From assembly GCA_046317915.1 (NCBI GenBank), contig JBKCVJ010000046.1, forward strand, positions 23,352-87,351: DNA of 64,000 nt. Reading direction: 5' to 3'. The notes beneath the pieces were generated by a model, which did no database searches, was not told the origin of the DNA, and saw nothing but the letters and a program-made list of their open reading frames with translations. Within the stretch, counting starts at the first letter, position 1; every line of letters starts with the position of its first letter. The position numbers and the translations under genes were made by a program. Of the stretch, positions 1 through 64,000 are shown piece after piece. This stretch comes from Sphingobacteriales bacterium. GTDB taxonomy: Bacteria; Bacteroidota; Bacteroidia; Chitinophagales; Chitinophagaceae.

Positions 1-434
1 TTGTAAAGGAAAGCCCCCCACAGCATGATGAAAGTAAACAGATACAGAGGGTGGCGCACCCACCGGTGCAGACCATTGGTTTGCAGTGCCGGTGTCTCTC
101 CTTCCATAAAGAGATCCCTGAATCCTTCCGTTGAGCGCAGATAACGCCTGAGTACATATGCGGCAAGCAACAGGCCCATGAAACTGATGCAAATCCCCAT
201 AATTTTCAATATCGGCCCCGGTTCCCAGAGGTAGGGCGATGGATGAAAAAGCAGGATCAGGATCATAGGGATCAATAACAGGAGCGCGAGGGTGCTATAG
301 ATGAGCCTGAAGAACCTGTAGCCCTTCCCCATCCAGCGTCTAAGCTGCTTTTTAACAGCCGTGCTGGCCAAAATGCTATGCAAAGCACCGTAGGCTGTCC
401 ATTCAGCCGCCAATAGCCATTCCATCGATCCCAT
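1..434 (-). CDS. Isoprenylcysteine carboxyl methyltransferase (ICMT/NnrU-like) family membrane protein, partial (runs off window start)
   Basis: Manual translation, not in ORF track: MGSMEWLLAAEWTAYGALHSILAS...LQTNGLHRWVRHPLYL; the G(L/I)xxxVRHPLY motif is typical of the ICMT/PEMT family; start 434 or 425. Confidence 0.75.
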   Translation of the reverse strand, partial: MGSMEWLLAAEWTAYGALHSILASTAVKKQLRRWMGKGYRFFRLIYSTLALLLLIPMILILLFHPSPYLWEPGPILKIMGICISFMGLLLAAYVLRRYLRSTEGFRDLFMEGETPALQTNGLHRWVRHPLYLFTFIMLWGAFLY

Positions 435-542
435 CCAACAATTTAGTCATGATTTATGTTATCGGGAATAATACTATGGCAGGATTTAAGTTTGTGAAAA
501 CACAAGCCCAAAAGCCGTTAACTTTGAACCAATAGAAGACGT

Positions 543-1046
543 ATGACCTGGTTGTATTTTATTTTGGTTTTGATCGCCACCTTTCTGATTATGGAAGGGG
601 TGACCTGGCTCACACATAAATATGTGATGCATGGATTTCTTTGGTATCTGCACAGGGATCACCATCAGGTGGAGCCGGGCTTCTTTGAGAAGAACGATGC
701 CTTCTTCGTGATCTTCGCCGTGCCCAGCATGCTGTGCATTGCTTTTGGCGTGAGTGGTGGGATCTGGTGGTTGGCCGCCATCGGCTTTGGCATCATGGCC
801 TATGGCTTTGCTTATTTCCTGGTGCACGATGTGATCATCCACCAGCGGTTCAAATGGTTCAGCAGGAGCAGAAATACCTACGTACGCGCGATCCGCTGGG
901 CACACAAAATGCACCATAAACATCTCAATAAGGAACACGGAGAGAGTTTCGGCATGCTCTATGTGCACAAGAAATACTGGGAGAAAGTGCTGCGCGATAA
1001 GCAACTGATGGCCGCAAAGAAAGTGGAGTACGCTCCGGAAGATTGA
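543..1046 (+). CDS. crtZ: Beta-carotene hydroxylase (fatty acid hydroxylase/sterol desaturase superfamily)
   Basis: His boxes HKYVMHG, HRDHH, HDVIIH, HKMHH and FEKND motif; adjacent to lycopene cyclase. Confidence 0.9.
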   Translation: MTWLYFILVLIATFLIMEGVTWLTHKYVMHGFLWYLHRDHHQVEPGFFEKNDAFFVIFAVPSMLCIAFGVSGGIWWLAAIGFGIMAYGFAYFLVHDVIIHQRFKWFSRSRNTYVRAIRWAHKMHHKHLNKEHGESFGMLYVHKKYWEKVLRDKQLMAAKKVEYAPED

Positions 1047-1047
1047 T

Positions 1048-2196
1048 ATGACGGCGCAGCGTTACAACTATATCATCGCTGGCATGGGTTGCGCTGGGCT
1101 TAGCCTGGCGGTTCAGTTGTCTGCCGCCGGACTCACTCGTGGTAAAAAAATCCTGCTGATTGATCGTGAACGCAAAGACGTCAATAACCGTACTTGGTGC
1201 TTCTGGGAAACCCACCCCGGTTTCTTTGAAAACATCGTATTCAAATCCTGGCGCGGTGCATGGTTCCACAGCTCGTCGCATTCCGCCTTGTTGGATCTGG
1301 ACCCTTACCATTACAAAATGATCCGCGGCCTGGATTTCAATACCTACTGCCTCAAAATGATCAAACAAGATCCAGCGTTTGAGGTTGTACATGATGAAGT
1401 GCTATCTATTCATTCCGAAGGGGAGATGGCTGAATGTACAACTACCCATGACCGCTATGAAGCGCCCTGGATCTTCAGTAGCATCATTTTTGATAAGCCG
1501 GCCATTCTTCCGGATGAGTTTTTTCTGCTGCAACATTTCAAAGGTTGGGTGATCAAGGTCCCGAAACCAGTCTTTGATCCCGCCAAGGCAACCCTTATGG
1601 ACTTTCGTCCATCTCAGCAACAGGGAACCACTTTTGTTTATGTCATGCCCTTCACCCCAACGGAAGCATTGGTAGAATATACTTTGTTTACGCCCTCATT
1701 ATTGGACAAAACATCTTACGATCGGGGACTAAGCAATTATATCCGTGAGCAGATTGGGATAGAGGAGTGGGAAGTTATGGAAGAGGAGTTCGGTGTGATC
1801 CCGATGACCAACCATCGATTCCCAAAGAGCCATAACCGTATCATCCATATCGGGACTGCAGGTGGCATGACCAAGGCTTCTTCCGGATATACTTTTCGAT
1901 TCATTCAAAAGGATACTGCTGAGATCATTCGCCAGTTGCAGAAAACAGGAAGGCCCGAAAGATCTGCTACCTGGGCAAAAAGGTTTCAGTGGTACGATAG
2001 CGTGTTGCTGAATATCCTGCACTACCAAACCCTGCAGGGCGATGCGATCTTTACGGACCTGTTTAAGCATAATGCGCCAGATAAGATCCTGAAGTTCCTG
2101 GACAATGAAACCACACTAGCCGAAGACATGAAAATCATGTGGTCACTCCCCCAATGGCCGTTTATGAAGGCAGGCATTGCGGAGGCGTTGAAATAG
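1048..2196 (+). CDS. crtY: Lycopene beta-cyclase (CrtY-type flavoprotein)
   Basis: N-terminal IAGMGCAGLS dinucleotide-binding motif, RTWCFW, EFGVIPM, IGTAGGMTKASSGYTF. Confidence 0.88.
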   Translation: MTAQRYNYIIAGMGCAGLSLAVQLSAAGLTRGKKILLIDRERKDVNNRTWCFWETHPGFFENIVFKSWRGAWFHSSSHSALLDLDPYHYKMIRGLDFNTYCLKMIKQDPAFEVVHDEVLSIHSEGEMAECTTTHDRYEAPWIFSSIIFDKPAILPDEFFLLQHFKGWVIKVPKPVFDPAKATLMDFRPSQQQGTTFVYVMPFTPTEALVEYTLFTPSLLDKTSYDRGLSNYIREQIGIEEWEVMEEEFGVIPMTNHRFPKSHNRIIHIGTAGGMTKASSGYTFRFIQKDTAEIIRQLQKTGRPERSATWAKRFQWYDSVLLNILHYQTLQGDAIFTDLFKHNAPDKILKFLDNETTLAEDMKIMWSLPQWPFMKAGIAEALK

Positions 2197-2254
2197 CTAA
2201 TGGCTAGTAACTATTGGCTATTGTTTGCGACCTCGCGACCTGCTACCTGCGACC
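2194..2254. repeat. Two adjacent heptamer arrays at a convergent gene junction: (TRGCTAN)x4 and (TGCGACC)x4
   Basis: tagctaa tggctag taactat tggctat (2194-2221); tgcgacc t cgcgacc tgctacc tgcgacc (2226-2254). Confidence 0.8.
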
Positions 2255-3098
2255 TAATTTGAATGATTCCGCCAATCAGCGCACAAACTCCCGAAATCAG
2301 TGTAAACAAAAAACTTGCTGAGAACGCTTTGGCGCTGTCTATCATCATCAGTCCGGATCCCGTTACCAGCACCCATTCGCGAATGCCAAGGCCGTTGATG
2401 CTGAGTGGCAGGGCAGACATCACGGATCCGCCGTAAAACAAGATGCCATAGGAGATCCATTGTTCTGCTACAATTGCAAAACCTTTCAGCAGACAAAAGA
2501 AACTCAGCAGTTGAAGACACTGTATCACCCAGGAGAATGCTGTTATTTTGAACAGTACTCCATTGAACGCTGGGAACAACTTGCGATGAAGTAAAAAGTA
2601 AACCAGCCACCCGATGATGAGCAGGATGATGATCCACCATACCTTCACAGGAACATATTCCTGCAACACATCCAGCCTTTGAATAAGCAATAACGCAGCG
2701 ATGGACAATAGTGTAGTCAGTCCATTCACGCGATCCAGCAGTGTGGCCGTAATAAGGGTTTTATAACTGGCCTCGGATCTTTTTTGCAGGTAGATCACTT
2801 TATACGCGTCCCCGCTCACGCCACCTGGCAGGAACAGTCCATAAAACATCGACTTGTAATACAATTGAAGGTTACGAACGTAGGGGATGTTTACACCAAC
2901 ACTCCTGAACAGTTGCAGCAGTCTGTAAGCGCTTAGAAATTGTGAAAGGTTATAAAGTATAAACGCAGGAATCAGCCACCACAGGCTGAATTGCTGAAGG
3001 GTTTCTTTAATGCTTTCCCAGCTGACTTTTTTGAAGACGAGGTAAAAGGCCAACGCAATGAGCCCAATCTTCAATAGCCATTTCAACAGGGACTTCAT
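2211..3098 (-). CDS. Lysylphosphatidylglycerol synthase TM-domain / UPF0104 flippase-like membrane protein
   Basis: Multi-TM protein with LFLPGGVSGDAYKV, DRVNG and PLSINGLGIRE motifs. Confidence 0.8.
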   Translation of the reverse strand: MKSLLKWLLKIGLIALAFYLVFKKVSWESIKETLQQFSLWWLIPAFILYNLSQFLSAYRLLQLFRSVGVNIPYVRNLQLYYKSMFYGLFLPGGVSGDAYKVIYLQKRSEASYKTLITATLLDRVNGLTTLLSIAALLLIQRLDVLQEYVPVKVWWIIILLIIGWLVYFLLHRKLFPAFNGVLFKITAFSWVIQCLQLLSFFCLLKGFAIVAEQWISYGILFYGGSVMSALPLSINGLGIREWVLVTGSGLMMIDSAKAFSASFLFTLISGVCALIGGIIQIRSQVAGREVANNSQ

Positions 3099-4039
3099 GC
3101 TTTTTGCTGATTAGAAAATATCTTTCTGACCTGGTAGGGTAGTTTGTTCTGCGACTCATAGTACGTGCGCATCATGATATCAGTCTGAATACCAAACAGC
3201 AACAACAACAAGCCCGCCAACAGCAGGATCACACCCAGAATAAGCAAGGGCCTGTCGCCGATGCGTTCTCCCTGTATCTTCAACACCAGAAGGTAGAGGT
3301 TGATGATGATGCCGGAGAAAAGAAATAGAAATCCGATGGGTCCAAAGAAGTGCATCGGCTTTTGAAAATATTTCAACCGGAAGATCATCAGGACCAGATC
3401 GCTGGCAACTTTGGACGTTCTGCCAATACCATATTTGGATACTCCGTGGATGCGTGCATGGTGTTTAACGGGCACCTCCGTCATGCGTGCACCCTGCAGG
3501 GCCGCCAATACAGGGATGAATCGATGTAATTCTCCATATAGTCCGAGATTCTTAGCAATCCTTGCATCAAAGACTTTAAGGGTGCAACCATAATCATGCA
3601 GCCTCACCTTGGTACTCTGCCGTATCAATGCATTGGCGATCTTGCTGGGAATCTTCCGAAGCAACATCCCATCCTGTCTTTTCTGGCGGACGCCGGCCAC
3701 AAGGTCCCATTCTTCATCCTGTAATTTTTTCAGCATCATCGGGATATCATCCGGATCATTCTGTAGGTCGCCGTCCATCGTAGCAATATACTCGCCCTCC
3801 GCGGCTTGAATGCCCGCGGCCATGGCTGCAGATTGCCCATAGTTTTTCATCAGGGTGACCAACTTTGTATCTGTGCCAAGGTGTTGTTTTACTTTTTCGA
3901 TGGTCTTGTCTTTGGATCCATCGTCTACCATTACCAACTCATATTCCATACCCTTCAGGGCCTCCCGAAGCCTTGCAAAAAGCGGTTCAATATTATCTTC
4001 TTCGTTATACAGGGCCACCACTACAGACAAACGACTCAT
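3095..4039 (-). CDS. GT2 polyprenol-phosphate glycosyltransferase (ArnC/DPM-synthase-like)
   Basis: VVALYNEEDN, VDDGSKD, NYGQSAAMAAG, MDGDLQNDP, LYGELHRFIP; two C-terminal TM helices. Confidence 0.9.
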   Translation of the reverse strand: MSRLSVVVALYNEEDNIEPLFARLREALKGMEYELVMVDDGSKDKTIEKVKQHLGTDTKLVTLMKNYGQSAAMAAGIQAAEGEYIATMDGDLQNDPDDIPMMLKKLQDEEWDLVAGVRQKRQDGMLLRKIPSKIANALIRQSTKVRLHDYGCTLKVFDARIAKNLGLYGELHRFIPVLAALQGARMTEVPVKHHARIHGVSKYGIGRTSKVASDLVLMIFRLKYFQKPMHFFGPIGFLFLFSGIIINLYLLVLKIQGERIGDRPLLILGVILLLAGLLLLLFGIQTDIMMRTYYESQNKLPYQVRKIFSNQQKA

Positions 4040-4042
4040 GGG

Positions 4043-5593
4043 TTATTTTTTCTGGTAGATGAAAGTATGCTGACTGCTGAACAAGTCTTTTTCATCATGT
4101 ATCAGCGTCAGTTCAGGTATGCTGTCTTTAAGGTCCGGAATTTTCCCGAGTTGCAGTACCAAAGTTTTTGGATGCTGGTCCAGAACCTGTTTCACTTCTG
4201 CAACTGCTGGCAACACAGGAATAGATTTTTGGTGATAATATACAAAGGCATCGTTCATGCGTTTGTAAGCCACCATGTCTGGTGCATCCCTAACCACGCC
4301 ACTGAGTTTTTTCACTGAGCCGGTTTGATCCAGCAATGGGAAAAGCCATGCAAAGAAAAGCATATTGAACAACATGCTGCCGCCGGCGAGCCAAAGCCAC
4401 CATTGTTCTGATTTTTTTTGACGATACAGGAACCAGGCGCCCACGGCAGCCATCGGCAAAATAAACACCATCCATATTTGTGGGAGCAGTTCTGGTAACT
4501 TATCGTTCTTCACCCAGATCACGAAACCAATTGGGAAAAGCAAGGTAATGATCCCAAGGATCAGAAGCTGGATATTCAGGGCTTTTGGCATTCGCAGCGT
4601 AGAAAGGTATGCGCCAATCAGGATGGCTACAAACGGATAAGCCGGACTCGTATAGTTGATCAACTTTGTACTGGAAAAAGAATAAGGGACGATGATAAAG
4701 ATTGTACTGAGCAACATAAAGAACAGAAAGGGCACCACGGCTTTTTTCTTCCATGCATCGATGCTCGCCATCGGCATAAAAACCGAAAACGGAAAGAGTC
4801 CTGCCAGTACAAAAACCAATGGAAGAAAGAAAGGCCCTTTATGTCCGTCTACCGCAGCATTGAATCTGCTCACATTGTGTTCAAAGAAAAAACCTCTTGT
4901 CCACGCACCATCGGTAGCCTCGTGTACCAACCAATACCATGGTAATGCAACAAGGGCAAAAATGAATATGCCGATGAGTGGCTGAAGGGAAACAATGGTT
5001 TTCCAGTTCAGTTCTCTACGGAATAACAGGAAGAAAAAAATGGTTGAACCTGGCAATGCCAGTCCCACCGGTCCTTTTGCAAAAACGGCCAGTCCCATCA
5101 TCGCATACATCGCATAATACCATCGTTTGTTTTTGGTAGCATACCCTTCCCAGAACGAAAACAATGCAAATACATGCGCCAGGATCAGGAAAGGATCGGG
5201 CGTAGCCAACCGAAACTGAAACAGGAAATGAACGGAGCTGAGCAACACCAATGCAGAAATAGTGGCAGCCTTTGTTGAAAAGTGGCGGCGTGTGATCCAC
5301 CATGTACCCAGCACAATGATGATTCCGGCTATGGCAGAGAAAAAGCGGGACGCGCCCTCCGACTTACCTGCAACACTGTAAGCCAGCATCATCATATAAT
5401 AATGTACAGGAGGTTTATCGGTCCTTAATTTGCCGTTGAACATTGGTACAATGCCATCACCAGCCAGCATTTCAGCGGCACATTGTGCGTTGCGGCCTTC
5501 GGCCACCTGAAAAACGGTTGTAGCGCCGAGCCTTATAAACAACAGCACTGCTGCTGCAATCAGGAGATACCAAAATGTGCGGGATGAAGCCAT
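4043..5593 (-). CDS. ArnT/PMT-family (GT83/GT39-like) lipid-linked sugar transferase
   Basis: EGRNAQCAAEM, DKPPVHY, FAKGPVG and KLINY motifs in a polytopic membrane protein; start moved to MASSRTFW (5593) because the longer ORF overlaps the upstream gene. Confidence 0.85.
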   Translation of the reverse strand: MASSRTFWYLLIAAAVLLFIRLGATTVFQVAEGRNAQCAAEMLAGDGIVPMFNGKLRTDKPPVHYYMMMLAYSVAGKSEGASRFFSAIAGIIIVLGTWWITRRHFSTKAATISALVLLSSVHFLFQFRLATPDPFLILAHVFALFSFWEGYATKNKRWYYAMYAMMGLAVFAKGPVGLALPGSTIFFFLLFRRELNWKTIVSLQPLIGIFIFALVALPWYWLVHEATDGAWTRGFFFEHNVSRFNAAVDGHKGPFFLPLVFVLAGLFPFSVFMPMASIDAWKKKAVVPFLFFMLLSTIFIIVPYSFSSTKLINYTSPAYPFVAILIGAYLSTLRMPKALNIQLLILGIITLLFPIGFVIWVKNDKLPELLPQIWMVFILPMAAVGAWFLYRQKKSEQWWLWLAGGSMLFNMLFFAWLFPLLDQTGSVKKLSGVVRDAPDMVAYKRMNDAFVYYHQKSIPVLPAVAEVKQVLDQHPKTLVLQLGKIPDLKDSIPELTLIHDEKDLFSSQHTFIYQKK

Positions 5594-5600
5594 ACAATTT

Positions 5601-6566
5601 TCAGTCTGCAAGATGGGTTTGGCCTTTTTTCCATTGTACGAAGTTGGCAATGCCTTTCTCCAAAGTCAATGAGGCCTCGTACCCTAATTCTTGTTTCGCT
5701 TTGCTTGTGTCCGCAAAGGTCTCTTTCACATCACCGGGCTGCTCGGGCAACCACTGGATCTGTGCTTTTTTGCCTGTCACTTTTTCAAGAGCCTGTACCA
5801 TCTCGAGCAATTGCACGGGCCTGCTACTGCCAATATTGAAAATGGTTTCCTTGCCCTCATAGGCCAGGGCGGTATAAAACCCTTTCACAATGTCAGAGAC
5901 ATAGGTGTAGTCGCGCCGGGTTTTTCCATCTCCAAACAAGGTGATGGGTTTGCCTTCGGTAATTTGCTGGTAGAATTTATGGATGGCGAGATCGGGCCGC
6001 TGGCGCGGACCAAACACCGTGAATAATCGCAAAGCAATGAATTGAATACCGTGAAGATGGCGATATACCTGGCCCATATCTTCAGCAGCCAGTTTGCTGG
6101 CAGCGTAAGGACTAATGGGCTTCAGATCGAAATCATCCTCAGACCATGGCACCCTTGGATTGTTCCCATACACACTGCTGGAAGAGGCAAACACAAATTT
6201 TCGGATGCGATTGATCCTGGCAAATTCAAGCAGGTTAAGGGTCCCCATTACATTGGTCTGGTAATAATCGTGAGCATTTTCAATACTCGGCCGCACACCT
6301 GCTTTTGCCGCCAGGTGGAAGATGGCATCGAAAGTGATTTTCCGGAACCGATAGGTCAACTCAGCAGCCTGTGTTGTGCGGATGTCCAGCTCATGAAAAT
6401 GAAAGGCGGGTTGTTCGCGACACCATTGCAGATTCAGGAGTTTCGCAACGGGGTCATAAAATGGATCGAGGTTATCGATACAATGCACCTCGTGGCCGTC
6501 TTTCAACAGCGTCTCCGCCAGATTACTTCCAATGAATCCGGCTCCGCCGGTCAACAGTATGGTCAT
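5601..6566 (-). CDS. NAD-dependent epimerase, UDP-glucuronate 4-epimerase-like SDR
   Basis: TGGAGFIGS, HLAAKAGVRPS, ASSSSVYG, SPYAASK (YxxxK), RLFTVFGPRQRPDLAIHKF, QPGDV. Confidence 0.85.
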   Translation of the reverse strand: MTILLTGGAGFIGSNLAETLLKDGHEVHCIDNLDPFYDPVAKLLNLQWCREQPAFHFHELDIRTTQAAELTYRFRKITFDAIFHLAAKAGVRPSIENAHDYYQTNVMGTLNLLEFARINRIRKFVFASSSSVYGNNPRVPWSEDDFDLKPISPYAASKLAAEDMGQVYRHLHGIQFIALRLFTVFGPRQRPDLAIHKFYQQITEGKPITLFGDGKTRRDYTYVSDIVKGFYTALAYEGKETIFNIGSSRPVQLLEMVQALEKVTGKKAQIQWLPEQPGDVKETFADTSKAKQELGYEASLTLEKGIANFVQWKKGQTHLAD

Positions 6567-6605
6567 GTTGGTTTGAAAGGGTGAAGGTATGAAAGTTCAG
6601 AGGAT

Positions 6606-6613
6606 TACCTTTG
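6606..6613 (+). promoter_or_regulatory. Bacteroidota -7 promoter box TAnnTTTG (TACCTTTG)
   Basis: Exact consensus match 4 nt before the ATG at 6618, implying an essentially leaderless mRNA. Confidence 0.65.
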
Positions 6614-6617
6614 TGCC

Positions 6618-7229
6618 ATGGGAAGTTTTCAAATAGATGTATCCCACGGCCTTAGTGAGATTGAACAGGCGTGTTGGGAGATGATGGAAAATGCATCAAA
6701 GAACAGACACGCAGGTATGCACCATATGGTAGTGGGTACCGTACGGGAGGGCAAGCCGGAGATCAGAACGGTAATACTAAGAGGTGTGAACAGGGAAGAG
6801 CAGCGTGTCTATTTTCACACAGACAGCCGGAAGGAAATGTTCACGGATATGTCATCCGGTGAACCCATCAGTTTGTTGGTGTACGACCAGCAACTGCGTT
6901 CACAGATCAGGATGAAAGGGCATGCTGTAGTTCATCATATGGATGAACTTTGTAAGCAGAGATGGGCGAAAACCGCAGATTACAGCAGGAGGAGTTACCT
7001 TCAGCCGGGTGTGCCCGGGTTGCCCGCGGAGTCACCGGAATTGCCAGACAATCTGCGTGATTTTTCATATACCCTTGAAGAAAGTGAAGTGGGTTTCAAC
7101 AATTTCGTGGTCATGGAGTGCGTGATAGATAATATGGACTGGTATTTTGCGCATCACCAGGGGAACCGGCGTGCCAACTTTGTGTATGAGGGACAGGCGC
7201 TTTCTTATTCCGGTTGGCTGCACTCCTGA
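6618..7229 (+). CDS. Pyridoxamine 5'-phosphate oxidase-family FMN-binding protein
   Basis: PEIRTVILRG, FHTDSRK, QIRMKG and C-terminal R-x-x-F...W motifs. Confidence 0.8.
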   Translation: MGSFQIDVSHGLSEIEQACWEMMENASKNRHAGMHHMVVGTVREGKPEIRTVILRGVNREEQRVYFHTDSRKEMFTDMSSGEPISLLVYDQQLRSQIRMKGHAVVHHMDELCKQRWAKTADYSRRSYLQPGVPGLPAESPELPDNLRDFSYTLEESEVGFNNFVVMECVIDNMDWYFAHHQGNRRANFVYEGQALSYSGWLHS

Positions 7230-7265
7230 TTCAGTGTATTGACTGAGCGTTTTAGAGTAAAAAAT

Positions 7266-7294
7266 AAATATTTATTGTTTTTCAATAAATATTT
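7266..7294. promoter_or_regulatory. Perfect 12-bp inverted repeat (putative operator) upstream of DUF2975/HTH operon
   Basis: AAATATTTATTG-TTTTT-CAATAAATATTT, abutting a -7-like TAATATTG at 7296-7303. Confidence 0.7.
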
Positions 7295-7324
7295 GTAATA
7301 TTGCAGTGAAATCATCACTGCACT

Positions 7325-7864
7325 ATGGCACAACAAAATTCATGGATCCTGAAAGTCACACATGTGTTGACCTGGATCGTTTTCATCGGTCTTTGTGTTA
7401 ATGCGGGCACAATCCTCACCTCTTATACGTTAAGCGCATTTGTAAACCCTGCTGCCGCATCAAACCTGATGCTGGGATTGGATTTGTCCGCCCTTCGGTC
7501 GGCCGGTAAGGTAGAATACCATGTTATGGTTTGGGGAATCATTCTCGTGACCATCCTGGAAGCCACCTTGTTTTGCAAGTTGCTCCAGATGTTTAAGAAG
7601 ATCGATTTTCAACATCCTTTTCAGGAAGCCATCGGCAAATTGATTTTGCATATGAGCGTGATCTCACTGATTGTGGGCATCCTCAGTAAACAGATGACTG
7701 GATTTGCGGAACACTATATCAGTAAGGGTTTGTCTTTTCCAAGACTTTCAGAGCATATTGGACACGGAGATATCTTCCTTTTATTTGCAGGGATATTGTT
7801 TGTGATCTCCACCATCTTCAAGAAAGGAATTGAATTACAAACAGAAAACGAACTAACCGTTTAA
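7325..7864 (+). CDS. DUF2975-family membrane protein
   Basis: Four TM segments and C-terminal IFKKGIELQTENELTV; directly upstream of a YozG-like HTH. Confidence 0.85.
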   Translation: MAQQNSWILKVTHVLTWIVFIGLCVNAGTILTSYTLSAFVNPAAASNLMLGLDLSALRSAGKVEYHVMVWGIILVTILEATLFCKLLQMFKKIDFQHPFQEAIGKLILHMSVISLIVGILSKQMTGFAEHYISKGLSFPRLSEHIGHGDIFLLFAGILFVISTIFKKGIELQTENELTV

Positions 7865-7867
7865 GGT

Positions 7868-8077
7868 ATGCCCATAATTGTGAATCTCGATGTCATGATG
7901 GCCAAGCGAAAGATGTCGCTCAACACCTTGTCGGAGAAAGTGGGCCTCACGTTATCAAACCTTTCTATTCTAAAGACCGGCAAAGCAAAAGCGATACGCT
8001 TCAGCACCTTAGAAACCATTTGTCAGGTGCTGGATTGCCAGCCAGGGGATATCCTTGAATACCGGGAGGAAGAATAA
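7868..8077 (+). CDS. Cro/C1 (XRE, YozG-like) HTH transcriptional regulator
   Basis: MPIIVNLDVMMAKRKM...NLSILKTGKAKAIRFSTLETICQVLDCQPGDILEY. Confidence 0.92.
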   Translation: MPIIVNLDVMMAKRKMSLNTLSEKVGLTLSNLSILKTGKAKAIRFSTLETICQVLDCQPGDILEYREEE

Positions 8078-8171
8078 AAAAAAGTTGTGACAAACTGAAT
8101 GTATCGGCGTATCACTATTATGTATAGCCGAACAGGCCATCTCGTTTCGATTAACAATTAAATATCAGCAC

Positions 8172-8744
8172 ATGAAAAAAATTCCATTGCATGGGATCAG
8201 GATCCTTATGCTCTTTACGGTCCTCTTTTTAACAGCCTGTCGGGATAATAATGCCAGTGCGCAACAGGGGAAAACTGCGACAGTTAAACCGCCTGCTACG
8301 GATATCCATACGGCTGTGGCTACGGGCAAGTTGGATTTGGTGCAACAGCACATCAAAGCGGGTACAGACATCAACCTTAAGGATCCGATGGGGGGATCGA
8401 GTCCATTGATCACCGCGGCTTTGTATGATCAACGCGAGATTGCAGCATATCTGATCAAGGCTGGCGCTAAGATTAATGTTCAGAACAATGACGGGTCAAC
8501 GGCTTTGCATGTGGCGGCTTTCTTTTGCAAACCGGAGATCCTCAAGATTTTGCTGACAGCAGGTGCGGATAAGCAAATCAAAAACAAATATGGAGACACG
8601 CCGCTGAAGATTGTATCAGCTCCATTCAGTGAGGTGAAGGGCATCTATACGCAGATGAAGCAGATGCTGGAGCCCATTGGTGTGAAGATAGATTTGGTTC
8701 AGGTAGAAAAACTGCGTCCTGAGATGGCGGTCCTGTTGAAATAA
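8172..8744 (+). CDS. Ankyrin-repeat lipoprotein
   Basis: Lipobox FLTAC; ankyrin repeats GSSPLITAA, GSTALHVAA, GDTPL. Confidence 0.85.
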   Translation: MKKIPLHGIRILMLFTVLFLTACRDNNASAQQGKTATVKPPATDIHTAVATGKLDLVQQHIKAGTDINLKDPMGGSSPLITAALYDQREIAAYLIKAGAKINVQNNDGSTALHVAAFFCKPEILKILLTAGADKQIKNKYGDTPLKIVSAPFSEVKGIYTQMKQMLEPIGVKIDLVQVEKLRPEMAVLLK

Positions 8745-8751
8745 AATACCC

Positions 8752-9789
8752 ATGCAAACGAGAAGATATGATATCGATGCCGTGCGCGTCATGGCCATCG
8801 GCTTGTTACTGATCTACCATACAGCGATCTGTTTTCAACCCTGGGGTGCCATGATCGGATTTTTAGTGGCACCCCGCGGATGGCCGGAGATCTGGCCCGC
8901 GATGACTATGCTGAATGTATGGCGGATCCCTTTATTGTTTTTTGTTTCCGGCATGGGTTTACAAATGGCGATGCCTCGCCGCACACTTAAGCAGATATGG
9001 CTCGATAGGTGTAAACGCATCGGCATCCCACTCTTGTTTGGTAGTTTGGTGGTGGTGCCCTTGCAGACGGTGATCATTTTATATCATTACCAGCAACCGC
9101 TTGCGTACATGCCTGGCATGGCCCATCTTTGGTTTCTGGGGAATATTCTCGTGTATGCGTTGGTGTTAGCTCCATTATCTCATCTACTGCCAGAAGCGGT
9201 CAGGGTATTCTTTCAGAAGTTAAGCTCCGGGGCGATTGGCGGTATGGTATTACTTGTATTGATAATGTTGGCACTGTTGGCAGAAGCTATTGTCGTGGAT
9301 GCCCGCCCTTTTGAATTGTATGCATTTACCCTGCACGGTTGGGTATTGGGTTTTATCGCATTTACGGGCGGTTACCTCATGATGGCTGCTGATGAAAAGC
9401 TGTGGCAGATACTGAGGAAAAGTAAATGGCTGCTGTTGGCACTTGCATTTTGTTTGTTTATAAAGCGGATATACCCATCACTCATTATTGCAGATTCGCT
9501 GATGCTTTCCCTTGAATCTACCCTATGGATATTTGGACTCTTTGGGCTGGCCAATACCTATTTGAACAAGCCTTCTTTATTTCTTACCAAATGGAAAGAA
9601 GCAGCCTATCCCGTGTATATACTGCACATGTTTTTCCTGCATCTCGGATCCTTACTCTTGTTCCCACTGCAGTTGCCTGCACCTTTAAGTTTTGGAATTC
9701 TTTTGCTTTTTGTTCTGATCGGTAGTCTTCTGGTCTATCGGTATGGTACACGTAGATACAAATGGACAAGTTGGATGTTTGGAATATAG
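8752..9789 (+). CDS. Acyltransferase family 3 (OpgC/MdoC-like) membrane protein
   Basis: RRYDIDAVR, IYHTA, WRIPLLFFVSG, HLWFL, YPVYILH. Confidence 0.85.
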   Translation: MQTRRYDIDAVRVMAIGLLLIYHTAICFQPWGAMIGFLVAPRGWPEIWPAMTMLNVWRIPLLFFVSGMGLQMAMPRRTLKQIWLDRCKRIGIPLLFGSLVVVPLQTVIILYHYQQPLAYMPGMAHLWFLGNILVYALVLAPLSHLLPEAVRVFFQKLSSGAIGGMVLLVLIMLALLAEAIVVDARPFELYAFTLHGWVLGFIAFTGGYLMMAADEKLWQILRKSKWLLLALAFCLFIKRIYPSLIIADSLMLSLESTLWIFGLFGLANTYLNKPSLFLTKWKEAAYPVYILHMFFLHLGSLLLFPLQLPAPLSFGILLLFVLIGSLLVYRYGTRRYKWTSWMFGI

Positions 9790-9796
9790 CGATGCA

Positions 9797-9836
9797 CATT
9801 GCCGCATTACCGCACTGCCACATTGCCAAATTGACT
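9797..9836. repeat. Octamer tandem array (MATTRYCN)x5
   Basis: cattgccg cattaccg cactgcca cattgcca aattgact. Confidence 0.85.
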
Positions 9837-9839
9837 GAG

Positions 9840-9911
9840 TGGTCCCGTCAGGAATCGAACCTGAATCCAGGGCTTCGGAGACCCTTATACTATCCATTGT
9901 ACTACGGGACC
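9840..9911 (-). tRNA. tRNA-Arg(CCG), CCA not encoded
   Basis: Reverse complement GGTCCCGTAGTACAATGGATAGTATAAGGGTCTCCGAAGCCCTGGATTCAGGTTCGATTCCTGACGGGACCA folds as a cloverleaf with TTCGATT T-loop and CTCCGAA anticodon loop. Confidence 0.95.
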
Positions 9912-9936
9912 GGATTATTTGCGGAAGGCAAATAAT

Positions 9937-9973
9937 CAATTAGATAATTGGACAATTTGAAAATGTGGCAATG
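9937..9973. repeat. Octamer tandem array, inverted relative to 9797-9836
   Basis: caattaga taattgga caatttga aaatgtgg caatg; abuts the MarC stop codon. Confidence 0.75.
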
Positions 9974-10552
9974 CTATTTGATCAGACCACTCAAATTTGT
10001 TGTAAAGATCTTGACGGCAATGGCCAGCAAAACTACGCCAAAAAATTTACGTACAGCCAACAAACCTCCTGTTCCTAATAAACGTGCGATGTAATTCAGG
10101 GAATGGAGCACCAGGTACACAAAAATCAGGTTGATCAGGATGGCCACCAGCACGATGGTTTCATTATAGTTGGCACGTAATGAGATCACGGTGGTCAGCG
10201 TTCCGGACCCTGCAATCAATGGGAAGGCAATCGGTACCACCGTGCCAGACGAAGGGTTGGCATCGGGCTTGAAAAACTCGATCCCCAATACCATTTCCAA
10301 GCCGAGAATAAAGATCACTATAGAGCCACCCACAGCAAAGGACCTTACGTCAAGCCCCATGATCCTCAGGAACGTCTCACCGATGAATAGGAAAACGATC
10401 ATCAGGGCCCCGGAGATCAGGGTAGCCCGAAGCTCCCGGATCCCGCCCATTTTCTGCTTTAGGCTGATGAGCAGGGGGATGGAACCAATGATGTCTATCA
10501 CCGCAAACAGGGTGAAAGTGACGGTGATGAGCTCGTCTAGCGTGAAGTTCAT
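9974..10552 (-). CDS. MarC-family integral membrane protein
   Basis: LFAVIDIIGSIP, VPIAFPLIAGSG, RKFFGVVLLAIAV; start moved to MNFTLDEL (10552), just downstream of a -7 box. Confidence 0.88.
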   Translation of the reverse strand: MNFTLDELITVTFTLFAVIDIIGSIPLLISLKQKMGGIRELRATLISGALMIVFLFIGETFLRIMGLDVRSFAVGGSIVIFILGLEMVLGIEFFKPDANPSSGTVVPIAFPLIAGSGTLTTVISLRANYNETIVLVAILINLIFVYLVLHSLNYIARLLGTGGLLAVRKFFGVVLLAIAVKIFTTNLSGLIK

Positions 10553-10556
10553 CCTG

Positions 10557-10564
10557 CAAAGATA
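10557..10564 (-). promoter_or_regulatory. Bacteroidota -7 box (TATCTTTG) for the marC-family gene
   Basis: Exact consensus 4 nt upstream of the ATG at 10552. Confidence 0.65.
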
Positions 10565-10565
10565 A

Positions 10566-10629
10566 GGTGGAAGTTGGTAGGTGGAAGGTGGAGGTACTTT
10601 CTTCCACCTTCCAACTTCCAACTTCCGCC
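10566..10629. repeat. Inverted pair of (GGTGGAA)x4 heptamer arrays forming a ~28-bp hairpin
   Basis: ggtggaa gttggta ggtggaa ggtggag - gtactttc - ttccacc ttccaac ttccaac ttccgcc. Confidence 0.85.
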
Positions 10630-10630
10630 T

Positions 10631-12586
10631 TTATAGTGTCAGGTTCGCCCCTACCAGAAAATTAAACGGTCTGGTCGTAAACCCCATCACGTCCGTATAC
10701 TTTGCATTGAAGATATTCCTGAGGTCCGCGAAGGCCCTGACCTTTTGTGAAAATCGATATTCGCCGTAAACGTCAAACACAGTATATGCATCTACCTCAA
10801 TCGGGGCTTGCATAAACCTCGGTTCAAAGCGCTTGCCGGCATAGCGGCCATGAATACTCGTAAATAATTTTTCAGTAACCTGGTAGCCAGCAGTCAGGTT
10901 CAGGCTGTGTGCCGGCCTTCGGAACTGGTAATTGTAGCTTGTGTCTCCGCTTTTAATGTAACTGAAACTCGGAGCGTCATAGCTATATTTTACCGTATTC
11001 ACTTCGCCCGTTACATAGGTGTAATTCAAAACAAGGTTCCATTTATCCTTTCGATACTGGCTCTCCAACTCAATACCTTTATCACGTGCACTGTTGTTGT
11101 TGAAATACCGAAAATCAATCAGGCTATAATCGATCCCATCCCTCAGTTTGCGCGTAAAACCTACCAGCCTGGTCACCAAAGCTTTTTCCATTGCCGCAAA
11201 TTGTACGCCTGCCTCCAGGGAATTGGATTTCTCAGGCTTCAATGTGGCCAGACCACTATTGGGATCATAGAGCTGGTAAAGGGTAGGAGCCTTGAATGCA
11301 GACGATAGGTTGGCGAATATTTTCCAATTACCCCTTACATAGGAAGGGTTAAGGGAGTAGGTGAAATTGTTTCCGTACATCGAGTGGTTGTTCCATCGTC
11401 CACCCAATTCCAGAAAAAAGCCATTGCCGGAATTTAATAACGCTGACGCATAGGCGCTGTAATGGTTGATCTTAGCGGAATCCTTCCCAATCTCGGTTTC
11501 ATAGGGTCCAAAACTGCTGATGGATAAAGAATACTGATCCGTTTGTTGCCTGCGAAGATCTGTGCCCGCGAGGAAACTGACCCGCTCATTCAGCTTGATA
11601 TTCGCATACACCTCTGCAAAATGACTGAAGCCCTTGAACCTGGATTCACCATATTGTGCAAATCCGCTCACATCCGTTGAGTCATCCAGATAGTCTCTGT
11701 CGGTATAATTCAAGTTATAGTTCCCGTGTATAACGGTCTTGCCTAACCGATATTCAAGGCCCAATCCTGCGGTATAATTTTTATTGTTCACTGTATGGTC
11801 CTTATCGTCATTATACGCATTGGCATCAAGGTCTGCTTTGTACAGATTTGCCTGGCCCATCAGCTTCCACAGAAAGCGGTCGTTGAATTTGCCATTCAGT
11901 GTTCCCAGCACATTGTGCTGCTGTAAGCCGTCTTTGTCGAAATCTCCCTTTCCTGTACTATCAAAAGCGGCTGAAAGGCCCGTGGTGCGCAGATACTGGT
12001 ACTGCAGACCATAACCAAGGTTCTCCTTGCTTCCCCTTATCCCTACCCCTGCTTTCGCGGTTCCAAAGGACCCCGCTGCGACGTTGGCATTTAAAGAAAC
12101 TGGTTTGCCAGCAGGTTTGCGCGTGATGATGTTGATCACGCCGGCTATAGCGTCAGAACCATAAATGGTGGATTGTCCGCCCTTCAGTACTTCCACCCTT
12201 TCTACCATATCTGCCGTGATGAAGTTCAGGTCAAAGGCCGAAGAGATGGAAGAAACATCGTACACCGGTGTGCCATTGATCAGGATCAGCGTATTGCCGA
12301 GACCCGCACCGCGGGTATACACATCGAGGTTAGTACCCGGGTTGTTGTTGGCGCCGATCACGGTGAAACCCGCATACTGATTGAGAATCTCGCCCATGTT
12401 GCGGCCACTGTTTTTCTCCAGCACCTGCCTGCTGATCACAGTAAGTACCTTGCCGGTCTGGTTTTGTTTTTGTTCTATTCTGTTGGCAGTTACCACTACT
12501 TCGTCCAGGATACTGCTGTCTTTAGATTGTGCTGTCGCCCTTATGCTGCAGATAATCATCGCAGTGATGATGAAATTTTTTTTCAT
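10631..12586 (-). CDS. btuB: TonB-dependent receptor, vitamin B12 transporter (BtuB-like)
   Basis: TonB box LDEVVVTA, plug VERVEVLKGGQSTIYGSDAIAGVINI, C-terminal barrel; directly downstream of a cobalamin riboswitch; start moved to MKKNFII (12586). Confidence 0.85.
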   Translation of the reverse strand: MKKNFIITAMIICSIRATAQSKDSSILDEVVVTANRIEQKQNQTGKVLTVISRQVLEKNSGRNMGEILNQYAGFTVIGANNNPGTNLDVYTRGAGLGNTLILINGTPVYDVSSISSAFDLNFITADMVERVEVLKGGQSTIYGSDAIAGVINIITRKPAGKPVSLNANVAAGSFGTAKAGVGIRGSKENLGYGLQYQYLRTTGLSAAFDSTGKGDFDKDGLQQHNVLGTLNGKFNDRFLWKLMGQANLYKADLDANAYNDDKDHTVNNKNYTAGLGLEYRLGKTVIHGNYNLNYTDRDYLDDSTDVSGFAQYGESRFKGFSHFAEVYANIKLNERVSFLAGTDLRRQQTDQYSLSISSFGPYETEIGKDSAKINHYSAYASALLNSGNGFFLELGGRWNNHSMYGNNFTYSLNPSYVRGNWKIFANLSSAFKAPTLYQLYDPNSGLATLKPEKSNSLEAGVQFAAMEKALVTRLVGFTRKLRDGIDYSLIDFRYFNNNSARDKGIELESQYRKDKWNLVLNYTYVTGEVNTVKYSYDAPSFSYIKSGDTSYNYQFRRPAHSLNLTAGYQVTEKLFTSIHGRYAGKRFEPRFMQAPIEVDAYTVFDVYGEYRFSQKVRAFADLRNIFNAKYTDVMGFTTRPFNFLVGANLTL

Positions 12587-12697
12587 ATCAATAAATAGGG
12601 GACTTGGGAGCAGAGAAAGAAAACCAGGGTTCTTCCGCGGAAAAGAATAGGTTGACCAACTCCGGCTTTTCACCCGAAAGCCCAGGTTAATAAATCA

Positions 12698-12872
12698 CGA
12701 AGGCAGGTCTTCTGGCTTGTTTCTCTGCACCTTCCCGGCCCCAAGGAACCAGTGGTTTTTTTACAAAGGCGCTTGAATTCATAGCGCCTGAAACTTACAG
12801 CTACGGGGATAGCGCCGGACTTTCACCGGCTTCCCTTTTCATCCTCCGTTGTTGGCGGAGGAACCATTCGCA
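12698..12872 (-). promoter_or_regulatory. Cobalamin (AdoCbl) riboswitch
   Basis: Reverse strand has AAAAGGGAAGCCGGTGAAAGTCCGGCGCTATCCCCGTAGCTGTAA...CCACTG...GGGAAGG...AAGCCAGAAGACCTGCC, matching the B12-element core and B12 box. Confidence 0.93.
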
Positions 12873-12970
12873 GGGCAAAGTTGTGTGGAATGCATCAGAT
12901 CGCAAAATCCGATTCTATTCAACGTGAATAAAAAGTTGATACTAAAAATTCAATTATCTTAAGGGCGCTT

Positions 12971-14320
12971 ATGAAAGAAGAAAAATCTGGCAGTTCCCTG
13001 TTGAGTTTATTTGACCTGACGATGATCGTCATCGGCCTTGTTATTGGTCTGGGTATTTTCCGCACCGCGGCAGATTCTGCCAAGGCAGCCATTACCCCGG
13101 AAGTGTTTTTTTTAGCCTGGTTATTTGGCGGTGTAGTGGCCCTTTGCGGCGCATTGACCTATGCTGAAATTGGCTCGAGGTATCCCGTAACCGGTGGCTA
13201 TTACAAAATATTTGCCACGGCCTATCACCCTTCTGTTGCCTTCGGTATCAACTGTATCATCCTCATCTCTAACGCGGCTTCCCTTGCGGCGGTGGCACTG
13301 ATCGGCAGTGAGTACCTCGCGGAGATCGTCTTTGATGAAACGCCTTCCGATCTCGTGAAGAGTTTTATGGCGATGGGTGCCATCTTATTATTTTATGTAA
13401 TCAATTTACTCGGTTTAAAAGTCAGCGCTAAAACCCAGAATTTTCTGATGATGGTAAAGATCGGCATGCTGCTATTGCTGATTGTTGCATTGTTTTTTCC
13501 GCAGAAACATGCAGCCGTTAAAGAGGTGGTGCAAACAGGAAGTTTTGGAACGATGGATTACATCAAATCTTTCGGCCTTGCCTTAATCGCTGTCTGCTTT
13601 ACTTACGGTGGATACCAGCAGACCATTAATTTTGGTGATGAGATCCGCAACCCGCGGAAGAACTTACCCAAGGGGATTTTCATCGGTATCATGGTGATCA
13701 TCGCTTTATATCTTACGGTAAGTTACTCCTATTATAAGGTCATTGGTTTTGAAGATCTGAAAACATCAAAAGGCATAGCGGCTATTGTTGCGGAGCGCGT
13801 ATTTGGGTCAACCGGAAAATATGTTTTTTCGATTCTATTGTTCGTTGCCGTACTGGCCTATGTGAATGTTATCCTGCTTAGCAATCCCCGCGTGATGTAT
13901 GCCATGAGTGAAGACGGGATCCTTCCGGCCGCCTTCATGAAAAGGGATGGGAAGAAAGGTGTGCTCACGGTGAGCCTTACGGTATATGCGTTGTTAAGCA
14001 TGGGCATTTTGTTTTTTCTGGATACGTTTGACAAGATCCTGAGTTTCACCATTTTTCTCGATTGCATCGGCATGGCATTTTCAGCTGCCACGCTTTTTAT
14101 CCTTAGAAAACGAATGAAAGGTCAGGATGATAGCGGGATCTATAAATTGAAACTGTATCCCTGGATGCCGATCCTGTTCATCGCCACCTATGTATTTGTT
14201 GCATTAAGTATCGCCTATGATACGCCAATGACTGCATTGGCGGGCATTCTGGTATTGGGTGCATTCATCGGCCTGTACTTCCTGACCGTGGGTAACCGAA
14301 AAAATAAATCCGAAGCATAA
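12971..14320 (+). CDS. APC-superfamily amino acid permease
   Basis: IGLGIF, YAEIGSRYPVTGGYY, FTYGGYQ, EIRNPRKNLP, NPRVMYAMSEDG; ~12 TM segments. Confidence 0.9.
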   Translation: MKEEKSGSSLLSLFDLTMIVIGLVIGLGIFRTAADSAKAAITPEVFFLAWLFGGVVALCGALTYAEIGSRYPVTGGYYKIFATAYHPSVAFGINCIILISNAASLAAVALIGSEYLAEIVFDETPSDLVKSFMAMGAILLFYVINLLGLKVSAKTQNFLMMVKIGMLLLLIVALFFPQKHAAVKEVVQTGSFGTMDYIKSFGLALIAVCFTYGGYQQTINFGDEIRNPRKNLPKGIFIGIMVIIALYLTVSYSYYKVIGFEDLKTSKGIAAIVAERVFGSTGKYVFSILLFVAVLAYVNVILLSNPRVMYAMSEDGILPAAFMKRDGKKGVLTVSLTVYALLSMGILFFLDTFDKILSFTIFLDCIGMAFSAATLFILRKRMKGQDDSGIYKLKLYPWMPILFIATYVFVALSIAYDTPMTALAGILVLGAFIGLYFLTVGNRKNKSEA

Positions 14321-15480
14321 TGGACATTTCCTATATCCTCAATGAACTGGGGGAGGATCGTGAAAATTATTTCAATGCCATCGCTCCGCCGATCATCCAG
14401 ACCAGCAACTTCGCCTTCGATACTGTTGACGAACTGCGCAAGGCATTTGAAGACGAGATGGGCGGCTATCTCTACAGCAGAGGACTGAACCCAACGGTGG
14501 AGATCCTGCGTTTAAAACTCGCGGCACTGGACGGCGCGGAAGATTGCCTGGTCTTTAACAATGGTGCTGCGGCTACCTATGCTGCCGTGATGGCCAATGT
14601 GAAATCAGGAGATCATATTGTATCTGTAGAGCATCCTTACAGCTGGACGAAACACCTCTTTGATAAGATACTGCCCAGGTTTGGCATCACTACTTCGTAT
14701 GTGGATGGCCGTTATATCGAAAATTTTGAAAGAGCCATCTTACCCAACACCACCCTGATCTATCTGGAGAGTCCTACTTCATGGTATTTTGAATTGCAGG
14801 ACTTGAAAGCAGTTGCAGATCTTGCAAGGTCAGAGGGCATTGTGACCTTGATCGACAATAGTTATTGTACGCCGCTTTATCAGCGGCCGATTGAATTGGG
14901 GATCGATATTGCCATGCAGACGGCCACCAAATATATTGGCGGGCACAGTGATACCCTCGGTGGTGTGTTATGCGGCTCGGCCGAGATGATGCGTAAAATC
15001 TTTCTGAGTGAATACCTATGCATTGGCAGCGGCATCCAGCCCTTCAACGCCTGGTTGTTATTGCGCGGGCTTCGCACCTTGCCTGCCAGGCTGGAAAGGA
15101 TCAACAGAAGTACGCAGAAGTTTTTTGCCTACCTGAAAGATCATCCTTTGGTGGAGGAACTGATCTATCCCTTTGACCCTTCCTTTTCCCAATACGCCCT
15201 TGCCAGGCAGCAAATGACCGAAGCACCAGGGTTGATCTCGTTCTATGTGAACATGGAAACCGCCGATCAAATTGAGACCTTCTGCAACAGCCTGAAAGTC
15301 TTCAAAATGGCTGTAAGCTGGGGCGGACATGAAAGCCTGATCATCCCAAAATTGTCTTCCATGCCCCGGGATTTATTTGACCCCACCGTGAAGGACCACC
15401 GGATGATCCGCATCTATGTGGGTCTGGAAGAGCCGGATTACCTTATTAAAGGCCTTCAGCAAGCCTTTAATAGCTATTAG
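14320..15480 (+). CDS. PLP-dependent trans-sulfuration enzyme (cystathionine gamma-synthase/beta-lyase/methionine gamma-lyase family)
   Basis: PIIQTSNF, YSRGLNPT, YLESPT, IDNSY, TATKYIGGHSD (PLP Lys), SWGGHESL. Confidence 0.9.
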   Translation: MDISYILNELGEDRENYFNAIAPPIIQTSNFAFDTVDELRKAFEDEMGGYLYSRGLNPTVEILRLKLAALDGAEDCLVFNNGAAATYAAVMANVKSGDHIVSVEHPYSWTKHLFDKILPRFGITTSYVDGRYIENFERAILPNTTLIYLESPTSWYFELQDLKAVADLARSEGIVTLIDNSYCTPLYQRPIELGIDIAMQTATKYIGGHSDTLGGVLCGSAEMMRKIFLSEYLCIGSGIQPFNAWLLLRGLRTLPARLERINRSTQKFFAYLKDHPLVEELIYPFDPSFSQYALARQQMTEAPGLISFYVNMETADQIETFCNSLKVFKMAVSWGGHESLIIPKLSSMPRDLFDPTVKDHRMIRIYVGLEEPDYLIKGLQQAFNSY

Positions 15481-15498
15481 CTACTAGCTAATAGCTAT
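15471..15498. repeat. (TAGCTAN)x4 heptamer array containing the stop codon of the upstream gene
   Basis: tagctat tagctac tagctaa tagctat. Confidence 0.85.
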
Positions 15499-15601
15499 TT
15501 AGGCGGCAAGAATCCGTTATCAATGATTTTGCCGTTGTCAATTTTGGTTGAATCTTTGCGGATATCTGGGTAACGGTGGTTGCACAGGATAAATGATTTA
15601 C

Positions 15602-17053
15602 ATGCGTAAGACCCTTTTTAGTTTGATTCTATTGGCTTTTGCAGGCGGAGCGGCGGCTCAGGATGTCCAGAAATGGGACCTTCGGCGCTGTGTGGAATAT
15701 GCCATGGCCAACAATGTGTCCGTGAAACAGGCAGATATCCAGGCCAGATCCTCTGAGATCATCGCAAAACAGGCCAAGTACCAGCAATATGGCCAGTTGA
15801 ACTACAACCTTAACCATGGTTTCTCCTACGGTAGGTCGCTCAACCAGGCCACCAACGTACTTCAGGATGCCAACCTGATGTATGAAAACATGGGATTACA
15901 AGGCCAGGTCACCCTTTTTAACTGGGGATCATTGCGGAACAATACCGCCTCCACTAAATATGCCAATGAAGCTGATAAAGCTGCGGTTGATAAAGCGCGT
16001 AACGATATCGGACTTAACGTTGCCAACCAGTATCTCCGTGCATTATTGAGTCTGGAACAGTCGAAAGTGAACGAAACCCAGTTGAATCAAACCAGGGCCC
16101 AGTATCAAAACACCCGGAAGCAAGTTGACGCGGGAAGTCTCCCAGAGTTGAACGCCGCTGAACTGGAAGCTCAGGTAGCCAGGGACAGTGCAACACTGAT
16201 TGCATCTCAGGTACAGTACCAGGTTGACCTGCTGACGCTGAAGGGGCTGCTGAATCTGCCTGCCGACGCACCTTTTGACATTGAAGCACCACCGGTAGAG
16301 AAAATTCCTATCGATAATATCCTTGAGCAGAATCCAGCTAATGTTTATAGCATGGCAATGAATACCCAGCCGCAGATCAAGGGCAATAATTACAGGTTGA
16401 TGGCTGCTGAAAAGGGTTATGAATCTGCGAGGGGAAGACTTTATCCTACGTTCACAGCATTTGGAAACCTGCAAACCAGGTTCAACCAGAACTTTTCCAC
16501 GTTCAACCAAACTGGAGTCCAGGAAGTCACCACTGGTACCTATATCAAAAGCGGAACGGGAAATGTGCCTGTGTATGCGCAAACGCCCATCATCACCAGA
16601 GGTGCACTTGGGCTTGGCAATGCTTTCAACGGTTATTGGAACCAATTGAACAACAACTTTGGCCAGAGTATTGGCATCGCCCTGAACGTACCCATTTTCA
16701 ATGGATGGCAGGCCAGGGCCAATGTTGCACAATCTAAGCTGGACATTGAGCGCGCGAAGCTTACCATTACCAGGGATACGCTGCAGTTGAAGCAGGATAT
16801 TTACAACGCTTATCAGCAAGCCATCGGTGCTTACAATACTTACATTGCCCGTGAAAAGGCGGTGCGTACAGCAGAGCGTTCTTATGAACTTTCTACAAAA
16901 CGCTACGAAGCAGGTGTGCAGCAGACCATCGAATGGTTACAAAACCAAAACAACCTGACCAGGGCCAGGATCGATAAACTCATCGCCCAGTACAACTATG
17001 TATTTGCGATGAAGGTGCTGGAATTCTATAAGGGTCAGGGCCTAAGATTATAA
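15602..17053 (+). CDS. TolC-family outer membrane efflux protein
   Basis: Signal peptide; W.LRRCVEYAMANN; two TolC repeats; C-terminal YNYVFAMKVLEFYKG; start 15602 or 15593. Confidence 0.88.
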   Translation: MRKTLFSLILLAFAGGAAAQDVQKWDLRRCVEYAMANNVSVKQADIQARSSEIIAKQAKYQQYGQLNYNLNHGFSYGRSLNQATNVLQDANLMYENMGLQGQVTLFNWGSLRNNTASTKYANEADKAAVDKARNDIGLNVANQYLRALLSLEQSKVNETQLNQTRAQYQNTRKQVDAGSLPELNAAELEAQVARDSATLIASQVQYQVDLLTLKGLLNLPADAPFDIEAPPVEKIPIDNILEQNPANVYSMAMNTQPQIKGNNYRLMAAEKGYESARGRLYPTFTAFGNLQTRFNQNFSTFNQTGVQEVTTGTYIKSGTGNVPVYAQTPIITRGALGLGNAFNGYWNQLNNNFGQSIGIALNVPIFNGWQARANVAQSKLDIERAKLTITRDTLQLKQDIYNAYQQAIGAYNTYIAREKAVRTAERSYELSTKRYEAGVQQTIEWLQNQNNLTRARIDKLIAQYNYVFAMKVLEFYKGQGLRL

Positions 17054-17075
17054 AAAAGGAAAAATCAGTTATACG

Positions 17076-18455
17076 ATGAAGAAAAAATGGATTTGGATAT
17101 TGGTAGCTCTTCTGGTAGTGGTGATCGCCCTGCTGGGATTGAAGTCTGCCGGTGTCATAGGCAAGGAAGAGTCTACAAAAGTTTCCGTAGAGAAAGTTGA
17201 ACAGCGCACCATTACGGAAGTAGTTACCGCCAGCGGTAAAGTATATCCTGAAGTGGAGGTGAAAGTAAGTCCTGACGTATCTGGTGAGATCACAGAGCTC
17301 ACGGTACAAGAGGGAGACAGTGTTAAGAAAGGTCAACTTCTCGCGAGGGTGTATGCTGATATCCTTGCTACACAACGTGACCAGGCGGCTGCAGGTGTGA
17401 ACCAGCAAGAGGCCCAGGTGCAGAATGCTACAGCATCGCTGGAAAGCTTTAAGGCGCGTGCCGATCAGGCAGAGCGTCAATACAAACGCCAGAAACAACT
17501 TTTTGATGATAAGGTGATCTCCAGGCTGGAGTATGAGCAGGCAGAGAACGCGTGGCTCACGGCCAAGGCTGATTATGCTGCTGCCCAACAAACCATCAAT
17601 AGCGGTAAGGCAAGTGTACAAAGCGCACAGGCAAATCTATCGGTGGCCAACAAAAACCTTGGCAGAACCACAGTAGTGGCTCCCATGAATGGCATCGTGT
17701 CTTTGCTGAATGTGAAGAAGGGCGAGCGCGTAGTGGGTAGCAACATGATGGCGGGTACCGAGATGATGCGGATTGCAGATATGCGCGTGATTGAAGTGCG
17801 TGTGGATGTGGGCGAGAATGATATTCCTAAAGTAAAAATTGGTGATACAGCACTTGTGGAAGTGGATGCATATACCAAGCGTAAATTCAAGGGTGTAGTT
17901 ACCCAGATTGCCGCTACCAACAGGGGCGCAAACGGTGCTGCCACTACCAGCAGCACGGATGTGACCAACTATGAAGTTAGGATTCGCCTTGACCCCGCCA
18001 GTTATAGTGATCTGGTTGACCCTAAAGGGAAAAGCTTCCCCTTCAGACCGGGGATGAGCGCGAGCGCCGATATCCAGACCAGAACACGTACCAATGTATT
18101 GGCCGTTCCGATCAACTCGGTGACCACCCGGGATAAAAGCGACACTGCGAAGGCCGTTGCCGGTAAAAAGAAAGATGCTGCCCCAGCTGCTGATGCTGCA
18201 GGCGGATCTGATGAGAGCAAGGGTAGTAGTGACGACCTTGATGAAGTAGTATTTGTGTTGCAGGCCGATGGCACCGTGAAACGCGTTAAAGTGCGTACCG
18301 ATATTCAGGATATGAACTACATTGAAGTATTGAGTGGTGTGAAGGCTGGTGATCAGGTGATCACAGGACCATACACCATCGTGAGCAAGATGTTGCGCGA
18401 AGGCATGAAAGTGAAAGTAGTGCCCAAAGGAGAATTATTCGAGACCAAAAAGTAA
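17076..18455 (+). CDS. Efflux periplasmic adaptor subunit (MacA-like membrane fusion protein)
   Basis: VTASGKVYPEVEVKVSPDVSGEI, lipoyl-like halves around a coiled coil, RPGMSASADI. Confidence 0.9.
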   Translation: MKKKWIWILVALLVVVIALLGLKSAGVIGKEESTKVSVEKVEQRTITEVVTASGKVYPEVEVKVSPDVSGEITELTVQEGDSVKKGQLLARVYADILATQRDQAAAGVNQQEAQVQNATASLESFKARADQAERQYKRQKQLFDDKVISRLEYEQAENAWLTAKADYAAAQQTINSGKASVQSAQANLSVANKNLGRTTVVAPMNGIVSLLNVKKGERVVGSNMMAGTEMMRIADMRVIEVRVDVGENDIPKVKIGDTALVEVDAYTKRKFKGVVTQIAATNRGANGAATTSSTDVTNYEVRIRLDPASYSDLVDPKGKSFPFRPGMSASADIQTRTRTNVLAVPINSVTTRDKSDTAKAVAGKKKDAAPAADAAGGSDESKGSSDDLDEVVFVLQADGTVKRVKVRTDIQDMNYIEVLSGVKAGDQVITGPYTIVSKMLREGMKVKVVPKGELFETKK

Positions 18456-18463
18456 ATAAGGGC

Positions 18464-18540
18464 TATTGGTTATTCGTTATTAGTTATTGGTTAATTTGAA
18501 GCCGTTTTAACCACCCATAACTATTAACGAATAACCAATA
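18464..18540. repeat. Inverted pair of (TATTVGT)n heptamer arrays, ~31-bp stem
   Basis: tattggttattcgttattagttattggttaa ... ttaaccacccataactattaacgaataaccaata. Confidence 0.8.
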
Positions 18541-18547
18541 ACTTTTT

Positions 18548-19582
18548 ATGCAGATAGGCATCATCGGTAGTGGAAGTTGGGGTACGGCACTGGCAAAACT
18601 GGTTACAGACAATCAGCATTCCATTCACTGGACCGTCCGCAATGAGCAGGTTGTTCAACATCTTCAGAAGCGAAAACACAACCTGAACTACCTCCACTCC
18701 GTTCGGTTTGATACCAACTTGCTTTCTCTCAATACCAGACCTGCTGAAACCTTTGCGGCTTGTGATGCAGTTGTCATTGCGGTTCCATCAGCCTATGTGG
18801 TAGATGCCCTGGAAGGAATTGATCCTGAGATCATCAGGAGCAGGAAGATCATTTCTGCTGTAAAGGGAATTCTCCCGCAAACCAATCAGCTACTGAACGA
18901 TTTTCTCAGGGATAAATACACCTTGACACTCCCACACTATTACACTATAATGGGTCCTTGTCACGCGGAAGAAGTGGCCGCGGAAAAACTGTCTTATCTC
19001 ACTTTTTCAGGCATTGATGAAACTGCAACCCAGGAGATCGCTGCCTGTTTTCAGGGCCCTAACCTGAATGCGGTAGTGAATTCGGATATCTATGGTGTTC
19101 AGTATGCAGCCATCCTTAAAAATATCTACGCCTTAGGTGCAGGTATTGCACATGGATTAGAATATGGCGATAACTTTCTGAGTGTATTGATCGCTAATGC
19201 GGCTGATGAAATGGCCGGATTTCTCCGCACGGCGGGTATTGCCAATGTTGAAGTAGGTGTGCACCATGATGTGCCTTTATCCAGACGTAAGTCGCCCAAT
19301 TATGCCGCCTCCGTTTACCTGGGAGACTTGCTGGTAACTAGCTACTCTCTCTTTAGTCGCAACCGGACATTCGGGAATATGATCGGCAAGGGCTATTCCG
19401 TAAAGTCGGCACAGCTTGAATTGAATATGGTGGCCGAGGGATATAATGCCAGCCGATCCATTCACCTGATCAATCAACAGTTTGCTGCCGATATACCGAT
19501 TGTAGAAGCAATCTATCAGATTCTTTGGGAACAGTTGCCTGCCGAAGAAGGATTTAAGAAGATTGAGGACATTCTAATTTAA
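18548..19582 (+). CDS. gpsA: NAD(P)H-dependent glycerol-3-phosphate dehydrogenase
   Basis: IGSGSWGTALA, AVPS, SAVKG, GPCHAEEV, LKNIYA, GDLLVTSYSLFSRNR, AEGY. Confidence 0.93.
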   Translation: MQIGIIGSGSWGTALAKLVTDNQHSIHWTVRNEQVVQHLQKRKHNLNYLHSVRFDTNLLSLNTRPAETFAACDAVVIAVPSAYVVDALEGIDPEIIRSRKIISAVKGILPQTNQLLNDFLRDKYTLTLPHYYTIMGPCHAEEVAAEKLSYLTFSGIDETATQEIAACFQGPNLNAVVNSDIYGVQYAAILKNIYALGAGIAHGLEYGDNFLSVLIANAADEMAGFLRTAGIANVEVGVHHDVPLSRRKSPNYAASVYLGDLLVTSYSLFSRNRTFGNMIGKGYSVKSAQLELNMVAEGYNASRSIHLINQQFAADIPIVEAIYQILWEQLPAEEGFKKIEDILI

Positions 19583-19654
19583 AAACCTGCAGCTCTAATA
19601 TACATTAGAGTGAGGGGGCAGAAGAAAGGCCCAGGCTTAGTGAGGGGTTAAAGC

Positions 19655-20026
19655 CTAATGGACATTAGAGATGGTAGAGTCTACCGACTGAAGCAGGGCC
19701 ATAACCACTGGATAGAAGTCGTGCTTTTGAGGGCTCTTATCTTCCAGCTTAGCCCTGATCTTGTCCATATTCAGCAACAGGGCTTCTTTGCTGATGCTCT
19801 CCACATGAATGTTTGCGGGACCATGAATCTCGAAATCATCTCTCAAAAGGTCAACGATGGAAACTTCCAGAATCTGGGAAATTTGCTTGACGTGGTTTAC
19901 GGTGAGTTGGGTAATGTTGTTCTCGATCTTGCTGTAAGCATTCTGCGAGATACCCATTTTCTTTGCCACGTAGTCCTGAGAATAGTTCCTTAGTTCACGA
20001 TACCGGCGGATAATTGTGCCAGGCAT
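19655..20026 (-). CDS. XRE-family HTH transcriptional regulator
   Basis: IRRYRELRNYSQDYVAKKMGISQNAYSKIEN. Confidence 0.85.
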   Translation of the reverse strand: MPGTIIRRYRELRNYSQDYVAKKMGISQNAYSKIENNITQLTVNHVKQISQILEVSIVDLLRDDFEIHGPANIHVESISKEALLLNMDKIRAKLEDKSPQKHDFYPVVMALLQSVDSTISNVH

Positions 20027-20143
20027 AGATATTCATTTACACTGCAAATAACTGTGTAAGTGCCCGAATGTTCAAATAAATTGCCTCCATTTTAATGGAA
20101 TATTCATCAAAACGATGATTTTAACATTTGAGCGGTAAATAAC

Positions 20144-21325
20144 TCAATGGTTTGATCTTTCTGTTGAAGGGCTATCTAAGTTGAAAAGATCCGCCGCAAT
20201 ACCATCTGCAAACAGTTTTCCTTCCTTACTGAGTATGATCTGGTTCTTGGTCTGGATCAACAGTCCTTGTCTGGTATATTTTTCAATCCCTTTGTGTAAC
20301 TGCGTTAACACATCGTCACCCCATTTCTCCTTCACCAGTAAAGCATCTACGCCTTCCATTGTGCGAAGGGAAGTCATGAGGTATTCATTGAATTTTTGAT
20401 TATCTGTAAGGTCCTCACGTTCGTAGGGGATGAGGCCCTGCATAAGTGCATTGATGTAACGGGCATTGTTGCTGACGTTCCAATAACGGGCGATGCCGTC
20501 ATAGGAATGTGCGCCGGGACCGAATCCAAAATAAGGAATACCCTGCCAATAGGAACTGTTGTGTTGGCTGCGCATCCCCGGCTTGGCGAAGTTGCTGATC
20601 TCGTAATGCTCATACCCCGCTGCTTCCAGCATATCCATCGCGATCACAAATTGCCGGGCCTGCTGGTCCGGGTCCACGGTTGCTTTTTTACCCTGTTGGA
20701 TCATGGTTTGCAACGCGGTTTTCGGTTCAACCGTGAGTGCGTAAGCGGATATATGGGGCACCTCCAGTTCAATGGCAAGTGCCAGGTTTGCCTTCCAGGC
20801 CTCATCATCCAGGCCCGGAACCCCGTAAATCAGATCTATGCTGAAATTATGGATGCCTTCTTTGCGGATCAGGTTAATTCCTGCCAGTGCTTCTTCGGCC
20901 GTATGCGCACGGTTCATCCATTGCAGGTCTTCATCTCTGAAGCTCTGGATGCCGATGCTGAGCCGGTTGATGCCCTGACTTATCCAAAAAGGGACGCTGA
21001 CCTCATTGATGTCATCTGGATTCACCTCAAAACTGGTTTCTGCATCCGGAATGATCTGAAAGCTCCGGCGCACCACCTCCATCAGGGTCCGCAATTCTTT
21101 GCGGAGAAGAATGGAAGGCGTACCACCCCCAAAATACACCGTGGTGATCAGCCGGTTTTTTTTCCCCCTCGTCAGGTCGATTTCCTTGATAATGGCATCC
21201 ACCATTTCGGATTTCGACTGCAAAGACGTAGAAAAATGAAAATTGCAGTAATGGCAGGCTCTTTTGCAATAGGGTATATGAAAATAAAGTCCGGTAGCGT
21301 TATCTGCACGATTGATCATCATCAA
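20144..21325 (-). CDS. hemW: Radical SAM heme chaperone HemW (HemN-like)
   Basis: LYFHIPYCKRACHYCNF (CxxxCxxC), YFGGGTPS, RLSIGIQSF, YEISNFA; exact start uncertain. Confidence 0.88.
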   Translation of the reverse strand: MMMINRADNATGLYFHIPYCKRACHYCNFHFSTSLQSKSEMVDAIIKEIDLTRGKKNRLITTVYFGGGTPSILLRKELRTLMEVVRRSFQIIPDAETSFEVNPDDINEVSVPFWISQGINRLSIGIQSFRDEDLQWMNRAHTAEEALAGINLIRKEGIHNFSIDLIYGVPGLDDEAWKANLALAIELEVPHISAYALTVEPKTALQTMIQQGKKATVDPDQQARQFVIAMDMLEAAGYEHYEISNFAKPGMRSQHNSSYWQGIPYFGFGPGAHSYDGIARYWNVSNNARYINALMQGLIPYEREDLTDNQKFNEYLMTSLRTMEGVDALLVKEKWGDDVLTQLHKGIEKYTRQGLLIQTKNQIILSKEGKLFADGIAADLFNLDSPSTERSNH

Positions 21326-21326
21326 C

Positions 21327-21334
21327 TAGTTTTG
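21327..21334 (+). promoter_or_regulatory. Bacteroidota -7 box (TAGTTTTG) for the TamA-like gene
   Basis: Exact consensus 4 nt before the ATG at 21339. Confidence 0.6.
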
Positions 21335-21338
21335 TACA

Positions 21339-23132
21339 ATGCGTGTCACGTTGCTTATCCTCTTCTTTTGCTGCTTTTTCTTCCGGATGGAGGCAAAAGC
21401 TCAGGATAAGTATGCGGTCACGTATCGGTTCCTCGACAAAGATACCCTCCATACTGCGGAAAGCTTAGGCCTGAAGCGGGGATTTTCCTCGCGAACGGAA
21501 TGTATTTCCTACATGAATTCGGTGGTGGATCAACAGAAAATGAAGGGGTTTATCACGTTTTCGGTGGATTCGGTGCACTACGACAGCCTGAGAGCAGAGG
21601 CCTGGGTGTTCGCCGGGGCGCGATATATCTGGAAGAACATCCGGGTTCCGGGAAATGAGGCCTCACTGTTTTCGGCACTGGGCTACCAAGAGAAACTGTT
21701 CAATGGAAAAGCGGTTGACCTCAATAAATTGCAGCAGTTCCAGGAGCGGATGCTTGGTTATATGGACAACCATGGATATCCTTTCGCTAAGTTTCAGCTA
21801 GACAGCCTGGTGATGGATGGCGGCGAAGTGAGCGGTGTGTGGGCGGTTGAGAAGGGGCCACATTATAAAATAGATTCTATCACAGTAACGGGAACAGCAA
21901 AGATTTCCAAGTACTATCTCCAGCAATACCTCGAGATCCCTAACGGTTCCTATTACCGGGAAGACAAGCTGGAGGCCATCAGCAGGCGGATCATGGAATT
22001 GCCTTTCCTGAAAGAATCGAGGCCTTGGAACATGACCATGGTGGGCACAGGATCTGTGGTCAACCTTTATCTGGATACGAGACGCAGCAGCCAGGTGAAT
22101 GCCATCGTTGGTTTTTTGCCTGCCAACCAAACCCTCGGCGGCAAGATGCTGATCACCGGTGAAGCCAACCTGAACCTGAAAAATGCTTTTGGTGGTGGTG
22201 AAACCCTTGGCTTGAACTGGCAGCAGTTGCAGATCCAAAGTCCGAGGCTGAACGTCGTTTTTCAACAGCCCTACATGTTCCGTTCAAGGTTTGGCTTTGA
22301 TTTCAATTTTGATCTTTTCAAAAAAGATTCGAGTTTCCTTAACATCAACCTCATTCTTGGCTTGCAGTATATGGTGAGTCAAAGGCAGCAGGGCAAATTG
22401 TTTTTTCAGAGCTTCCGAACCAACCTGATCACGGTGGATACCAATGCCATCAAGAGCACTAAAGCACTACCGCAGTTTTTAGATGTATCCACACAGAATC
22501 TTGGCTTGGACTATAGTTTTAATAACACAGACTACCGTCTCAATCCAAGGAAGGGAAACGAATGGTACATTGTAGTGAGTGGTGGTCTGCGAAAGATCAG
22601 GGAAAACAACACCATCCTCGGTTTAACTACAGATGCTACGGGTAAGCCCTATGATTTCAGCACACTCTATGATACATTGAAATTGCGAACCTATATGTTT
22701 CGGATGAAGCTTGCGGGTGCGCATTATTTCAGGACGGGTAAGCAATCCACGATCCGTACGGCGATCTCCGGCGGATGGCTACAAACAGAAAATCCCTTCC
22801 GGAATGAATTGTTCCAGATCGGTGGATACAAGTTGTTGCGGGGCTTTGATGAAGAGAGCATCTATGCGAGTCAGTATGCCGTAGGTACGGTGGAGTACAG
22901 GTACCTCATAGGCGTGAATGCCTACCTGTTTGCATTTGCCGATGGAGGATGGGCCAGGGACAAATCTTTTGGTACGGCCATCAGTCATACATACTTCGGT
23001 ACCGGGTTTGGATTAGCCTTAGAAACAAAAGCAGGCATCCTTAACCTCAGCTATGCGGTAGGCAAGCGTGATAACCAGAATTTCAGCTTGCGTCAATCGA
23101 AAATTCATTTTGGATTTGTGTCGATATTTTAA
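21339..23132 (+). CDS. Omp85-family (BamA/TamA-like) outer membrane protein with POTRA domains
   Basis: Signal peptide, GYPFA POTRA motif, QIGGYKLLRGFDE loop-6-like motif, barrel end KIHFGFVSIF. Confidence 0.8.
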   Translation: MRVTLLILFFCCFFFRMEAKAQDKYAVTYRFLDKDTLHTAESLGLKRGFSSRTECISYMNSVVDQQKMKGFITFSVDSVHYDSLRAEAWVFAGARYIWKNIRVPGNEASLFSALGYQEKLFNGKAVDLNKLQQFQERMLGYMDNHGYPFAKFQLDSLVMDGGEVSGVWAVEKGPHYKIDSITVTGTAKISKYYLQQYLEIPNGSYYREDKLEAISRRIMELPFLKESRPWNMTMVGTGSVVNLYLDTRRSSQVNAIVGFLPANQTLGGKMLITGEANLNLKNAFGGGETLGLNWQQLQIQSPRLNVVFQQPYMFRSRFGFDFNFDLFKKDSSFLNINLILGLQYMVSQRQQGKLFFQSFRTNLITVDTNAIKSTKALPQFLDVSTQNLGLDYSFNNTDYRLNPRKGNEWYIVVSGGLRKIRENNTILGLTTDATGKPYDFSTLYDTLKLRTYMFRMKLAGAHYFRTGKQSTIRTAISGGWLQTENPFRNELFQIGGYKLLRGFDEESIYASQYAVGTVEYRYLIGVNAYLFAFADGGWARDKSFGTAISHTYFGTGFGLALETKAGILNLSYAVGKRDNQNFSLRQSKIHFGFVSIF

Positions 23133-23178
23133 CCGATGTATCCACGCGTTTCCACAAATATTATCCATCTAAAAAAGA

Positions 23179-23186
23179 TACTTTTG
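23179..23186 (+). promoter_or_regulatory. Bacteroidota -7 box (TACTTTTG)
   Basis: Exact consensus 6 nt before the ATG at 23193. Confidence 0.6.
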
Positions 23187-23192
23187 CAGGGC

Positions 23193-24260
23193 ATGAAATC
23201 CGGACGTTCTTTTTTTCTGTTGCTGATGATGCTGTTCTTGGCTTCTGTTACCATGGCGCAGGAAACGGATTCCATTAAGCCAATACCAGCCCCTGTGCAG
23301 GATACCAACCTGCGTCCGCAACGGTTGGATTCAACACCCAGGCCCGTGAGGCCAAAACCGAAATTGCCTAAGCCAATAGTGGATAGTGTTCGGAAAGATT
23401 CTGTGATCAATGATTCTGTTGCCATCATTCCTTCAAGGCCTGCAGTAGATAGCTTTGCTGTTTCTAAGGTACTACCCAGTGTACGTTTACTCTTTCCCGT
23501 TACCCTGCATTACCCAACCATCTATGGTGCGGAGGTAGGAGGGTACATGAAACAGTATGAGCGATTCAATGTTACTGCACCGGTACAAGAAAAGAAAGTA
23601 CTGGAACGTACGGTGGAACAAAAGGACTGGATGTTTTATTTTTTCTGTGGACTCGTGCTAGCCGTTGCGTTTATCAATCTCGCATTTAAAAAATATGTGG
23701 TAGATCTGTTCAGGGTTTTCTTCAACACCTCCCTGCGGCAGAAACAACTCCGGGAGCAACTTACGCAAACACCCCTGCCTTCGTTTTTGCTCAACATGAT
23801 TTTCTGCGTGAGCGGTGGGGCGTTTATCTTTTTTGTACTAAGGCACTATAACATACGGACAGGTCTGCATCCTGCTGTAGAATTGCTGGTGGCTGCCGGA
23901 GTGATCGCAGGAATCTATCTCGTCAAGTTTATTTTTGTGAGCCTGATGGGGTGGATGTTTGACCGCCGCCCGGCAGCTGAGAACTATCTTTTTGCGGTTT
24001 TCCTGGTGAATAAGGTGGCCGGATTGACCCTGATTCCTTTTACAATGTTGTTGGCCTATGCAGACGGGGGAACGAGGGAGGTGGTGTTGACACTATCAGC
24101 CATCATCCTTTCCGTGTTGGCCCTGATGAGACTGACGAAGGGCTTTGTGGCCATTAATGGCCTGAAAGTAGGCCTGATCCCGTACCTGGTATTTGTTGGC
24201 GCCTTTGATATTGTACCCACAATGCTGGTTTATAAAGTTTTGGTGAGCATTTTTGTATAG
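23193..24260 (+). CDS. DUF4271-family membrane protein
   Basis: Signal peptide, Pro-rich linker, then multi-TM domain; upstream of hemD-like gene as is usual in Bacteroidota; start moved to MKSGRSFF. Confidence 0.7.
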   Translation: MKSGRSFFLLLMMLFLASVTMAQETDSIKPIPAPVQDTNLRPQRLDSTPRPVRPKPKLPKPIVDSVRKDSVINDSVAIIPSRPAVDSFAVSKVLPSVRLLFPVTLHYPTIYGAEVGGYMKQYERFNVTAPVQEKKVLERTVEQKDWMFYFFCGLVLAVAFINLAFKKYVVDLFRVFFNTSLRQKQLREQLTQTPLPSFLLNMIFCVSGGAFIFFVLRHYNIRTGLHPAVELLVAAGVIAGIYLVKFIFVSLMGWMFDRRPAAENYLFAVFLVNKVAGLTLIPFTMLLAYADGGTREVVLTLSAIILSVLALMRLTKGFVAINGLKVGLIPYLVFVGAFDIVPTMLVYKVLVSIFV

Positions 24261-24309
24261 AATCTCCGTACCTTCGCACATCGAAATTTTCGAAACGAAC
24301 CGGTAATTT

Positions 24310-25074
24310 ATGGCTGAGGCAAACAAGTCAGTGAAAAAGATTCTGATTACCCAACCCCGTCCCGAGTCTGATAAGTCGCCCTATTTCGAGCTGGCTAAGC
24401 GGTATGCCGTGGAGATGGAATTCTTCCCTTTCATCCGGCTTGAGCCCATCCCCTGCAAAGAATTCAGGAAGCAGAAAATAGAGATCGCCGAGTATTCATC
24501 GGTGATTTTCACCAGCCGCAATGCTATAGACCATTTCTTCCGTATCTGCGAAGAAATGAAGCTGAACATTTCGCAGGACACTAAATATTTCTGCATCACC
24601 GAAGCGGTGGCGCTTTACCTGCAGAAGTTCATCCTATACAGAAAACGAAAGGTTTTTTATGGTGCCGATGGTACCAACAAGAGCCTGTTTGACGTGATGA
24701 ACAAGCACAAGGAAAACGAGAAGTTTCTCTATCCCTGTTCCGAAAACCAGCAGGACAATGAGATCGTGAACTGGCTGAAGAACAATAAATGTGAATTCCA
24801 GACGCCATTCATGTACCGTACCATCAGCAATGATGCCAGCAAGCTGGAAGCGCACAATTTTGACGTGATCTGTTTCTTTACGCCCAGTGGTGTAAGGAGC
24901 CTTTTTGATAATTTCCCCGCCTATACCCAGAACGGAACCTTCATCGGAGCCTTCGGCAGCAATACCTCCAAAGCCATACAGGAAGCGGGTTTACAGCTGC
25001 ACATCAAAGCCCCCGAACCGCAAGTGCCATCTATGATTGCGGCATTGGAGAAGTTCCTGGCAACGAAAAAGTAA
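24310..25074 (+). CDS. hemD: Uroporphyrinogen-III synthase-like protein (HemD family)
   Basis: KILITQP, VIFTSRNAIDHFF, YRTISND, FFTPSGVRS; function assigned from fold only. Confidence 0.75.
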   Translation: MAEANKSVKKILITQPRPESDKSPYFELAKRYAVEMEFFPFIRLEPIPCKEFRKQKIEIAEYSSVIFTSRNAIDHFFRICEEMKLNISQDTKYFCITEAVALYLQKFILYRKRKVFYGADGTNKSLFDVMNKHKENEKFLYPCSENQQDNEIVNWLKNNKCEFQTPFMYRTISNDASKLEAHNFDVICFFTPSGVRSLFDNFPAYTQNGTFIGAFGSNTSKAIQEAGLQLHIKAPEPQVPSMIAALEKFLATKK

Positions 25075-25171
25075 AAAATTAAAAAGTAAAAATTAAAAAG
25101 CTATTGCAAAGAACTATACCTGGAACAACCTGTTAAGGTTTTTTACTTTTTACTTTTGAATTTTTACTTTT
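25066..25171. repeat. Inverted pair of (AAAAAGT)n/(TTTTTAC)n heptamer arrays with ~38-nt spacer
   Basis: aaaaagt aaaaaatt aaaaagt aaaaatt aaaaagc ... tttttac tttttac ttttgaa tttttac tttt; spans from the hemD stop to the next ATG. Confidence 0.75.
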
Positions 25172-25172
25172 C

Positions 25173-27224
25173 ATGAATCGCCTCGCTTCAGAGACCAGTC
25201 CTTATTTGCTGCAGCATGCCCATAATCCGGTGGATTGGTATCCGTGGGGTGAGGAAGCCTTGTTGCTGGCGAAGCAACAGGATAAACCGATTCTCGTTAG
25301 CATCGGCTATTCGGCCTGCCATTGGTGTCACGTGATGGAGCGGGAGAGTTTTGAGGACCCGGCTACAGCGGCATTCATGAATGAAGCCTTTGTGAACGTG
25401 AAGATCGACAGGGAGGAGCGGCCGGATCTTGACCATATATATATGGATGCGGTGCAGGCCATTAGTGGCAGCGGTGGCTGGCCCCTGAACGTATTTCTCA
25501 CTCCTGAGGCAAAACCGTTTTATGGTAGCACTTACTTTCCACCGGTAAGGGCTCACAATCGGCCTTCCTGGATGGAAGTGCTTTCCCGAATATCCAGGGC
25601 GTTTCGGGAAGAACGGGGTAAGATCGAGGAACAAGCGCAGCAGCTGACGGATCATCTCAGCCAGCAAAACCAATTTGGGACCAATGCCCTGCAGGTGAAT
25701 ATCCCGCCTGAGGAGCGTTTTACTTATACCCAGCTCCACCAGGCTTTTGAAGCCGCCATGGGTCAGGCCGATACAGTTTGGGGCGGGTTTGGCAAAGCGC
25801 CCAAGTTTCCACAAACATTTACCCTTAATTATTTACTTCGATATCATTTTCTGACCGGCAGGCAGGACGCGCTGGATCAGGCTTTGCTGAGTCTCGATAA
25901 GATGATCCAGGGCGGCATCTATGACCATCTGGGAGGAGGATTTGCTCGTTATTCCACGGATACGGAGTGGCTGGCGCCGCATTTTGAAAAGATGTTGTAC
26001 GACAATGCCCTGCTTGTGCTCAGCCTTTGTGAAGCATTTCAGGTGACGGCCAACCCGGTCTATGAAAAGATCATCAGGCAAACACTGGGATTTGTGACCG
26101 ATGAACTGATGGATCAAGAAGGCGGCTTTTTCAGTGCGCTGGATGCGGACTCAGAAGGAGAAGAGGGGAAATTTTATACCTGGAGCCGGGCGGAACTGAT
26201 GGAAGTACTAGGTGAGGAAGATGGCGCATGGTTTGCAAGGATCTATGATGTGACGGAAAGGGGGAATTGGGAGCATGTTAATATTCTGAGAGTGGGGGAT
26301 GTGGAGAGGTGGAAGGTGGAAGGTGGAAGTTTGAAGTGGGAGAATTGCCGGCAGGCGTTGTTAGACAGGAGGGCTAAGAGGGTTAGGCCGGGTTTAGACG
26401 ATAAGGTACTGACCAGTTGGAACGCGCTCATGAATCTCGCTTTTAGCACGGCAGCTTCGGTTCTAGGCGATGCCCAGATCGGGCAGGTAGCTGAGCGAAA
26501 TATGAAGTTTTTGTGGAACTGCAGGGAGAAGGCAGGGGAGTGGAGACATAGTTATAAGAAAGGAGAGTACAAGGTTGTTGCTTTTTTGGACGACCAGGCC
26601 TACCTGATTTGGGCCATGACTGGATTGTACGAAATGGGCGGGGATGAGATCTGGCTCAACCGCGCGAAAGCCATGATGGATGAAGTAAGTGCAGCTTATT
26701 CCGATGAAGAGAGCCGTTTCTACTACTATACCCAAAAACGACAGGAAGATGTGATCGTGCGGAAGAAAGAGATTTATGATGGGGCAACCCCGTCCGGAAA
26801 TGCCGTAATGGCGCTTAACGGGTGGAAATTGGGAGTCCTGACGGGTAATGAATCATGGAAAAACCGTTCGAGGGATATGGTTGATGGCGTATTGCAGGTA
26901 GCCACCCGATATCCTACCTCATTTGGGGTATGGAGCAGCCTGTTGGCTGAGTTGGCAGCGGGTACCTTTGAGATCGGTATTCTGGGTCCGGGAGCGGAAG
27001 AAAAGCGTAAACAACTGTTGCTGAAATATTTGCCGTTTAAAGTAGTGCAGTCGGCCGAAAATAACCGTGAAGATCTTCCGTTATTAATGGGGAAAAAAAC
27101 CGGGCCTGAGGTGTTGGTATACCTATGCAGGGACTATGTGTGTAAGAAGCCCGTTGAAAGCATTGAAGAGTTGTTCCAACTGATTGAATCGGAATTGCCG
27201 GGTAAATCGGTTGCGGCACAATAA
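25173..27224 (+). CDS. Thioredoxin-domain (DUF255) / six-hairpin glycosidase-like protein, YyaL/SPATA20 family
   Basis: [60 protein letters not shown]. Confidence 0.92.
26300..26341. repeat. (AGGTGGA)-type heptamer array x6 inside the YyaL-family CDS
   Basis: tgtggag aggtgga aggtgga aggtgga agtttga agtggga; same unit as 10566-10629. Confidence 0.7.
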
Positions 27225-27329
27225 GGGAGAAAAAGATCCGTTATTTATGGAAGTGGATTGTGTTCTGCATACTTGTTAAATATTGTATTAAGATTCAAAA
27301 CACCTTTAATAGTCAAGGGAATATTAATT

Positions 27330-27337
27330 TATATTTG
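27330..27337 (+). promoter_or_regulatory. Bacteroidota -7 box (TATATTTG) for gldKLMN
   Basis: Exact consensus 23 nt upstream of the gldK ATG in an AT-rich intergenic region. Confidence 0.65.
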
Positions 27338-27360
27338 TCCAAATACCATCAATTCTTTTT

Positions 27361-28665
27361 ATGAAAATGAGAAACCTTCTGTTCAACCTGGGAACGCTTC
27401 TGCTGGTGTCAATGCTGGCAGCAAGTTGTGGCAAACTGGGGAAATCCAAATCCAAGGGTTTACCGGATGATGGTCAGCTCCACGGGGTTGCACCGGGTGC
27501 GGCGTCAGACATGACGAAGCCTCCTGGTATGGTTTACGTACCTCAGGGAACCTTTCATATGGGTCCCAGCGATGAAGACGTAAGCTATTCCTTCACCGCC
27601 CGCAATCGTCAGATTTCCATTAATGGATTCTGGATGGATGCAACGGAGATCACCAATAATGAATATCGCCAATTTGTTTGGGCTGTTCGTGATTCTATCG
27701 CTGCCACAATCCTGAATTACAAGAAGCCAGGTGGCGATGGTGTTGAAATCATCGATCAGGCTAAGATGAAAACGATGAAGTGGAATGATCCCAAGATCCT
27801 GGAGCAGCTTAACGCGATGATCGTTACGCCAGACAACCGGGTGAATGGTAAAAAAGAGATCGATGCTGAAAAGCTCGTTTACCACTCTGAGATTTTTGAT
27901 TATAAAGATGCATCACGCCGTGAGAATTCCGGCAAGCCACGTTCACAATTCATCGTCAAGAAAGACGTGAAAGTGTATCCCGATACATTGGTATGGGTTC
28001 GTGACTTCTCTTATTCTTACAATGAGCCGATGTCTAAAAGATATTTCAGCCATCCTGCTTTCGGAAACTATCCTGTAGTAGGTGTGAACTGGAAACAAGC
28101 CATGGCGTTCTGCGAGTGGAGGACCACTTTACTGAATGGCTATCGCGAAAAGAAGAAAAAGAACCTGGAATCTGATTTTCGTCTGCCTACAGAAGCTGAG
28201 TGGGAATATGCCGCACGCGCTGGTCGGTCGCAAGCACCTTATCCCTGGGGTGGTTATTACCTGAGGAATAAGAAAGGATGTCTCCTGGCTAACTTCAAAC
28301 CCGGACGTGGTAACTATCCAGAAGATGGTGGTTTCTATACGGTAAGGGCTGATGGTTACTGGCCTAACGACTTCGGTTTGTACAACATGGCGGGTAACGT
28401 TGCGGAGTGGACTTCTTCCCTGTACTATGAAGGTGCTTACAACTTCCAGCATGACATGAATCCAGATATTCGCTGGAACGCAAAAGACAGTGATCCTCCC
28501 CGTATGAAGCGTAAAGTGATCCGTGGTGGTAGCTGGAAAGACGTAGGTTACTTCCTTCAGACAGGCGCTCGTAACTATGAGTACCAGGATACAGCCAAGT
28601 CTTACATCGGTTTCCGTTGTGTAGTTGATCTTCCTCCAACACCTTCCAAAAAAACAAAAGGTTAA
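27361..28665 (+). CDS. gldK: T9SS/gliding motility lipoprotein GldK (PorK)
   Basis: Lipobox LAASC; FGE-sulfatase-like domain (FRLPTEAEWEYAAR, GLYNMAGNVAEW, RGGSWKD); first gene of a KLMN cluster. Confidence 0.92.
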   Translation: MKMRNLLFNLGTLLLVSMLAASCGKLGKSKSKGLPDDGQLHGVAPGAASDMTKPPGMVYVPQGTFHMGPSDEDVSYSFTARNRQISINGFWMDATEITNNEYRQFVWAVRDSIAATILNYKKPGGDGVEIIDQAKMKTMKWNDPKILEQLNAMIVTPDNRVNGKKEIDAEKLVYHSEIFDYKDASRRENSGKPRSQFIVKKDVKVYPDTLVWVRDFSYSYNEPMSKRYFSHPAFGNYPVVGVNWKQAMAFCEWRTTLLNGYREKKKKNLESDFRLPTEAEWEYAARAGRSQAPYPWGGYYLRNKKGCLLANFKPGRGNYPEDGGFYTVRADGYWPNDFGLYNMAGNVAEWTSSLYYEGAYNFQHDMNPDIRWNAKDSDPPRMKRKVIRGGSWKDVGYFLQTGARNYEYQDTAKSYIGFRCVVDLPPTPSKKTKG

Positions 28666-28786
28666 TTGGAATCGTCCCTCAGATTGAACACTATAAAATA
28701 AAGAACATCATGCTGTGTAAAGCAAGCCTTTGCCCGGCATGATATTCTCCGAATCCTAAAAAATAAAACCACAAAAATTCATCGTT

Positions 28787-29551
28787 ATGGCAGGTACAAA
28801 CAAACAAACAGACAAAATTGTAAACATCATCGTGTGCGTAGGTGCCGCGGTAGTAATCTTTGGTGCATGGGCCAAGATCCTTCACCAGTCTTATGCTGAC
28901 GTCATGCTGACTGTAGGTCTGCTGACAGAGGCTGTAATCTTCCTCGTGTATGCATTCCTCCCGCCTCCCGGCCAGGAAATGGCTAAGCTGGCAGAAGCAC
29001 TTCCTAAAATGTCTGGTTCTGCAGGTAACCCTGCCCTGGCTTCTATGGATAAGATGCTTGCTGAAGCTGAGATCAATCCAGCAAACATGAAGCGTTTGAG
29101 CGACAACTTTTCAAAATTTGGTACTACCGTAGAAAAGATGTCTGATATCGCTGATGTATCACATGCAACGGCTGATTACACACAAAAAACAAAAGAAGCA
29201 ACAGCTGCACTGAGCACCATGAAAGATGCTTACCAGAATGCTGCATCAACCATAGGCCATTTCAACAACGCCGCTGACAGCACCCGTCAGTTCCATGAGC
29301 AGGTTCAGACCCTCACTAAAAACCTGGGTTCACTGAACACGGTCTATGAACTGGAGCTTCAGGATACCAACAATCACCTGAAAGCCATGAACGGTTTCTA
29401 CAGCAATCTCGTAAACGCTTCACAAGCTATGCAGGGAAGTGCTGACGATGCGAAGAAAACACAAGAACAAATCGCATTGCTGGCTAAGAACCTGAGCAAC
29501 CTGAACAATGTTTACGGAAACATGCTGGCTGCCATGCAAGGCCGCAACTAA
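28787..29551 (+). CDS. gldL: T9SS/gliding motor protein GldL (PorL)
   Basis: GAAVVIFGAWAKILH, GLLTEAVIF (conserved TM Glu), C-terminal LNNVYGNMLAAM. Confidence 0.95.
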   Translation: MAGTNKQTDKIVNIIVCVGAAVVIFGAWAKILHQSYADVMLTVGLLTEAVIFLVYAFLPPPGQEMAKLAEALPKMSGSAGNPALASMDKMLAEAEINPANMKRLSDNFSKFGTTVEKMSDIADVSHATADYTQKTKEATAALSTMKDAYQNAASTIGHFNNAADSTRQFHEQVQTLTKNLGSLNTVYELELQDTNNHLKAMNGFYSNLVNASQAMQGSADDAKKTQEQIALLAKNLSNLNNVYGNMLAAMQGRN

Positions 29552-29606
29552 TCGTAGTGTTGAGTTGATTGAAAAAATCTAATCTAAATTTTAAATCCAA
29601 CTAGAA

Positions 29607-31142
29607 ATGGCACTACCTAAAGAACCGCGGCAGAAGATGATCAACATGATGTATCTCGTGTTGACCGCACTCCTGGCGCTCAATGTATCTGCTGAAATCA
29701 TAAACGCGTTCAAGACCGTTGACAATAGTCTGTTACAGTCTAACGCTGTGTTGAACACCTCCTCCGGTTCTGTCTATGAAAGCCTTTCAGAAATGATGAA
29801 GGACCCAAAGACTGCTGAGAAAGCAGGGATCTGGAAACCTAAGGCAGACAAGGCTAAAGAATTGGCAAAGCAGACTTCAGACCTGATCGACAAATACAAA
29901 CTTTCATTGAAAGAAGAAGCCGGCCTGAACAAGGAAAATGGTGACTTCAAAGAAGATAACGTTGATGCGGCCACCCGCCTCTTTGACACCAAGGGTGAGG
30001 GTAAAAACCTTTATGCTGCCCTTGAGAACTTCAAAAAGAATATACTGGCCATCGATCCTGACATTTCTAAGGCACTGGCAGCAAAACTGCCTTTGAACCT
30101 GGACGTCCCCAAATCATCTACGGGCAAGAAGCCTACTGGTGATAAAGTTGCTGACTGGGTATATGGTAATTTCCATATGACACCAACAGTTGCAGCACTT
30201 ACCATGTTAAGCAAATTCCAGAATGACGTTAAGAATACCGAAAATCAGGTTGCTACTTTCTGTGCCAGCCAGGTGGGTGCAGTGAAGATCGTGTACGATA
30301 AATTCGTTCCATTGATCGGTACCAGCTCTACTTACCTGATGCCCGGCGAAGAAATGGAAGTTACTGCAGGTCTCGGTGCCTTCAACGCTTCTGTGAAGCC
30401 TGAGATCACCATTAACGGCGCTCCTGTTTCTGTTGACGAGACTGGTGTAGGTACCAAGAAATTCAGCGTGAGCAGCAGTGGTAAGGTTAATGTTAACGTT
30501 ACTTATGTTGATCCTAATTCTGGTGAAAAGAAAGTAACTACTAAAACCATCGATTACACTGTAGGTACGCCTTCAGGTGTAGCGGTGATGGCTGACAAAA
30601 TGAATGTACTGTACATCGGCGTAGACAACCCGTTGACCATTACTGCAGGCGCAGGTTCTGAAAAAGTATCTGCTTCGATCACTAGCGGTAGCATTAAGAA
30701 AGTGAGTGGAAACAAATACATCGCTTCCCCTAAGGACGCGGGCGAGCACTTCGTAACTGTATTGGTTGAAGGTAAATCAGCCGGTAAAGTAGGCTTCCGT
30801 GTGAAGCAACTTCCTCTGCCAGCTGCATATGTAGGTAACCTGAAACCAGGTCCTGTACCAACAGCTAACTTCAAGGCCATGGGTGGTGTGATCGCTAAAC
30901 TGGAAGATTCTGAGTTTGATGCGCCATATGAAGTAGTAAGCTACACTGTAGGAGCATTGAGTGCTGATATTCCTGATTACGCACCCGTCACCAACAATGG
31001 CAACAGGTGGAACGGTGGTGCTGCTAACCTGATCAACAAACTGAAGCCTGGTGCGTTGGTGGTAATCACTGACATCAAGGTGAAAGGACCTTCCGGAGCA
31101 ATTAGGACATTATCCGGCAGCTTATCCTACAGTTTGAAGTAA
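29607..31142 (+). CDS. gldM: T9SS/gliding motor protein GldM (PorM)
   Basis: MALPKEPRQKMINMMYLVLTALLALNVSAEI; MNVLYIGVDNP. Confidence 0.95.
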   Translation: MALPKEPRQKMINMMYLVLTALLALNVSAEIINAFKTVDNSLLQSNAVLNTSSGSVYESLSEMMKDPKTAEKAGIWKPKADKAKELAKQTSDLIDKYKLSLKEEAGLNKENGDFKEDNVDAATRLFDTKGEGKNLYAALENFKKNILAIDPDISKALAAKLPLNLDVPKSSTGKKPTGDKVADWVYGNFHMTPTVAALTMLSKFQNDVKNTENQVATFCASQVGAVKIVYDKFVPLIGTSSTYLMPGEEMEVTAGLGAFNASVKPEITINGAPVSVDETGVGTKKFSVSSSGKVNVNVTYVDPNSGEKKVTTKTIDYTVGTPSGVAVMADKMNVLYIGVDNPLTITAGAGSEKVSASITSGSIKKVSGNKYIASPKDAGEHFVTVLVEGKSAGKVGFRVKQLPLPAAYVGNLKPGPVPTANFKAMGGVIAKLEDSEFDAPYEVVSYTVGALSADIPDYAPVTNNGNRWNGGAANLINKLKPGALVVITDIKVKGPSGAIRTLSGSLSYSLK

Positions 31143-31207
31143 GATTAACATAACTGACAATAAGTACTGATAGAGAATCGTTTATTTTGTATTGTAAACT
31201 GTAGACC

Positions 31208-32248
31208 ATGAAATTCCAATTGGCAAAATATGTTTTACTAGTGACTGCGTTCGGTCTCGCTACGCAGGTGGTTGATGCGCAAACGCGTAAGAAAACCACC
31301 AGGTCCAAGACCAGCACGTCCAAGAAAACATCGACCAAGAACACTCAATCCAATACGGCCAATGCCAATTTGAATGCAAAGGCTGCCGATACAGTAGTTC
31401 CCGTTGCTAAGCTCGATCCTCTGGCTATTGATACGCCCAAAAAATCCCTCCGCAATGACGCGGCAGTGGAAAGGAACCTCGTGAAAGACAGGACTCCTCT
31501 CGCGCATGAGAACATCCGCGAAGACGATGCCTGGTACCGCGAGCGCGTATGGAGGGAGATCGATATCCGCGAAAAAATGAACCTTCCTTTCCGTTATAAG
31601 GCAGATGAGGATAATGGTAACCAACGTTTCATTATCATTCTGCTGAATGCACTCCGCTCTGGTGAAGTGACGGCCTTCGATCCCACCGTGGACGATCGTT
31701 TCACTACACCGATGACACTGGAGAAGATCGGTGAAATGATCGCTGGAAAATGCGATACCACCCAGATCCCGGATTTCGTAAAAGATCCTAACGGTACCAA
31801 AGGTATTTTCAAAGACACGATGGTATGTGCCGTGTTCAATCCTGATGATATCACTAAATTCAGGATTAAGGAAGAATGGGTATTTGATAAGGAAAGTTCC
31901 AGGATGTATGCACGTATTCTGGGTATTGCCCCGATTAAAACCTATGTTGATCAAAGTACTGGAGCTATACTCGGTGAATCTCCCATATTCTGGGTATACT
32001 ACCCTGATCTCAGGCCTACTCTTGCTAAGTACGAAGTGTACAATGGTAAGAACTTCGGTGCCCGGATGAGCTGGGAAGAGCTTTTCGAAAGCCGCTATTT
32101 CAGCAGCTATATCGTAAAGTCTACCATTGAAAATCCTTACGACATGTACATCAAGCAGTATATTAAGGATGATATCCTGAAGTTGCTGGAAGGTGAGAAC
32201 ATTAAAGAAAGGATCTTCAACTTTGAACAAGACCTGTGGTCATACTAG
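31208..32248 (+). CDS. gldN: T9SS/gliding protein GldN (PorN)
   Basis: RVWREIDIREKMNLPF, IKEEWVFDK, RILGIAP, FNFEQDLWSY. Confidence 0.95.
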   Translation: MKFQLAKYVLLVTAFGLATQVVDAQTRKKTTRSKTSTSKKTSTKNTQSNTANANLNAKAADTVVPVAKLDPLAIDTPKKSLRNDAAVERNLVKDRTPLAHENIREDDAWYRERVWREIDIREKMNLPFRYKADEDNGNQRFIIILLNALRSGEVTAFDPTVDDRFTTPMTLEKIGEMIAGKCDTTQIPDFVKDPNGTKGIFKDTMVCAVFNPDDITKFRIKEEWVFDKESSRMYARILGIAPIKTYVDQSTGAILGESPIFWVYYPDLRPTLAKYEVYNGKNFGARMSWEELFESRYFSSYIVKSTIENPYDMYIKQYIKDDILKLLEGENIKERIFNFEQDLWSY

Positions 32249-32317
32249 ACTAAATAGCATAAAAAAAGCCCCCGCTTCCAGCGGGGGCTTTTTTTATGCT
32301 ATTTAGTCTAGTATGAC
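32239..32317. terminator. Bidirectional intrinsic terminator embedded in a perfect 37-bp inverted repeat
   Basis: Core A7-GCCCCCGC-TTCCA-GCGGGGGC-T7 (32261-32295); perfect complementarity continues outward to 32239/32317. Confidence 0.92.
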
Positions 32318-32354
32318 AATTTGCCAATTAGTCAATGCGGTAATGCGGCAATTG
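32315..32354. repeat. Octamer array x5 (reverse orientation) upstream of the four-helix-bundle gene
   Basis: gacaattt gccaatta gtcaatgc ggtaatgc ggcaattg. Confidence 0.8.
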
Positions 32355-32428
32355 TTCCGCGTATTTTCTGCCTTTTTTCTGTTGCAAATACTGAGCTGAC
32401 GGGTTATACGCCAGGCTAGATTGCAGGG

Positions 32429-32785
32429 ATGGAGAATAATATCATTTTGAATAAGTCAGTTTCATTTTCAGGTGAAGTGATTCGTTTTGCGAGGGAGATA
32501 CCTGTTGATTGTAGAACCATAGCTAGTCAACTAGTAAGATCAGGGACTTCAATTGGTGCGAGTATAGCAGAAGCCCAGGGTGCAGAGAGCACAATAGACT
32601 TTGTGCACAAGTTGAAGATCGCTGATAAGGAAGCCAGAGAAACTGAGTATTGGCTGAACTTACTTAGCAATACAGAAAGAGGAGTGGATCAAACTAAACT
32701 AAGAGAGGATCTAAGAGAAATACAAAGGTTATTAAATGCCATTATTGGTACTTGCAAACGAAAACTAAAAAAGAAAGCAGGTTGA
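32429..32785 (+). CDS. Four helix bundle protein (TIGR02436 / 23S rRNA intervening-sequence protein family)
   Basis: QLVRSGTSIGASIAEAQGAES..DFVHKLKIADKEARETEYWL. Confidence 0.92.
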   Translation: MENNIILNKSVSFSGEVIRFAREIPVDCRTIASQLVRSGTSIGASIAEAQGAESTIDFVHKLKIADKEARETEYWLNLLSNTERGVDQTKLREDLREIQRLLNAIIGTCKRKLKKKAG

Positions 32786-32791
32786 TGTATT

Positions 32792-32827
32792 CATTGCCAC
32801 ATTGTCTAATTTTCTAATTGGCCAATT
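32792..32827. repeat. Octamer array (forward orientation) downstream of the four-helix-bundle gene
   Basis: cattgcca cattgtct aattttct aattggcc aatt. Confidence 0.8.
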
Positions 32828-32867
32828 AAAAAAAATGGGGCTTGGATAGAAATCCTGCCCCGTTTTT
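32828..32867. terminator. Bidirectional intrinsic terminator
   Basis: A8-TGGGGC...GGAT-AGAA-ATCC...GCCCCG-T5. Confidence 0.7.
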
Positions 32868-33004
32868 AAAATCCAATATCCTATGAAAAACCGAAGTAAA
32901 GATACAAACTAGACCAATACAACCATACTCCCCGGGCATATTATTTGTACCATTCGTCCGGAATATCTGGACTTTCATCGAAATGAATCAGGCGTATACC
33001 CGCA

Positions 33005-34822
33005 TTAGGGGCTTTGGGTGGATTTGGCGTCAAAATATGACCTAACCAGTTTGGCTTTTGCCAGGCCGATACTCTCGGTCAAGGTTTCCTCGGAGGCTAC
33101 CATGACGTTTTTTACCGATCTGAATCGTTTAAGCAGTAGATCTGCAGTGGATTTGCCAATGCCTTTGATGTCTTCTAACTCATTCTTAAAAGTGCCTTTG
33201 GCCCTTTTTTGCCGGTGGAAAGTAATGCCAAAACGATGCACCTCGTCCCGGATAAACCGTAGCAAATTCAAGCTGGTGCTGCCGTAAGGCAGTTTAAGCG
33301 ACTCCTGGTCGCCGGCAAAAAATACTTCTTCCACGTTCTTGGCTAACCCTACCAGCGTCATTTGTCCGTTGAGACCCAGTTCCTCAATGCCCTCCAAAGC
33401 GGCACTGAGCTGCCCTTTGCCGCCATCAATGATCACCAGTTGGGGCAAGGGTTGTTGCTCCGTGGTCAGCCGCTGGTAACGGCGCATGACCACCTCTTTC
33501 ATGGTGGCAAAATCATTGATCCCCACTACGGTTTTCACATTGTAATGCCTGTAGTCTTTCTTACTGGGCTTGCCGTTCCGGAAACATACCATCGCACTCA
33601 CCGGATAACTTCCCTGGAAATTTGAGTTGTCGAAACACTCAATATGCTCCGGCAACTCCTGCAGGTTTAGGTCTTCCTGCAGCTGCAAAAGGGTATCGCC
33701 CATATCCTTCTCTTCATCAGACAACATCAGCGCCAGCTGCCGTTTTTCCTCCTTCCGGAAGAACTGAACATTTGTCTCAGACATTTCCAACAGGTTTTTT
33801 TTGTCGCCGGATTTTGGAACGGTAACCACTACATGTTCATCTGGGTATTCTATGGCAAATGGAACAATGATCTCAGGGGCCGTACTTCCAAACACTTCCC
33901 TGAAATGCATCAGTGCCAGCACCAATACTTCATCTTCTGTCTCCTCCATCTGCCGTTTCACTGGGATGGTTTTTGTATCTACGATGGCACCATTGCGCAT
34001 CATCAGGAAGTTCACATAAACATGGTCACCTTCCGTAGCGATGGTGCACACATCGATATCACCCCATTTCGGATTGATGACAATGGATTTGGCCTGGTAT
34101 TGCTGCAGGTGGTCAAGTTTCTTTCGCAGTATTTCTGCTTTTTCAAAACGCATTTCCTGCGCATACTCCTTCATCTCCTGTCTGAAATGCTGGATCACCG
34201 GGTTGAGGTTACCCTTCAGTAAGTTTCGGATCTGCATCAGCCCATCGGCATAATCCTCTTCTGTTTGCAGGCCTTCGCAAGGACCCTTACAATTACCGAG
34301 GTGATACTCCAGGCAGACTTTGTATTTTCCTTTTCTGATGTTTGCCGGTGAAAGATTCAGTTTGCAGGTTCGGAGGGTAATGTTCTGCCGGATGAATTCC
34401 AACAGTTCCCGCACTTTCTTGACGGAAGTGAAGGGACCGAGATATTCTGAGCCATCCTGGATCATCCTGCGCGTAAAAAAAATGCGTGGAAAATGCTCAT
34501 GCTTGATGACCAGGTAGGGATAGGTTTTGTCGTCTTTCAGGTTGATGTTGAACCTTGGCTGAAATTGTTTGATCAATGAGTTCTCCAACAGGAAAGCATC
34601 CTGCTCTGAATGCACGATCGTGAACTCTATATGGTGGATCCGTTGAACAAGTTCATGGGTCTTATAGCTCGTGAAGGTTTTCGTGAAATAAGAAGACACG
34701 CGTTTGCGGATATTCTTCGCCTTACCCACGTAAAGAAGCTCGTTCTTTTCGTCGAAGTATTTATAAATACCCGGCTCAGTAGGCAGGCCGGGTGCTATGC
34801 TGCTGAATATCGTACTCGTCAT
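33005..34822 (-). CDS. uvrC: Excinuclease ABC subunit C
   Basis: GIY-YIG (PGIYKY, LYVGKAKNIRKRV), FNINLKDDKTYP, IECFDNSN, DGGKGQL, RDEVHRFGITFHR, HhH; start moved to MTSTIFSS. Confidence 0.95.
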   Translation of the reverse strand: MTSTIFSSIAPGLPTEPGIYKYFDEKNELLYVGKAKNIRKRVSSYFTKTFTSYKTHELVQRIHHIEFTIVHSEQDAFLLENSLIKQFQPRFNINLKDDKTYPYLVIKHEHFPRIFFTRRMIQDGSEYLGPFTSVKKVRELLEFIRQNITLRTCKLNLSPANIRKGKYKVCLEYHLGNCKGPCEGLQTEEDYADGLMQIRNLLKGNLNPVIQHFRQEMKEYAQEMRFEKAEILRKKLDHLQQYQAKSIVINPKWGDIDVCTIATEGDHVYVNFLMMRNGAIVDTKTIPVKRQMEETEDEVLVLALMHFREVFGSTAPEIIVPFAIEYPDEHVVVTVPKSGDKKNLLEMSETNVQFFRKEEKRQLALMLSDEEKDMGDTLLQLQEDLNLQELPEHIECFDNSNFQGSYPVSAMVCFRNGKPSKKDYRHYNVKTVVGINDFATMKEVVMRRYQRLTTEQQPLPQLVIIDGGKGQLSAALEGIEELGLNGQMTLVGLAKNVEEVFFAGDQESLKLPYGSTSLNLLRFIRDEVHRFGITFHRQKRAKGTFKNELEDIKGIGKSTADLLLKRFRSVKNVMVASEETLTESIGLAKAKLVRSYFDAKSTQSP

Positions 34823-34845
34823 GGTATCCTTGCGTATTGGAAAAC

Positions 34846-35397
34846 TTATTCCATCCCCCACATATATTTCACAGTGCTGTTTGCTTCCTTGCCTTTATGG
34901 CCCGTCATCGTGATCACCTGTAAACTCTTTCCAGCAGTCCAGACCATTCTGGTATTAACGGTGGAATCATTGCGTTGCTCAAGTTTTTCCACGTAGATCG
35001 ACCGAAGTTTGCTGGTTTCCTGGCGGATCAGCACATCAATTTTCCGCACCACCGGTTTGTCGGATTCAGTAGTGTAGCTCATGGTAAGGAAGTCTGAGCT
35101 ATTATCATAAAACACGGTTTCCTTGTAGAAATTTTTTAACTCAGGACTGCCGATATCTGGTGTGATCATTTGTTTGGCCATGGCAGCTAATTCTTCCTTG
35201 CTGGCTGTAGTGGTGTCTGTTTTATCATTAATGGTCGTGTATTTATTTACGCCAAGCGGTAATGAATCCAGCTCCTTAAGATCGGCATTGATGTTTCCTG
35301 CAATGGGAAAAAAGCTGACATCTTTATTGTCATAGGTTTTATCATTCTTGCAGGCAAAAAAACAAATGCAAAGGAATACTGCCAAGGATTTTTTCAT
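34846..35397 (-). CDS. Hypothetical lipoprotein
   Basis: MKKSLAVFLCICFFAC lipobox; no recognised domain. Confidence 0.7.
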   Translation of the reverse strand: MKKSLAVFLCICFFACKNDKTYDNKDVSFFPIAGNINADLKELDSLPLGVNKYTTINDKTDTTTASKEELAAMAKQMITPDIGSPELKNFYKETVFYDNSSDFLTMSYTTESDKPVVRKIDVLIRQETSKLRSIYVEKLEQRNDSTVNTRMVWTAGKSLQVITMTGHKGKEANSTVKYMWGME

Positions 35398-35457
35398 CCG
35401 GTAAAATTACACAAAACAGGGTGGTCAACCCAAGAAGAAGTCGTTAAACTAAGGTTC

Positions 35458-36870
35458 CTACCAAAGTGTTCTGGTCATGCCCACTTTGAAGCCGTATTCC
35501 ATCAGGTGTTCTTTGATGGGATATTCGCTTTTGTAGGATGACATCAGCTGGTAACGTAGTTGTGGGCCGATGTTCCATTTGGTGGCTCCTGTCCGGAAGG
35601 TGATAAAGGCTTCAAATCCGGTATTGAGGTTGAAATTGCGATATAGTGAAGGACTCTGGGCATAATTCTTAAGGTCCGATGAGACCATGTAAGACTGGTT
35701 GTTGATCACATAAGTAGGTTGTATGCTACCCGCAACATTGAATTGAATTCGATTTTTGTTGATCACCGTCCACTCGGCACCAATAGGGATAGATAACATC
35801 ATTCGCTGGTTGCGGAGAGTGGATCTGACACCGGAACCGGTGCTGCGGAAGACAGAGATTGCATTGACCTGTGAGTGACCTATACCTGCGGCGGTCATTG
35901 GAACCAGTTCTGCAGAATTCTGGTAAGCACGTACTTCATACTGCGACATATTAAACTGCAGACCTGTTTTGAAGCGAAGTTTTTTGTTCATGGAGAAAAC
36001 CAATGCGGCACCGGCTTCCACACCTGTCATGGCTTGTTGATCCACCACATTGTTCACATCATCTGAGTAGTTATAGTTACCTGTTGGTGAGTTAAATGTT
36101 TTGATGCCCTGACCGGAAAGACGACGGTAACTCACAGAGGGGGCAACATAGAACTGCAGGCCGAACATGTTCTTGTAAGGCTTCATTACCCGGATCGCGG
36201 TGGTCTTGGGAATATCTTTTTTATTTCCAGCAATCAGTTTACGATCACTATTGGCTGCATTTTTTGAAACGGTTGCAAGAAGGTGCAACTGGTTATTCAT
36301 CACCAGCGATCCTGATTCCAGGTCAGTCGTTGAAGGTGTGGTTACCTCGGTTTCAAGGGAACCGTTGATATTTTCCTTGACATGTTCTTCCACAGATGCC
36401 AAATGAGCATGCACAGGCTTTAGTTTATTGCCGAGATCGATCCTGGCATCAACTGCTTCCGGCTTGGCATTCACATGCACAATACGGAGTGAAGGCGAAA
36501 CCGGTGATTTTCCCAATGCTTCAGTTATCCCTGAATGATTGCTGCCTGTTGGAGGAATGACAGTTTCAGCACCTGGGACAGAACCCTCGGCAATAAGCGA
36601 AGGAACAACGGCTGTTGTCTGTGGAAAACGATTGGATAAATCTTTGGTATTGTTGTTTTGATGACCCCCGGCGATCAAGCTGTCATGAATGTTTCCGCCT
36701 ATACCTAAGCCGATGAAGATCGCGGCTACTAGTACATATGGCCATCTTTTGCGGGGATGGAGCTTGTCATTTACTGCGGCCCACACCCGGTCAGATGGAT
36801 ACAGTTTGTACTGATCCGCCTTCTCCCGAAGGAAGTGCTCAAAGCCACTGTTGTACTCGTTGCTCTCCAT
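35458..36870 (-). CDS. Putative anti-sigma factor with C-terminal outer-membrane beta-barrel (Dma/Reo-like architecture)
   Basis: Charged N-terminus (FEHFLREKADQYKLYPSDRVW), one TM helix, long S/T/P/N-rich linker, amphipathic beta-strands ending FKVGMTRTLW; directly downstream of an ECF sigma. Confidence 0.7.
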   Translation of the reverse strand: MESNEYNSGFEHFLREKADQYKLYPSDRVWAAVNDKLHPRKRWPYVLVAAIFIGLGIGGNIHDSLIAGGHQNNNTKDLSNRFPQTTAVVPSLIAEGSVPGAETVIPPTGSNHSGITEALGKSPVSPSLRIVHVNAKPEAVDARIDLGNKLKPVHAHLASVEEHVKENINGSLETEVTTPSTTDLESGSLVMNNQLHLLATVSKNAANSDRKLIAGNKKDIPKTTAIRVMKPYKNMFGLQFYVAPSVSYRRLSGQGIKTFNSPTGNYNYSDDVNNVVDQQAMTGVEAGAALVFSMNKKLRFKTGLQFNMSQYEVRAYQNSAELVPMTAAGIGHSQVNAISVFRSTGSGVRSTLRNQRMMLSIPIGAEWTVINKNRIQFNVAGSIQPTYVINNQSYMVSSDLKNYAQSPSLYRNFNLNTGFEAFITFRTGATKWNIGPQLRYQLMSSYKSEYPIKEHLMEYGFKVGMTRTLW

Positions 36871-36960
36871 ACGCAGTTAAAAAAGCCGGGTGATATGTTT
36901 CAAAGGATGCCGGACTATCGTTTAAAGACATCGAAACAATCGGTTTCGATGCTTTTCACC

Positions 36961-37536
36961 TTACTGAATTGCCGCTAACCATACGTTTTTCTCGGTATTT
37001 CTGGTAAGGATGTTCTTTCTGACTAGGATATCTTCCAACATGGCTTTTGCTCTGGTATATTGGGAGCGACTTGTGCTTTCTTCTATATCCAGGATCGCGG
37101 CTATTTCCTTATGGGAATAACCCTCAATAGCATATAGGTTAAGAACGGTCCTGTAACCCATGGGCAATAACCGTATGCATTCCACCACTTGTTTCGCCTG
37201 CAGAATGGAAGGAATATTCTCTTCCCGCACAGGCACACTTGCTGCATGGATGATATCTACACTATCTGAAAACTTCTTGTTCTTTTTGAGATTGTTGATA
37301 CAGGTATGGACGATGATCCGCCTGATCCAGCCCTCGAGGGCACCCCTGTTCTGGAACTGATGAATTTGTGTGAAGACCTTAATAAAGCCTTCCTGAAGCA
37401 TGTCTTCAGCGTCTTCCCGGCTTTTTGCATACCGGTAGCAGACAGACAACATCTTGGGGCTGTATCGGTAATACAACTCCTGTTGCGCTGACGCTTCGTT
37501 CCTAAGACATCCCTGAATCAAAAGGTCTTCCGTCAT
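36961..37536 (-). CDS. ECF-type RNA polymerase sigma-70 factor
   Basis: Region 2 DAEDMLQEGFIKVF...LEGWIRRI; region 4 YRTVLNLYAIEGYSHKEIA...STSRSQYTRAK. Confidence 0.93.
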   Translation of the reverse strand: MTEDLLIQGCLRNEASAQQELYYRYSPKMLSVCYRYAKSREDAEDMLQEGFIKVFTQIHQFQNRGALEGWIRRIIVHTCINNLKKNKKFSDSVDIIHAASVPVREENIPSILQAKQVVECIRLLPMGYRTVLNLYAIEGYSHKEIAAILDIEESTSRSQYTRAKAMLEDILVRKNILTRNTEKNVWLAAIQ

Positions 37537-37666
37537 TCAACGAGGTTGATTATCTGTAAGTTAAGATATTTCCCAACGAAAAAATACAAACTCCCTTGTT
37601 AATTTTTGCAATATATTGATATTCAATAGTTTACAAAAAAAAGAGCCCCGTTTCTGTAGCCATTGC

Positions 37667-38236
37667 CTATCTGTTTCCTTTCGCATTTCGGATGCGCCGG
37701 GGATTTATCCATAGCCAAAAGCCTGAAAAGCACAACAAAAGCAGACCCATGCCCACCACCGTTGTAAAGATCAATTTGGTAGGGGTACCCTTTGCATCAA
37801 TATAGTAATCAAGCAGCGACCCATCATGTAGTTTTTCAATCCAGTCTGATCTTCTGACTTCAATGCCAAGCACTTTGCCGCTCGTAAGATCCATCTGCAC
37901 GGATTGAAAATGATGCAGGTAAACAAATTTGGCGATACCCTTGTCTGGCCGGATATCGATCCTGTCGATTGTCAGATCCAAAGACTGGCCCATGCTATCT
38001 TTCAAACCCTTACCTGCAAGGGAGATCAATGTATCGATGGGCAACCAACGGGCAGGGTCAGCCGAAGTACCTTTTGCCGTAGCTGCCTGGAGATAACCCA
38101 TACTGTTCTTTTTCCAGCCCAGCAGGATTCCGGTTGATGCTGATACAAGGATCAGCAAGAGTAGAATGATGCCTGCCTTGTTATGCAGGCTTCTGTACAT
38201 TCTCGTGCTGCTGGAAATGCGGGAAATCTTGTTCAT
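37667..38236 (-). CDS. PepSY-associated TM-helix domain protein
   Basis: RSLHNKAG...STGILLGWK, IDRIDIRPDKG, IEKLHDGS, SGFWLW. Confidence 0.82.
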   Translation of the reverse strand: MNKISRISSSTRMYRSLHNKAGIILLLLILVSASTGILLGWKKNSMGYLQAATAKGTSADPARWLPIDTLISLAGKGLKDSMGQSLDLTIDRIDIRPDKGIAKFVYLHHFQSVQMDLTSGKVLGIEVRRSDWIEKLHDGSLLDYYIDAKGTPTKLIFTTVVGMGLLLLCFSGFWLWINPRRIRNAKGNR

Positions 38237-40443
38237 CAGAATGCTGCTCTAAGTGAAAAAATGAAATTTGAACCTGCTGCAACGATGCCTGACGAGTAGG
38301 GTCTGTACCGTTGGTTAGTGACGTTCTCCCATCCTGCATTCAAGGTAAAGTTTTTGGGAAACGCATAGGCCAACTTCATATTCAGCGTATACCAACTTGG
38401 CGAGTATGGATTACCGTTAGCGTCCTTCGCAAAGATATCTGTTTTTGCCTGCTCCGATGGTGCCATGTCTTCATAGCTAATCTCTCCATTGTAAAACGCA
38501 GAGACCTCCGCAGTCAACTTGCCCCAGGTATACTTTAGGTTGGTATTGCCATAAAATGGAGGCGCATGTGGAAGCGGCACCTGCTCATTTTGGGTATTAT
38601 CTGTTTCCTTGCCCTGGATCCAGTTTGCATTCAGCTGCCAGATCAGATTAGGAGCGAAATAGATTTCTGAGGCAAATTGAACGCCCCATACCGTTGCTTT
38701 TGCAACATTTTGCAAAGCTTCAACGGCCAGCTTGTTACCATCAATGGTTACACTGTCTTGCCCGTTGATCGTGAATGGTCTTTTTACGATAGCATTCTTG
38801 AGGATGCTGTAAAATCCAGTCAATTCCACATTGATCTTTCGATTCAGTCTTTTGGCAAAACCCAATTCAACATTCCATGCATATTCGGATTGTAAATCCG
38901 GATTAGGCACAGTCAGGAAGCCTGGGGTACTCTCAAAGACCTTACCGATGTCATCAATGTTAGGCATCCGGAATCCGGTAGCGATGTTTCCGTTGATCTG
39001 CCATGTGGGTGCAGGTCTGAAGACCAATCCAAGATTTCCGGTAGGTGCTCCATCCTTAAGGCTTATAGACTGGTAAGGGAACTTAATGAAAGTGGTATCA
39101 AACTCCGCTTTCACTGTATTATAACTGAATCGCAACCCGGTTTGTAGCGTGAGCTTTTCACTGATGTTTCTTTTGTAGCTTCCATATAAACCAATGGAAC
39201 TTGTGAAACTTCCATCCGGATATCTAGTCACTGAAGGGTTGGATGCTCCTGTAACAATGTTGGTGGTAGTGCCAATGGAGTTAACCCTGTTCATCACGCC
39301 TTCAATGCCATAGAATAATTCACCCTTCCCCAGTTTTTTGTTTGCATCCCAATTCAGTGTGTATACAGCCACACGCTCGGCCTGCTGGTTCTTGTTGTTG
39401 TTGCCAAAGGCCCTCTCAAACCGGCTTTCATCGTAATCCTGATATCCAATAATCAGCCTTTGTTCGTCATATATTTTGGTAGGAGCGATGGATGTCAGCG
39501 AAAGCTGATGCATGCGCCAGATCATCGGTCCATAATACCATTCGGCATAACGAAGTTTATCTTGCCGATACTGGATCAGCCTGTCGTACCGTGGCGCGGT
39601 GCCCGTATTGGCATAAGTGAATGCATACTGGAGTTCTGTTTTATCGCTGAGTTTGTAGCCCAGTTTGGCCAGTACGTTCCATTGATTATATCCGGAAAAT
39701 CGCTGAACCCTTGGATCTGCATTTTTTACAATGCTATCCACGTTGTTGATCCTTTCCACATACTCCGGACGGAGGTAGCTGTCCTGCCCGCCTTTGGTTC
39801 CCATGCGCAGGTCATCAAATGCGCTGAAGCTGACGGAACCGAGGACAGACCATCGTTTCCAACCGAGGTTGAGATCTGCATGACCCGTTTTTTCTTGATT
39901 GGCCGTAGCATAACGTACAACAGCAGAGCCTTTGGAGAACATTTTTTCATCTTGCGAATAACGGGGCTTAAGGCTATGAAAATCCATCACACCGCCGATG
40001 GCATCGCTTCCATAGATCGTAGAACCTGGGCCAAAGATCACTTCTGCATTTTCCAATGAAAGCGGATCGATGCTGATCACATTTTGGAGGTTTCCGCTTC
40101 TGTAGATCGCATTATTCATGCGTACCCCATCGGCAACAATTAATACACGGTTGGAAGCAAAGCCCCTGATCATGGGGCTGCCGCCACCGAGTTGGCTTTT
40201 TTGCACAAACACTGCACCACTAAATGCCAGCAGGTCAGCCGTAGTTTGCGGGTTTCGGAGCCGGGCCTCCCGCATATTCAAGTTCACGATCTTATTGGGA
40301 ACCTCATTGATTTTCTGTTCCCATTTATTAAATGAGATGATAACGTTTTCAAGATTCTTTACGGAATCTGGCTGGTCCTTTTCCTGCCCTGAAGCATGGT
40401 ACATGCTCATGCATGCGCAAAGGACCATGATCCTTTCCTTCAT
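38236..40443 (-). CDS. TonB-dependent receptor
   Basis: QKSQLGGGSPMIRGF, LENAEVIFGPGSTIYGSDAIGGV, C-terminal NFIFSLRAAF; stop overlaps the PepSY start. Confidence 0.92.
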   Translation of the reverse strand: MKERIMVLCACMSMYHASGQEKDQPDSVKNLENVIISFNKWEQKINEVPNKIVNLNMREARLRNPQTTADLLAFSGAVFVQKSQLGGGSPMIRGFASNRVLIVADGVRMNNAIYRSGNLQNVISIDPLSLENAEVIFGPGSTIYGSDAIGGVMDFHSLKPRYSQDEKMFSKGSAVVRYATANQEKTGHADLNLGWKRWSVLGSVSFSAFDDLRMGTKGGQDSYLRPEYVERINNVDSIVKNADPRVQRFSGYNQWNVLAKLGYKLSDKTELQYAFTYANTGTAPRYDRLIQYRQDKLRYAEWYYGPMIWRMHQLSLTSIAPTKIYDEQRLIIGYQDYDESRFERAFGNNNKNQQAERVAVYTLNWDANKKLGKGELFYGIEGVMNRVNSIGTTTNIVTGASNPSVTRYPDGSFTSSIGLYGSYKRNISEKLTLQTGLRFSYNTVKAEFDTTFIKFPYQSISLKDGAPTGNLGLVFRPAPTWQINGNIATGFRMPNIDDIGKVFESTPGFLTVPNPDLQSEYAWNVELGFAKRLNRKINVELTGFYSILKNAIVKRPFTINGQDSVTIDGNKLAVEALQNVAKATVWGVQFASEIYFAPNLIWQLNANWIQGKETDNTQNEQVPLPHAPPFYGNTNLKYTWGKLTAEVSAFYNGEISYEDMAPSEQAKTDIFAKDANGNPYSPSWYTLNMKLAYAFPKNFTLNAGWENVTNQRYRPYSSGIVAAGSNFIFSLRAAF

Positions 40444-40489
40444 GATAAAAATTTAAGCAGTGATCAAAAAAATAAAAGCGAAACACTGC

Positions 40490-40990
40490 TCAGGATTCCG
40501 GCGGGGGCGTGAGGATGGTTTTGATGGAAGTAGGTAGTACCGATGGTTTTAATTGTTGCCAGCCACTTGCGTCTGTTGCTAAATACACTGGTACAATTGT
40601 TTGACAGGAATGAACGGTCACCGCTTGTGCAAATGCAGCCATGATGGTAACTGCTTTTTTATTTTCACCTGTACTATTCCTGGAAATATTGTTTTCGATT
40701 TCTGTTTCCTTTTCATCATACAAGCCGGTGAGGCGCAGGTATTCTCCGTCTTCAATGATTTGTTTGACGTCAAACATTTTCCCATCAATGCGGCATTCTT
40801 TATGAAGAAAGGTCCAGGTCAGTTCCGATGTCTTTACGCGTATGGTCTGGAGCTGTTCCTTTTCGAGCGTCTCTTTCATCTCCCATCTCGCATACATTTT
40901 TTGTATAGTAAGAATACAGGGATATGCTACGGGCAACAAACTTACCACCAGTAAGAAAGCACAGGTAATATGTAAGCTCGCCTTTTTCAT
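40490..40990 (-). CDS. Hypothetical protein with N-terminal hydrophobic segment and C-terminal PPP
   Basis: ECRIDGKMFDV core, ends TILTPPPES; start overlaps the gpmI stop (TAATG). Confidence 0.7.
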   Translation of the reverse strand: MKKASLHITCAFLLVVSLLPVAYPCILTIQKMYARWEMKETLEKEQLQTIRVKTSELTWTFLHKECRIDGKMFDVKQIIEDGEYLRLTGLYDEKETEIENNISRNSTGENKKAVTIMAAFAQAVTVHSCQTIVPVYLATDASGWQQLKPSVLPTSIKTILTPPPES

Positions 40991-42513
40991 TACAGGAGTT
41001 CATCGCCCGTCATCTCTTTGGGCTTTGCGAGACCCATGACTTTTAGCATTGTGGGTGCCAGGTCTCCCAGCTTACCGGTCTTCACGTCCCCTTTCCAATC
41101 GTTGCTAACAACGATCAGGGGAACGGGATTCATGGTATGCGCAGTATTAGGAGTGCCATCGGCATTGATCATATAATCTGCATTGCCATGATCAGCGATG
41201 ATAAAGATGGTATAGTCTTGCGGCAGTGCGGCCGTTACGAGTCTTTTCACACAGGCGTCCACGGTTTCAACCGCTTTGATCACGGCTTCCCACACGCCGG
41301 TATGGCCCACCATATCCGCATTGGCGTAGTTGATACAGATGAAGCCTGCTTCGCCTTTGTTGATCTCAGGAACCAGGGCATCTGTCAGTTCTACTGCGCT
41401 CATTTCAGGTTTGAGGTCATAGGTGGCTACCTTGGGCGACGGCACCATGATCCTGGATTCTCCTTCAAAAGGAACTTCCCTGCCACCATTGAAGAAAAAA
41501 GTCACGTGCGGATATTTTTCTGTTTCGGCGATGCGGATCTGTTTTACGCCGGCTTTTTCCAAGACTTCCCCAATGGTGTTTACCAGATTATCCGTTTCAA
41601 AAATCACGTTTACACCTTTGTAAGTCTTATCGTATTCCGTCATCGTGGTATAGTGCAGTTTCAGGGTATGCATGCCATGGTCAGGCATGTCTTCCTGTGT
41701 CAGCACCTGGGTGATCTCCCGGCATCGGTCTGTCCTGAAATTGAAACAGATCACCGCATCTCCTTCCTTGAGGGTTGCAAGGGGTTGGCCGTTAGAACTT
41801 GTCTGGATGATGGGTTTGATGAATTCGTCAGTGACGTTCTGCGCATAGGATTGTTCAATGGCCGGGAGGATCTCTGAAACTTTTTCACCCATGCCCAAGA
41901 CCAATGCATCATAAGCCAGTTTCACCCTTTCCCATCGCTTATCCCGGTCCATGGCGTAGTACCTTCCTGTTACGGAAGCAATTTTACCCGTTGTTTTTCC
42001 GAGATGGTCATGCAGGTCTTTCAAAAAGCCAAGACCACTCTTAGGGTCTGTATCACGGCCATCGGTAAATGCATGTATATAGACTTCGGGGATCCCCTCG
42101 GCCTGACAAATTGAAGTGATGGCCTTGATATGGTTGATATGGGAATGCACCCCGCCGTCACTGACGAGTCCGAGCAGGTGAAGGGGTTTTTTGTTTGTTT
42201 TTGCATAATCCAGGGCGGTACGAAACACCGGGTTTGCCGCAAGCTCACCCGTTCTGATGGCCACATTGATCCTTTGCAGTTCCTGGTAAACGATCCTGCC
42301 CGCGCCGATGTTCAGGTGACCCACTTCGCTGTTCCCCATCTGGCCTTCCGGAAGACCCACCGCTTCACCAAAAGTGACCAGGGTAGTGTGCGGATACTGC
42401 ATCCATAGTGAATTTACGAAGGGAACCTGCGCGTGTTGAATTGCGTCACTCGCGGGGACCTGGCCAAGCCCCCAGCCGTCCATAATGATCAGCAATACTT
42501 TCTTTCCGTTCAT
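40990..42513 (-). CDS. gpmI: 2,3-bisphosphoglycerate-independent phosphoglycerate mutase
   Basis: LIIMDGWG, QMGNSEVGH, GRYYAMDRD, AETEKYPHVTFFF, ADHGNA, TAHT. Confidence 0.97.
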   Translation of the reverse strand: MNGKKVLLIIMDGWGLGQVPASDAIQHAQVPFVNSLWMQYPHTTLVTFGEAVGLPEGQMGNSEVGHLNIGAGRIVYQELQRINVAIRTGELAANPVFRTALDYAKTNKKPLHLLGLVSDGGVHSHINHIKAITSICQAEGIPEVYIHAFTDGRDTDPKSGLGFLKDLHDHLGKTTGKIASVTGRYYAMDRDKRWERVKLAYDALVLGMGEKVSEILPAIEQSYAQNVTDEFIKPIIQTSSNGQPLATLKEGDAVICFNFRTDRCREITQVLTQEDMPDHGMHTLKLHYTTMTEYDKTYKGVNVIFETDNLVNTIGEVLEKAGVKQIRIAETEKYPHVTFFFNGGREVPFEGESRIMVPSPKVATYDLKPEMSAVELTDALVPEINKGEAGFICINYANADMVGHTGVWEAVIKAVETVDACVKRLVTAALPQDYTIFIIADHGNADYMINADGTPNTAHTMNPVPLIVVSNDWKGDVKTGKLGDLAPTMLKVMGLAKPKEMTGDELL

Positions 42514-42573
42514 ATGGTAAAGCTACGCCAAAACTTGGCACATTTTTCGCAAGGATACGTCGTAGTATAACTC

Positions 42574-42951
42574 ATGCCTCTGTTTGTAAGAACTATATCA
42601 CTCATTACCGTATTCCTGGTTGTCAGTTCTTTTGACTTCACTGTGGATGAGATTTTCGGTGCCATCCGCAGGGGTGATGCCGTTAAAATATCCCGTCATT
42701 TTGATAACCTTGTGGAGATCACTGTGGCGGAGAAAAGCTGCTCTTACAGCAAAACCCAGGCTGAACTGGTGTTGCGGGATTTCTTCACTACACATTCCGT
42801 CCGCAATTTTATCATGCACCACAAAACCAACAGCAATAATGCTGATTATTATGTTGGAAAACTCAGTACCTCAAAAGGAGAGTTCCGCACTACCGTACTG
42901 GTAAAAACCCGAGGCGAGAAACGGGTGGTGCAAGAACTTAGGTTTGAATAG
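42574..42951 (+). CDS. DUF4783-family protein
   Basis: Signal-like N-terminus; YSKTQAELVLRDFF motif; gpmI/nadC context. Confidence 0.75.
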   Translation: MPLFVRTISLITVFLVVSSFDFTVDEIFGAIRRGDAVKISRHFDNLVEITVAEKSCSYSKTQAELVLRDFFTTHSVRNFIMHHKTNSNNADYYVGKLSTSKGEFRTTVLVKTRGEKRVVQELRFE

Positions 42952-42976
42952 CTATAAGCTAGTAGCTATTAGCTAT
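42949..42976. repeat. (TAGCTAT)x4 heptamer array beginning at the stop codon
   Basis: tagctat aagctag tagctat tagctat. Confidence 0.8.
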
Positions 42977-42984
42977 TTTTGGTC

Positions 42985-43842
42985 ATGCTTTCATTTGACC
43001 AGGCACTTGAACAACTTGTTGCTGCAGCCATCATAGAAGATGTTGGCGACGGCGATCACTCCACGCTTAGTACCATCGCTCCTGATGCAAGGGGCAAAGC
43101 CATTTTAAAAATAAAGGATGAAGGTATTCTCGCAGGCGTAGCCGTAGCGGAGAAAATTTTTCATATGCTGGAGCCTGGCTCCGTGCTGCACATCTATCGA
43201 AAGGATGGTGATGTGATGGTTAAGGGCGATATCGCTTTTGAGGTGTCCGCATCTATACATACCATCTTGAAAGGGGAACGCCTTGTCCTGAATATTATGC
43301 AGCGTATGAGTGGCATTGCCACGCTGACGCGGCAGTATACGGACAAGTTGAAAGGATATCACACCCGCGTATTGGACACACGAAAAACCACACCCAATTT
43401 CCGATTGCTGGAAAAAGAAGCTGTACGTATCGGGGGAGGTATCAACCATCGTTTTGGACTGTATAATATGATCATGCTTAAAGACAACCATATTGATTAT
43501 TGCGGCGGTTTGACGAAAGCGATCAACCTTGCGCATGAGTATGTACAAGAAGTGAAGCCCGGATTGAAAATAGAAGTAGAGACCAGATCTTTAGACGATG
43601 TGGCTACAGTTGTGCAGATGGGGAAAGGCAAGGTGTTTCGGATCATGCTGGATAATTTTACACCGGAGAAAATAAGTGAAGCCTTACAGCTGATCAATGG
43701 ACAGTTTGAAACCGAAGCCAGTGGCGGCATCAATCTCGAAAATATTGAAGCCTATGCTGCAACCGGAGTGGACTATGTTTCTGTTGGGGCACTGATTCAC
43801 CAGGCAAGAAGCCTGGACCTGAGCCTGAAAGCTCAGGTCTAA
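42985..43842 (+). CDS. nadC: Nicotinate-nucleotide diphosphorylase (carboxylating), quinolinate phosphoribosyltransferase
   Basis: ERLVLNIMQRMSGIAT, DTRKTTP, HRFGL, IMLDN, EASGG. Confidence 0.96.
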   Translation: MLSFDQALEQLVAAAIIEDVGDGDHSTLSTIAPDARGKAILKIKDEGILAGVAVAEKIFHMLEPGSVLHIYRKDGDVMVKGDIAFEVSASIHTILKGERLVLNIMQRMSGIATLTRQYTDKLKGYHTRVLDTRKTTPNFRLLEKEAVRIGGGINHRFGLYNMIMLKDNHIDYCGGLTKAINLAHEYVQEVKPGLKIEVETRSLDDVATVVQMGKGKVFRIMLDNFTPEKISEALQLINGQFETEASGGINLENIEAYAATGVDYVSVGALIHQARSLDLSLKAQV

Positions 43843-43876
43843 TGCGTCAATTTGATAATGCGGCAATGCGGTAATT
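43838..43876. repeat. Octamer array x5 (reverse orientation) filling the nadC-SUI1 gap
   Basis: tctaatgc gtcaattt gataatgc ggcaatgc ggtaatt, followed directly by ATG. Confidence 0.8.
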
Positions 43877-44212
43877 ATGAGCAAGAAGAATAAAGCAGAC
43901 AAAAGCGGATTCGTGTTTAGCACAGATCCTACTTTTCAGTTTGAACATGAAGCACAGGAAGAGCAGGAGACCCTGCCTCCGGAGAAACAGAAACTCCGGA
44001 TCATGCTGGATAAAAAGCAACGTGCCGGTAAGGCAGTGACACTCGTCACGGGGTTTGTTGGAAAGCCTGATGATCTGGAAGAACTCGGTAAAAAAGCCAA
44101 GCAATTTTGCGGTACCGGTGGGTCTGTGAAAGATGGTGAGATCATTATCCAAGGAGATCAGCGGGAGAAGGTGCGGCAGTTTCTGATCAAGATGAAATAT
44201 ACACTGCTCTAG
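43877..44212 (+). CDS. Translation initiation factor SUI1/YciH family
   Basis: RAGKAVTLVTGF, CGTGGSVKDGEIIIQGD. Confidence 0.92.
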   Translation: MSKKNKADKSGFVFSTDPTFQFEHEAQEEQETLPPEKQKLRIMLDKKQRAGKAVTLVTGFVGKPDDLEELGKKAKQFCGTGGSVKDGEIIIQGDQREKVRQFLIKMKYTLL

Positions 44213-44329
44213 CAATTGACAATTGGCAATTGACAATTAACAATTGGCACTAGTCTTTGGATATCTAAAGATTAGTCTCTAATTACCAGTGCCAATTGCT
44301 AATTATTAATTGCCAATTGTCAATTGCTA
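44210..44329. repeat. REP/MITE-like element: 45-bp inverted arms of six heptamers (TRRCAAT x5, TGGCACT) plus RGT; 30-nt spacer
   Basis: Arms 44210-44254 and 44285-44329, 41/45 complementary; lies between convergent SUI1 and icd. Confidence 0.88.
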
Positions 44330-44332
44330 ACC

Positions 44333-45784
44333 CTATTGTCCTTGCGCCAGTGAATACGCTTTCTTATCTCCCCACATGTTCAACAATTCAGTGGAACAGA
44401 TTTTGAAATCTGCAGATACCCGCGTACATAATTCAATAATGTCTCTTTGGGTCAGCGGCGCATCGCCCACACTTTCAAAACGGCAGCGATATTGATTCAC
44501 GAGGTTTGTAAAAATGGATCCCTTCGGCCACACCTGTGTTCCCCTGTTACTTATGGTGACCAGTTTAAACAGGTCAAGGGTATGTTTCAGGCATTTTTCG
44601 GCCACTTCAGTGGGTTGTTCAGCACTTTCAATAAAAAGGTCAACCCCAACGATGGTCTCTTCTTCCATCTCCTTGCTCATGATCAGTGGATTCTTTTCCA
44701 GTTTGAACACGGTAGGCGTGATCGGCTTATTAGCAAGCATGGGTTTGGCACCATGTTCGGGCAACTTTCCAAAGTTGGCAATGATGGCGTTGGCGAATTC
44801 AGTGGTATTCAGCGCCGGCTTGGATTTGTCGCCAAAGTCGCCGGTCCTGTATCCCTGTTCCAGGGTATAGAGCAATGCATTTTCGATGATGGCTGCATTT
44901 TCCATGAGACCAAGGTGGCGGAGCATCGCTAGTCCACTCAATAGAAGGGCCGTGGGGTTTGCGATGTTTTTTCCAGTGATGTCAGGTGCGGTACCATGTA
45001 CAGCTTCAAAAATGCAGATATGATCGCCGATATTAGCCGATGGAGCAAAACCAAGTCCTCCCACGAGACCGGCACAGAGATCGGAAACGATGTCTCCCTG
45101 CAGGTTTGTCAGCACCACCACATCAAACAGATCCGGACGGGTAACCATTTTCATACAGAGGTCATCCACGATGATGTCATCGGCCTTAATATCTGGATAT
45201 TCTTTGGCTACTTCATAAAAGCATTCCAGGAACAGGCCGTCCGTGATCTTCATGATATTGGCCTTGTGTCCACAGGTGATACGGCGGGTGCCTTTCTTGC
45301 TGGCCATCTCAAACGCGTACTTGATCACTTGCAAGCTTCCGGGACGTGTAATGAACCTGCGGCTAAGGGCCACATCGTGTGTGAGCATATGCTCGATGCC
45401 ACCATAAGTATCTTCGATATTTTCCCGTACAACCGTGATGTCAATAGGGATACCGGCTTTGCTGAAAACCGTGTCCACACCGTGAAGCGTCTGGAATACC
45501 CGCTTGTTGGCGTAGGTGTTCCAGGTTTTGCGGGCGGTCACGTTTACGCTTTTTACACCTTTACCTTTTGGGGTTTCCATTGGGCCTTTAAAGAGTATGC
45601 CCAGGGTTTCAATGGTTTGCTGTGCTTCCGGCGTCATTCCATTGGAAAAGCCTTTGTCGAACACCCATTTCCCCATGTCAACGTATTCATATTCAAGGTT
45701 TACATGGTTGGCTTTGAAGATGCCTAAAACGGCTTCCATAATTTCCGGTCCTATTCCGTCGCCTTTGGCTACAGCAATTTTCAT
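44333..45784 (-). CDS. icd: Isocitrate dehydrogenase with C-terminal extension
   Basis: GDGIGPEI, VVRENIEDTY, HKANIMKITDG, NLQGDIVSD, EAVHGTAPDI. Confidence 0.9.
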   Translation of the reverse strand: MKIAVAKGDGIGPEIMEAVLGIFKANHVNLEYEYVDMGKWVFDKGFSNGMTPEAQQTIETLGILFKGPMETPKGKGVKSVNVTARKTWNTYANKRVFQTLHGVDTVFSKAGIPIDITVVRENIEDTYGGIEHMLTHDVALSRRFITRPGSLQVIKYAFEMASKKGTRRITCGHKANIMKITDGLFLECFYEVAKEYPDIKADDIIVDDLCMKMVTRPDLFDVVVLTNLQGDIVSDLCAGLVGGLGFAPSANIGDHICIFEAVHGTAPDITGKNIANPTALLLSGLAMLRHLGLMENAAIIENALLYTLEQGYRTGDFGDKSKPALNTTEFANAIIANFGKLPEHGAKPMLANKPITPTVFKLEKNPLIMSKEMEEETIVGVDLFIESAEQPTEVAEKCLKHTLDLFKLVTISNRGTQVWPKGSIFTNLVNQYRCRFESVGDAPLTQRDIIELCTRVSADFKICSTELLNMWGDKKAYSLAQGQ

Positions 45785-45809
45785 ACAATTTGTTTAAGGT
45801 GTGGCGTTG

Positions 45810-45817
45810 CAAAAATA
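45810..45817 (-). promoter_or_regulatory. Bacteroidota -7 box (TATTTTTG) for icd
   Basis: Exact consensus 25 nt upstream of the icd ATG. Confidence 0.55.
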
Positions 45818-45905
45818 CTCGGTTAAGTGCTTTGGAACACGAAGAACTGCAACAAATCTTACAACTTGGTGTTATTTTTCTATATTTAGTTAAAACAAGT
45901 GGTCC

Positions 45906-46292
45906 ATGGTTTCTAAGGTGACTGAGGGCGTAAAAGTCAGTGTGGAAAGCTTCTATCAGCCGGATTACAGCAACCCGCTGAACAGTGAGTACATGTTTGC
46001 CTACAGGATCACCATCGAAAACAACAATGACTTCCCTGTTAAGCTGCTGCGCCGGCATTGGCATATCTTCGACAGCAATGCCAACACCCGGGAGGTGGAA
46101 GGCGAAGGGGTAGTAGGCGTTCAACCCCAGATCAATGCGGGCGAGCAGTACCAATATATCAGTGGCTGTAACCTAAAAACAGAAATGGGTAAGATGTATG
46201 GCACTTACCTGATGGAAGATATGGCCAATAAGAAACAGTTTGATGTCAATATTCCCAGTTTTGACATGGTGGTACCTTTCAAGATGAATTAA
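45906..46292 (+). CDS. apaG: ApaG protein
   Basis: FAYRITIEN, LLRRHWHI, VEGEGVVGVQP, YISGCNLKT..GKMYGTY. Confidence 0.95.
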   Translation: MVSKVTEGVKVSVESFYQPDYSNPLNSEYMFAYRITIENNNDFPVKLLRRHWHIFDSNANTREVEGEGVVGVQPQINAGEQYQYISGCNLKTEMGKMYGTYLMEDMANKKQFDVNIPSFDMVVPFKMN

Positions 46293-46390
46293 AAGCCAAG
46301 GTTAAACGTTAACATGGGGTTTATCCTGAATATCTTACCTTTACAGGGTACAGATATTGAGTTTTTTATTATTGAATTTTCACTTGTTCT

Positions 46391-47482
46391 ATGGCCTACA
46401 AAGTAAGTTTTAACAACAGCAACCGTGTATTTTTCAACACTTTAAAGACGGCTGTTGACGAGTATTTCGAGAAAAATAATCTCCGGAAAACAGGCAACTA
46501 TAAGCTTTACGTAAAAACCACCACGTTGATCGTTTCAACGCTGGCGATTTACCTAAGTGTATTGTTTCTTCCCATGCCCGGGTGGGTGGCCATCTTGCTG
46601 AGTGCCGGTTTCGGCCTGTGCATGGCTTTCATTGGTTTCAATGTTATGCATGACGCCAACCACGGCAGTTTTTCCTCACGGAAATGGGTCAACGAAGTTT
46701 TTGGGTTGACGCTCAATTTCATTGGCGGTAATGCTTTTTTGTGGAAGCTGAAGCATAACATCGTTCACCACACCTATACCAATATTGACGGGGTGGATGA
46801 TGACATCAACAATATGCCGTTTATGCGCGAAGCGCCTACACAACCCTGGAAGCCCATGCACCGTTACCAGGGGTACTACATGTTCATGTTATACGGATTC
46901 ACTTCGCTGTTCATGTGGATCTCAGACTTTATCAAATATTTTTCGAAGAAAGTATACACCACGGAATTGAAGCCGATGGATGTGAAGGAGCATATGATCT
47001 TCTGGATCACCAAGGCCGCTTATGTGGTATTGTATGTGGTGATTCCGATCCTGGTTCTCGGTTGGAAGCCCTGGCTGATCGGATTTGCTGTGATGCATTT
47101 TGTACTCGGTCTCACCATCGCCATTGTGTTCCAGTTGGCACACGTAGTGGAGCATGCGGAGTTTTCTGTTGCGGGCGTGGAGCCTGTCAAAATTGAGAAC
47201 GAGTGGGCCATCCACCAGATCAAGACAACCGCCAATTTCGCGGCTGGGAATAAGCTCGTTACCTGGTGCCTTGGTGGATTGAATTTCCAGATTGAACACC
47301 ATCTTTTCCCGAGGGTCAGCCATATTCACTATCCGGCTATCAGCAAAATTGTGAAAGATACCTGCGAGCAATTTAAGCTCAGATATAACTACTTTCCAAC
47401 CATGGGAGAAGCTGTGTATTCCCACTTTAAGATCATGGATCAACTTGGAAGAAATAACCAAGAACTAGCAATTAACAATTAG
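46391..47482 (+). CDS. Membrane acyl-CoA/fatty acid desaturase
   Basis: His boxes MHDANHGS, HNIVHHTYTN, QIEHHLFP. Confidence 0.92.
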   Translation: MAYKVSFNNSNRVFFNTLKTAVDEYFEKNNLRKTGNYKLYVKTTTLIVSTLAIYLSVLFLPMPGWVAILLSAGFGLCMAFIGFNVMHDANHGSFSSRKWVNEVFGLTLNFIGGNAFLWKLKHNIVHHTYTNIDGVDDDINNMPFMREAPTQPWKPMHRYQGYYMFMLYGFTSLFMWISDFIKYFSKKVYTTELKPMDVKEHMIFWITKAAYVVLYVVIPILVLGWKPWLIGFAVMHFVLGLTIAIVFQLAHVVEHAEFSVAGVEPVKIENEWAIHQIKTTANFAAGNKLVTWCLGGLNFQIEHHLFPRVSHIHYPAISKIVKDTCEQFKLRYNYFPTMGEAVYSHFKIMDQLGRNNQELAINN

Positions 47483-47597
47483 CAATTAACAATTGGCAAT
47501 TGGCACTGGTTTTTGGAAGGTAGATTTTGGTGAGCGTCACTAACTTCCAACAACCAGTGCTAATTGCTAACTGTTAATTGCTAATTGTCAATTGTTA
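47466..47597. repeat. Second REP/MITE-like element with 45-bp heptamer arms; 42-nt spacer
   Basis: Arms 47466-47510 and 47553-47597 with the same (TRRCAAT)5-TRGCACT-GGT layout; lies between convergent desaturase and gldB. Confidence 0.88.
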
Positions 47598-47600
47598 GAT

Positions 47601-48632
47601 TTACTTCGGTTTGTATTTAGACAACTCAAATACTTTCCTATTATCCATCTGCATCAACTGCTCCAATGAAGTATCCGGATGATCAGCCATGTATTTCTTA
47701 ACGATCTGCCATCCGGTAAACAACGCAATATAGCCCGGAGATTCATCGCCCAGTTCCGGAGTTTTGGGCCCTTCGCCCACAAATGACTTGATCTTCTGGT
47801 AGTCTGATTCGTAGAGGAAATTATTCTCGGTAAACATGTTCCAGATCACGGCTTCGCTTTTGTAGGCACCGGCCAGCTGGTTGGTAGTGTAGCCGACCTT
47901 CAGCGTATCTGCTACGTCGGGCAGCAAACGGTCCAGCACATACATTCGTTTCCCTTTATCCACCATCTGCTCCACCAGGGTCTTGTTTTTCGGTTGATCG
48001 GGGAACATATCATCAATGATGTTCCGTGCGCTGTTCACTACAATATACGATGGCTCAAACCGCCTGGAAATATACTGGGGATAGCCCTGGCCGCCTTCTT
48101 CAGCATACAGCGGTGAGTTGCCGCCAAGGTGCATCTGCAAGCCGATGCCCAAACCAGAACTTGTGATCACATCACCTGACCAGCCGAGTGTACTTTCATA
48201 AAAGGCATCCATCGGCCCAACAAAACTGATCAGTTTTTCCGGAAGCGGATATTTCGGAAAATAGTGGTGTGTATATTTCAACATCTGCGTGACTTCATTA
48301 GTATACACAGAAAAGTCTTTGTACTTCGCATCAGACGCTTCTTTCACGGGCCTGAAATCCGTTATGAATTTTTTAACAATCAGCACCGCTTGTGGATCAC
48401 CTGCAGGGATGCCGAGGATATTACCCATGAAGTCCTGGAAAAAACCGGGATATTGTGCGGCCAGTTTTTGCATGGAAGCCGCCATATTGTTGGTGTCCAA
48501 CGCAAATAGGTCCTGTTCAAAACGTTGCGTGACCAGGTTGACCTTGATACCGGATACGTCTGGCTTTTTGTCCGGGTTGGAACAAGCGGCAAAACAGGCG
48601 ATGAAAAGCAGTAAAATGATTGTTGATCTCAT
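47601..48632 (-). CDS. gldB: Gliding motility lipoprotein GldB
   Basis: Lipobox FAAC; QRFEQDLF, LGIGLQMHLG, YISRRF, GKRMY, PGYIALFTGWQIVKKYM; start moved to MRSTII. Confidence 0.85.
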   Translation of the reverse strand: MRSTIILLLFIACFAACSNPDKKPDVSGIKVNLVTQRFEQDLFALDTNNMAASMQKLAAQYPGFFQDFMGNILGIPAGDPQAVLIVKKFITDFRPVKEASDAKYKDFSVYTNEVTQMLKYTHHYFPKYPLPEKLISFVGPMDAFYESTLGWSGDVITSSGLGIGLQMHLGGNSPLYAEEGGQGYPQYISRRFEPSYIVVNSARNIIDDMFPDQPKNKTLVEQMVDKGKRMYVLDRLLPDVADTLKVGYTTNQLAGAYKSEAVIWNMFTENNFLYESDYQKIKSFVGEGPKTPELGDESPGYIALFTGWQIVKKYMADHPDTSLEQLMQMDNRKVFELSKYKPK

Positions 48633-48691
48633 GTGAAGGATAAGGTGCACAAGGATAATGATTTTATGAAACAATTTGTGAACTTCGTTAT

Positions 48692-50413
48692 ATGAAGATT
48701 TTCCTTTCGCAGCAAAATTACCATATCGGCAACTTTGAAGAGAATACCCGAAAGATCATCGGATCCATCGGCAAGGCTAAGGAAGCGGGTGCAGACCTGG
48801 TGGTTTTTTCAGAGCTCTGCGTGTGCGGGTATCCGCCGAGGGATTTCCTCGAGTTTGAAGACTTTATTGAAAAATGTTACGCGGCCGTTGATGAGATCCG
48901 TAAGCATGCAGACAATATCGGTGTTATCATCGGCTCACCCGCAAGGAACCCCAAACGGGAAGGGAAGGACCTTTTCAATGCAGCCTGGTTCCTCTATGAG
49001 CAGGAAGTGAAGGCTGTAGTTCATAAAACATTACTGCCAACCTACGATGTTTTTGATGAGTACCGATATTTTGAGCCCGCCTTTCAGTGGGACTGTATAA
49101 CGTTCAAGGGTACCCGAATTGCACTGACCATTTGTGAAGACATCTGGAACCTGGGCGACAATCCCTTATACAGGATTTGTCCGATGGATAAACTGATTCA
49201 GCAAGATCCGCAATTGATGGTGAATATTTCTGCTTCGCCGTTTGACTATGATCATGACGCGGATCGCAGGGAAGTGGTGCACCAGAATGTGGTTAAATAC
49301 GGTTTGCCGATCGTGTACTGCAACGGGGTAGGTTCCCAGACAGAGATTGTTTTTGATGGCGGCAGCCTGGTGTATGACGCTACGGGCAGGCTTTTGAAAG
49401 AGATGAAATATTTTGAGGAAGATGAATATTTGGCTGAGTTGGACCTGAACATCGCAAGATCCTCACAAGACAGTACGGCAAGCCTTCCGCAAGACCTGTT
49501 TGATAAAGAGATGCGCGTAAGCAAGATTGCCGATCCTGAGCAAGTGATCAACTACCTGACCAAGGAAGAGAACATTGCGCAGATCCACAAGGCACTGGTG
49601 TTGGGCATTAGCGATTACTTCCGGAAGATGGGTTTTACCAAGGCGATCCTTGGCAGCAGTGGGGGGATCGACAGTGCAGTGACCCTTGCATTGGCATGCG
49701 AGGCATTGGGAAAGGAGAATGTATTAGCGGTATTGATGCCTTCGCAATATTCCACGGGCCATTCCGTCAGCGATGCGGAGCAACTGAGCCGCAACCTTGG
49801 CAATCCTTATGAGATCATTCCGATCAAACCTGTGTATGACGCTTTCCTGTCATCGCTTCAACCCATCTTTAAAGACTTACCCTTTAGCGTAGCCGAAGAA
49901 AATATTCAAAGCAGAACCCGCGGTAATCTGCTGATGGCCATTTCTAATAAGTTTGGCTATATTTTACTAAATACCTCCAATAAGAGCGAGCTTGCAACAG
50001 GATATGGCACACTTTATGGGGATATGGCCGGTGGTTTGAGTGTGTTGGGCGATGTGTACAAGATGCAGGTTTTCGCGTTGGCGAGGTATATCAACCGGCA
50101 TCAGGCGTTGATCCCAGTGAACATCATCGAGAAGCCGCCCAGTGCGGAACTCAGGCCCAACCAAAAGGATAGTGATAGTCTGCCAGACTATAGCCTGTTA
50201 GACAAAGTATTGTACCAGTATATAGAGCGCCGTAAAGGACCGGGGGAGATTATTGCGATGGGTATTGAAGAGGCCTTGGTGAAACGGGTGCTCAAGTTGG
50301 TAAACACAAATGAATACAAACGCAACCAGTTCTGCCCCATCATAAGGGTCAGCACTAAGGCGTTTGGGGTTGGGAGGAGGGTTCCGATTGTGGCGAAATA
50401 CCTTGGGTATTGA
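48692..50413 (+). CDS. nadE: Glutamine-dependent NAD+ synthetase
   Basis: Nitrilase domain E-K-C triad (FSEL, HKTLLP, ICEDIW) plus SSGGIDS, ENIQSRTRG, GYGTLYGD, PPSAEL. Confidence 0.96.
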   Translation: MKIFLSQQNYHIGNFEENTRKIIGSIGKAKEAGADLVVFSELCVCGYPPRDFLEFEDFIEKCYAAVDEIRKHADNIGVIIGSPARNPKREGKDLFNAAWFLYEQEVKAVVHKTLLPTYDVFDEYRYFEPAFQWDCITFKGTRIALTICEDIWNLGDNPLYRICPMDKLIQQDPQLMVNISASPFDYDHDADRREVVHQNVVKYGLPIVYCNGVGSQTEIVFDGGSLVYDATGRLLKEMKYFEEDEYLAELDLNIARSSQDSTASLPQDLFDKEMRVSKIADPEQVINYLTKEENIAQIHKALVLGISDYFRKMGFTKAILGSSGGIDSAVTLALACEALGKENVLAVLMPSQYSTGHSVSDAEQLSRNLGNPYEIIPIKPVYDAFLSSLQPIFKDLPFSVAEENIQSRTRGNLLMAISNKFGYILLNTSNKSELATGYGTLYGDMAGGLSVLGDVYKMQVFALARYINRHQALIPVNIIEKPPSAELRPNQKDSDSLPDYSLLDKVLYQYIERRKGPGEIIAMGIEEALVKRVLKLVNTNEYKRNQFCPIIRVSTKAFGVGRRVPIVAKYLGY

Positions 50414-50418
50414 TTGGT

Positions 50419-50455
50419 GAACAATTACAATTGGCAATTGACAATTAGCAATTAG
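50419..50455. repeat. Solo (TRRCAAT)n heptamer array
   Basis: gaacaat tacaat tggcaat tgacaat tagcaat tag; same unit as the 45-bp arms, with no partner arm. Confidence 0.75.
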
Positions 50456-50464
50456 AAGAAGCAT

Positions 50465-51466
50465 ATGATCACAAACGCAGAGGACATTAAACAATTGAAT
50501 GAGCGCATTCAGCAGGCGGCAGGATTTGTAGAAAGGATAGAATCTGAAATTTCCAGGGTGATCGTTGGCCAGCATTATATGGTCAGCAGGTTGCTGGTAG
50601 GACTGCTTAGCAATGGGCACGTGCTATTGGAAGGCGTTCCAGGATTGGCCAAAACCCTTTCCATCAAATCGCTGGCGCAAACCATCAATGCCCATTTCAG
50701 CAGGATCCAGTTCACGCCGGATCTATTGCCTGCAGACGTGATTGGTACGATGATCTACAACCAGCAAAGCGGTCAGTTTGTGGTGCGCAAGGGCCCCATC
50801 TTTGCCAATTTCGTTTTGGCGGATGAGATCAACCGCGCACCGGCGAAGGTGCAAAGTGCGTTGCTGGAAGCCATGCAGGAAAAGCAGGTGACCATTGGCG
50901 ATACTACTTTTAAACTGGATGAGCCCTTTCTCGTGTTGGCTACACAGAACCCGATTGATCAGGAAGGAACCTACCCCTTACCGGAGGCGCAAGTTGACCG
51001 TTTCATGCTGAAAGTATTGATTGATTATCCTTCCAGGAGTGAAGAGCAGTTGATCATTCGCCAAAACATGTTGGGTGCCACCAGCACCCCGATTAACCAG
51101 GTGGCCTCGATCCAGGAGATCCAACAGGCAAGGAGTTTGGTGCGGGGAATCTATATGGATGAAAAGATTGAAGGATATATTCTCGATATCGTTTTTGCCA
51201 CACGCCAGCCGGAGAAGTTCAAGCTGGAGAAACTGAAGTCACTGATCTCTTATGGAGGTTCACCGCGTGCAAGCATCAACCTGGCCCTGGCGGCAAAGGC
51301 TTTTGCATTCACCAAGAAACGCGGTTACGTGATCCCTGATGACGTGAAGAGCATAGCCAAGGATGTGATGCGCCACCGCATCGGCCTCACCTATGAAGCC
51401 GAAGCAGAGAATGTGACATCGGAACATGTGGTTGATGAAATCTTAAGAACCGTACAGGTGCCATAA
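50465..51466 (+). CDS. MoxR-family AAA+ ATPase
   Basis: LLEGVPGLAKT, RIQFTPDLLPAD, LADEINRAPAKVQSALLEAM, ATQNP. Confidence 0.95.
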   Translation: MITNAEDIKQLNERIQQAAGFVERIESEISRVIVGQHYMVSRLLVGLLSNGHVLLEGVPGLAKTLSIKSLAQTINAHFSRIQFTPDLLPADVIGTMIYNQQSGQFVVRKGPIFANFVLADEINRAPAKVQSALLEAMQEKQVTIGDTTFKLDEPFLVLATQNPIDQEGTYPLPEAQVDRFMLKVLIDYPSRSEEQLIIRQNMLGATSTPINQVASIQEIQQARSLVRGIYMDEKIEGYILDIVFATRQPEKFKLEKLKSLISYGGSPRASINLALAAKAFAFTKKRGYVIPDDVKSIAKDVMRHRIGLTYEAEAENVTSEHVVDEILRTVQVP

Positions 51467-52335
51467 TGCTGACCACTGCAGACATATTGAAGAAAGTCAG
51501 GGAGCTGGAGATCAAGAGTAAAAAGCTCACCTCACACTTGTTTACAGGTGAGTACCACAGTGCCTTCAAAGGCCGTGGGATGAGCTTTAAGGAGGTGCGG
51601 GAGTATGCGGCAGGGGATGATATTCGGTTTATCGACTGGAACGTGTCAGCGAGGTTCGGCCATCCGTACAGCAAGATGTTTGAAGAGGAACGGGAACTGA
51701 CGATGATGTTGCTGGTGGATGTAAGTGCCAGTTCATTGTTTGGTACGGTTCACCAACGTAAGAAAGACCTGATCACGGAAGTATCCGCCATGCTTGCGTT
51801 TGCGGCCATCAACAACAATGATAAAGTAGGGGTGATCTTTTTCAGCGATAAAGTGGAATTCTATATTCCTCCCAAAAAAGGACGGGATCACGTGTTATAC
51901 ATTGTTCGTGAGTTGTTAACGATGGAACCCAAACAGAAGGGTACAGACCTTAATGCCGCGGTTCGTTTTTTCAACAATTCTGTGAAGCAAAAAAGCATTG
52001 CATTCATCCTGAGTGATTTCATGACGGATAAATATGACGATGCCCTGCGTGTGGCGGGAAACAGGCATGATGTGATTGGCCTGAAGGTGTACGACAAAAT
52101 GGATATGCAACTGCCTGGTATCGGACTCGTGCAGGTGCAGGATGCCGAGACCGGATTTGTGGAGTGGCTTGATACCAGTGACGCAACGGTGCAATACAAT
52201 TATGCAACCCAATTCAACCAGAATGAAGAAGCCTGCCGGAACCATTTTAAGAAGGCAGGTGCCGCACTGCTCTATGTGCGGACGGATGAGGATTATGTAA
52301 GGATCCTCCAGAAATTCTTCAAGCAGCGCAAATGA
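51466..52335 (+). CDS. DUF58-domain protein
   Basis: FKGRGMSFKEVREYAAGDDIRFIDWNVSAR. Confidence 0.93.
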   Translation: MLTTADILKKVRELEIKSKKLTSHLFTGEYHSAFKGRGMSFKEVREYAAGDDIRFIDWNVSARFGHPYSKMFEEERELTMMLLVDVSASSLFGTVHQRKKDLITEVSAMLAFAAINNNDKVGVIFFSDKVEFYIPPKKGRDHVLYIVRELLTMEPKQKGTDLNAAVRFFNNSVKQKSIAFILSDFMTDKYDDALRVAGNRHDVIGLKVYDKMDMQLPGIGLVQVQDAETGFVEWLDTSDATVQYNYATQFNQNEEACRNHFKKAGAALLYVRTDEDYVRILQKFFKQRK

Positions 52336-52336
52336 T

Positions 52337-53254
52337 ATGAGTGTACTACGTCCACGAACCTGGGGATACCGATTAAGCTTGTTGCTGGTTTGTTTGCTGG
52401 CAGGGATGCTTGTGTGTAAGGCACAATATCTAACCTTATCAACGGATCGTAAGGATATCCTGCTGGGTGAACAGTTTACACTCACCATTAAGCTCACTTC
52501 GTCGCCGGGCAAAGTTATTTCTGGCTGGCCCTTGGTTCCGGACAGTATCAATCACCTGGAAGTGATCTCCCGTGGAACGATAGACAGTACTCGCGAAGGA
52601 AACAAGATCATCTATTCCCAGGCCATGGTCATGACGGGATTTGATTCCGGACATTGGGTCATTCCACCAATGGGCGTAAATGTTGACGGTAAAGAGGTTA
52701 CAAGTACCTCGACAGACATCAATGTACAGTCCATCAAACTGGAAGGGTCTGAGTACAATGATGTTAAGGAGATCATTGAAGTGCCTCCGCCTGGACCTGA
52801 ATGGAAATCGATCCTGTTGTATGCTTTCGGGATTTTATTGCTGTTGCTGCTGTTGTATTTCTGGAGGCGAAACCGGAAGAAAAAACCTGTTGTGGTTAAG
52901 CCGGTTTCCAAAGGAACCGCATATGACCAGGCAATGAAGGCCCTGGAAGCATTGCGGAAAGAACAGTTGGTAGAGAAGGGAGAGATGAAAAAATTCTATT
53001 CCGGACTATATGATATTTTTCGGGAGTATGGTTCTGCGTTGTCAGGGAGTAGCTTGATGCAAAGTACAACTGACGATGTATTGATCTCGATGAAAGGTTC
53101 TCTGGAAGGCAGTTCTTTCAGCAAGCTGGCCGAAGTGTTGCGCATCAGTGATGCGGTTAAGTTTGCAAAGTATGGTTCTTCAAAAGAGGAAGCTTCAGAA
53201 AGTTTTACTGTTGTGAAAGAAAGCATCGACCTGTTGAACAAGAAAAAAGTGTAA
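52337..53254 (+). CDS. Bat-operon-associated membrane protein (BatD-like N-terminal region)
   Basis: Signal peptide, Ig-like region (GFDSGHWVIP), one TM, C-terminal DAVKFAK; between DUF58 and batA. Confidence 0.7.
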   Translation: MSVLRPRTWGYRLSLLLVCLLAGMLVCKAQYLTLSTDRKDILLGEQFTLTIKLTSSPGKVISGWPLVPDSINHLEVISRGTIDSTREGNKIIYSQAMVMTGFDSGHWVIPPMGVNVDGKEVTSTSTDINVQSIKLEGSEYNDVKEIIEVPPPGPEWKSILLYAFGILLLLLLLYFWRRNRKKKPVVVKPVSKGTAYDQAMKALEALRKEQLVEKGEMKKFYSGLYDIFREYGSALSGSSLMQSTTDDVLISMKGSLEGSSFSKLAEVLRISDAVKFAKYGSSKEEASESFTVVKESIDLLNKKKV

Positions 53255-53256
53255 GG

Positions 53257-54264
53257 GTGATCAGGGATTACTTTAAAGATATTGAGTTCGCTTATCCGCA
53301 ACTGTTGTTTCTGTTGCTGCTGATCCCGTTGCTTGCGGGTTGGTACATTAGCAGGCAGAATCGTCAGTTGGCATCCCTTCGTGTGTCATCCCTGAAAAGT
53401 TTTCACAACACGGCTTCATGGAAGCGCACGCTCAGGCATATTGGCATAACCCTTCGTCTGTTTGCGATTGCCGCATTGATCATTGCAATGGCGCGTCCAC
53501 AGACCAGTTATGAAGAGAAGAAAACGGAAGGGGAAGGTATTGATGTGGTGCTGTGTATTGACGTGAGTGGGAGCATGCTGGCACAGGATTTTTCACCGAA
53601 CCGTTTGGAAGCTGCCAAGCAGGTTGCCGCAGAGTTTGTTAAATACAGACCCACGGACCGGATAGGGCTGGTCATCTTTGCCGGCGAGAGTTTTACGCAA
53701 TGTCCGCTTACGTCTGATCACAATATGCTGGCTGCACAGATCTATGGCATTCGCGGTGGCTTCATGGTGGATGGCACGGCCATCGGTTCAGGATTGGCCA
53801 CCAGTGTGGACCGGCTCAGGACGGGAAAGACCAAATCAAAGGTGGTTGTGCTGCTCACAGACGGTGAAAACAACGGCGGCCTCATCGATCCAAAAACAGC
53901 TAAGGAAATTGCAAAAGCTTTGGGCGTGAAAGTGTATACCATTGGAGTGGGTACTGAAGGATTTGCGCCAACGCCTGTGCAAACGCCATCCGGGGCCATC
54001 ATCATGCAGCAGGAGAAAGTGAATATCGATGAGAAGCTATTGACCGAAATCGCTACGGAAACGGGCGGGAAATATTTCAGGGCCAGGGACAATGAGAGCC
54101 TCAAACAGATCTATGCCGAGATCGATCAGATGGAAAAGACCAAGATTGAGATCAGTACTACAAAGCGTTTCAATGAGAAATATTATCCCTTGGTGTTGCT
54201 AGCGTTATTGTTCATTTTTCTGGAGGTATTGTTCCGGTACACTGTCTTTCGCAAATTTCCATAG
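53257..54264 (+). CDS. batA: BatA VWA-domain protein
   Basis: N-terminal FAYP.LLFLLLLIP, MIDAS IDVSGSM, PLTSD, LLTDGENN; GTG start. Confidence 0.88.
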   Translation: MIRDYFKDIEFAYPQLLFLLLLIPLLAGWYISRQNRQLASLRVSSLKSFHNTASWKRTLRHIGITLRLFAIAALIIAMARPQTSYEEKKTEGEGIDVVLCIDVSGSMLAQDFSPNRLEAAKQVAAEFVKYRPTDRIGLVIFAGESFTQCPLTSDHNMLAAQIYGIRGGFMVDGTAIGSGLATSVDRLRTGKTKSKVVVLLTDGENNGGLIDPKTAKEIAKALGVKVYTIGVGTEGFAPTPVQTPSGAIIMQQEKVNIDEKLLTEIATETGGKYFRARDNESLKQIYAEIDQMEKTKIEISTTKRFNEKYYPLVLLALLFIFLEVLFRYTVFRKFP

Positions 54265-54265
54265 G

Positions 54266-54305
54266 CATTGCCGCATTACCGCATTGCCAAATTGTCTAAT
54301 TTCCA
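54266..54305. repeat. Octamer array x5 filling the batA-rsgA gap
   Basis: cattgccg cattaccg cattgcca aattgtct aatttcca. Confidence 0.85.
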
Positions 54306-54308
54306 CCC

Positions 54309-55235
54309 GTGTTAGCTACGGTTTACAAATCAACTGGATCATGGTATGTTGTGAAAACAACAGAAGGGCAGACCCTGCAGGCCAGGATCAAGGGGATTTT
54401 TAAGATCGATGGGATCACGTCAACCAATCCCATCGCTGTTGGAGACGAGGTGAATGTTGAGCTTGAACAGGGGACGGAACTGATGGCTATGATCACTGAG
54501 ATCTATAGCCGTAAAAATTACGTCAACCGGCAAAGCCCCTCCCACAAGATGCATCACCATATTGTTGCTGCGAATGTGGATCAGTCGCTCATGATCGCCA
54601 CACTTAAAGAGCCGCGTACGTCGCAGGGTTTTATCGATCGTTTCCTGATCGCTTGCGAGGCATACCATGTGCCCGCAATGATTGTCTTCAATAAAACAGA
54701 TCTATATAAGGATAAGGAGAAGGCGCGGTTGGAGGAGCTAACGGAAATGTATACACGTATTGGATATGGCGTGTACCCGATGAGTATAAAAAGCAGGGAG
54801 GGGGTTGATGCCGTGAAAGAGCTGATGACGGGTAAAACCAGCCTGATCAGCGGACATTCCGGTGTGGGCAAATCTTCTTTCATCAATGAGCTGTTACCTG
54901 AACTAGCGTTGCGCACCAAGGATGTGAGTGGCTGGAGTGGCAAGGGGATGCATACCACCACATTTGCGGAGATGTTTGACCTGCCTGGCGGGGGAAGGAT
55001 CATTGATACGCCAGGGATCCGTGAGTTTGGCCTGGTGGATATCAGTAAACAGGAATTATCTCATTATTTTCCCGAGATGCGTGACCTCATACAGGACTGC
55101 CAGTTTAATAATTGTCTGCACATGAATGAACTGGATTGCGCAGTAAAATTGGCGGTTCAGGAAGACAGGATCCATATTGACAGGTACGTGAGTTATTGTA
55201 CGATCCTTGATTCTATTGAAGAAAAGTCTTACTGA
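54309..55235 (+). CDS. rsgA: Ribosome small subunit-dependent GTPase A
   Basis: Circularly permuted GTPase NKTD, GHSGVGKS, DTPG; zinc finger CQFNNCLHMNELDC. Confidence 0.95.
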   Translation: MLATVYKSTGSWYVVKTTEGQTLQARIKGIFKIDGITSTNPIAVGDEVNVELEQGTELMAMITEIYSRKNYVNRQSPSHKMHHHIVAANVDQSLMIATLKEPRTSQGFIDRFLIACEAYHVPAMIVFNKTDLYKDKEKARLEELTEMYTRIGYGVYPMSIKSREGVDAVKELMTGKTSLISGHSGVGKSSFINELLPELALRTKDVSGWSGKGMHTTTFAEMFDLPGGGRIIDTPGIREFGLVDISKQELSHYFPEMRDLIQDCQFNNCLHMNELDCAVKLAVQEDRIHIDRYVSYCTILDSIEEKSY

Positions 55236-55240
55236 AGCGA

Positions 55241-55299
55241 GGGAGAAGATAAGGGGAGAAGTGCGAAGCCTCTTCGCACCTCTCCCTTTATCTTCTCCC
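55241..55299. repeat. 28-bp-stem hairpin between convergent genes
   Basis: gggagaagataaggggagaagtgcgaag-cct-cttcgcacctctccctttatcttctccc; 26/28 Watson-Crick pairs. Confidence 0.85.
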
Positions 55300-55305
55300 T
55301 TTCAT

Positions 55306-55608
55306 TCAGGCAATTGCCTTCAAAGTCTGCGCCAGATCAACAACTGCTTCGTTGTCTTTCCTTACCGCATCTTTCCAGTTTCTGGGAAAGATGGATACGC
55401 CATCGTAAATATTGTAATGCAGGGTGAGTTTATGCCCACGGTAGATGAAATCCCAGTAAGAGGTATCGGAATCATCGATCTTGTTGGTGAACTTGATCTT
55501 GATTCTTTCGGCCAGCAGATCCGCCACCTTGTAAAATTTGTCGAATCCGCAGTGTTCGGCAATGACAGCTTCTGTACAGCCGAAGTCGTTTCTTAGGGTA
55601 AGATCCAT
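55306..55608 (-). CDS. Hypothetical protein (~100 aa)
   Basis: MDLTLRNDFG...DWDF-like YWDFIYRGHKLTLHYNIYDGVSIFP; start moved so it does not overlap the upstream small gene. Confidence 0.65.
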   Translation of the reverse strand: MDLTLRNDFGCTEAVIAEHCGFDKFYKVADLLAERIKIKFTNKIDDSDTSYWDFIYRGHKLTLHYNIYDGVSIFPRNWKDAVRKDNEAVVDLAQTLKAIA

Positions 55609-55630
55609 ATGAGGGTTTTTTGATTCCCGT

Positions 55631-55792
55631 TTAGGCTTTGAACTTCTTCGCCTTCGGCACTTTCTCGCCGGAGAGGAGACGTTCCGCGCCCACATTTTTC
55701 CCGTTGCTCGGGCAGCCAGATTTCTGTGAACAGCTACAGGTCAGAGACACAATAATGCACAGCATGGCAGCCTTTAATAAAACGTTTTTCAT
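55631..55792 (-). CDS. Small (53 aa) lipoprotein
   Basis: MKNVLLKAAMLCIIVSLTCSC signal/lipobox followed by SQKSGCPSNGKNVGAERLLSGEKVPKAKKFKA. Confidence 0.65.
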   Translation of the reverse strand: MKNVLLKAAMLCIIVSLTCSCSQKSGCPSNGKNVGAERLLSGEKVPKAKKFKA

Positions 55793-55838
55793 GATATCCT
55801 GATAAGGGTTTAGCGATGTTGGATATAGGGATACCGGA

Positions 55839-56366
55839 TTATTCATGGCTGTCGTCTTTAAACCAGCCACTGTATTTCACATAGTTATTGGCGATCCTGT
55901 TGATTTCGCCCTCAACCAATTCCTGCGGGGTCTCTTTGACTTTTTTGGCAGGCACCCCCGCATAGATTGATCCCGGTTCTACGATAGTTCCCTCGAGCAC
56001 AACGGCTCCCGCAGCGATGATAGAGTTGCTATGGATGACAGCTTTATCCATCACGATGGCGCCCATACCGATCAGCACATTGTCGTGGATGGTGCAACCA
56101 TGAACGATGGCCAAATGACCAATGCTTACACTATTACCAACGTATGTTTCTGTTTTTTCGTATGTACAGTGAATAATAGCACCGTCTTGGATATTTACTT
56201 TATTACCCATTTTTATCTTGTTGACGTCGCCACGTACCACGGCATTGAACCAAACGGAGCATTCATCTCCGAAGGTTACATCCCCTACAATGGTGGCATT
56301 GGGGGCGATGAAGCAATCCTTGCCAAACCGGGGTAACACGCCAAGAACAGGTAAAATCACTGCCAT
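55839..56366 (-). CDS. Gamma-carbonic anhydrase family protein (YrdA/PaaY-like)
   Basis: Hexapeptide repeats, VVRGDVN, NIQDGAIIHCT, IGHLAIVHGC metal His residues. Confidence 0.92.
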   Translation of the reverse strand: MAVILPVLGVLPRFGKDCFIAPNATIVGDVTFGDECSVWFNAVVRGDVNKIKMGNKVNIQDGAIIHCTYEKTETYVGNSVSIGHLAIVHGCTIHDNVLIGMGAIVMDKAVIHSNSIIAAGAVVLEGTIVEPGSIYAGVPAKKVKETPQELVEGEINRIANNYVKYSGWFKDDSHE

Positions 56367-56447
56367 AGGATATAAAGTTAACATCCGTTCCCAATTCCGT
56401 GGGCGGATTTCGATTTCGTACCTTTATTCTTCGATAACTGGACAAAG

Positions 56448-57623
56448 ATGACCCACCGAGCCTTGTTTCTTCAGCATGTAGCCCAGACATCCACTGCTCC
56501 GCTTGCCATTGAGATCGAGCGGGCCGAGGGATGCAGGATGTGGGAGCCCTCTGGAAAGGAATACCTCGATCTGATCGGGGGTATCAGTGTGTGCAACACC
56601 GGGCATCGGCACCCGGCGGTGGTGCAAGCCGTTAAGGATCAAGTGGATAGGTATATGCACCTGATGGTGTATGGTGAACTCGTGCAGGCACCACAGGTGG
56701 CCTATGCGAAGGCATTGGCCGCAACGCTGCCCGCGCAGCTTCAGTCCGTTTACTTTACCAACTCGGGTACAGAAGCCACAGAAGGCGCGATGAAGCTTGC
56801 CAAGCGTTATACGGAGCGTACGGAAATCCTTGCATTCAAAGACTCGTACCATGGCTCCACCCAGGGTGCGTTGAGTGTAATGGGCGATGAATACTGGCGC
56901 AACGCTTACAGGCCACTACTGCCCGGCGTTTGGCATGAGACGTATAACAGCTATGCTGCACTGGAACGGATCACATCCCAAACGGCGATGGTGATTGCCG
57001 AAACAGTGCAGGCTGAAAAAGGGGTGCTGAAGCCGGATGTAGAATGGATGGAAGCGCTCCGCAAAAGGTGCACGGAAATGGGCGCTTTGTTGGTGTTGGA
57101 TGAGATCCAGGCAGGTTTTGGGAGAACGGGTTCCCTGTGGGCCTTTGAACAGTACGGCATTGTGCCGGATATACTTTTGCTCGGAAAGGCATTGGGTGGC
57201 GGCATGCCCCTCGGCGCATTTATTTCTTCTTCGGAGATCATGCAAGGCCTTACAGATCATCCGGTGCTGGGGCATATCACAACGTTTGGCGGCCATCCCG
57301 TGAGTTGCGCCGCTGGCCTTGCTTCGTTCAAAGTGATCACCAATGGATCGCTGATCAAAGATGTGAACAGAAAGTCTTCCATCTTTATGGAGCAACTGAA
57401 ACACCCGCGCATCAGGGCCGTAAGAGCTGCAGGACTGTTGATTGCTGTGGAGTTTGCTTCGTTTGAAGAGAATAAAAAAATCATTGATGCTTGTTTAGCC
57501 CGTGGCATATTTACAGATTGGTTCCTTTTTGCACCGCATTGCCTTCGGATTGCACCGCCATTGGTGATCACAGATGATGATATCTGTCATGCCATAGAAA
57601 ATATACTCGATTCTATTTTTTAG
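56448..57623 (+). CDS. Class III PLP aminotransferase (acetylornithine aminotransferase-like)
   Basis: YLDLIGGISV, NSGTEATEGAMK, YHGST, DEIQAGFGRTG, GKALGGG, TTFGGHP. Confidence 0.9.
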   Translation: MTHRALFLQHVAQTSTAPLAIEIERAEGCRMWEPSGKEYLDLIGGISVCNTGHRHPAVVQAVKDQVDRYMHLMVYGELVQAPQVAYAKALAATLPAQLQSVYFTNSGTEATEGAMKLAKRYTERTEILAFKDSYHGSTQGALSVMGDEYWRNAYRPLLPGVWHETYNSYAALERITSQTAMVIAETVQAEKGVLKPDVEWMEALRKRCTEMGALLVLDEIQAGFGRTGSLWAFEQYGIVPDILLLGKALGGGMPLGAFISSSEIMQGLTDHPVLGHITTFGGHPVSCAAGLASFKVITNGSLIKDVNRKSSIFMEQLKHPRIRAVRAAGLLIAVEFASFEENKKIIDACLARGIFTDWFLFAPHCLRIAPPLVITDDDICHAIENILDSIF

Positions 57624-57644
57624 CGTAACTTGAAATTAAAAAGT

Positions 57645-58262
57645 ATGAAACCGGTTTATTTCGTATTGATCCTGTCAACGCTATCAGGTTGCCAATCCCA
57701 ACCTGATCAACAAGCCAGTTCTGCGCCTTCACAAATCCCTACACAAATCCCTGCTCAAGATTCCTCAAAAACACAAGATCCTCAACAGATTGTCCTAAAG
57801 AACGGAACGGTAGTTCTCATTAACGAAACGCATCCTGTTGGAATGAGTTTAAGCGATATCGTGTTGAAATTGAAAGACCGTGGAGACAGCTTGTTGTTTA
57901 AAGATGCAGATCCTTTGCAAACCGTTTTGCATGCAGATTTGGATGGAGACGGTTCTGAGGAAATCCTGCTGCATACTACTGCAGCCGGAACGGGCAGTTA
58001 TGGACAGATCAAGGCGGTTTCCCTGGAAGGGGATAGTGTTTTTAGGGAAATTCGTTTCCCGGATACAGATCCCCAAAGGGAAATTTTTAAAGGATATATG
58101 GGGCACGATGTTTTTTCAATAGATGGAAATTCCCTAAACAGGGTATTCCCGGTGTATCTACCAACTGACGGGAACGGACAACCGACAGGCGGAAGCAGAA
58201 CCATCCGGTATCAATTATTAAAGAAAGGAAAGAATTTGGTCTTTGTTGAGGCGAAAAATTAA
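57645..58262 (+). CDS. Lipoprotein with putative PliI-like (I-type lysozyme inhibitor) domain
   Basis: Lipobox LSGC; DLDGDGSEEI...AGTGSYG...GYMGHD.F...RVFPVY...PTGGSRTIRY resembles Bacteroidota PliI-family proteins (recalled, not searched). Confidence 0.55.
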   Translation: MKPVYFVLILSTLSGCQSQPDQQASSAPSQIPTQIPAQDSSKTQDPQQIVLKNGTVVLINETHPVGMSLSDIVLKLKDRGDSLLFKDADPLQTVLHADLDGDGSEEILLHTTAAGTGSYGQIKAVSLEGDSVFREIRFPDTDPQREIFKGYMGHDVFSIDGNSLNRVFPVYLPTDGNGQPTGGSRTIRYQLLKKGKNLVFVEAKN

Positions 58263-58413
58263 ATAAAAATTAAACTGGAGGTCATATCTTGGTAATTGTA
58301 TAATAATAGTTTTGAGGGGTTAAAAAACGGTTCAACAAGGGTTACATTTTCGATGTTTTTGTAATATATTAATAGCGTTTAATAACCATTCTTTACGCCT
58401 TAACGAGGATCTT

Positions 58414-58791
58414 ATGATCGCATACCAACTAACAAGGGAGAAACGGGATCAGATTCTTGCGTTGATCGAAGAGCATCTCGAGACTGCAAAACCTTACTTG
58501 AAACACGGTTACTCTCTCAGAAACTTATCGGAAGACTTAGATGTTACCTACACCTATTTGTCTTTTATTATCAATCGCGAGTACGGCCTGAATTTCAACG
58601 ACCTCATCAACAGGTATCGTATTAAGCATTTGCGTTCGCTCATGGAAAGTCCTGACGCGCACATGTACACATTGGAAGGGTTGGCCAACCAGGCTGGTTT
58701 CAGTTCACGCTCTACGTTTTACAGAGCGTTTCAGAAAACCACCGGCAAAATGCCATCCGCCTTTATGCGTGATATGCTTACCAACAACTGA
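58414..58791 (+). CDS. Stand-alone AraC-type HTH DNA-binding protein
   Basis: LSEDLDVTYTYLSFIINREYGLNFNDLINRYRI...LANQAGFSSRSTFYRAFQKTTGKMPS. Confidence 0.88.
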   Translation: MIAYQLTREKRDQILALIEEHLETAKPYLKHGYSLRNLSEDLDVTYTYLSFIINREYGLNFNDLINRYRIKHLRSLMESPDAHMYTLEGLANQAGFSSRSTFYRAFQKTTGKMPSAFMRDMLTNN

Positions 58792-58845
58792 TCAGGTCTA
58801 TCGCAATTTCTTTACCTTTCATCTGAACTGATTAAAATCGGAGAG

Positions 58846-61215
58846 ATGAAAGGTTTGTTTTTTCTGGGTATAACAGTGATGCTTGCGCTTTGCAGCAAAG
58901 CGCAGGATCCTTCTGTTTGGCAACATCGGTTCTGGCCAGCTAAATGGGTGACGCATCCGGATGCAGGATCCAACGCTTTCGGCGTATATCATTTCAGGAA
59001 GGATCTGAATCTGGAAGCAAAGCCATTGGCATTCCTCATTCATCTTTCTGCGGATAACCTTTACCTTTTGCAGGTGAATGGGCAGCGCGTGGCTATGGGT
59101 CCGGCTAGAAGTGACCCCGCCAACTGGAACTATGAGACGGTTGATCTCGCTCCCTTCCTTCAGCTTGGCAAAAATATCATTACAGCAACGGTTTGGAATT
59201 TCGCTGATTTCCGTGCTTACGCGCAAACGAGCTATGAAACCGGATTCATTGTACAGGGTAATGGTGCGAAGGAAGCAGTGGTCAACACACCGGGCGATTG
59301 GAAAGTGGTTGTGAATGAGGCGTATCAGCCTTTGCCGATTGACAGGGCGAGCCTGCAAACCTACGTGGCAGTAGCATCAGGAGAGAAAGTGGACGGCGCA
59401 AGGTACGCGTGGGGATATGATGCTGCAGATGTATCTGGTCTTCCATGGAAGCCAGTCAGAACGCTTTGGTATCCTGCCAAGCCAAGGTCATATGGTACCG
59501 ATGGAAACTGGCAACTGGTACCAAGATCCATCCCGATGATGGAAGACCAGCTACAGGAATTTTCCATAGAACGATCCGGCTATTTGCTGGCTGCCAAAGG
59601 TAAGGAAACCGTGAAGGGGAGCTTCCCATGGACTTTTGCGGCCAACACCAAATACAGTCTTTTACTTGATCAGGGTACATTGACCAATGCCTATGTCCAA
59701 CTCCTGACTTCAGGCGGCGCCGGGGCTAAGGTCACGTTTACCTATGCTGAAGCCATGATCAATAACAAGCGGGAAAAAGGGAACAGAAACGAGATCACTG
59801 GAAAGCACCTCATCGGAATCAGCGACCAGTATACTTCTGATGGCGGCGCAAATCGGTTGTATAGCCCACTGCATTATCGCACCTTCCGATATGTAAGAGT
59901 GGATATCGAAACCGGCAGTGAATCGCTGGTCATCAATGAACTCAACAGCAGGTTCACCGGATATCCTTTTGAAGAAAAAGGAAAATTCATCACTGAGGAC
60001 AAAGGCTTGCAGCGCATTTGGGAAACGGGTTGGAGAACCGCACGTCTCTGCGCGATGGACACTTATATGGACTGTCCTTACTACGAACAGTTGCAATATG
60101 TGGGCGATACCCGTATACAGGCAATGATCTCTTTATATGTGGCGGGAGACGACAGGCTCATGAAGAAAGCCATTAGTGACATCGCCCATTCATTTATTGC
60201 AGATGGATTAACGCAGAGCAGATATCCTTCTCGTGATCTGCAGGTGATCCCTACTTTCTCGCTTTGGTGGGTCTGCATGATTCATGATTTATACATGCAT
60301 CGCAAAGACGATGCATTCATCCGGGAACAGCTGAACGGCGTTGAAAATGTGCTCCGGTGGTACGAAGAGAAAATGGCATCCAATGGAATACTGGGATCGC
60401 TCAGCTGGTGGCAGTTTGTGGATTGGAGCTGGCCCTGGGTTGACAGCATCCGTGTAGGAGGAGTTCCACCAGGCGTAAGCAAAGGCGGGTCAGCCATTGT
60501 AAGTTTACAGTATGCGTATACGTTAGTAAGGGCCGCTGAACTGATGACGACTTATGGAAGGGCGGACATGGCTAAAAAATACAAGGACAGGGCCGCAAGG
60601 ATCTGCACGGATGTTTACCGCTTATGCTGGGATGAAACCAAGGGAATGTTTGCAGATACACCGGAGAAAAAGGAATTCAGCCAACATGTGAACATTCTTG
60701 CGATCCTTACAGATGCTATCCCCGTAACCAGGCAACAAGCGCTTTTGAAAAAGATCATGACGGATACCGCTATCACACAGGCAACCTACTATTTCCGGTT
60801 TTATATGTTTGAATCGATGAAAAAGACGGGGCTTGGGAACGAATACCTTGCTGAACTAAAGCCATGGTATGATATGCTAGACATCGGCCTAACTACTTTT
60901 GCCGAGAACCCGGAACCCACAAGAAGTGATTGTCATGCATGGAGCGCTTCACCCTTGTATGAAATGCTGTCTCTTGTTGCCGGTGTGATGCCGGCATCAC
61001 CGGGATTTAATACCGTCTACATTAAACCACATCCAGGCACATTGAAAAGCTTTGATGCAGTGGTACCTCACCCCGGCGGTGAAATCAAAGTGACCCTCAG
61101 GAATAACCAATGGGAACTGTCATTACCCAAGGGCGTTACAGGAATCTTTGAATGGCAGGGAAAAAAGTATCCGCTGGCAGGTGATAAATGGCAGTTAGTA
61201 GCTAATAGCTATTAG
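58846..61215 (+). CDS. Alpha-L-rhamnosidase-like glycoside hydrolase (GH78)
   Basis: Signal peptide; DTYMDCPYYEQLQYVGD, ENPEPTRSDCHAWS (alpha/alpha)6 motifs. Confidence 0.85.
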   Translation: MKGLFFLGITVMLALCSKAQDPSVWQHRFWPAKWVTHPDAGSNAFGVYHFRKDLNLEAKPLAFLIHLSADNLYLLQVNGQRVAMGPARSDPANWNYETVDLAPFLQLGKNIITATVWNFADFRAYAQTSYETGFIVQGNGAKEAVVNTPGDWKVVVNEAYQPLPIDRASLQTYVAVASGEKVDGARYAWGYDAADVSGLPWKPVRTLWYPAKPRSYGTDGNWQLVPRSIPMMEDQLQEFSIERSGYLLAAKGKETVKGSFPWTFAANTKYSLLLDQGTLTNAYVQLLTSGGAGAKVTFTYAEAMINNKREKGNRNEITGKHLIGISDQYTSDGGANRLYSPLHYRTFRYVRVDIETGSESLVINELNSRFTGYPFEEKGKFITEDKGLQRIWETGWRTARLCAMDTYMDCPYYEQLQYVGDTRIQAMISLYVAGDDRLMKKAISDIAHSFIADGLTQSRYPSRDLQVIPTFSLWWVCMIHDLYMHRKDDAFIREQLNGVENVLRWYEEKMASNGILGSLSWWQFVDWSWPWVDSIRVGGVPPGVSKGGSAIVSLQYAYTLVRAAELMTTYGRADMAKKYKDRAARICTDVYRLCWDETKGMFADTPEKKEFSQHVNILAILTDAIPVTRQQALLKKIMTDTAITQATYYFRFYMFESMKKTGLGNEYLAELKPWYDMLDIGLTTFAENPEPTRSDCHAWSASPLYEMLSLVAGVMPASPGFNTVYIKPHPGTLKSFDAVVPHPGGEIKVTLRNNQWELSLPKGVTGIFEWQGKKYPLAGDKWQLVANSY

Positions 61216-61233
61216 CAACTAGCCAATAGCTTT
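61199..61233. repeat. (TAGCTAN)x5 heptamer array at a convergent junction
   Basis: tagctaa tagctat tagcaac tagccaa tagcttt. Confidence 0.8.
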
Positions 61234-61761
61234 ATCATCATCCCAGCGCCCACTTTATCCGTCAGTGCCAGTCCATTCACGTTTATAGGCCTTGAGTCAA
61301 CTGTGTTCAGTTTGTATTTTTGCATGGCAGCTGTTGCTGCTTCTTTCCAAGGCGCGATGAATATTCCACACCCAGCTCATCAGATTGTCTTTCCGCATCC
61401 CGACCGAATTTCAGGAACAACAACCCAAGACCCTGCTGGGCAGATTCTGCAAAAGGTGCAAGATCAGGCACCAAAACAAGGCCTGCGATCAATCCTAATT
61501 GCCCGAACAACTGGTTACGTTGTTGTACTATAGAATGCCTGGCCGCTATATGACCCACTTCATGTCCCAGCACCCCCATCAACTCCGCTTCATTGTTGAA
61601 ATGTGCCATTATGCCTCGGGTAAAGTATACATAACCTCCGGGTAATGCAAAGGCATTGATCAACTCGGCATCCAATAGCCGGAACGTGTAACGGGATTTT
61701 TTGCGCACCCATGGATAAGGGTTGCAGCAACGAGGCTGAAAATGAGGACAGGTTTCTTCAT
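61212..61761 (-). pseudogene. M48 (BepA/YfgC-like) metalloprotease lipoprotein collapsed by internal deletions and frameshifts
   Basis: Frame 1: MKKPVLIFSLVAATLIHGCAKNPVT; frame 2: YTFRLLDAELINAFALPGGY...HEVGH...ERQSDELGVEYSSRLG; frame 3: KEAATAAMQKYKLNTVDSRPINVNGLALTDKVGAGMMIKLL. Confidence 0.8.
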
Positions 61762-61795
61762 AACATGCTATATACAATTGGCGTTCCACCTTGAA

Positions 61796-64000
61796 TTAAA
61801 ATCCGATGCGGAAACTGCCAAATACGCCAAAACGTTGATAATTGTTTTCGGGTAGGGGTTGGGGTAAGACCCTCCATACCAGGTCTAGACGGAAGAACTT
61901 GAGGATGTTATCAATACCGGTACCCAGTTCAACGTACATTTTGCCATCCAGACTGGTGAATGGATGCCCGTTCACAAAATTAAGGGACTTATTTTCAGGA
62001 GTGAGTGTTCCTGTTAGCATTTTAACATTCCAGAACTGCCTGAATTTTAGCACACGCAGTACAGGCAGTTTGAAAATACCGTTGCCAATATTGTGTTCAA
62101 AGATCAATCCTGCATATTGATCATTGATGTATTCATACCTGTTCATCAGGTTGAATGCATATTTATTGTAGTAGTAGATCTCATTTCCCGGCGCGATATT
62201 CAGGAACATATAAGGTGCTGTGCCAAATGTTTTTCCGGCAAATACACTCCAGTAGATGGAACCAAATGGGGCAATAGAACCCCAGTCTGATACATTTATG
62301 CCGATCTTGGTGTAATCGTATGCGCTTCCCAATATACCGGGAATGGCTTTGGTGAACCTGAACTCTGCAATAGGATAATCACTGCCAAGGGTTGTACGGT
62401 TGAAACTGGTTTCAAGATACCTCTCCAAATAGGCAAACCGAATTCTCGCTGTTGCTTCAAAGGTGTTGAATAACTCTCCGTCTTTCGGAGTTGAAAATTG
62501 ATCCTTGGTGGGAAGATTCAGTAAAGGGGTATACTCCTGACGCCCGAGGGTTGTGCGCACAGAAATACCACTCTTCCACTCTTTCAGGTATTCAATCTCC
62601 AGCTCTTTGATCCGGATCAGTTTCACCGGAACCTGGCTTTTCCTTACAGCCAGTGCAAAGATGTTATCATAGCCTACCTCGTCATAGTAAGTCTGCCCAA
62701 AGTCAACATCATCTTTAAACTTAATGTGGACGAATGATCTTGGGTTACGGGAGAACATATACTTTGCTTCTAGCATACCTTTGATCCCCTTATCCTGGAA
62801 GCCGTACGCGAGGTATCCGTGGAGATACAGTTTCCTGCTGAATTTCGTATTGGTGCCAAGGTCAAAACGGGTGCGGTAACCTTCATATTGGTTGTAGCTG
62901 ATCCAGTTGAACCAGGGACCGATTTCAAAGTTGCCAATGTTCTTATATCCGACGCCCAGAAAATACAATCGGTCTTTCCATCGTTGAAAACTTTTCATCT
63001 TCAACAAGGTGTCTACAGTAGCATAAATGGCTTGTTCATTCTTGTTCAATTCCTCATGCCTGTTCTGAAGCCAGAACTCATCCGTTTTATCAGAGGCGCC
63101 AGCCATCATCACCACGGCTTCTTTCAATTGCTCGCCTTCAAGGTAACGCAATACGGAATCGTCATTTACCCTCACGTCCTGGTAGGTTGTTGTTTTCCTT
63201 CCGATGAAATTGATACTCTTCTTCCCGATCAGGGAGAAATCCGCAATGAATTTATCTTTCGAAAGAAACCAAATAGAGTCGTCCACGAGTTGAAATTCTT
63301 GCACCAACGATAGCTTCTCAATAAAGTTCACATTGGCTGTAGGGGATAGCATCAGGTTCATTTTCTGTACGGCGAAACTGCTGTCTGCGATCCAGGCATC
63401 TCCCTGAAAGGTATTTTCTCCTTTTCGTTTAGGGTAGAAAACAAAATGGAAGTAACGCTTGCCTGCTACAAATTGTGTATCGGGAACTTTATAGGTATAG
63501 TAGTTATCTCCATTATCACTTATCGGGCTGATGAAGTCGAGGTCAAAAATGGGAATGAAATTATTGTACACGTTGATGTTCTGGTACATCCCACCCAGGA
63601 ATTTCGAGAAACTTTCATTCTTGATACCGATGGTTTTATTTCCCTTGATGACCTCTTTTGTTTTCCGGGGATCTGATTTGAAGTAATAATCGGAAAGTGT
63701 TTCCGTCAGGTAAATCGGCAGAATGGGATTTTCTTCGGAAGTTGTGTCGATGTTTTCAAGAATAAACTTAAATGGCTTTGGTGGAAGGAAACCCTTTTGC
63801 AATTTATCCTTGTTGACTTTATTGATATCGATCTCCAGTTTGTTGTATAGTTCGTAGGAGAAATTATCAAACCGGGTTCTGTTGTTGGTGGGTTTGTTGC
63901 GAACGATCTTTCGCCAGAGCAATAGTCCGCGGTTGATCTTCGCCTTTACCACTACTTCGCCCACAGGTTTACCTCTTTCCATTGCTACCACCAGTTGTAC
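61796..64000 (-). CDS. DUF5686-family outer membrane protein, partial (N-terminus beyond window end)
   Basis: YELYNKLEIDIN, PIYLTETLSDYY, FISPISD, C-terminal GIDNILKFFRLDLVWR...FGSFRIGF. Confidence 0.82.
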   Translation of the reverse strand, partial: VQLVVAMERGKPVGEVVVKAKINRGLLLWRKIVRNKPTNNRTRFDNFSYELYNKLEIDINKVNKDKLQKGFLPPKPFKFILENIDTTSEENPILPIYLTETLSDYYFKSDPRKTKEVIKGNKTIGIKNESFSKFLGGMYQNINVYNNFIPIFDLDFISPISDNGDNYYTYKVPDTQFVAGKRYFHFVFYPKRKGENTFQGDAWIADSSFAVQKMNLMLSPTANVNFIEKLSLVQEFQLVDDSIWFLSKDKFIADFSLIGKKSINFIGRKTTTYQDVRVNDDSVLRYLEGEQLKEAVVMMAGASDKTDEFWLQNRHEELNKNEQAIYATVDTLLKMKSFQRWKDRLYFLGVGYKNIGNFEIGPWFNWISYNQYEGYRTRFDLGTNTKFSRKLYLHGYLAYGFQDKGIKGMLEAKYMFSRNPRSFVHIKFKDDVDFGQTYYDEVGYDNIFALAVRKSQVPVKLIRIKELEIEYLKEWKSGISVRTTLGRQEYTPLLNLPTKDQFSTPKDGELFNTFEATARIRFAYLERYLETSFNRTTLGSDYPIAEFRFTKAIPGILGSAYDYTKIGINVSDWGSIAPFGSIYWSVFAGKTFGTAPYMFLNIAPGNEIYYYNKYAFNLMNRYEYINDQYAGLIFEHNIGNGIFKLPVLRVLKFRQFWNVKMLTGTLTPENKSLNFVNGHPFTSLDGKMYVELGTGIDNILKFFRLDLVWRVLPQPLPENNYQRFGVFGSFRIGF

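Follow-up and report, generated by a model that had tools for sequence, protein, structure and literature searches.

Period-7 and period-8 tandem arrays at gene ends in freshwater Chitinophagaceae and their relation to hairpin cassettes with four-helix-bundle genes

A 64-kb stretch of DNA from a Sphingobacteriales bacterium, called the window here when its whole length of 64,000 nucleotides is meant, is dotted with short tandem arrays of 7- or 8-nt units. The question raised by this locus is what produces such arrays with so constant a geometry, and what they might do at the ends of genes. The host lineage is freshwater Chitinophagaceae. The first-pass annotation proposed that one mechanism generates or selects the arrays, for example slippage, templated synthesis or a protein that reads period, and that they may form an undescribed REP-like system. 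Our best explanation, to which we give about an even chance, is that the arrays are STRR-like repeats of a known kind that form, in this lineage, the arms of hairpin cassettes resembling IVS elements, most of them lacking an ORF, and that these cassettes act on transcripts.

Geometry, position and persistence of the arrays

Tandem Repeats Finder, used for array detection in the window, returned period-7 arrays starting at 2226, 10564, 10601, 15471, 18464, 18513, 25074 (25066), 25140, 26301, 42949, 44213, 44290, 47466, 47561, 50422 and 61199, and period-8 arrays starting at 9795, 32333, 32801, 43857 (43840) and 54265; octamer arrays number five or six in all. The chance level was set by 200 dinucleotide-preserving shuffles of the window with a cut-off of at least 3.5 copies. 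Sixteen period-7 arrays passed this cut-off where 0.02 were expected (the shuffle mean; shuffle maximum 2), so that the arrays are indeed commoner than in shuffled sequence. Period 8 contributed one array of at least 3.5 copies and four with 2-2.6 copies, and no other period was enriched in the window over the shuffles. Copy number in the window peaks at 4-4.5 and reaches 5.7, the typical array being 4-5 units (28-35 nt) long, and the copy-number distribution has a plateau or mode at 3.5-5 followed by a sharp drop and is not geometric. Across the family, the dominant periods are again 7 (101 arrays) and 8 (33 arrays). The period and copy-number counts bear out the constant geometry that had been proposed.

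The same annotation described the unit sequences as unrelated. This is right only in part: several distinct heptamer families do exist, but a few families recur at many loci, the same units being found at several places in the window, and all of the window octamers belong to a single family, NNATTRNN (CCGCATTG/CAATGCGG). Two of the heptamer families consist of a 6-bp palindrome with one free base (TAGCTA-N and CAATTG-N), and units within an array agree at 73-95% matches. In assembly graphs the arrays appear as repeat nodes of high depth (5-10x higher at the arrays) that are joined to many differing flanks. Units of the window are found again in related genomes and in contigs of 54-62% GC, TGCGACC for instance at 500-523 and 3001-3033 of relative L156, and each relative has its own set of recurring units. 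Head-to-tail units of 7 or 8 nt in at least three copies, far above chance, and a dispersed, mainly intergenic, lineage-specific repertoire define STRRs or long SSRs, and the arrays have both properties.

Nearly all arrays in the window (21 of 22) fall between genes or reach no further into a gene than its final codons, most often at 0-9 nt from a stop or the next start, and those ending at 25171, 18542, 42977 and 50455 stop 1-9 nt before a start codon. Arrays occupy 6 of 8 convergent gaps, 9 of 43 tandem gaps and 0 of 8 divergent gaps (convergent versus divergent, p=0.007), although the divergent gaps are twice as long as the convergent ones. In a wider sample, comprising the window and 80 Chitinophagaceae loci, 140 of 158 arrays lie in non-coding DNA, which makes up 10.4% of the sequence. 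The bias to gene ends that had been proposed is real, with two corrections: one array is intragenic, and the units TGCGACC and GGTGGAA contain no stop triplet and are simply read through by ORFs. The TGCGACC x4.1 array (2226..2255) supplies the final codons of the minus-strand ORF 2211-3098, and GGTGGAA x4 (26301..26329, plus strand), the only fully intragenic array of the window, lies inside the coding sequence of a DUF255/thioredoxin-domain protein (25173-27224).

The arrays are also stable. Contigs from four independent metagenome runs span those at 42949, 43840 and 50422 without gaps, and no indels were seen within them, indicating no copy-number variation among strains. Orthologous arrays occur in independent MAGs and contigs (L001, L002, L003, L156 and L191) and persist at 88.7% and 77% nucleotide identity; array identity is 85.7% and 76.4%, compared with 72.8% and 51.7% at third codon positions, a comparison inflated by low complexity. 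In L001-L003 the copy number is nearly constant. The 42949 array has four units in L001 and L002 and three degenerate units in L003; the 44210 element has orthologues in L001 and L003 and is reduced to 29 nt in L002; the 50422 array has two units in L003 and is replaced by unrelated sequence in L001. Different arrays, or just a terminator, stand at the corresponding convergent sites in other lineages. The hypervariable copy number of classical SSRs at contingency loci was absent from the four runs and from L001-L003. Some features would suit an assembly or sequencing artefact, in that Logan contigs break and mis-join at arrays (opposite-strand joints 44258/47511 and 47499/47569, for example) and L007 has an N run inside an array region. 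Nevertheless, the contigs of the four runs and five independent assemblies place the same arrays at the same sites, and an artefactual origin can practically be dismissed.

Array hairpins and four-helix-bundle gene cassettes

Inverted pairs, which had been noticed in the window, extend to the wider sample: in the window and the 80 Chitinophagaceae loci, self-complementarity or an inverted partner is seen for 84 of the 158 arrays, and 74 have no partner. Between the convergent lycopene cyclase (+) and LPG-synthase-TM (-) genes, a degenerate, self-complementary TAGCTAN-like array (2194..2225) folds as a 12-bp hairpin (region 2190-2262: -19 kcal/mol, z -3.4), and the adjacent TGCGACC array forms only small local stems. 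The self-complementary TAGCTAN x4.1 array at 15471..15499 contains the stop codon of a Cys/Met PLP enzyme gene and forms a 14-bp hairpin (-18.6 kcal/mol, z -3.9). A further TAGCTAN x4.1 array (42949..42977) opens with the TAG stop of a DUF4783 gene and takes up the space before nadC, and TAGCTAN x4.7 (61199..61231), a weak hairpin (z -1.3) in a convergent gap, contains the stop of a rhamnosidase-like gene. Three inverted pairs fold as well. AAGGTGG x4.1 and CTTCCAA x3.7, separated by an 8-nt loop (10564..10626), lie between two minus-strand genes and fold on the minus strand at -42.7 kcal/mol (z -7.3). TATTNGT x4.3 and ACNAATA x4.3 (18464..18542), whose arms are in register at the variable base, fill the 92-nt gap between an HlyD-like gene and gpsA (-36.7 kcal/mol, z -8.9), and the pair of AAAAAGT/AAAAATT and TTTTTAC (25066..25171) extends from the stop of hemD to within 1 nt of the following ATG (-24.1 kcal/mol, z -3.4).

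Two paralogous elements, the only two with the inner motif TTGGCACTRGT, form long hairpins. The element at 44210..44330, with the structure [CAATTRN]5-GGCACTAGT-loop-ACCAGTGCC-[NYAATTG]5, lies between the convergent SUI1 and isocitrate dehydrogenase genes (-62.8 kcal/mol, z -12.2), and the one at 47466..47597 lies between the convergent desaturase and gldB genes (-77.7 kcal/mol, z -14.5) and has in its loop a nested GGAAGTT-type hairpin (47506-47557) that is missing from L003. In five orthologues of the latter, 34-41 of 44 arm positions are paired; compensatory arm changes count for little, since the positions that vary are R/Y, which pair by chance three times in four. Other arrays do not fold: the lone CAATTRN x5 array that separates nadE from the MoxR gene (50422..50455, z +0.8) and the solo octamer arrays, namely CACATTGC x4.9 of CATT type between an acyltransferase gene and tRNA-Arg (9795..9833, z +0.5), an array of TAATGCGG type in AATG orientation that opens with the TAA stop of nadC and leaves 1 nt free ahead of the SUI1 gene (43840..43875), and GCATTGCC GCATTACC GCATTGCC AAATTGTC TAATTTCC immediately after a batA-like stop (54265..54300). 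The array hairpins of the window differ from intrinsic (Rho-independent) terminators in lacking a T-run or U-tract directly after a GC-rich stem, whereas true terminators are present at 32267-32296 and 32826-32866. Metatranscriptome contigs are sparse; one of them runs from the DUF4783 gene through the 42949 array.

One array stem of the window encloses a gene. The product of 32429..32785 (plus strand) is a four-helix-bundle member of the 23S rRNA-intervening-sequence, Avd-like protein family (IVP; Pfam PF05635, E=1.7e-20; PDB 2RLD, 5 chains, E=9e-20). On the plus strand, its 5' arm (32317..32352) consists of the AATG-type octamers CAATTAGT CAATGCGG TAATGCGG CAAT, and its 3' arm (32797..32825) of the CATT-type octamers ATTGCCAC ATTGTCTA ATTTTCTA ATTGGCCA. 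In the minimum-free-energy fold of 32300-32835, 32318-32354 pairs with 32792-32827 through 30 pairs, the arm duplex contributing -28.9 kcal/mol, which places the gene in the loop. The outer borders are canonical bidirectional terminators, the left one after gldN (32267..32296; stem of -34.2 kcal/mol and a T-run) and the right one at 32826..32866. Orthologues occupy the same gldN-uvrC site, which is empty in L051, and no target-site duplication is evident when filled sites are compared with empty or collapsed ones. The loops of the other window hairpins are 8-52 nt long and hold no PF05635 ORF.

The same design, a 5' array, the ORF and an inverted 3' array, surrounds PF05635 genes in the window, in six other Bacteroidota loci, in a 55%-GC soil contig and in Xanthomonas, where XCC0516 lies between accB and accC enclosed by GGGAATC x4 and its inverted copy. 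The arms pair with each other in all nine cassettes folded, over 22-108 bp. Arrays are present on both sides of the gene at 8 of 11 IVP loci, compared with 18 of 990 other genes (p=1e-11), and they occupy 12 of 14 IVP-adjacent gaps versus 2 of 17 other gaps at the same loci (p=5e-5), so that the suspected co-occurrence with four-helix-bundle genes holds at the level of the locus. The IVP loci L228 and L008 have no clear flanking arrays, and in the array-dense genomes L134 and L063 inverted arrays stand on both sides of ordinary genes too. Arms with an AATG-core octamer follow the gene through different sites and orders, in loci of Chitinophagales, Bacteroidales and Marinilabiliales. In L142 a PF05635 gene lies between TRGCAMT arms containing GCAATTGGCACT, and these arms belong to the arm family of the ORF-less hairpins in the window. 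The ratio of ORF-less hairpins to IVP cassettes is about 20 to 1.

Weighing the explanations

If the arrays are the arms of IVS-like cassettes, the ORF-less hairpins would be miniature relatives of the four-helix-bundle cassettes, transcribed together with the upstream gene. The stem would then act on RNA, either by offering RNase III a place to cut or by forming a 3'-end barrier, and could separate or stabilise neighbouring messages; solo arrays that do not fold would represent half-elements or sites where a protein binds. We infer both the processing and the spread of the cassettes.

DNA polymerase is said to slip preferentially on 7-nt units, an idea of Mrazek et al. in 2007, who reportedly found heptanucleotides to be the most abundant class of long SSRs, and the arrays could be neutral by-products of slippage that survive only between genes, where they are harmless. 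It fits this explanation that heptanucleotides are the commonest long SSRs in many prokaryotes (PMC4679880, PMC4692102), that arrays are kept out of coding DNA, and that small copy differences exist between species (4 versus 3 units at 42949, 5 versus 2 at 50422). However, strains do not vary in copy number, units within an array differ yet the arms match in register, a small set of units turns up at many loci and in different phyla, and the copy-number distribution is not geometric; nor would slippage explain the avoidance of the longer divergent gaps or why one gene family in particular is associated with the arrays. Slippage alone fits poorly with the stable copy number and the arms that stay in register, and we consider the neutral explanation unlikely. 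About as unlikely is the explanation that the hairpins are terminators or stabilisers of the usual 3'-end kind, with a REP-like function and an origin independent of the four-helix-bundle genes, and that these genes are separate selfish ORFs that land preferentially in their loops. The nested hairpin at 47506-47557 indicates that loops accept insertions, and the great excess of ORF-less hairpins and the replacement of arrays by others or by plain terminators at the same convergent sites in other lineages are what would be expected. The type of arm unit nevertheless travels with the gene in three orders, XCC0516 is flanked by the signature heptamer of its own Xanthomonas genome, and the arrays of IVP-bearing loci cluster at the gene.

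In REP/BIME-RAYT systems each repeat is one imperfect palindrome of 20-40 nt that has a conserved head, and the repeats are paired with a RAYT (Y1 HUH) gene. Mobilisation of the arrays by a RAYT transposase encoded elsewhere in the genome would account for the shared niche, since REPs likewise occupy gene 3' ends and convergent gaps, form hairpins and come in several families per genome. Yet the units here are tandem 7-8-mers rather than single palindromes, and among about 58 window proteins there was no match to Y1_Tnp or to any other transposase, HUH or reverse-transcriptase family; we rejected membership in this class, a co-occurrence with RAYT/HUH genes was not seen in the window, and mobilisation by a distant RAYT is very improbable. 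The arrays could instead be single-stranded RNA or DNA sites for a periodic binder of cold-shock, S1 or RRM type that tunes downstream translation, a role proposed for TAACTGA repeats (PMC4679880). In several cases 1-9 nt separate an array from the following start codon, as in Beggiatoa (PMC4679880), and some arrays are unstructured; but six occupy convergent gaps, where no start follows downstream, long stems tie up about half of the arrays, and the unit sequences differ widely, which makes this role improbable.

A bolder extension of the cassette explanation, rather unlikely in our estimation, is that the four-helix-bundle (S23p/Avd-like) homopentamer is the missing partner of the arrays, binding one 7-8-nt unit per subunit and guiding the copying, maintenance or processing of the cassette. 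One unit per subunit, if true, would explain the constant period and the length of 4-5 units whatever the sequence, and Bacteroidota, Xanthomonas, cyanobacteria and others would share a transposase-free, protein-templated repeat system.

Relation to known repeat systems

Cyanobacterial STRRs, as reportedly described by Mazel et al. in 1990, are genome-specific, dispersed and highly repeated tandem heptanucleotides; the window arrays are alike in being genome-specific dispersed heptamers and differ in phylum, being from Chitinophagaceae. The slippage explanation for long SSRs fits the stability and register of the window arrays poorly. The suggestion that the system may be undescribed was wrong, because repeats of this kind are known as STRRs, as GGGAATC in Xanthomonas and as TAACTGA in Beggiatoa and Bacteroidetes, and heptameric repeats had already been reported (PMC4692102, PMC4679880).

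The heptamers of Xanthomonas (GGGAATC) and Nostoc (GGGGAYT) are lineage-specific, about 90% intergenic, nearer the upstream stop and more frequent in convergent than divergent gaps; they are transcribed, form many inverted pairs (70-75 per genome) and lie in 83% of cases at the same loci in sister species (PMC4692102). Genomic locations in Xanthomonas are unusually conserved, although repeat length varied (Rehm et al. 2015, PMC4692102). Those repeats share with the window arrays the period of 7, the few units, the intergenic position on the upstream-stop side and the inverted pairs. They differ in having one G-rich unit per genome, read as G-quadruplex forming, whereas the window has six or more AT-rich or mixed families and an octamer family, none of them G4-prone; Rehm et al. 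do not mention a link to the four-helix-bundle gene XCC0516. TAACTGA repeats are found in Beggiatoaceae, cyanobacteria and five Bacteroidetes, the same unit thus occurring in distant phyla (MacGregor 2015, PMC4679880). They too are heptamer repeats between genes; an array has 2-6 units, carries a stop in each of the three frames and often ends 1 nt before a start (PMC4679880). Almost all are direct (one inverted case) and in forward orientation before start codons, in contrast to the inverted pairs and 3'-end positions that dominate in the window.

REP/BIMEs and MITEs resemble the arrays as short dispersed hairpins at gene 3' ends that come in several families per genome and outnumber any coding partner, but the arms of the array hairpins are internally periodic. 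MITEs combine terminal inverted repeats with a target-site duplication and are related to an autonomous transposon that has a transposase; of these features inverted arms are present, and a four-helix bundle, which is not an enzyme, is the sole coding partner. The 23S rRNA IVS of Leptospira and Coxiella has a terminal stem of about 28 bp that is cut by RNase III and an S23p/PF05635 ORF in the loop, and is regarded as a selfish or mobile relic (PMC4990558). The window cassette (32429-32785) is built in the same way, with terminal inverted repeats forming a long stem and a PF05635 ORF in the loop. Unlike an rRNA IVS, which is inserted in a 23S or 16S rRNA helix, the copies in the window, which contains no rRNA, lie between protein-coding genes, their arms are tandem 7-9-mers and most are ORF-less. 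What is new relative to the published descriptions consulted is the stability of the arrays, the long stems in about half of them (to -78 kcal/mol) and the PF05635 genes inside inverted pairs; array-flanked four-helix-bundle genes tie together two old puzzles.

Geometry and gene setting of the arrays

Tandem Repeats Finder returned 45 rows for the window, with period 7 the commonest; at 3.5 copies or more there were 16 arrays with period 7, plus a single array each with period 8 and period 4. The excess over chance presumed by the first-pass annotation is real: 200 dinucleotide-preserving shuffles of the window gave, at the same copy-number threshold, a mean of 0.02 period-7 arrays and a maximum of two. 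The constant geometry it described was also borne out in the window. In an offset-match scan, the copy number of period-7 arrays had its mode at 4-4.5, shorter arrays were rare and none exceeded about 5.7, and period 8 was the only other period to behave in this way. Across 80 related loci, periods 7 (101 arrays) and 8 (33 arrays) prevail, and copy number is maximal at 4-5 and falls steeply at 6. Far longer heptamer arrays in Longitalea arenae and Niastella soli (TTGCCTA x35.9, AACCGGC x18.4 and TTCTTAC x13.3; L080 5667-5923 and 3767-3896, L056 8100-8192) indicate that the 4-5-unit limit is not family-wide.

Direct reading of the sequence sorts the window heptamers into about six families: TAGCTA-N (2194, 15471, 42949, 61199), CAATTR-N/TRGCAAT (44210, 44290, 47466, 47558, 50422), TATTNGT (18464, 18513), AAAAAGT (25066, 25140), GGTGGAA (10564, 10601, 26301) and TGCGACC (2226). 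The octamers (9795, 32317-32352, 32797-32825, 43840, 54265) form a single family with an ATTR core every 8 bases. The earlier description of the units as unrelated therefore stands for the six or so heptamer families, but units recur at several loci and the octamers are all of one kind. A period-15 repeat (ACCACCACGTCCAAG) at 31295-31353, near the 5' end of gldN, is a five-codon coding repeat unrelated to the 7- and 8-nt arrays.

The window host is a Chitinophagaceae bacterium, with a best protein match of 98% to a Chitinophagaceae MAG; of two relatives, L001 shows 88.7% DNA identity across 15 kb and L003 shows 77%. In turn, 83-98% of the window's words are present in freshwater metagenome runs. 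A cyanobacterial STRR identity, our initial guess, was dropped because the nearest genomes are freshwater Chitinophagaceae MAGs. The window encodes housekeeping functions of an ordinary kind (gldLMN, gldB, uvrC, icd, nadC/nadE, the bat operon and TonB receptors). None of its genes is a transposase, HUH or RT gene, and the suggested co-occurrence with RAYT/HUH genes is therefore not seen in the window. A cobalamin riboswitch (Rfam RF00174, 104.6 bits) at 12685-12884 (-) lies upstream of a TonB-dependent receptor gene (10631-12673) in a BtuB-like arrangement.

The proposed bias to gene ends is pronounced. All but one of the 22 window arrays are intergenic or reach only into the last codons of a gene, and they typically lie 0-9 nt from the stop or next start codon, so that the array fills the gap. 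Arrays occupy 6/8 convergent, 9/43 co-directional and 0/8 divergent gaps (convergent versus divergent, p=0.007). When the window and the 80 related loci are pooled, 140 of 158 arrays lie in non-coding DNA, which makes up 10.4% of the total (p=7e-116). The sole fully intragenic array, GGTGGAA x4 at 26301-26329 (26290-26345 in its wider extent, with degenerate units on both sides), is translated in frame within the coding sequence of a DUF255/thioredoxin-domain protein (25173-27224).

Hairpin structure, stability and dispersal

The inverted pairs noted in the first-pass annotation were confirmed at five window sites, all with long predicted stems: 44210-44330 (-62.8 kcal/mol, z -12.2), 47466-47597 (-77.7 kcal/mol, z -14.5), 18464-18542 (-36.7 kcal/mol, z -8.9), 10564-10626 (-42.7 kcal/mol, z -7.3) and 25066-25171 (-24.1 kcal/mol, z -3.4). 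TAGCTA-N arrays are self-folding, and the folding analysis found no fold for the single CAATTRN array at 50422 or for the solo octamers. Of the 158 pooled arrays, 84 are built from self-complementary units or have a partner in inverted orientation. The array hairpins carry no U-tracts; true terminators are found in the window at 32267-32296 and 32826-32866, and a consensus terminator scan together with a hairpin-plus-T-run scan did not show arrays and canonical terminators to be clearly complementary. The two large hairpins, at 44210-44330 and 47466-47597, are paralogues: both contain the inner motif TTGGCACTRGT, which occurs at no other place in the window. Nested in the loop of 47466-47597 is a further hairpin, built from a different unit family and missing from L003.

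At orthologous sites in three relatives (L001, L002 and L003) the arrays are kept; they differ by point changes, and their copy number is almost constant. One window hairpin has shrunk to 29 nt in L002, and one array is missing from L001 with two units left in L003. Array identity is above that of third codon positions (85.7% vs 72.8% in L001, 76.4% vs 51.7% in L003), although it is inflated by low complexity. The 47466 stem is preserved in five orthologues (34-41 of 44 positions paired), and double changes occur in 6 of 44 columns, a covariation of little weight given that the sites that vary are R/Y. The corresponding gaps of more distant relatives hold arrays of other units or periods, namely AATGTGATG 9-mers (L005/L007), AAGTGGG (L014), GTTCATG (L019) or ACTTTTC (L006), and those of still others a plain terminator or nothing. 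Within a sister clade of about 75% protein identity, the 8-/9-nt units AATGTGATG and CAATTAGC replace the heptamers at the same intergenic sites (L007 7452-7872, L008 11447-11561, L005 7813-7852). One sister-clade array region extends over about 460 nt, and a run of N inside it marks an assembly gap within the array.

That the arrays might be assembly artefacts is contradicted by contigs from four independent runs, which cross them with zero gaps and so also indicate a constant copy number among strains. The same data show a 5-10-fold increase in depth at the arrays, contig breaks and many differing flanks, which identifies the arrays as multi-copy dispersed families. Logan contigs of all four DNA runs contain joints on opposite strands (44258/47511 and 47499/47569) that link the two CAATTRN hairpin elements or both arms of one element. 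These joints could be read as real rearrangement; graph tangling at shared repeats of at least 31 nt is the most likely explanation.

The arrays are unevenly distributed: in 20 kb many relatives lack them altogether, and every genome that does carry arrays repeats a small set of units of its own. A metagenome scan with AATTRNCAATTGGCACT as query gave hits largely by chance, with true arrays at about 14 loci that include two orthologues of 47466-47597 and several contigs of 54-62% GC. The AT-rich AGCAATT/GCAATTG inverted arrays of these GC-rich contigs (L098, L115, L152, L159, L164, L189, L192, L199 and L142), compared with 47% GC in the window, show that one unit is used by very different genomes, as has been reported for TAACTGA.

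Arrays around the PF05635 gene

The only window gene within an inverted array pair, at 32429-32785 (+), encodes a PF05635 four-helix-bundle protein, annotated as '23S rRNA intervening sequence protein'. Among PDB entries it is related to 2RLD and, at a greater distance, to 2GSC, which is XCC0516 of Xanthomonas campestris. Both depositions contain five chains, and the description of 2GSC speaks of five four-helix bundles. The family is similar to Avd, an accessory protein of DGRs. GGGAATC and CAATGCGG are the repeat units named for XCC0516 and the window protein. We retrieved independent PF05635 loci for comparison and scored arrays of period 7-9 on each flank. Arrays were present on both sides at 8/11 PF05635 loci versus 18/990 other genes (p=1e-11), and in 12/14 PF05635-adjacent gaps versus 2/17 other gaps of the same loci (p=5e-5). 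The suggested co-occurrence with four-helix-bundle genes is thus upheld at most loci but not at L228 and L008, where flanking arrays are not clear.

Arrays on both sides were found in an ABC-transporter operon (L221), at hgmA-hppD with arms of about 110 nt (L225), in Labilibacter (L227), in a Microbacter polysaccharide operon (L235), and at L237, L004 and L142. The last, a 55%-GC contig among the true-array loci of the metagenome scan, has TRGCAMT arms including GCAATTGGCACT, the arm family of the ORF-less hairpins of the window. At L221 2836-2997, upstream of the four-helix-bundle gene, a 53-aa ORF of the source assembly consists wholly of a AATGTGGG octamer array, and arrays can therefore create spurious small ORFs. 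In X. campestris and X. citri the PF05635 gene lies between accB and accC, splitting this normally contiguous pair (XCC0516 locus; L229 2424-2872, L233 2424-2874). Its upstream array reads GGGAATC, GGGAGTG, GAGAATC, GGGAATC, and the reverse complement stands directly before the accC ATG, in register at 6/7 positions per unit; the predicted stem consists of 6-bp helices, interrupted by a mismatch at almost every 7th position. In MFE folds of whole cassettes (5' array, PF05635 ORF and inverted 3' array), the 5' array paired with the 3' array over 22-108 bp in 9/9, leaving the ORF in the loop.

One relative, L051, represents an empty site, with one terminator between gldN and uvrC. An HMM scan of 2.1 Mb of collected DNA found no further PF05635 members, and viral contigs scanned for the family yielded nothing. 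Ordinary genes also lie within inverted long-loop array pairs in the array-dense genomes L134 and L063, so such bracketing is not confined to the four-helix-bundle gene. A strand rule, with AATG units on the upstream side of the gene and CATT units on the downstream side, was not relied on, as it was followed at only about 6/11 loci (44:21 and 32:42 overall).

Interpretation and relation to known repeats

Records of tandem heptanucleotide repeats in bacteria go back to 1990. In many genomes no other long simple repeat is as common, and we know of no accepted function or origin for them; the equally widespread PF05635 family is, to our knowledge, likewise unexplained. Their physical link, seen in Bacteroidota and Xanthomonas, would turn two puzzles into one testable question, and on the Xanthomonas side a crystal structure of the protein is already available. 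The arrays are dispersed, stable and hairpin-forming, and in two phyla they bracket PF05635 genes. The reading with the best support makes them arms of IVS-like hairpin cassettes that mostly lack an ORF and work on transcripts at gene ends. The stems may undergo RNase III processing or act as insulation, and the ORF-less hairpins would be miniature derivatives of the ORF-bearing cassette. A speculative idea is that the pentameric PF05635 protein recognises the period of 7-8 nt and fixes array length at 4-5 units. We found no enzyme or junction that accounts for array spread. In practice, the arrays break short-read assemblies, lengthen or cut ORF calls at gene ends, and could pass for phase-variable loci, which they apparently are not.

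The first-pass annotation went too far in suggesting an undescribed system, because the class is already known (PMC4692102, PMC4679880, STRR) and the arrays are a new lineage within it. The earliest example, as cited in PMC4692102, is the Calothrix STRR heptamers. Xanthomonas genomes each carry about 185 GGGAATC arrays, 89-93% of them intergenic, which lie nearer the upstream ORF, favor convergent (16%) over divergent (7-8%) gaps, form 70-75 inverted pairs and are unusually stable in position (Rehm et al., PMC4692102). TAACTGA arrays of 2-6 units occur in Beggiatoaceae, 15 cyanobacteria and 5 Bacteroidetes and frequently end 1 nt ahead of a start codon (MacGregor, PMC4679880). According to the summary of Mrazek in the latter paper, heptanucleotides outnumber all other long SSRs, and polymerase slippage was suggested as the cause. 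Neither heptamer paper mentions the PF05635 gene family, and a limited literature search found no publication tying it to heptamer repeats, although one may exist. The cassettes share the architecture of the 23S rRNA intervening sequence of Coxiella and Leptospira, in which an RNase III-cut terminal stem of 28 bp similarly encloses a PF05635/S23p ORF in its loop (PMC4990558).

Follow-up and report, generated by a model that had tools for sequence, protein, structure and literature searches.

Genes of the PF05635 four-helix-bundle family are normally housed between two inverted tandem arrays of short repeats, and this holds across phyla as well as on phage contigs. The gene analyzed here lies between gldN and uvrC in the window, that is, the whole 64-kb stretch of DNA under analysis, and is bracketed by an array of G-rich 8-mers and a complementary C-rich array. 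We propose, with moderate confidence, that it is a four-helix-bundle cassette of the IVS type that occupies an intergenic spacer rather than 23S rRNA. The family-wide bracketing of PF05635 genes by inverted arrays is apparently unreported, and the cassette, as read from its sequence, would be an element of the intervening-sequence (IVS) type outside rRNA that has tandem arrays for arms.

The '23S rRNA IVS protein/four helix bundle' family is widespread, counts structural-genomics targets among its members and has a relative in the DGR protein Avd. ORFs of this family (S23p/PF05635) are carried by the 23S rRNA intervening sequences of Leptospira and Coxiella burnetii. Knowledge of heptamer tandem repeats goes back to 1990 in cyanobacteria and was later extended to Xanthomonas, Beggiatoaceae and Bacteroidota. 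Both the gene family and its occurrence in the stems of rRNA IVSs are therefore already known, as are the heptamer arrays of these bacteria. In the non-subscription full-text literature, a connection between PF05635 genes and tandem arrays at their flanks appeared in no paper apart from a single observation in Coxiella, and no paper stated that XCC0516, a crystallised homologue from Xanthomonas, has the Xanthomonas repeat on its flanks.

The cassette between gldN and uvrC

An earlier note on this DNA had described a five-unit array upstream of the ORF and a reverse-complement array downstream of it, and had placed the whole in the interval from the gldN terminator to the 3' end of uvrC. Both the arrays and their position were confirmed (Table 1). 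The upstream array reads ACAATTTG CCAATTAG TCAATGCG GTAATGCG GCAATTG, whereas the downstream array, which starts 7 bases past the ORF stop, is its reverse-complement counterpart, CATTGCCA CATTGTCT AATTTTCT AATTGGCC AATT. The inverted arms span 35 nt and are 77% complementary, with 27 Watson-Crick and 2 G:U pairs. Their ungapped pairing score of 19 was reached by 0 of 1000 shuffles and, among 654 positions of the same geometry in the window, by this locus alone. The note had also called the ORF compositionally foreign, and this holds only mildly, its GC content being 0.35-0.42 against 0.467 for the window.

Table 1. Features of the gldN-uvrC locus and related arrays in the window
Feature	Position	Strand	Description
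Solo array, cassette's 8-mer family (CCGCATTG type)	9795-9833		after acyltransferase gene, abuts tRNA-Arg
gldN	31208-32248	+	stop codon within 38+38-nt palindrome
Palindrome with gldN intrinsic terminator	32239-32317		perfect 38+38 nt, 100% complementary
Upstream array	32316-32352	+	TRF period 8; five 8-nt units NAATGYGN, G-rich version
Leader	32353-32428	+	76 nt between upstream array and ATG; conserved along with the arrays
Four-helix-bundle protein gene	32429-32785	+	118 aa, PF05635/TIGR02436
Downstream array	32793-32827	+	TRF; about 4.5 reverse-complement, C-rich 8-mer units; pairs with 32318-32352
Conserved element of about 75 nt	32828-32905	-	terminator hairpin plus T8; bounds the cassette toward uvrC
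uvrC	33005-34861	-	3' end faces the cassette
Solo array, cassette's 8-mer family (CAATGCGG type)	43840-43875		between nadC and SUI1-family gene
ORF-less inverted-array hairpin	44210-44330		7-mer CAATTGN arms, 45-nt loop, between convergent genes
Second ORF-less CAATTGN hairpin	47466-47597		inner core GGCACTrGT...ACCAGTGC in common with the 44210 hairpin
Solo array, cassette's 8-mer family	54265-54300		between VWA/BatA gene and rsgA

The upstream array starts at the right foot of the palindrome that contains the gldN terminator. The core of this palindrome is a G+C-rich terminator hairpin flanked by A- and T-runs, its left arm includes the final gldN codons and the stop (GTCATACTAG), and it was scored as a bidirectional terminator. 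Among the related loci (numbered with the prefix L), the two arms of the palindrome co-vary in L081, L002, L086, L088 and L090, and the palindrome is missing at empty sites. By alignment, the upstream array is retained in L001, L081, L002 and L161. The leader contains a TAGATTGCAGG box immediately 5' of the ATG. On the uvrC side, the conserved element that follows the downstream array was found in the Chitinophagaceae loci inspected and is inverted between occupied and empty sites; it is context and lies outside the cassette. A multicopy repeat was considered for positions 32840-32930, which show tenfold depth in DNA metagenome contigs, and was set aside, since the depth is better accounted for by the element being conserved among Chitinophagaceae species.

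The genes around the cassette encode GldM, GldN and UvrC, together with an unannotated 183-aa ORF. A search of positions 32100-33100 at a permissive threshold placed no Rfam family over the arrays or the conserved element and returned only sub-threshold terminator look-alikes. No rRNA match was present in the same interval, the cassette being located between gldN and uvrC and outside any 23S rRNA helix. PADLOC gave no meaningful match to a defence system. RNA from this organism was represented by one short metatranscriptome contig (32644-32815), too sparse for mapping ends. The cassette forms a separate 601-nt unitig and many of its homologues lie at contig ends; such arrays break short-read assemblies.

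The four-helix-bundle protein

The ORF had been taken for a four-helix-bundle gene from its sequence alone, and this identity was borne out by its matches to PF05635 (E 1.7e-20, 73.6 bits, cut-off 33.8) and TIGR02436 (E 6e-25, 87.5 bits, cut-off 24). PF05635 was the sole Pfam match above the curated cut-off and NCBIfam contributed only TIGR02436. The helix-2/helix-3 motif that marks these families (G..R...S...N..E type) was found in the protein, and 16 diverse homologues show little or no variation in the motifs SGTSIGA..E (RSGTSIGASIAE) and KEARETEYW. No paralogue was detected among the window ORFs with phmmer, which leaves one PF05635 gene in the window.

The closest solved structure is 2RLD (E 9e-20), a five-chain entry. 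The entry for XCC0516, 2GSC, also has five chains and matches the query profile only at E 7e-4. These two matches suggest that the product would be a pentameric four-helix-bundle ring. The profile search of solved structures (E <= 1) did not retrieve 4DWL, the structure of Avd.

The bracket across the gene family

Eighty homologue loci with 37-89% identity were fetched, 74 of them usable, from Bacteroidota, Cyanobacteria, Ignavibacteriota, Cloacimonadota, Spirochaetia, candidate phyla, Bacillota, Nitrospirae and others. A gene was counted as bracketed when the inverted complementarity between the 150 nt upstream and the 150 nt downstream of it exceeded the 99th percentile of shuffles. In the clade of the query, 53 of the 74 loci (72%) have the bracket, whereas among 202 genes that neighbour them in these loci the share is 6% (Mann-Whitney p 1e-18); the control values for this clade were 9% for cross-locus pairings and 19% for the direct orientation. 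The bracket was also found in 49 of 78 loci of a distant clade, queried with the XCC0516 sequence recovered from a PDB alignment, and in 10 of 16 loci on IMG/VR viral contigs. The expectation that arrays accompany other genes of the family was thus upheld across phyla. Overall, about two thirds of the 168 homologue loci, which cover the two distant clades and the viral contigs and more than 15 phyla, are bracketed and about one third lack a clear bracket.

The arrays differ in sequence and share a common format. Examples are AATTGAG x4 with CTCAATT x5 in a Porphyromonadaceae MAG, GAAGTCG x8 with CGACTTC x7 in Nostoc, and AATTGAC with GTCAATT in a Bacillota MAG. The unit period was 7 in 100 of 107 arrays of the first set, so that the 8-mers of the window are a minority form. 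Median copy number was 4.4 in both sets and the median arm measured 30-33 nt. At least 33 unit families occur among the homologue loci. The upstream consensus unit is the reverse complement of the downstream unit, with at most one mismatch, in 50 of 66 loci, against 6% under random pairing. Judged from these sequences, the two arms of a locus covary, and they do so in whole units. The arrays frequently abut the start codon of the four-helix-bundle gene.

The pairs also have a polarity. In the first set, the G-rich, purine-rich unit forms the 5' arm in 42 loci and the 3' arm in 12; the corresponding numbers for the second set are 51 and 4. Since an inverted pair is identical when read on either strand, the polarity is a property of the pair and not of gene orientation, and the rule is one of convergent G-rich strands. 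By base count of the sequences, the same polarity is present in the three ORF-less hairpins of the window that have unequal G and C.

Dispersed arrays and hairpins without an ORF

In the 64-kb window, TRF located 17 arrays whose period is 7 or 8; they have 3.7-5.7 copies and represent at least 6 unit families. Those placed on the ORF map are intergenic or extend a few bases into the end of a gene; the window therefore contains what characterizes the STRR/LSSR repeats, intergenic arrays of 7-8-nt units with several families per genome. Per 10 kb, the window has 2.7 arrays and the gldN regions of other Chitinophagaceae have about 0.02, the gldN-uvrC site being excluded and the regions compared not being equivalent. 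The array family of the cassette had been supposed to recur elsewhere, and it does so at three further sites of the window (9795, 43840 and 54265), so that a gene flanked by an inverted, genome-dispersed repeat, as in REPIN-RAYT systems, is found here. Among the homologues, 8 of 49 loci have additional arrays of the cassette's own unit at other positions; control tests gave 2 of 245.

Five ORF-less inverted pairs occur in the window, and the loops of these hairpins range from a few to about 50 nt. The hairpin at 44210-44330 looks like an empty counterpart of the cassette design. On the evidence of their common inner core, this hairpin and the one at 47466-47597 are homologous elements.

In Xanthomonas, the orthologues of XCC0516 lie between accB and accC and are flanked by GGGAATC/GATTCCC. 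PMC4692102 reports 186 arrays of the GGGAATC heptamer per X. campestris genome, with 70 pairs convergent. Among loci collected with the pattern CAATTRR, 112 of 120 arrays are solo and 4 of 120 adjoin a four-helix-bundle gene. The arrays are thus a wider phenomenon, since most CAATTRR arrays stand alone and away from such genes, and it is the inverted bracket, rather than arrays as such, that marks the four-helix-bundle genes. One inverted pair brackets a response-regulator gene (L203).

History of the gldN-uvrC site

Among the 80 gldN loci fetched, the convergent order of gldN and then uvrC is kept through much of Chitinophagaceae. Cassettes were found only in the nearest clade of the family, at 82% identity or more. 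The other loci, about 70 in which GldN identity is about 80% or lower, mostly have gldN-uvrC spacers of about 50-400 nt without a four-helix-bundle gene; a few have no uvrC nearby, a gap of about 2 kb or a contig edge. Arrays are absent from the gldN-uvrC spacers of the ten distant loci that were fully inspected (L091-L100). The earlier note had offered the gene as a candidate non-autonomous mobile or excisable cassette. That it is an inserted cassette is supported by the empty sites in most of the distant loci. Its mobility or excision found no such support: no target-site duplication or direct repeat was found at the array boundaries, the window holds no second copy, and excised or empty forms and excision joints were absent from four metagenomes, which is weak evidence as these were DNA contigs only.

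The occupants of the site differ in orientation and state. The gene is on the same strand in L001, L081 and L002 (89, 78 and 72% identity) and in L090 (56%), and on the opposite, minus strand in L086, L088 and L089 (47-51%) and in L087 (58%), where about 1 kb of longer tandem repeats is also inserted. L085 retains the arrays with only a C-terminal remnant of the gene (E 4e-17). All occupants share the MENNII N-terminus and related NAATGYGN 8-mer arrays, and their protein distances track the host distances, which points to one ancestral insertion followed by inversion, rapid divergence and decay. Independent insertions, suggested by the opposite orientations and the 47-58% identities, were rejected on these same three grounds. 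The history is probably better explained by a single ancestral insertion, with inversion through the inverted arms, than by repeated insertion.

Between the window and L001 the gene shows a dN/dS of 0.095 and a dS of 0.61, against 0.47 for uvrC; with dS so close to that of uvrC, vertical descent under purifying selection is indicated. The comparison with L081 gave a different picture. Flanks, arrays and leader are 82-98% identical (leader 86-90%; arrays and leader 82-90%), whereas the ORF body is only 52-76% identical and saturated at synonymous sites (pS 0.89, compared with a dS of 0.36 for gldN). The boundaries of identity are sharp and fall near the ORF start and stop. The ORF body has thus been exchanged inside conserved arrays in the window/L081 pair, the only pair among the occupants that requires such an exchange.

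The predicted stem and the RNA evidence

The closing helix between the arms is present in both the MFE and the centroid fold, and a stem of terminal inverted repeats is accordingly predicted around the ORF, as in the IVSs. Compared with shuffles, the fold of the whole transcript showed no significant gain in stability (z -1.17). Mismatches in the arms were G:U versus A:C in proportions of 60:61 and 47:70 in the two sets; with no excess of G:U over A:C, selection for pairing of the sense RNA is not visible. The earlier suggestion that the arms pair into a stem stands as far as both predicted folds go; fold stability and the mismatches tell against it.

Contigs from Xanthomonas RNA runs cover accB, the four-helix-bundle gene and accC in one piece, so both arms can share one RNA, although such runs may contain DNA. 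At gldN-uvrC, a strong terminator lies immediately upstream of the 5' arm, and for this reason the 5' arm may be off the mRNA. Many cassettes occupy tight intra-operon spacers (accB-accC, rfbB-rfbA), a placement that fits a design looping the insert out of the host transcript.

Comparison with known systems

In Coxiella, the IVS stem is 28 bp long; 3-4 GACAGAT heptamers in tandem make up its 5' half, the first of them being the site of RNase III cleavage (PMC4990558). The cassette resembles the 23S rRNA IVSs in having a homologous ORF in the loop of a stem of terminal inverted repeats, predicted in the case of the cassette, and in the length of the arm, 28 bp in Coxiella and about 30-35 in the cassette. 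It differs in lying between the protein-coding genes gldN and uvrC, with 8-nt units, whereas the IVSs are placed in an rRNA helix, and in that its ORF is under purifying selection while the Coxiella ORF is decaying. Concerning Avd, this protein belongs to the four-helix-bundle superfamily, forms a pentameric ring and binds nucleic acid with a partner enzyme (PMC10053308). The cassette protein falls in the same superfamily, but no reverse transcriptase or template/variable repeat lies beside the cassette.

The cyanobacterial STRR, the GGGAATC of Xanthomonas, the GGGGAYT of Nostoc and the TAACTGA of Beggiatoaceae are intergenic tandem arrays of 7-nt units; such heptamer arrays are lineage-specific, with several families per genome and some convergent inverted pairs (PMC4692102, PMC4679880). 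A tie of these arrays to PF05635 genes was not found in the passages of PMC4692102 and PMC4679880 that were searched. The window, with its intergenic period-7/8 arrays of several families, is similar to these genomes. The difference is that the cassette arrays bracket a PF05635 gene, as GGGAATC flanks XCC0516.

REPIN-RAYT systems combine REP hairpins scattered through a genome with a cognate gene that they flank. They share with the cassette a single gene flanked by an inverted short repeat that is also dispersed as solo copies and hairpins. However, the cassette gene encodes a small helical protein without an HUH/Y1 transposase domain, and its repeats are tandem arrays whereas REPs are unique palindromes.

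Proposed explanation and alternatives

An IVS-type cassette in an intergenic spacer would have the order G-rich tandem array, short leader, PF05635 ORF and complementary C-rich array. When both arms are on one transcript, they would form a stem of about 30-35 bp that sets the ORF apart in an RNA domain of its own, and this stem may be cut by RNase III, by analogy with the rRNA intervening sequences of the same design. Such a stem would make the insert tolerable between genes or within operons. The inverted arms could also provide the homology for inversion and exchange of the ORF. Finally, the putative pentamer may read the repeat units, about one per subunit, on its own flanks and in the dispersed arrays; this idea comes from the 4-5 copies per array, from 2RLD and 2GSC having five chains each, and from the agreement between flanking and dispersed units.

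Much more tentatively, PF05635 pentamers might be the missing trans-acting partner of the bacterial heptamer arrays (STRR/LSSR, GGGAATC, TAACTGA). In this scheme, one 7-8-nt unit would be read by each subunit, the inverted pair with the gene would act as the master copy, and solo arrays and ORF-less hairpins would be targets or derivatives, in a RAYT-REPIN-like or TRAP-like manner. A master copy of this kind would account for the 4-5 copies, for a flanking unit that equals the dominant family of the genome and for the conserved polarity.

The order of events may have been the reverse, with the hairpin first and the ORF as a lodger. Array hairpins of the host would be bidirectional terminators or RNA punctuation, PF05635 ORFs would have spread among their loops by recombination through the arms, and the arrays would belong to the genome and not to the cassette. 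This is consistent with the ORF-less hairpins of the window, which have equal copy number and in three of five cases the same polarity, with the 70 convergent array pairs in Xanthomonas (PMC4692102), with an arm unit equal to the genome's own dispersed family, and with an ORF body exchanged while arrays and leader were conserved. However, no gldN-uvrC relative has arrays without the ORF or a remnant of it and the empty sites inspected are array-free. Ready-made hairpins are also a minority, since 112 of the 120 sampled arrays are solo, and mismatched arms of 30-35 nt make poor substrates for recombination. We therefore regard this order of events as possible but doubtful.

Rather less probable is that the arrays are cis-regulatory operators, sites for autoregulation by the four-helix-bundle protein or for another factor, at the DNA or RNA level, with mobility and stem being irrelevant. 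The tight copy number of 4-5 units suits a pentamer, the frequent contact of arrays with the start codon suits an operator, and the gene is under purifying selection. But operators leave unexplained the reverse-complement array downstream in 76% of loci, the homologous ORF in rRNA stems cut by RNase III, and the presence/absence polymorphism of the whole unit.

A classical transposon with terminal inverted repeats, or a MITE-like element, served in trans by a transposase from elsewhere, is improbable. Inverted termini, sporadic distribution, copies on phage contigs and an intergenic site that is empty in relatives are what such an element would show. However, neither target-site duplications at the array boundaries nor excision joints in the four metagenomes were seen; moreover, the number and sequence of arm units differ between close relatives, the window has a single copy, and the 33 or more arm families would need as many transposase specificities. 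Slippage-generated simple repeats lying beside the gene by coincidence, an idea to which the 17 intergenic 7/8-mer arrays in 64 kb lend some colour, have practically nothing left in their favour, being refuted by the bracket in 72% of homologues versus 6% of neighbours, by arms matching in 50 of 66 loci versus 6% at random, and by replication of the bracket in the distant clade and the viral contigs.

Significance

The association described here would join two old puzzles into one question, the function of the four-helix-bundle family and the origin and role of the heptamer arrays. As cassettes also sit inside essential operons such as accB-accC, the design of the stem may show how an insert becomes harmless to the transcript that carries it.

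Structures around the cassette at the gldN-uvrC site

In the window, the gldN terminator is enclosed by a perfect palindrome of 38+38 nucleotides, whose left arm takes in the final gldN codons and the stop codon. The right arm mirrors the synonymous differences among relatives, the corresponding pairs being GTCATACTAG/CTAGTATGAC in the window and, in two relatives' loci, GTCGTATTAA/TTAATACGAC (L088) and GTCATATTAG/CTAATATGAC (L090). This palindromic extension at the terminator is missing from empty gldN-uvrC sites. On the uvrC side, a conserved element of about 75 nucleotides was found across the Chitinophagaceae in the gldN-uvrC spacers that were read. It matched no Rfam family and lies in opposite orientation in cassette-bearing versus empty loci; it may encode a small RNA or serve as a terminator module acting in both directions.

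The spacer of another relative, L087, is enlarged to 2.4 kb. There, longer tandem-repeat blocks with units of roughly 60 and 120 nucleotides (4640-5500 and 6330-6690) flank the four-helix-bundle (4HB) gene on both sides, internal to the 8-mer arrays. The cassette contig of a further relative, L002, opens (1-75) with a mirrored, slightly divergent array copy lying left of a 'gldN stop', and the real gldN of this MAG terminates a separate contig (L083) within the palindrome. The mirrored array is probably an assembly fold-back, and to the same probable cause we attribute the position of many homologue loci at contig ends.

Array-associated features in the window
Feature	Position	Strand	Composition
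Solo 8-mer array and tRNA-Arg(CCG)	9795-9911		array of 4.9 copies
ORF-less array hairpin	10564-10626
ORF-less array hairpin	18464-18542
ORF-less array hairpin	25066-25171
gldN terminator palindrome	32239-32317
Conserved ~75-nt element	32828-32905	minus	TATCTTTAC box, then GGTTTTTCATAGGATATTGGATTTTAAAAAC, hairpin, T8
SUI1/YciH-family region	43840-44330
SUI1/YciH-family gene	43877-44212
ORF-less array hairpin	44210-44330		CAATTGN arms
ORF-less array hairpin	47466-47597		CAATTGN arms

Homologous cassettes at other loci

PF05635 cassettes are housed in conserved operons (L282-L290, L292-L297 and L304, loci of the XCC0516 clade). Throughout the Xanthomonadaceae they lie in the accB-accC gap, and several Beta- and Gammaproteobacteria carry them either in the rfbB-rfbA gap or ahead of rfbD. 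The Gracilibacteria 4HB homologue (L048:2857-3219) shows two in-frame stops under table 11 translation, which are probably TGA codons read as glycine (code 25). Arrays of GAGAATG/CATTCTC are still present at this homologue.

Arrays around other genes

Five hairpins without an ORF, with inverted 7-mer arrays as arms, occupy intergenic spacers of the window. Their arm units are GGTGGAA, TATTGGT, AAAAAGT and, twice, CAATTGN; the two CAATTGN hairpins have a common inner core and, by appearance, belong to a single family of elements. An 8-mer CAATGCGG array lies immediately 5' of the ATG of a SUI1/YciH-family gene whose stop codon is the start of a CAATTGN hairpin, so that this gene is bracketed by unlike arrays. 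The solo 8-mer array stops six bases short of tRNA-Arg(CCG), which is encoded on the opposite strand. In L203, a locus found by its CAATTRR array pattern, inverted CAATTRR arrays at 1725-2303 bracket a 137-aa response-regulator receiver gene, so 4HB genes are not alone in carrying the array bracket.

Follow-up and report, generated by a model that had tools for sequence, protein, structure and literature searches.

Mirrored heptad palindromes form a dispersed repeat family at the 3' ends of convergent genes in a freshwater Chitinophagaceae lineage

The 64-kb window analysed here, by which we mean the whole stretch of DNA at its full length, contains a palindrome of 120 nt that fills the entire gap between the convergent genes for a SUI1/YciH-type translation factor (SUI1) and an NAD(P)-isocitrate dehydrogenase (IDH). 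The palindrome belongs to a dispersed family whose arms are built from tandem heptads and whose outermost heptads supply stop codons to neighbouring genes. We consider it probable (roughly 60%) that the family is a REPIN-like dispersed repeat, maintained in a sequence-specific manner, which serves as a shared 3'-end module of convergent genes.

A palindrome built of heptads between SUI1 and IDH

The SUI1 gene (43877-44212, plus strand; ORF with Pfam PF01253, E = 2e-20) and the IDH gene (44333-45784, minus strand; PF00180, E = 4.6e-90, and PF18324) converge on the element (44210-44329), which reads directly from the sequence as 45 + 30 + 45 nt; its parts are given without strand. The left arm (44210-44254) consists of five TRRCAAT heptads (TAGCAAT, TGACAAT, TGGCAAT, TGACAAT and TAACAAT, RR being AG, GA, GG, GA and AA) followed by the inner end TGGCACT AGT. 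The right arm (44285-44329) starts with ACCAGTGCC and continues with five AATTGYY heptads; it differs from the reverse complement of the left arm at four positions, all of them transitions (G/A, C/T, A/G and A/G), and the arms are complementary at 41 of 45 positions. An inverted-repeat search extended the pairing to 52 + 52 nt at 87%, and Tandem Repeats Finder reported arrays of period 7/14 at 44210-44246 and 44290-44330. The outer flanks are CTAACCCTATTG and GCTCTAG. The TAG stop codon of SUI1 (44210-44212) coincides with the TRR of heptad 1 (stop offset 0), the outermost one, and opens the arm. The IDH stop codon, a TAG on the minus strand (44333-44335), is found 3 nt past the right arm (stop offset -6), so that the element constitutes the whole SUI1-IDH intergenic spacer.

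The central spacer (44255-44284, 30 nt) is composed of an 8-nt local inverted duplication, CTTTGGAT, and a 22-nt centre, ATCTAAAGATTAGTCTCTAATT, which differs by three transitions from the modal centre of the family, ATCTAAAGACTAGTCTTTAGTT, when the two are compared by eye. It is because the duplication precedes the family centre that the spacer holds two mini-hairpins, CTTTGG/CTAAAG with one G.U pair and ATTAG/CTAAT with perfect pairing; both are present at the tip of the minimum-energy fold of the single-stranded DNA. The CTTTGGAT insert is common to the SUI1-site copies of L105, L002 and L092. The earlier note on this DNA had described the arms as 45-bp heptamer arrays with four transition differences, with which the sequence agrees exactly; its placement of the SUI1 stop at the start of the arm and its two small spacer hairpins were likewise confirmed.

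The folding potential of the element is far greater than that of shuffled sequences. Predicted energies are -62.8 kcal/mol (z = -11.5) for RNA of the plus strand, -69.6 kcal/mol (z = -12.2) for RNA of the minus strand and -38.3 (z = -11.9) for single-stranded DNA, and none of 200 shuffles matched the native fold in any of the three. The motif CAATTGNCAATTG, with at most one mismatch, was observed 11 times in the window against 0.59 expected. An independent JGI contig (L105) has the element as well, as do Logan contigs from several runs, which rules out an assembly artefact.

A consensus scan found no canonical terminator at 44210-44330, nor at 47466-47597 where a second full copy lies (see below), and none follows SUI1, IDH or either of the two genes that flank the second copy, those for a desaturase and GldB. 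A canonical bidirectional terminator does occur elsewhere in the window (32240-32316). Since no T-run follows the hairpin, the element is not a canonical intrinsic terminator; the pair of A- and T-tracts flanking the stem is absent, and the stem is AT-rich and about 45 bp long. Transcript ends were sought in eight metatranscriptomes, where IDH contigs end at 44339 and 44347 and a desaturase contig ends at 47491; these are ends of contigs only, with a coverage (2-4x) that is too low and too thin to place 3' ends. When the element was searched against Rfam 15, no model matched at the gathering score, and the sub-threshold matches were only to eukaryotic miRNA-precursor models, i.e. to generic long hairpins. 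At gathering scores the whole window yielded only a cobalamin riboswitch and a tRNA.

Dispersed copies and their coupling to stop codons

The second full copy in the window (47466-47597, no strand assigned; hereafter site B) has arms at 47466-47510 and 47553-47597 around a 42-nt centre, and sits between convergent genes identified by Pfam as a fatty-acid desaturase gene and gldB. The desaturase stop codon is the TAG of heptad 3 (47480-47482; stop offset +14), and the last residues of the protein, LAINN, are encoded by the element itself. Such heptad-encoded desaturase tails, reading LAINN or LSNN before the stop, were found in four genomes (the window, L105, L002 and L003). A half copy on the plus strand (50422-50455), which lacks both core and partner, amounts to one array of some 4-5 CAATTRR heptads in a 51-nt spacer between the tandem genes nadE and a moxR-like gene (Pfam).

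Metagenome contigs were then scanned with the core pattern CAATTGGCACTRGT-N(8-38)-ACYAGTGCCAATTG. The scan returned 25 loci and, after merging of the same locus across samples, plus the window and L003, 17 distinct flank contexts, every one of which is extragenic or overlaps last codons only. In L082 and L091 a further copy, with inner ends again of the GGCAC type, escaped the exact pattern, so that both contigs have two copies. Contigs from four DNA metagenomes are 10-40 times deeper over the arms than over the unique flanks. The source organism is a freshwater member of the Chitinophagaceae: the sequence occurs in many freshwater metagenomes, the relatives identified through IDH are Chitinophagaceae MAGs, and gld genes for gliding are present. 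Dozens of metagenome contigs with differing loose ends match the arms, and it is at these repeats that assemblies break. The claim of the earlier note that the palindrome is a multi-copy dispersed element of the REP/REPIN/MITE type is therefore upheld by the 17 contexts and by arm depth; a family of this size also goes well beyond the two copies to which, on that note's own terms, the element would have had to be confined for its reading to fall.

The copies follow one plan: a YYRR end, five CAATT-RR units, GGCACTRGT, a loop centred on CTAG and then the mirror image. Five TRRCAAT heptads and TGGCACTRGT per arm are present in essentially all copies, the exceptions being two deletion variants (L001 and L086). 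The modal length is 110 nt, against 120 nt for the SUI1-IDH copy. Between the 45-nt arms the centre varies from 8 to 49 nt across copies, and the GGCAC...GTGCC core takes discrete lengths (26, 33, 40, 48, 54, 60 and 67 nt, 40 being modal). The consensus of the modal centre is nnYTARAnnCTAGnnTYTARnn, and the YYRR ends read CTAG, CTAA, TTAG, CTGG, CCAA and others. Copies that share unique sequence in this way must descend from one another by copying, and we take common descent of the dispersed copies to be shown. The inner ends, GGCACTRGT...ACYAGTGCC, are kept even in copies that were found through their arms alone (site B, L082 9193 and L091 755). Their conservation, which the earlier note had pointed out, thus stands; the part of a recognition core that it gave them is one they may play.

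The relation to the ends of genes is exact. Long convergent ORFs are present on both sides in 13 of the 17 contexts. When incoming ORFs of at least 60 codons were counted, all 30 had their stop codon at offsets of -17 to +14 nt relative to the outermost TRR, and in half of them (15/30) the stop codon is precisely a heptad TRR: that of heptad 1 in nine cases, SUI1 among them, of heptad 2 in three and of heptad 3 in three, including the site B desaturase. The element thus donates stop codons to about half of the genes that flank it, SUI1 included. Since a 7-nt period shifts the frame from one heptad to the next, the TRR triplets together fall in all three frames, on either face of the palindrome. 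A longer antisense ORF at 43847-44236 is spurious and was created by the repeat; spurious antisense ORFs and heptad-encoded C-terminal tails of this kind are features that annotators should learn to recognise.

Persistence, constraint and function

Both window sites carry the element in two relatives. In L002 the IDH gene is 98% identical in amino acids and 90% in nucleotides, with differences at 34% of 4-fold sites; in L003 the values are 93% and 80%, and 4-fold sites are saturated. The orthologous copies in L002 and L003 have kept the arms, the inner ends and the loop traits specific to each site, and differ in loop length and in the order of the heptads: the marker heptad TAATAAT, for example, is the fourth unit in the window and the third in L002, while the total stays at five. 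Orthologous copies that persist at saturated divergence indicate vertical inheritance and strong maintenance, with occasional decay. Polymorphism, which the earlier note had proposed to look for, was seen as such decay. In L001 (98% amino acid identity) only a collapsed remnant of 24-28 nt is left, which fits a deletion from a CAATTG repeat in one arm to one in the other and does not look like an empty site, and in L086 three heptads of one arm have been lost. In more distant relatives IDH is followed by heptad arrays of another kind or by canonical terminators made of a hairpin and a T-run. True CAATTRR arrays were confined to the window and L001-L003 (93-98% identity of the IDH protein); with a loose pattern, other AT-rich heptads at five more loci matched too. 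Judging by these alignments, the copies are neither ephemeral nor recent neutral insertions.

The pattern of variation is equally strict. Constant positions deviate in 21 of 850 cases, whereas RR/YY positions vary freely, by transition in 165 of 170; point changes of all kinds amount to about 3%. Metagenome variant letters at 44300, 44305, 44306, 44313 and 44314 are all transitions and fall at YY positions of the right arm or revert to the AATTG consensus. The two arms of a copy agree at 81 of 170 variable RR/YY positions (48%), which is the random expectation. In an alignment of 11 copies 89.7% of cells are paired, and covariation between arms is absent (score 0.126 versus a shuffle mean of 0.151; 494 of 500 shuffles scored at least as high). 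With no covariation between the arms, selection for base pairing in individual copies is not demonstrated. The fold energy lies between -39 and -77 kcal/mol on both strands in all 17 copies (median about -58). We regard it as shown by these comparisons that the copies are kept by sequence-specific constraint or by homogenization.

Three simple accounts of the variation were rejected. If the purine rule reflected selection for a stop codon in each heptad, TGG heptads should be depleted, yet they make up 15% against about 17% predicted by independence. Mutation bias does not account for transition-only variation, as transitions and transversions are about equally frequent (ts:tv about 1:1) at 4-fold sites of IDH. 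Clustering of CAATTG, an MfeI-type site, is not explained by restriction avoidance, since outside the elements the site is not depleted (14 observed, 17.6 expected). The purine rule could instead reflect protein recognition, purine-pyrimidine isostery in a helix or the shuffling of four ancestral heptad variants.

In the reading that we favour, that of a maintained repeat shared by two convergent genes, every incoming gene meets outer heptads whose TRR lies in its own sense and which therefore offer TAA, TAG or TGA in all three frames. Either transcript, on entering the element, would fold into a hairpin of about 45-50 bp, whose most likely effect is to terminate or insulate transcription and to shield the 3' end or block 3' exonucleases, as REPs do in E. 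coli, where a role as terminator-stabilisers has been shown (bioRxiv 10.64898/2026.03.23.713779). A terminator role for the hairpin is supported by the four flanking genes that are without a canonical terminator, although the genome uses such terminators elsewhere; the missing T-run and the absent covariation speak against it. For the making of new copies, a Bacteroidetes-type HuH transposase (TnpA-Y1 subclass 2.6, also RAYT group 5) is the leading candidate.

An enzyme of this type also figures in a reading that dispenses with host function altogether. The family could be a purely selfish REPIN/MITE, copied by a trans-acting, RAYT-like HuH transposase and surviving where it does no harm, between convergent stop codons, helped by its stops in three frames. 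We hold this to be unlikely, though not negligibly so. Strict sequence conservation together with the lack of covariation and with families specific to a lineage or genus bears the mark of recognition by a protein, most simply by a copying enzyme, and not that of an RNA structure; the decay variants L001 and L086 and the occurrence of single arms fit such an origin, and Bacteroidetes do possess a RAYT subclass of their own with atypical repeats. What speaks against selfishness alone is that orthologues have been retained, with about 97% conservation of constant positions, across saturated 4-fold divergence, and that neighbouring genes rely on stop codons within the elements. Signs of the copying machinery are also lacking. 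A Pfam scan of the 57 window ORFs, covering 64 kb of the source genome, revealed neither a RAYT/HuH transposase nor a transposase of any other kind, and a regular-expression search for the HuH+Y motif was negative in the 1.15 Mb of sequence examined; both searches are of low power. No transposase gene is situated beside any examined copy. None of the 17 copies has a GTAG or CGTC tag at its hairpin foot or a flanking direct repeat that would represent a target-site duplication, and metagenome contigs showed no excision, empty-site or insertion variant. The REP/MITE-like reading of the earlier note is accordingly sound in so far as the family is dispersed, conserved and polymorphic, but several REP hallmarks are missing, and mobilization in trans is best put as something that may have happened. 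Integron attC sites and CRISPR were also considered for the element and dropped in view of the convergent housekeeping neighbours, the lack of an integrase and the lack of spacers.

The strict constraint might also act on double-stranded DNA. The mirrored CAATT-RR sites, phased at 7 bp, and the central palindrome would then bind a dimeric or oligomeric protein (nucleoid-associated, a topoisomerase or similar) where transcription converges, and the potential to form a hairpin would be a by-product of symmetry. It is the identity of CAATT and the purine/pyrimidine class that are constrained, not Watson-Crick complementarity; transversions are excluded in the face of a neutral ts:tv of about 1:1, and the heptad count is constant. 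Gyrase and IHF are known to bind REP/BIME elements. We nonetheless think a protein-binding array quite improbable: the transition-only pattern can also be produced by the shuffling of ancestral variants mentioned above, and the tight coupling to stop codons and the rules of sense-strand orientation point to RNA or to translation and away from duplex DNA.

That each palindrome arose where it stands, as a heptanucleotide microsatellite grown by replication slippage, made palindromic by template switching and acting as a local, non-dispersed bidirectional terminator, is very improbable: among long simple repeats of prokaryotes, those with a 7-nt unit are the most frequent (Mrazek 2007, in the part reported by PMC4679880), period-7 arrays of many unrelated units fill Chitinophagaceae spacers, heptad order has shifted between the window and L002 and the 8-nt loop insert resembles a template-switch event, but the same unique inner ends and loop consensus at 17 unrelated loci already contradict such an origin, as do the fixed number of heptads and the multi-copy state indicated by depth.

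If the 3'-end function of the maintained repeat is real, the family would show a repeat becoming a punctuation mark shared by two genes and would give a handle on transcription termination in a phylum where it is poorly charted. If the cognate HuH enzyme were found, the partnership of REPIN and RAYT would be extended to a new structural type. Work on REP-like repeats abounds for Proteobacteria and is very scarce for Bacteroidota; the present design is unusually legible, with its fixed heptad number, purine-only variable positions, stops in three frames on both faces and exact placement.

Other heptad arrays and known repeat systems

Heptad arrays at gene ends are widespread in the family. In 987 kb from 81 Chitinophagaceae sequences, Tandem Repeats Finder gave 162 rows of period 7 and 66 of period 14, compared with 28 of period 6. 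Merged period-7 arrays are intergenic in 122 of 177 cases, though 84% of the DNA is coding, and the unit sequences differ between genera. The share of spacers with an array is 23.7% for convergent, 11.4% for tandem and 6.1% for divergent gene pairs. When the 135 non-coding arrays of 21 nt or more were examined, 36% proved to have an inverted partner no further than 160 nt away, against 4% in a control. Read in the sense of the preceding gene, arrays contain 7.6% C and 26.9% G, as against 19.3% C and 19.6% G in array-free 3' flanks. Among 43 arrays that begin after a stop codon, further stops occur in all three frames in 22 on the sense strand versus 12 on the antisense strand, and no stop at all is found in 2 versus 15 (P = 0.0007). 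The CAATTRR palindromes are one family within this Chitinophagaceae-wide class of C-poor heptad arrays at the 3' ends of genes. Arrays of many units as a family-wide feature of Chitinophagaceae 3' ends had been overlooked in the earlier note.

It is tempting to see all these arrays and palindromes as a lineage-wide system of 3'-end punctuation and as more than a selfish repeat. Multi-frame stops would catch ribosomes in any frame, and the opposite side would give a C-rich, G-poor RNA or, where arrays are paired, a long hairpin that stops the convergent polymerase; a dedicated sequence-specific factor would keep the unit constant within each genus. We put this forward tentatively and consider it unlikely.

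Among described elements, the REPINs and REP doublets (Bertels & Rainey 2011, PMC3116915; Di Nocera 2013, PMC3733652) are similar in several respects. They too are extragenic, multi-copy, lineage-specific families in which two inverted conserved ends surround a less conserved spacer and form a hairpin of about 100 nt, and in both some remnants consist of one arm. Both favour convergent and tandem 3' ends: conv-REPs are separated by <20 bp from either ORF, and a TAG stop codon can come from a REP terminus (PMC3733652), just as stop codons come from the heptad termini. The differences are no less clear. REPINs have a GTAG/CGTC foot, which the heptad family does not; they consist of a GC-rich palindrome of 20-40 bp, whereas each arm here has five tandem 7-nt units and is AT-rich; compensatory changes are common in them and do not occur between the arms here; and they have a cognate RAYT, of which none was found in the 64 kb of genome at hand.

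A parallel in the same phylum is offered by the repeats around TnpA-Y1 subclass 2.6 genes of Bacteroidetes (RAYT group 5; Quentin 2018, PMC6006769), which are flanked by atypical structures without GTAG and have copies elsewhere in the genome. Their feet, GCTAG or GCTGG, resemble the right ends AATTGCTAG and AATTGCTGG of the heptad family, and an example from Belliella is a palindrome of 122 nt (PMC6006769), but none of the repeats listed is built of heptads, and an association of our family with subclass 2.6 genes is hypothetical.

Heptanucleotide repeats are otherwise known to be abundant in cyanobacteria and in a few Bacteroidetes (PMC4679880). The STRR/TAACTGA arrays of cyanobacteria (MacGregor 2015, PMC4679880) are likewise tandem heptanucleotides, strongly intergenic, found in some Bacteroidetes and different in unit between lineages. 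They are, however, direct arrays of variable copy number, located mostly upstream of start codons in Beggiatoaceae, whereas arrays of the heptad family keep to five units, face each other across a unique core and sit at stop codons. With bidirectional intrinsic terminators the family shares the single symmetric hairpin that serves both convergent genes and fills their spacer; it differs from them in conserving sequence, and not only structure, across unrelated loci. We found no description in the literature of mirrored, stop-linked heptad palindromes in Chitinophagaceae. On balance, the element works like a REPIN, and we describe it by that likeness without filing it as a member of the REPIN family.

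Repeat copies at a synteny break and a mosaic junction

One copy of the element, the heptad-armed palindrome lying between the convergent SUI1 and isocitrate dehydrogenase (IDH) genes of the window, was found on the metagenome contig L092 (11943-12060), where it again comes after SUI1 and has kept the CTTTGGAT loop insert specific to this site. The right-hand neighbour on this contig is not IDH, and the element is the exact point at which synteny breaks. This exact coincidence suggests that repeats of the CAATT family (dispersed palindromes with TRRCAAT heptads in each arm) act as rearrangement junctions. Two other metagenome contigs, L083 and L087, represent one CAATT-family locus in two populations, with no difference in the left flank or left arm but with divergence across the right arm and the flank beyond it. 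This locus is a mosaic with its junction inside the element. In a 92%-identical relative (L005), the IDH 3' spacer is occupied by a different long palindrome (1824-2020), whose arms have a period of about 14 (CCGGTTAGTATGCTTG...) and enclose a canonical terminator made of a GC hairpin and a T-run.

The tetranucleotide CTAG is about 7-fold under-represented in the whole window (34 observed versus about 247 expected from base composition). Despite this scarcity, it is fixed in the element, at the ends, in the inner-end ACTAGT and at the centre of the modal loop (the CTAG-centred middle of CAATT-family copies).

Other spacer repeats and points of annotation

The 3' side of gldN carries a perfect palindrome with a 37-bp stem (32240-32316). 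A canonical bidirectional terminator (A7-GCCCCCGC-TTCC-GCGGGGGC-T7) forms the middle of it, lengthened by unrelated flanks which are themselves perfectly mirrored (TCATACTAGACTAAATAGCAT...). As this case shows, the window's genome habitually carries long perfect palindromes at 3' ends.

Arrays of period 8, of the GCATTGCC/AATGCGGC type, lie in spacers at 9795-9833, 32333-32352, 43840-43875 and 54265-54285. The first of these, together with an inverted partner near 9950-9975, brackets a tRNA gene (9840-9911, reverse strand). The third array (43834-43867 in the depth data) is a dispersed repeat too, since its depth in DNA metagenomes is in excess by ~3-4-fold.

Three annotations deserve mention. 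An antisense ORF of 129 amino acids (43847-44236, reverse strand) starts inside the element's left arm and exceeds the true SUI1 gene in length; the repeat has here set a trap for annotation. Reading of the sequence by eye revealed a small Cro/C1-like HTH ORF of about 70 amino acids adjoining the DUF2975 gene; being shorter than the ORF length cut-off applied, it had left the interval 7865-8171 looking like a 307-nt 'spacer'. Finally, the TonB-dependent receptor gene (10631-12673, reverse strand) has a cobalamin riboswitch upstream of it (12685-12884, reverse strand), which scores 104.6 bits.

Heptad arrays at gene 3' ends

The composition of 3'-end heptad arrays was surveyed in 81 Chitinophagaceae sequences (the window and L001-L080). 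The mRNA-sense C content is 7.6% in arrays abutting gene 3' ends, versus 19.3% in array-free 3' flanks, and stop codons in these arrays are preferentially in sense orientation. This C-poor, stop-rich sense strand may have arisen because the arrays supply back-up stops, keep Rho from loading in sense or enable it to load in antisense; founder effects are a fourth possible cause.

A TGCGACC array (2226-2255) falls within the last ~15 codons of an LPG-synthase-like ORF (2211-3098, reverse strand), past its Pfam domain match, which covers residues 7-276 of the 295 in the protein. It appears to be another case of an array-encoded protein tail.

Besides CAATT, the window holds the heptad families AAGGTGG, TTATTGG, AAAAAGT and TAGCTAT, with sites at 10557-10632, 18464-18542 and 25066-25171, single arrays at 15471-15499, 42949-42977 and 61199-61231, and a hairpin at 2192-2225. 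In several of these cases mirrored pairs fill the spacers of tandem genes. Both arms of the TTATTGG pair mirror the order of the heptad variants, whereas no such mirroring is seen in the CAATT family.
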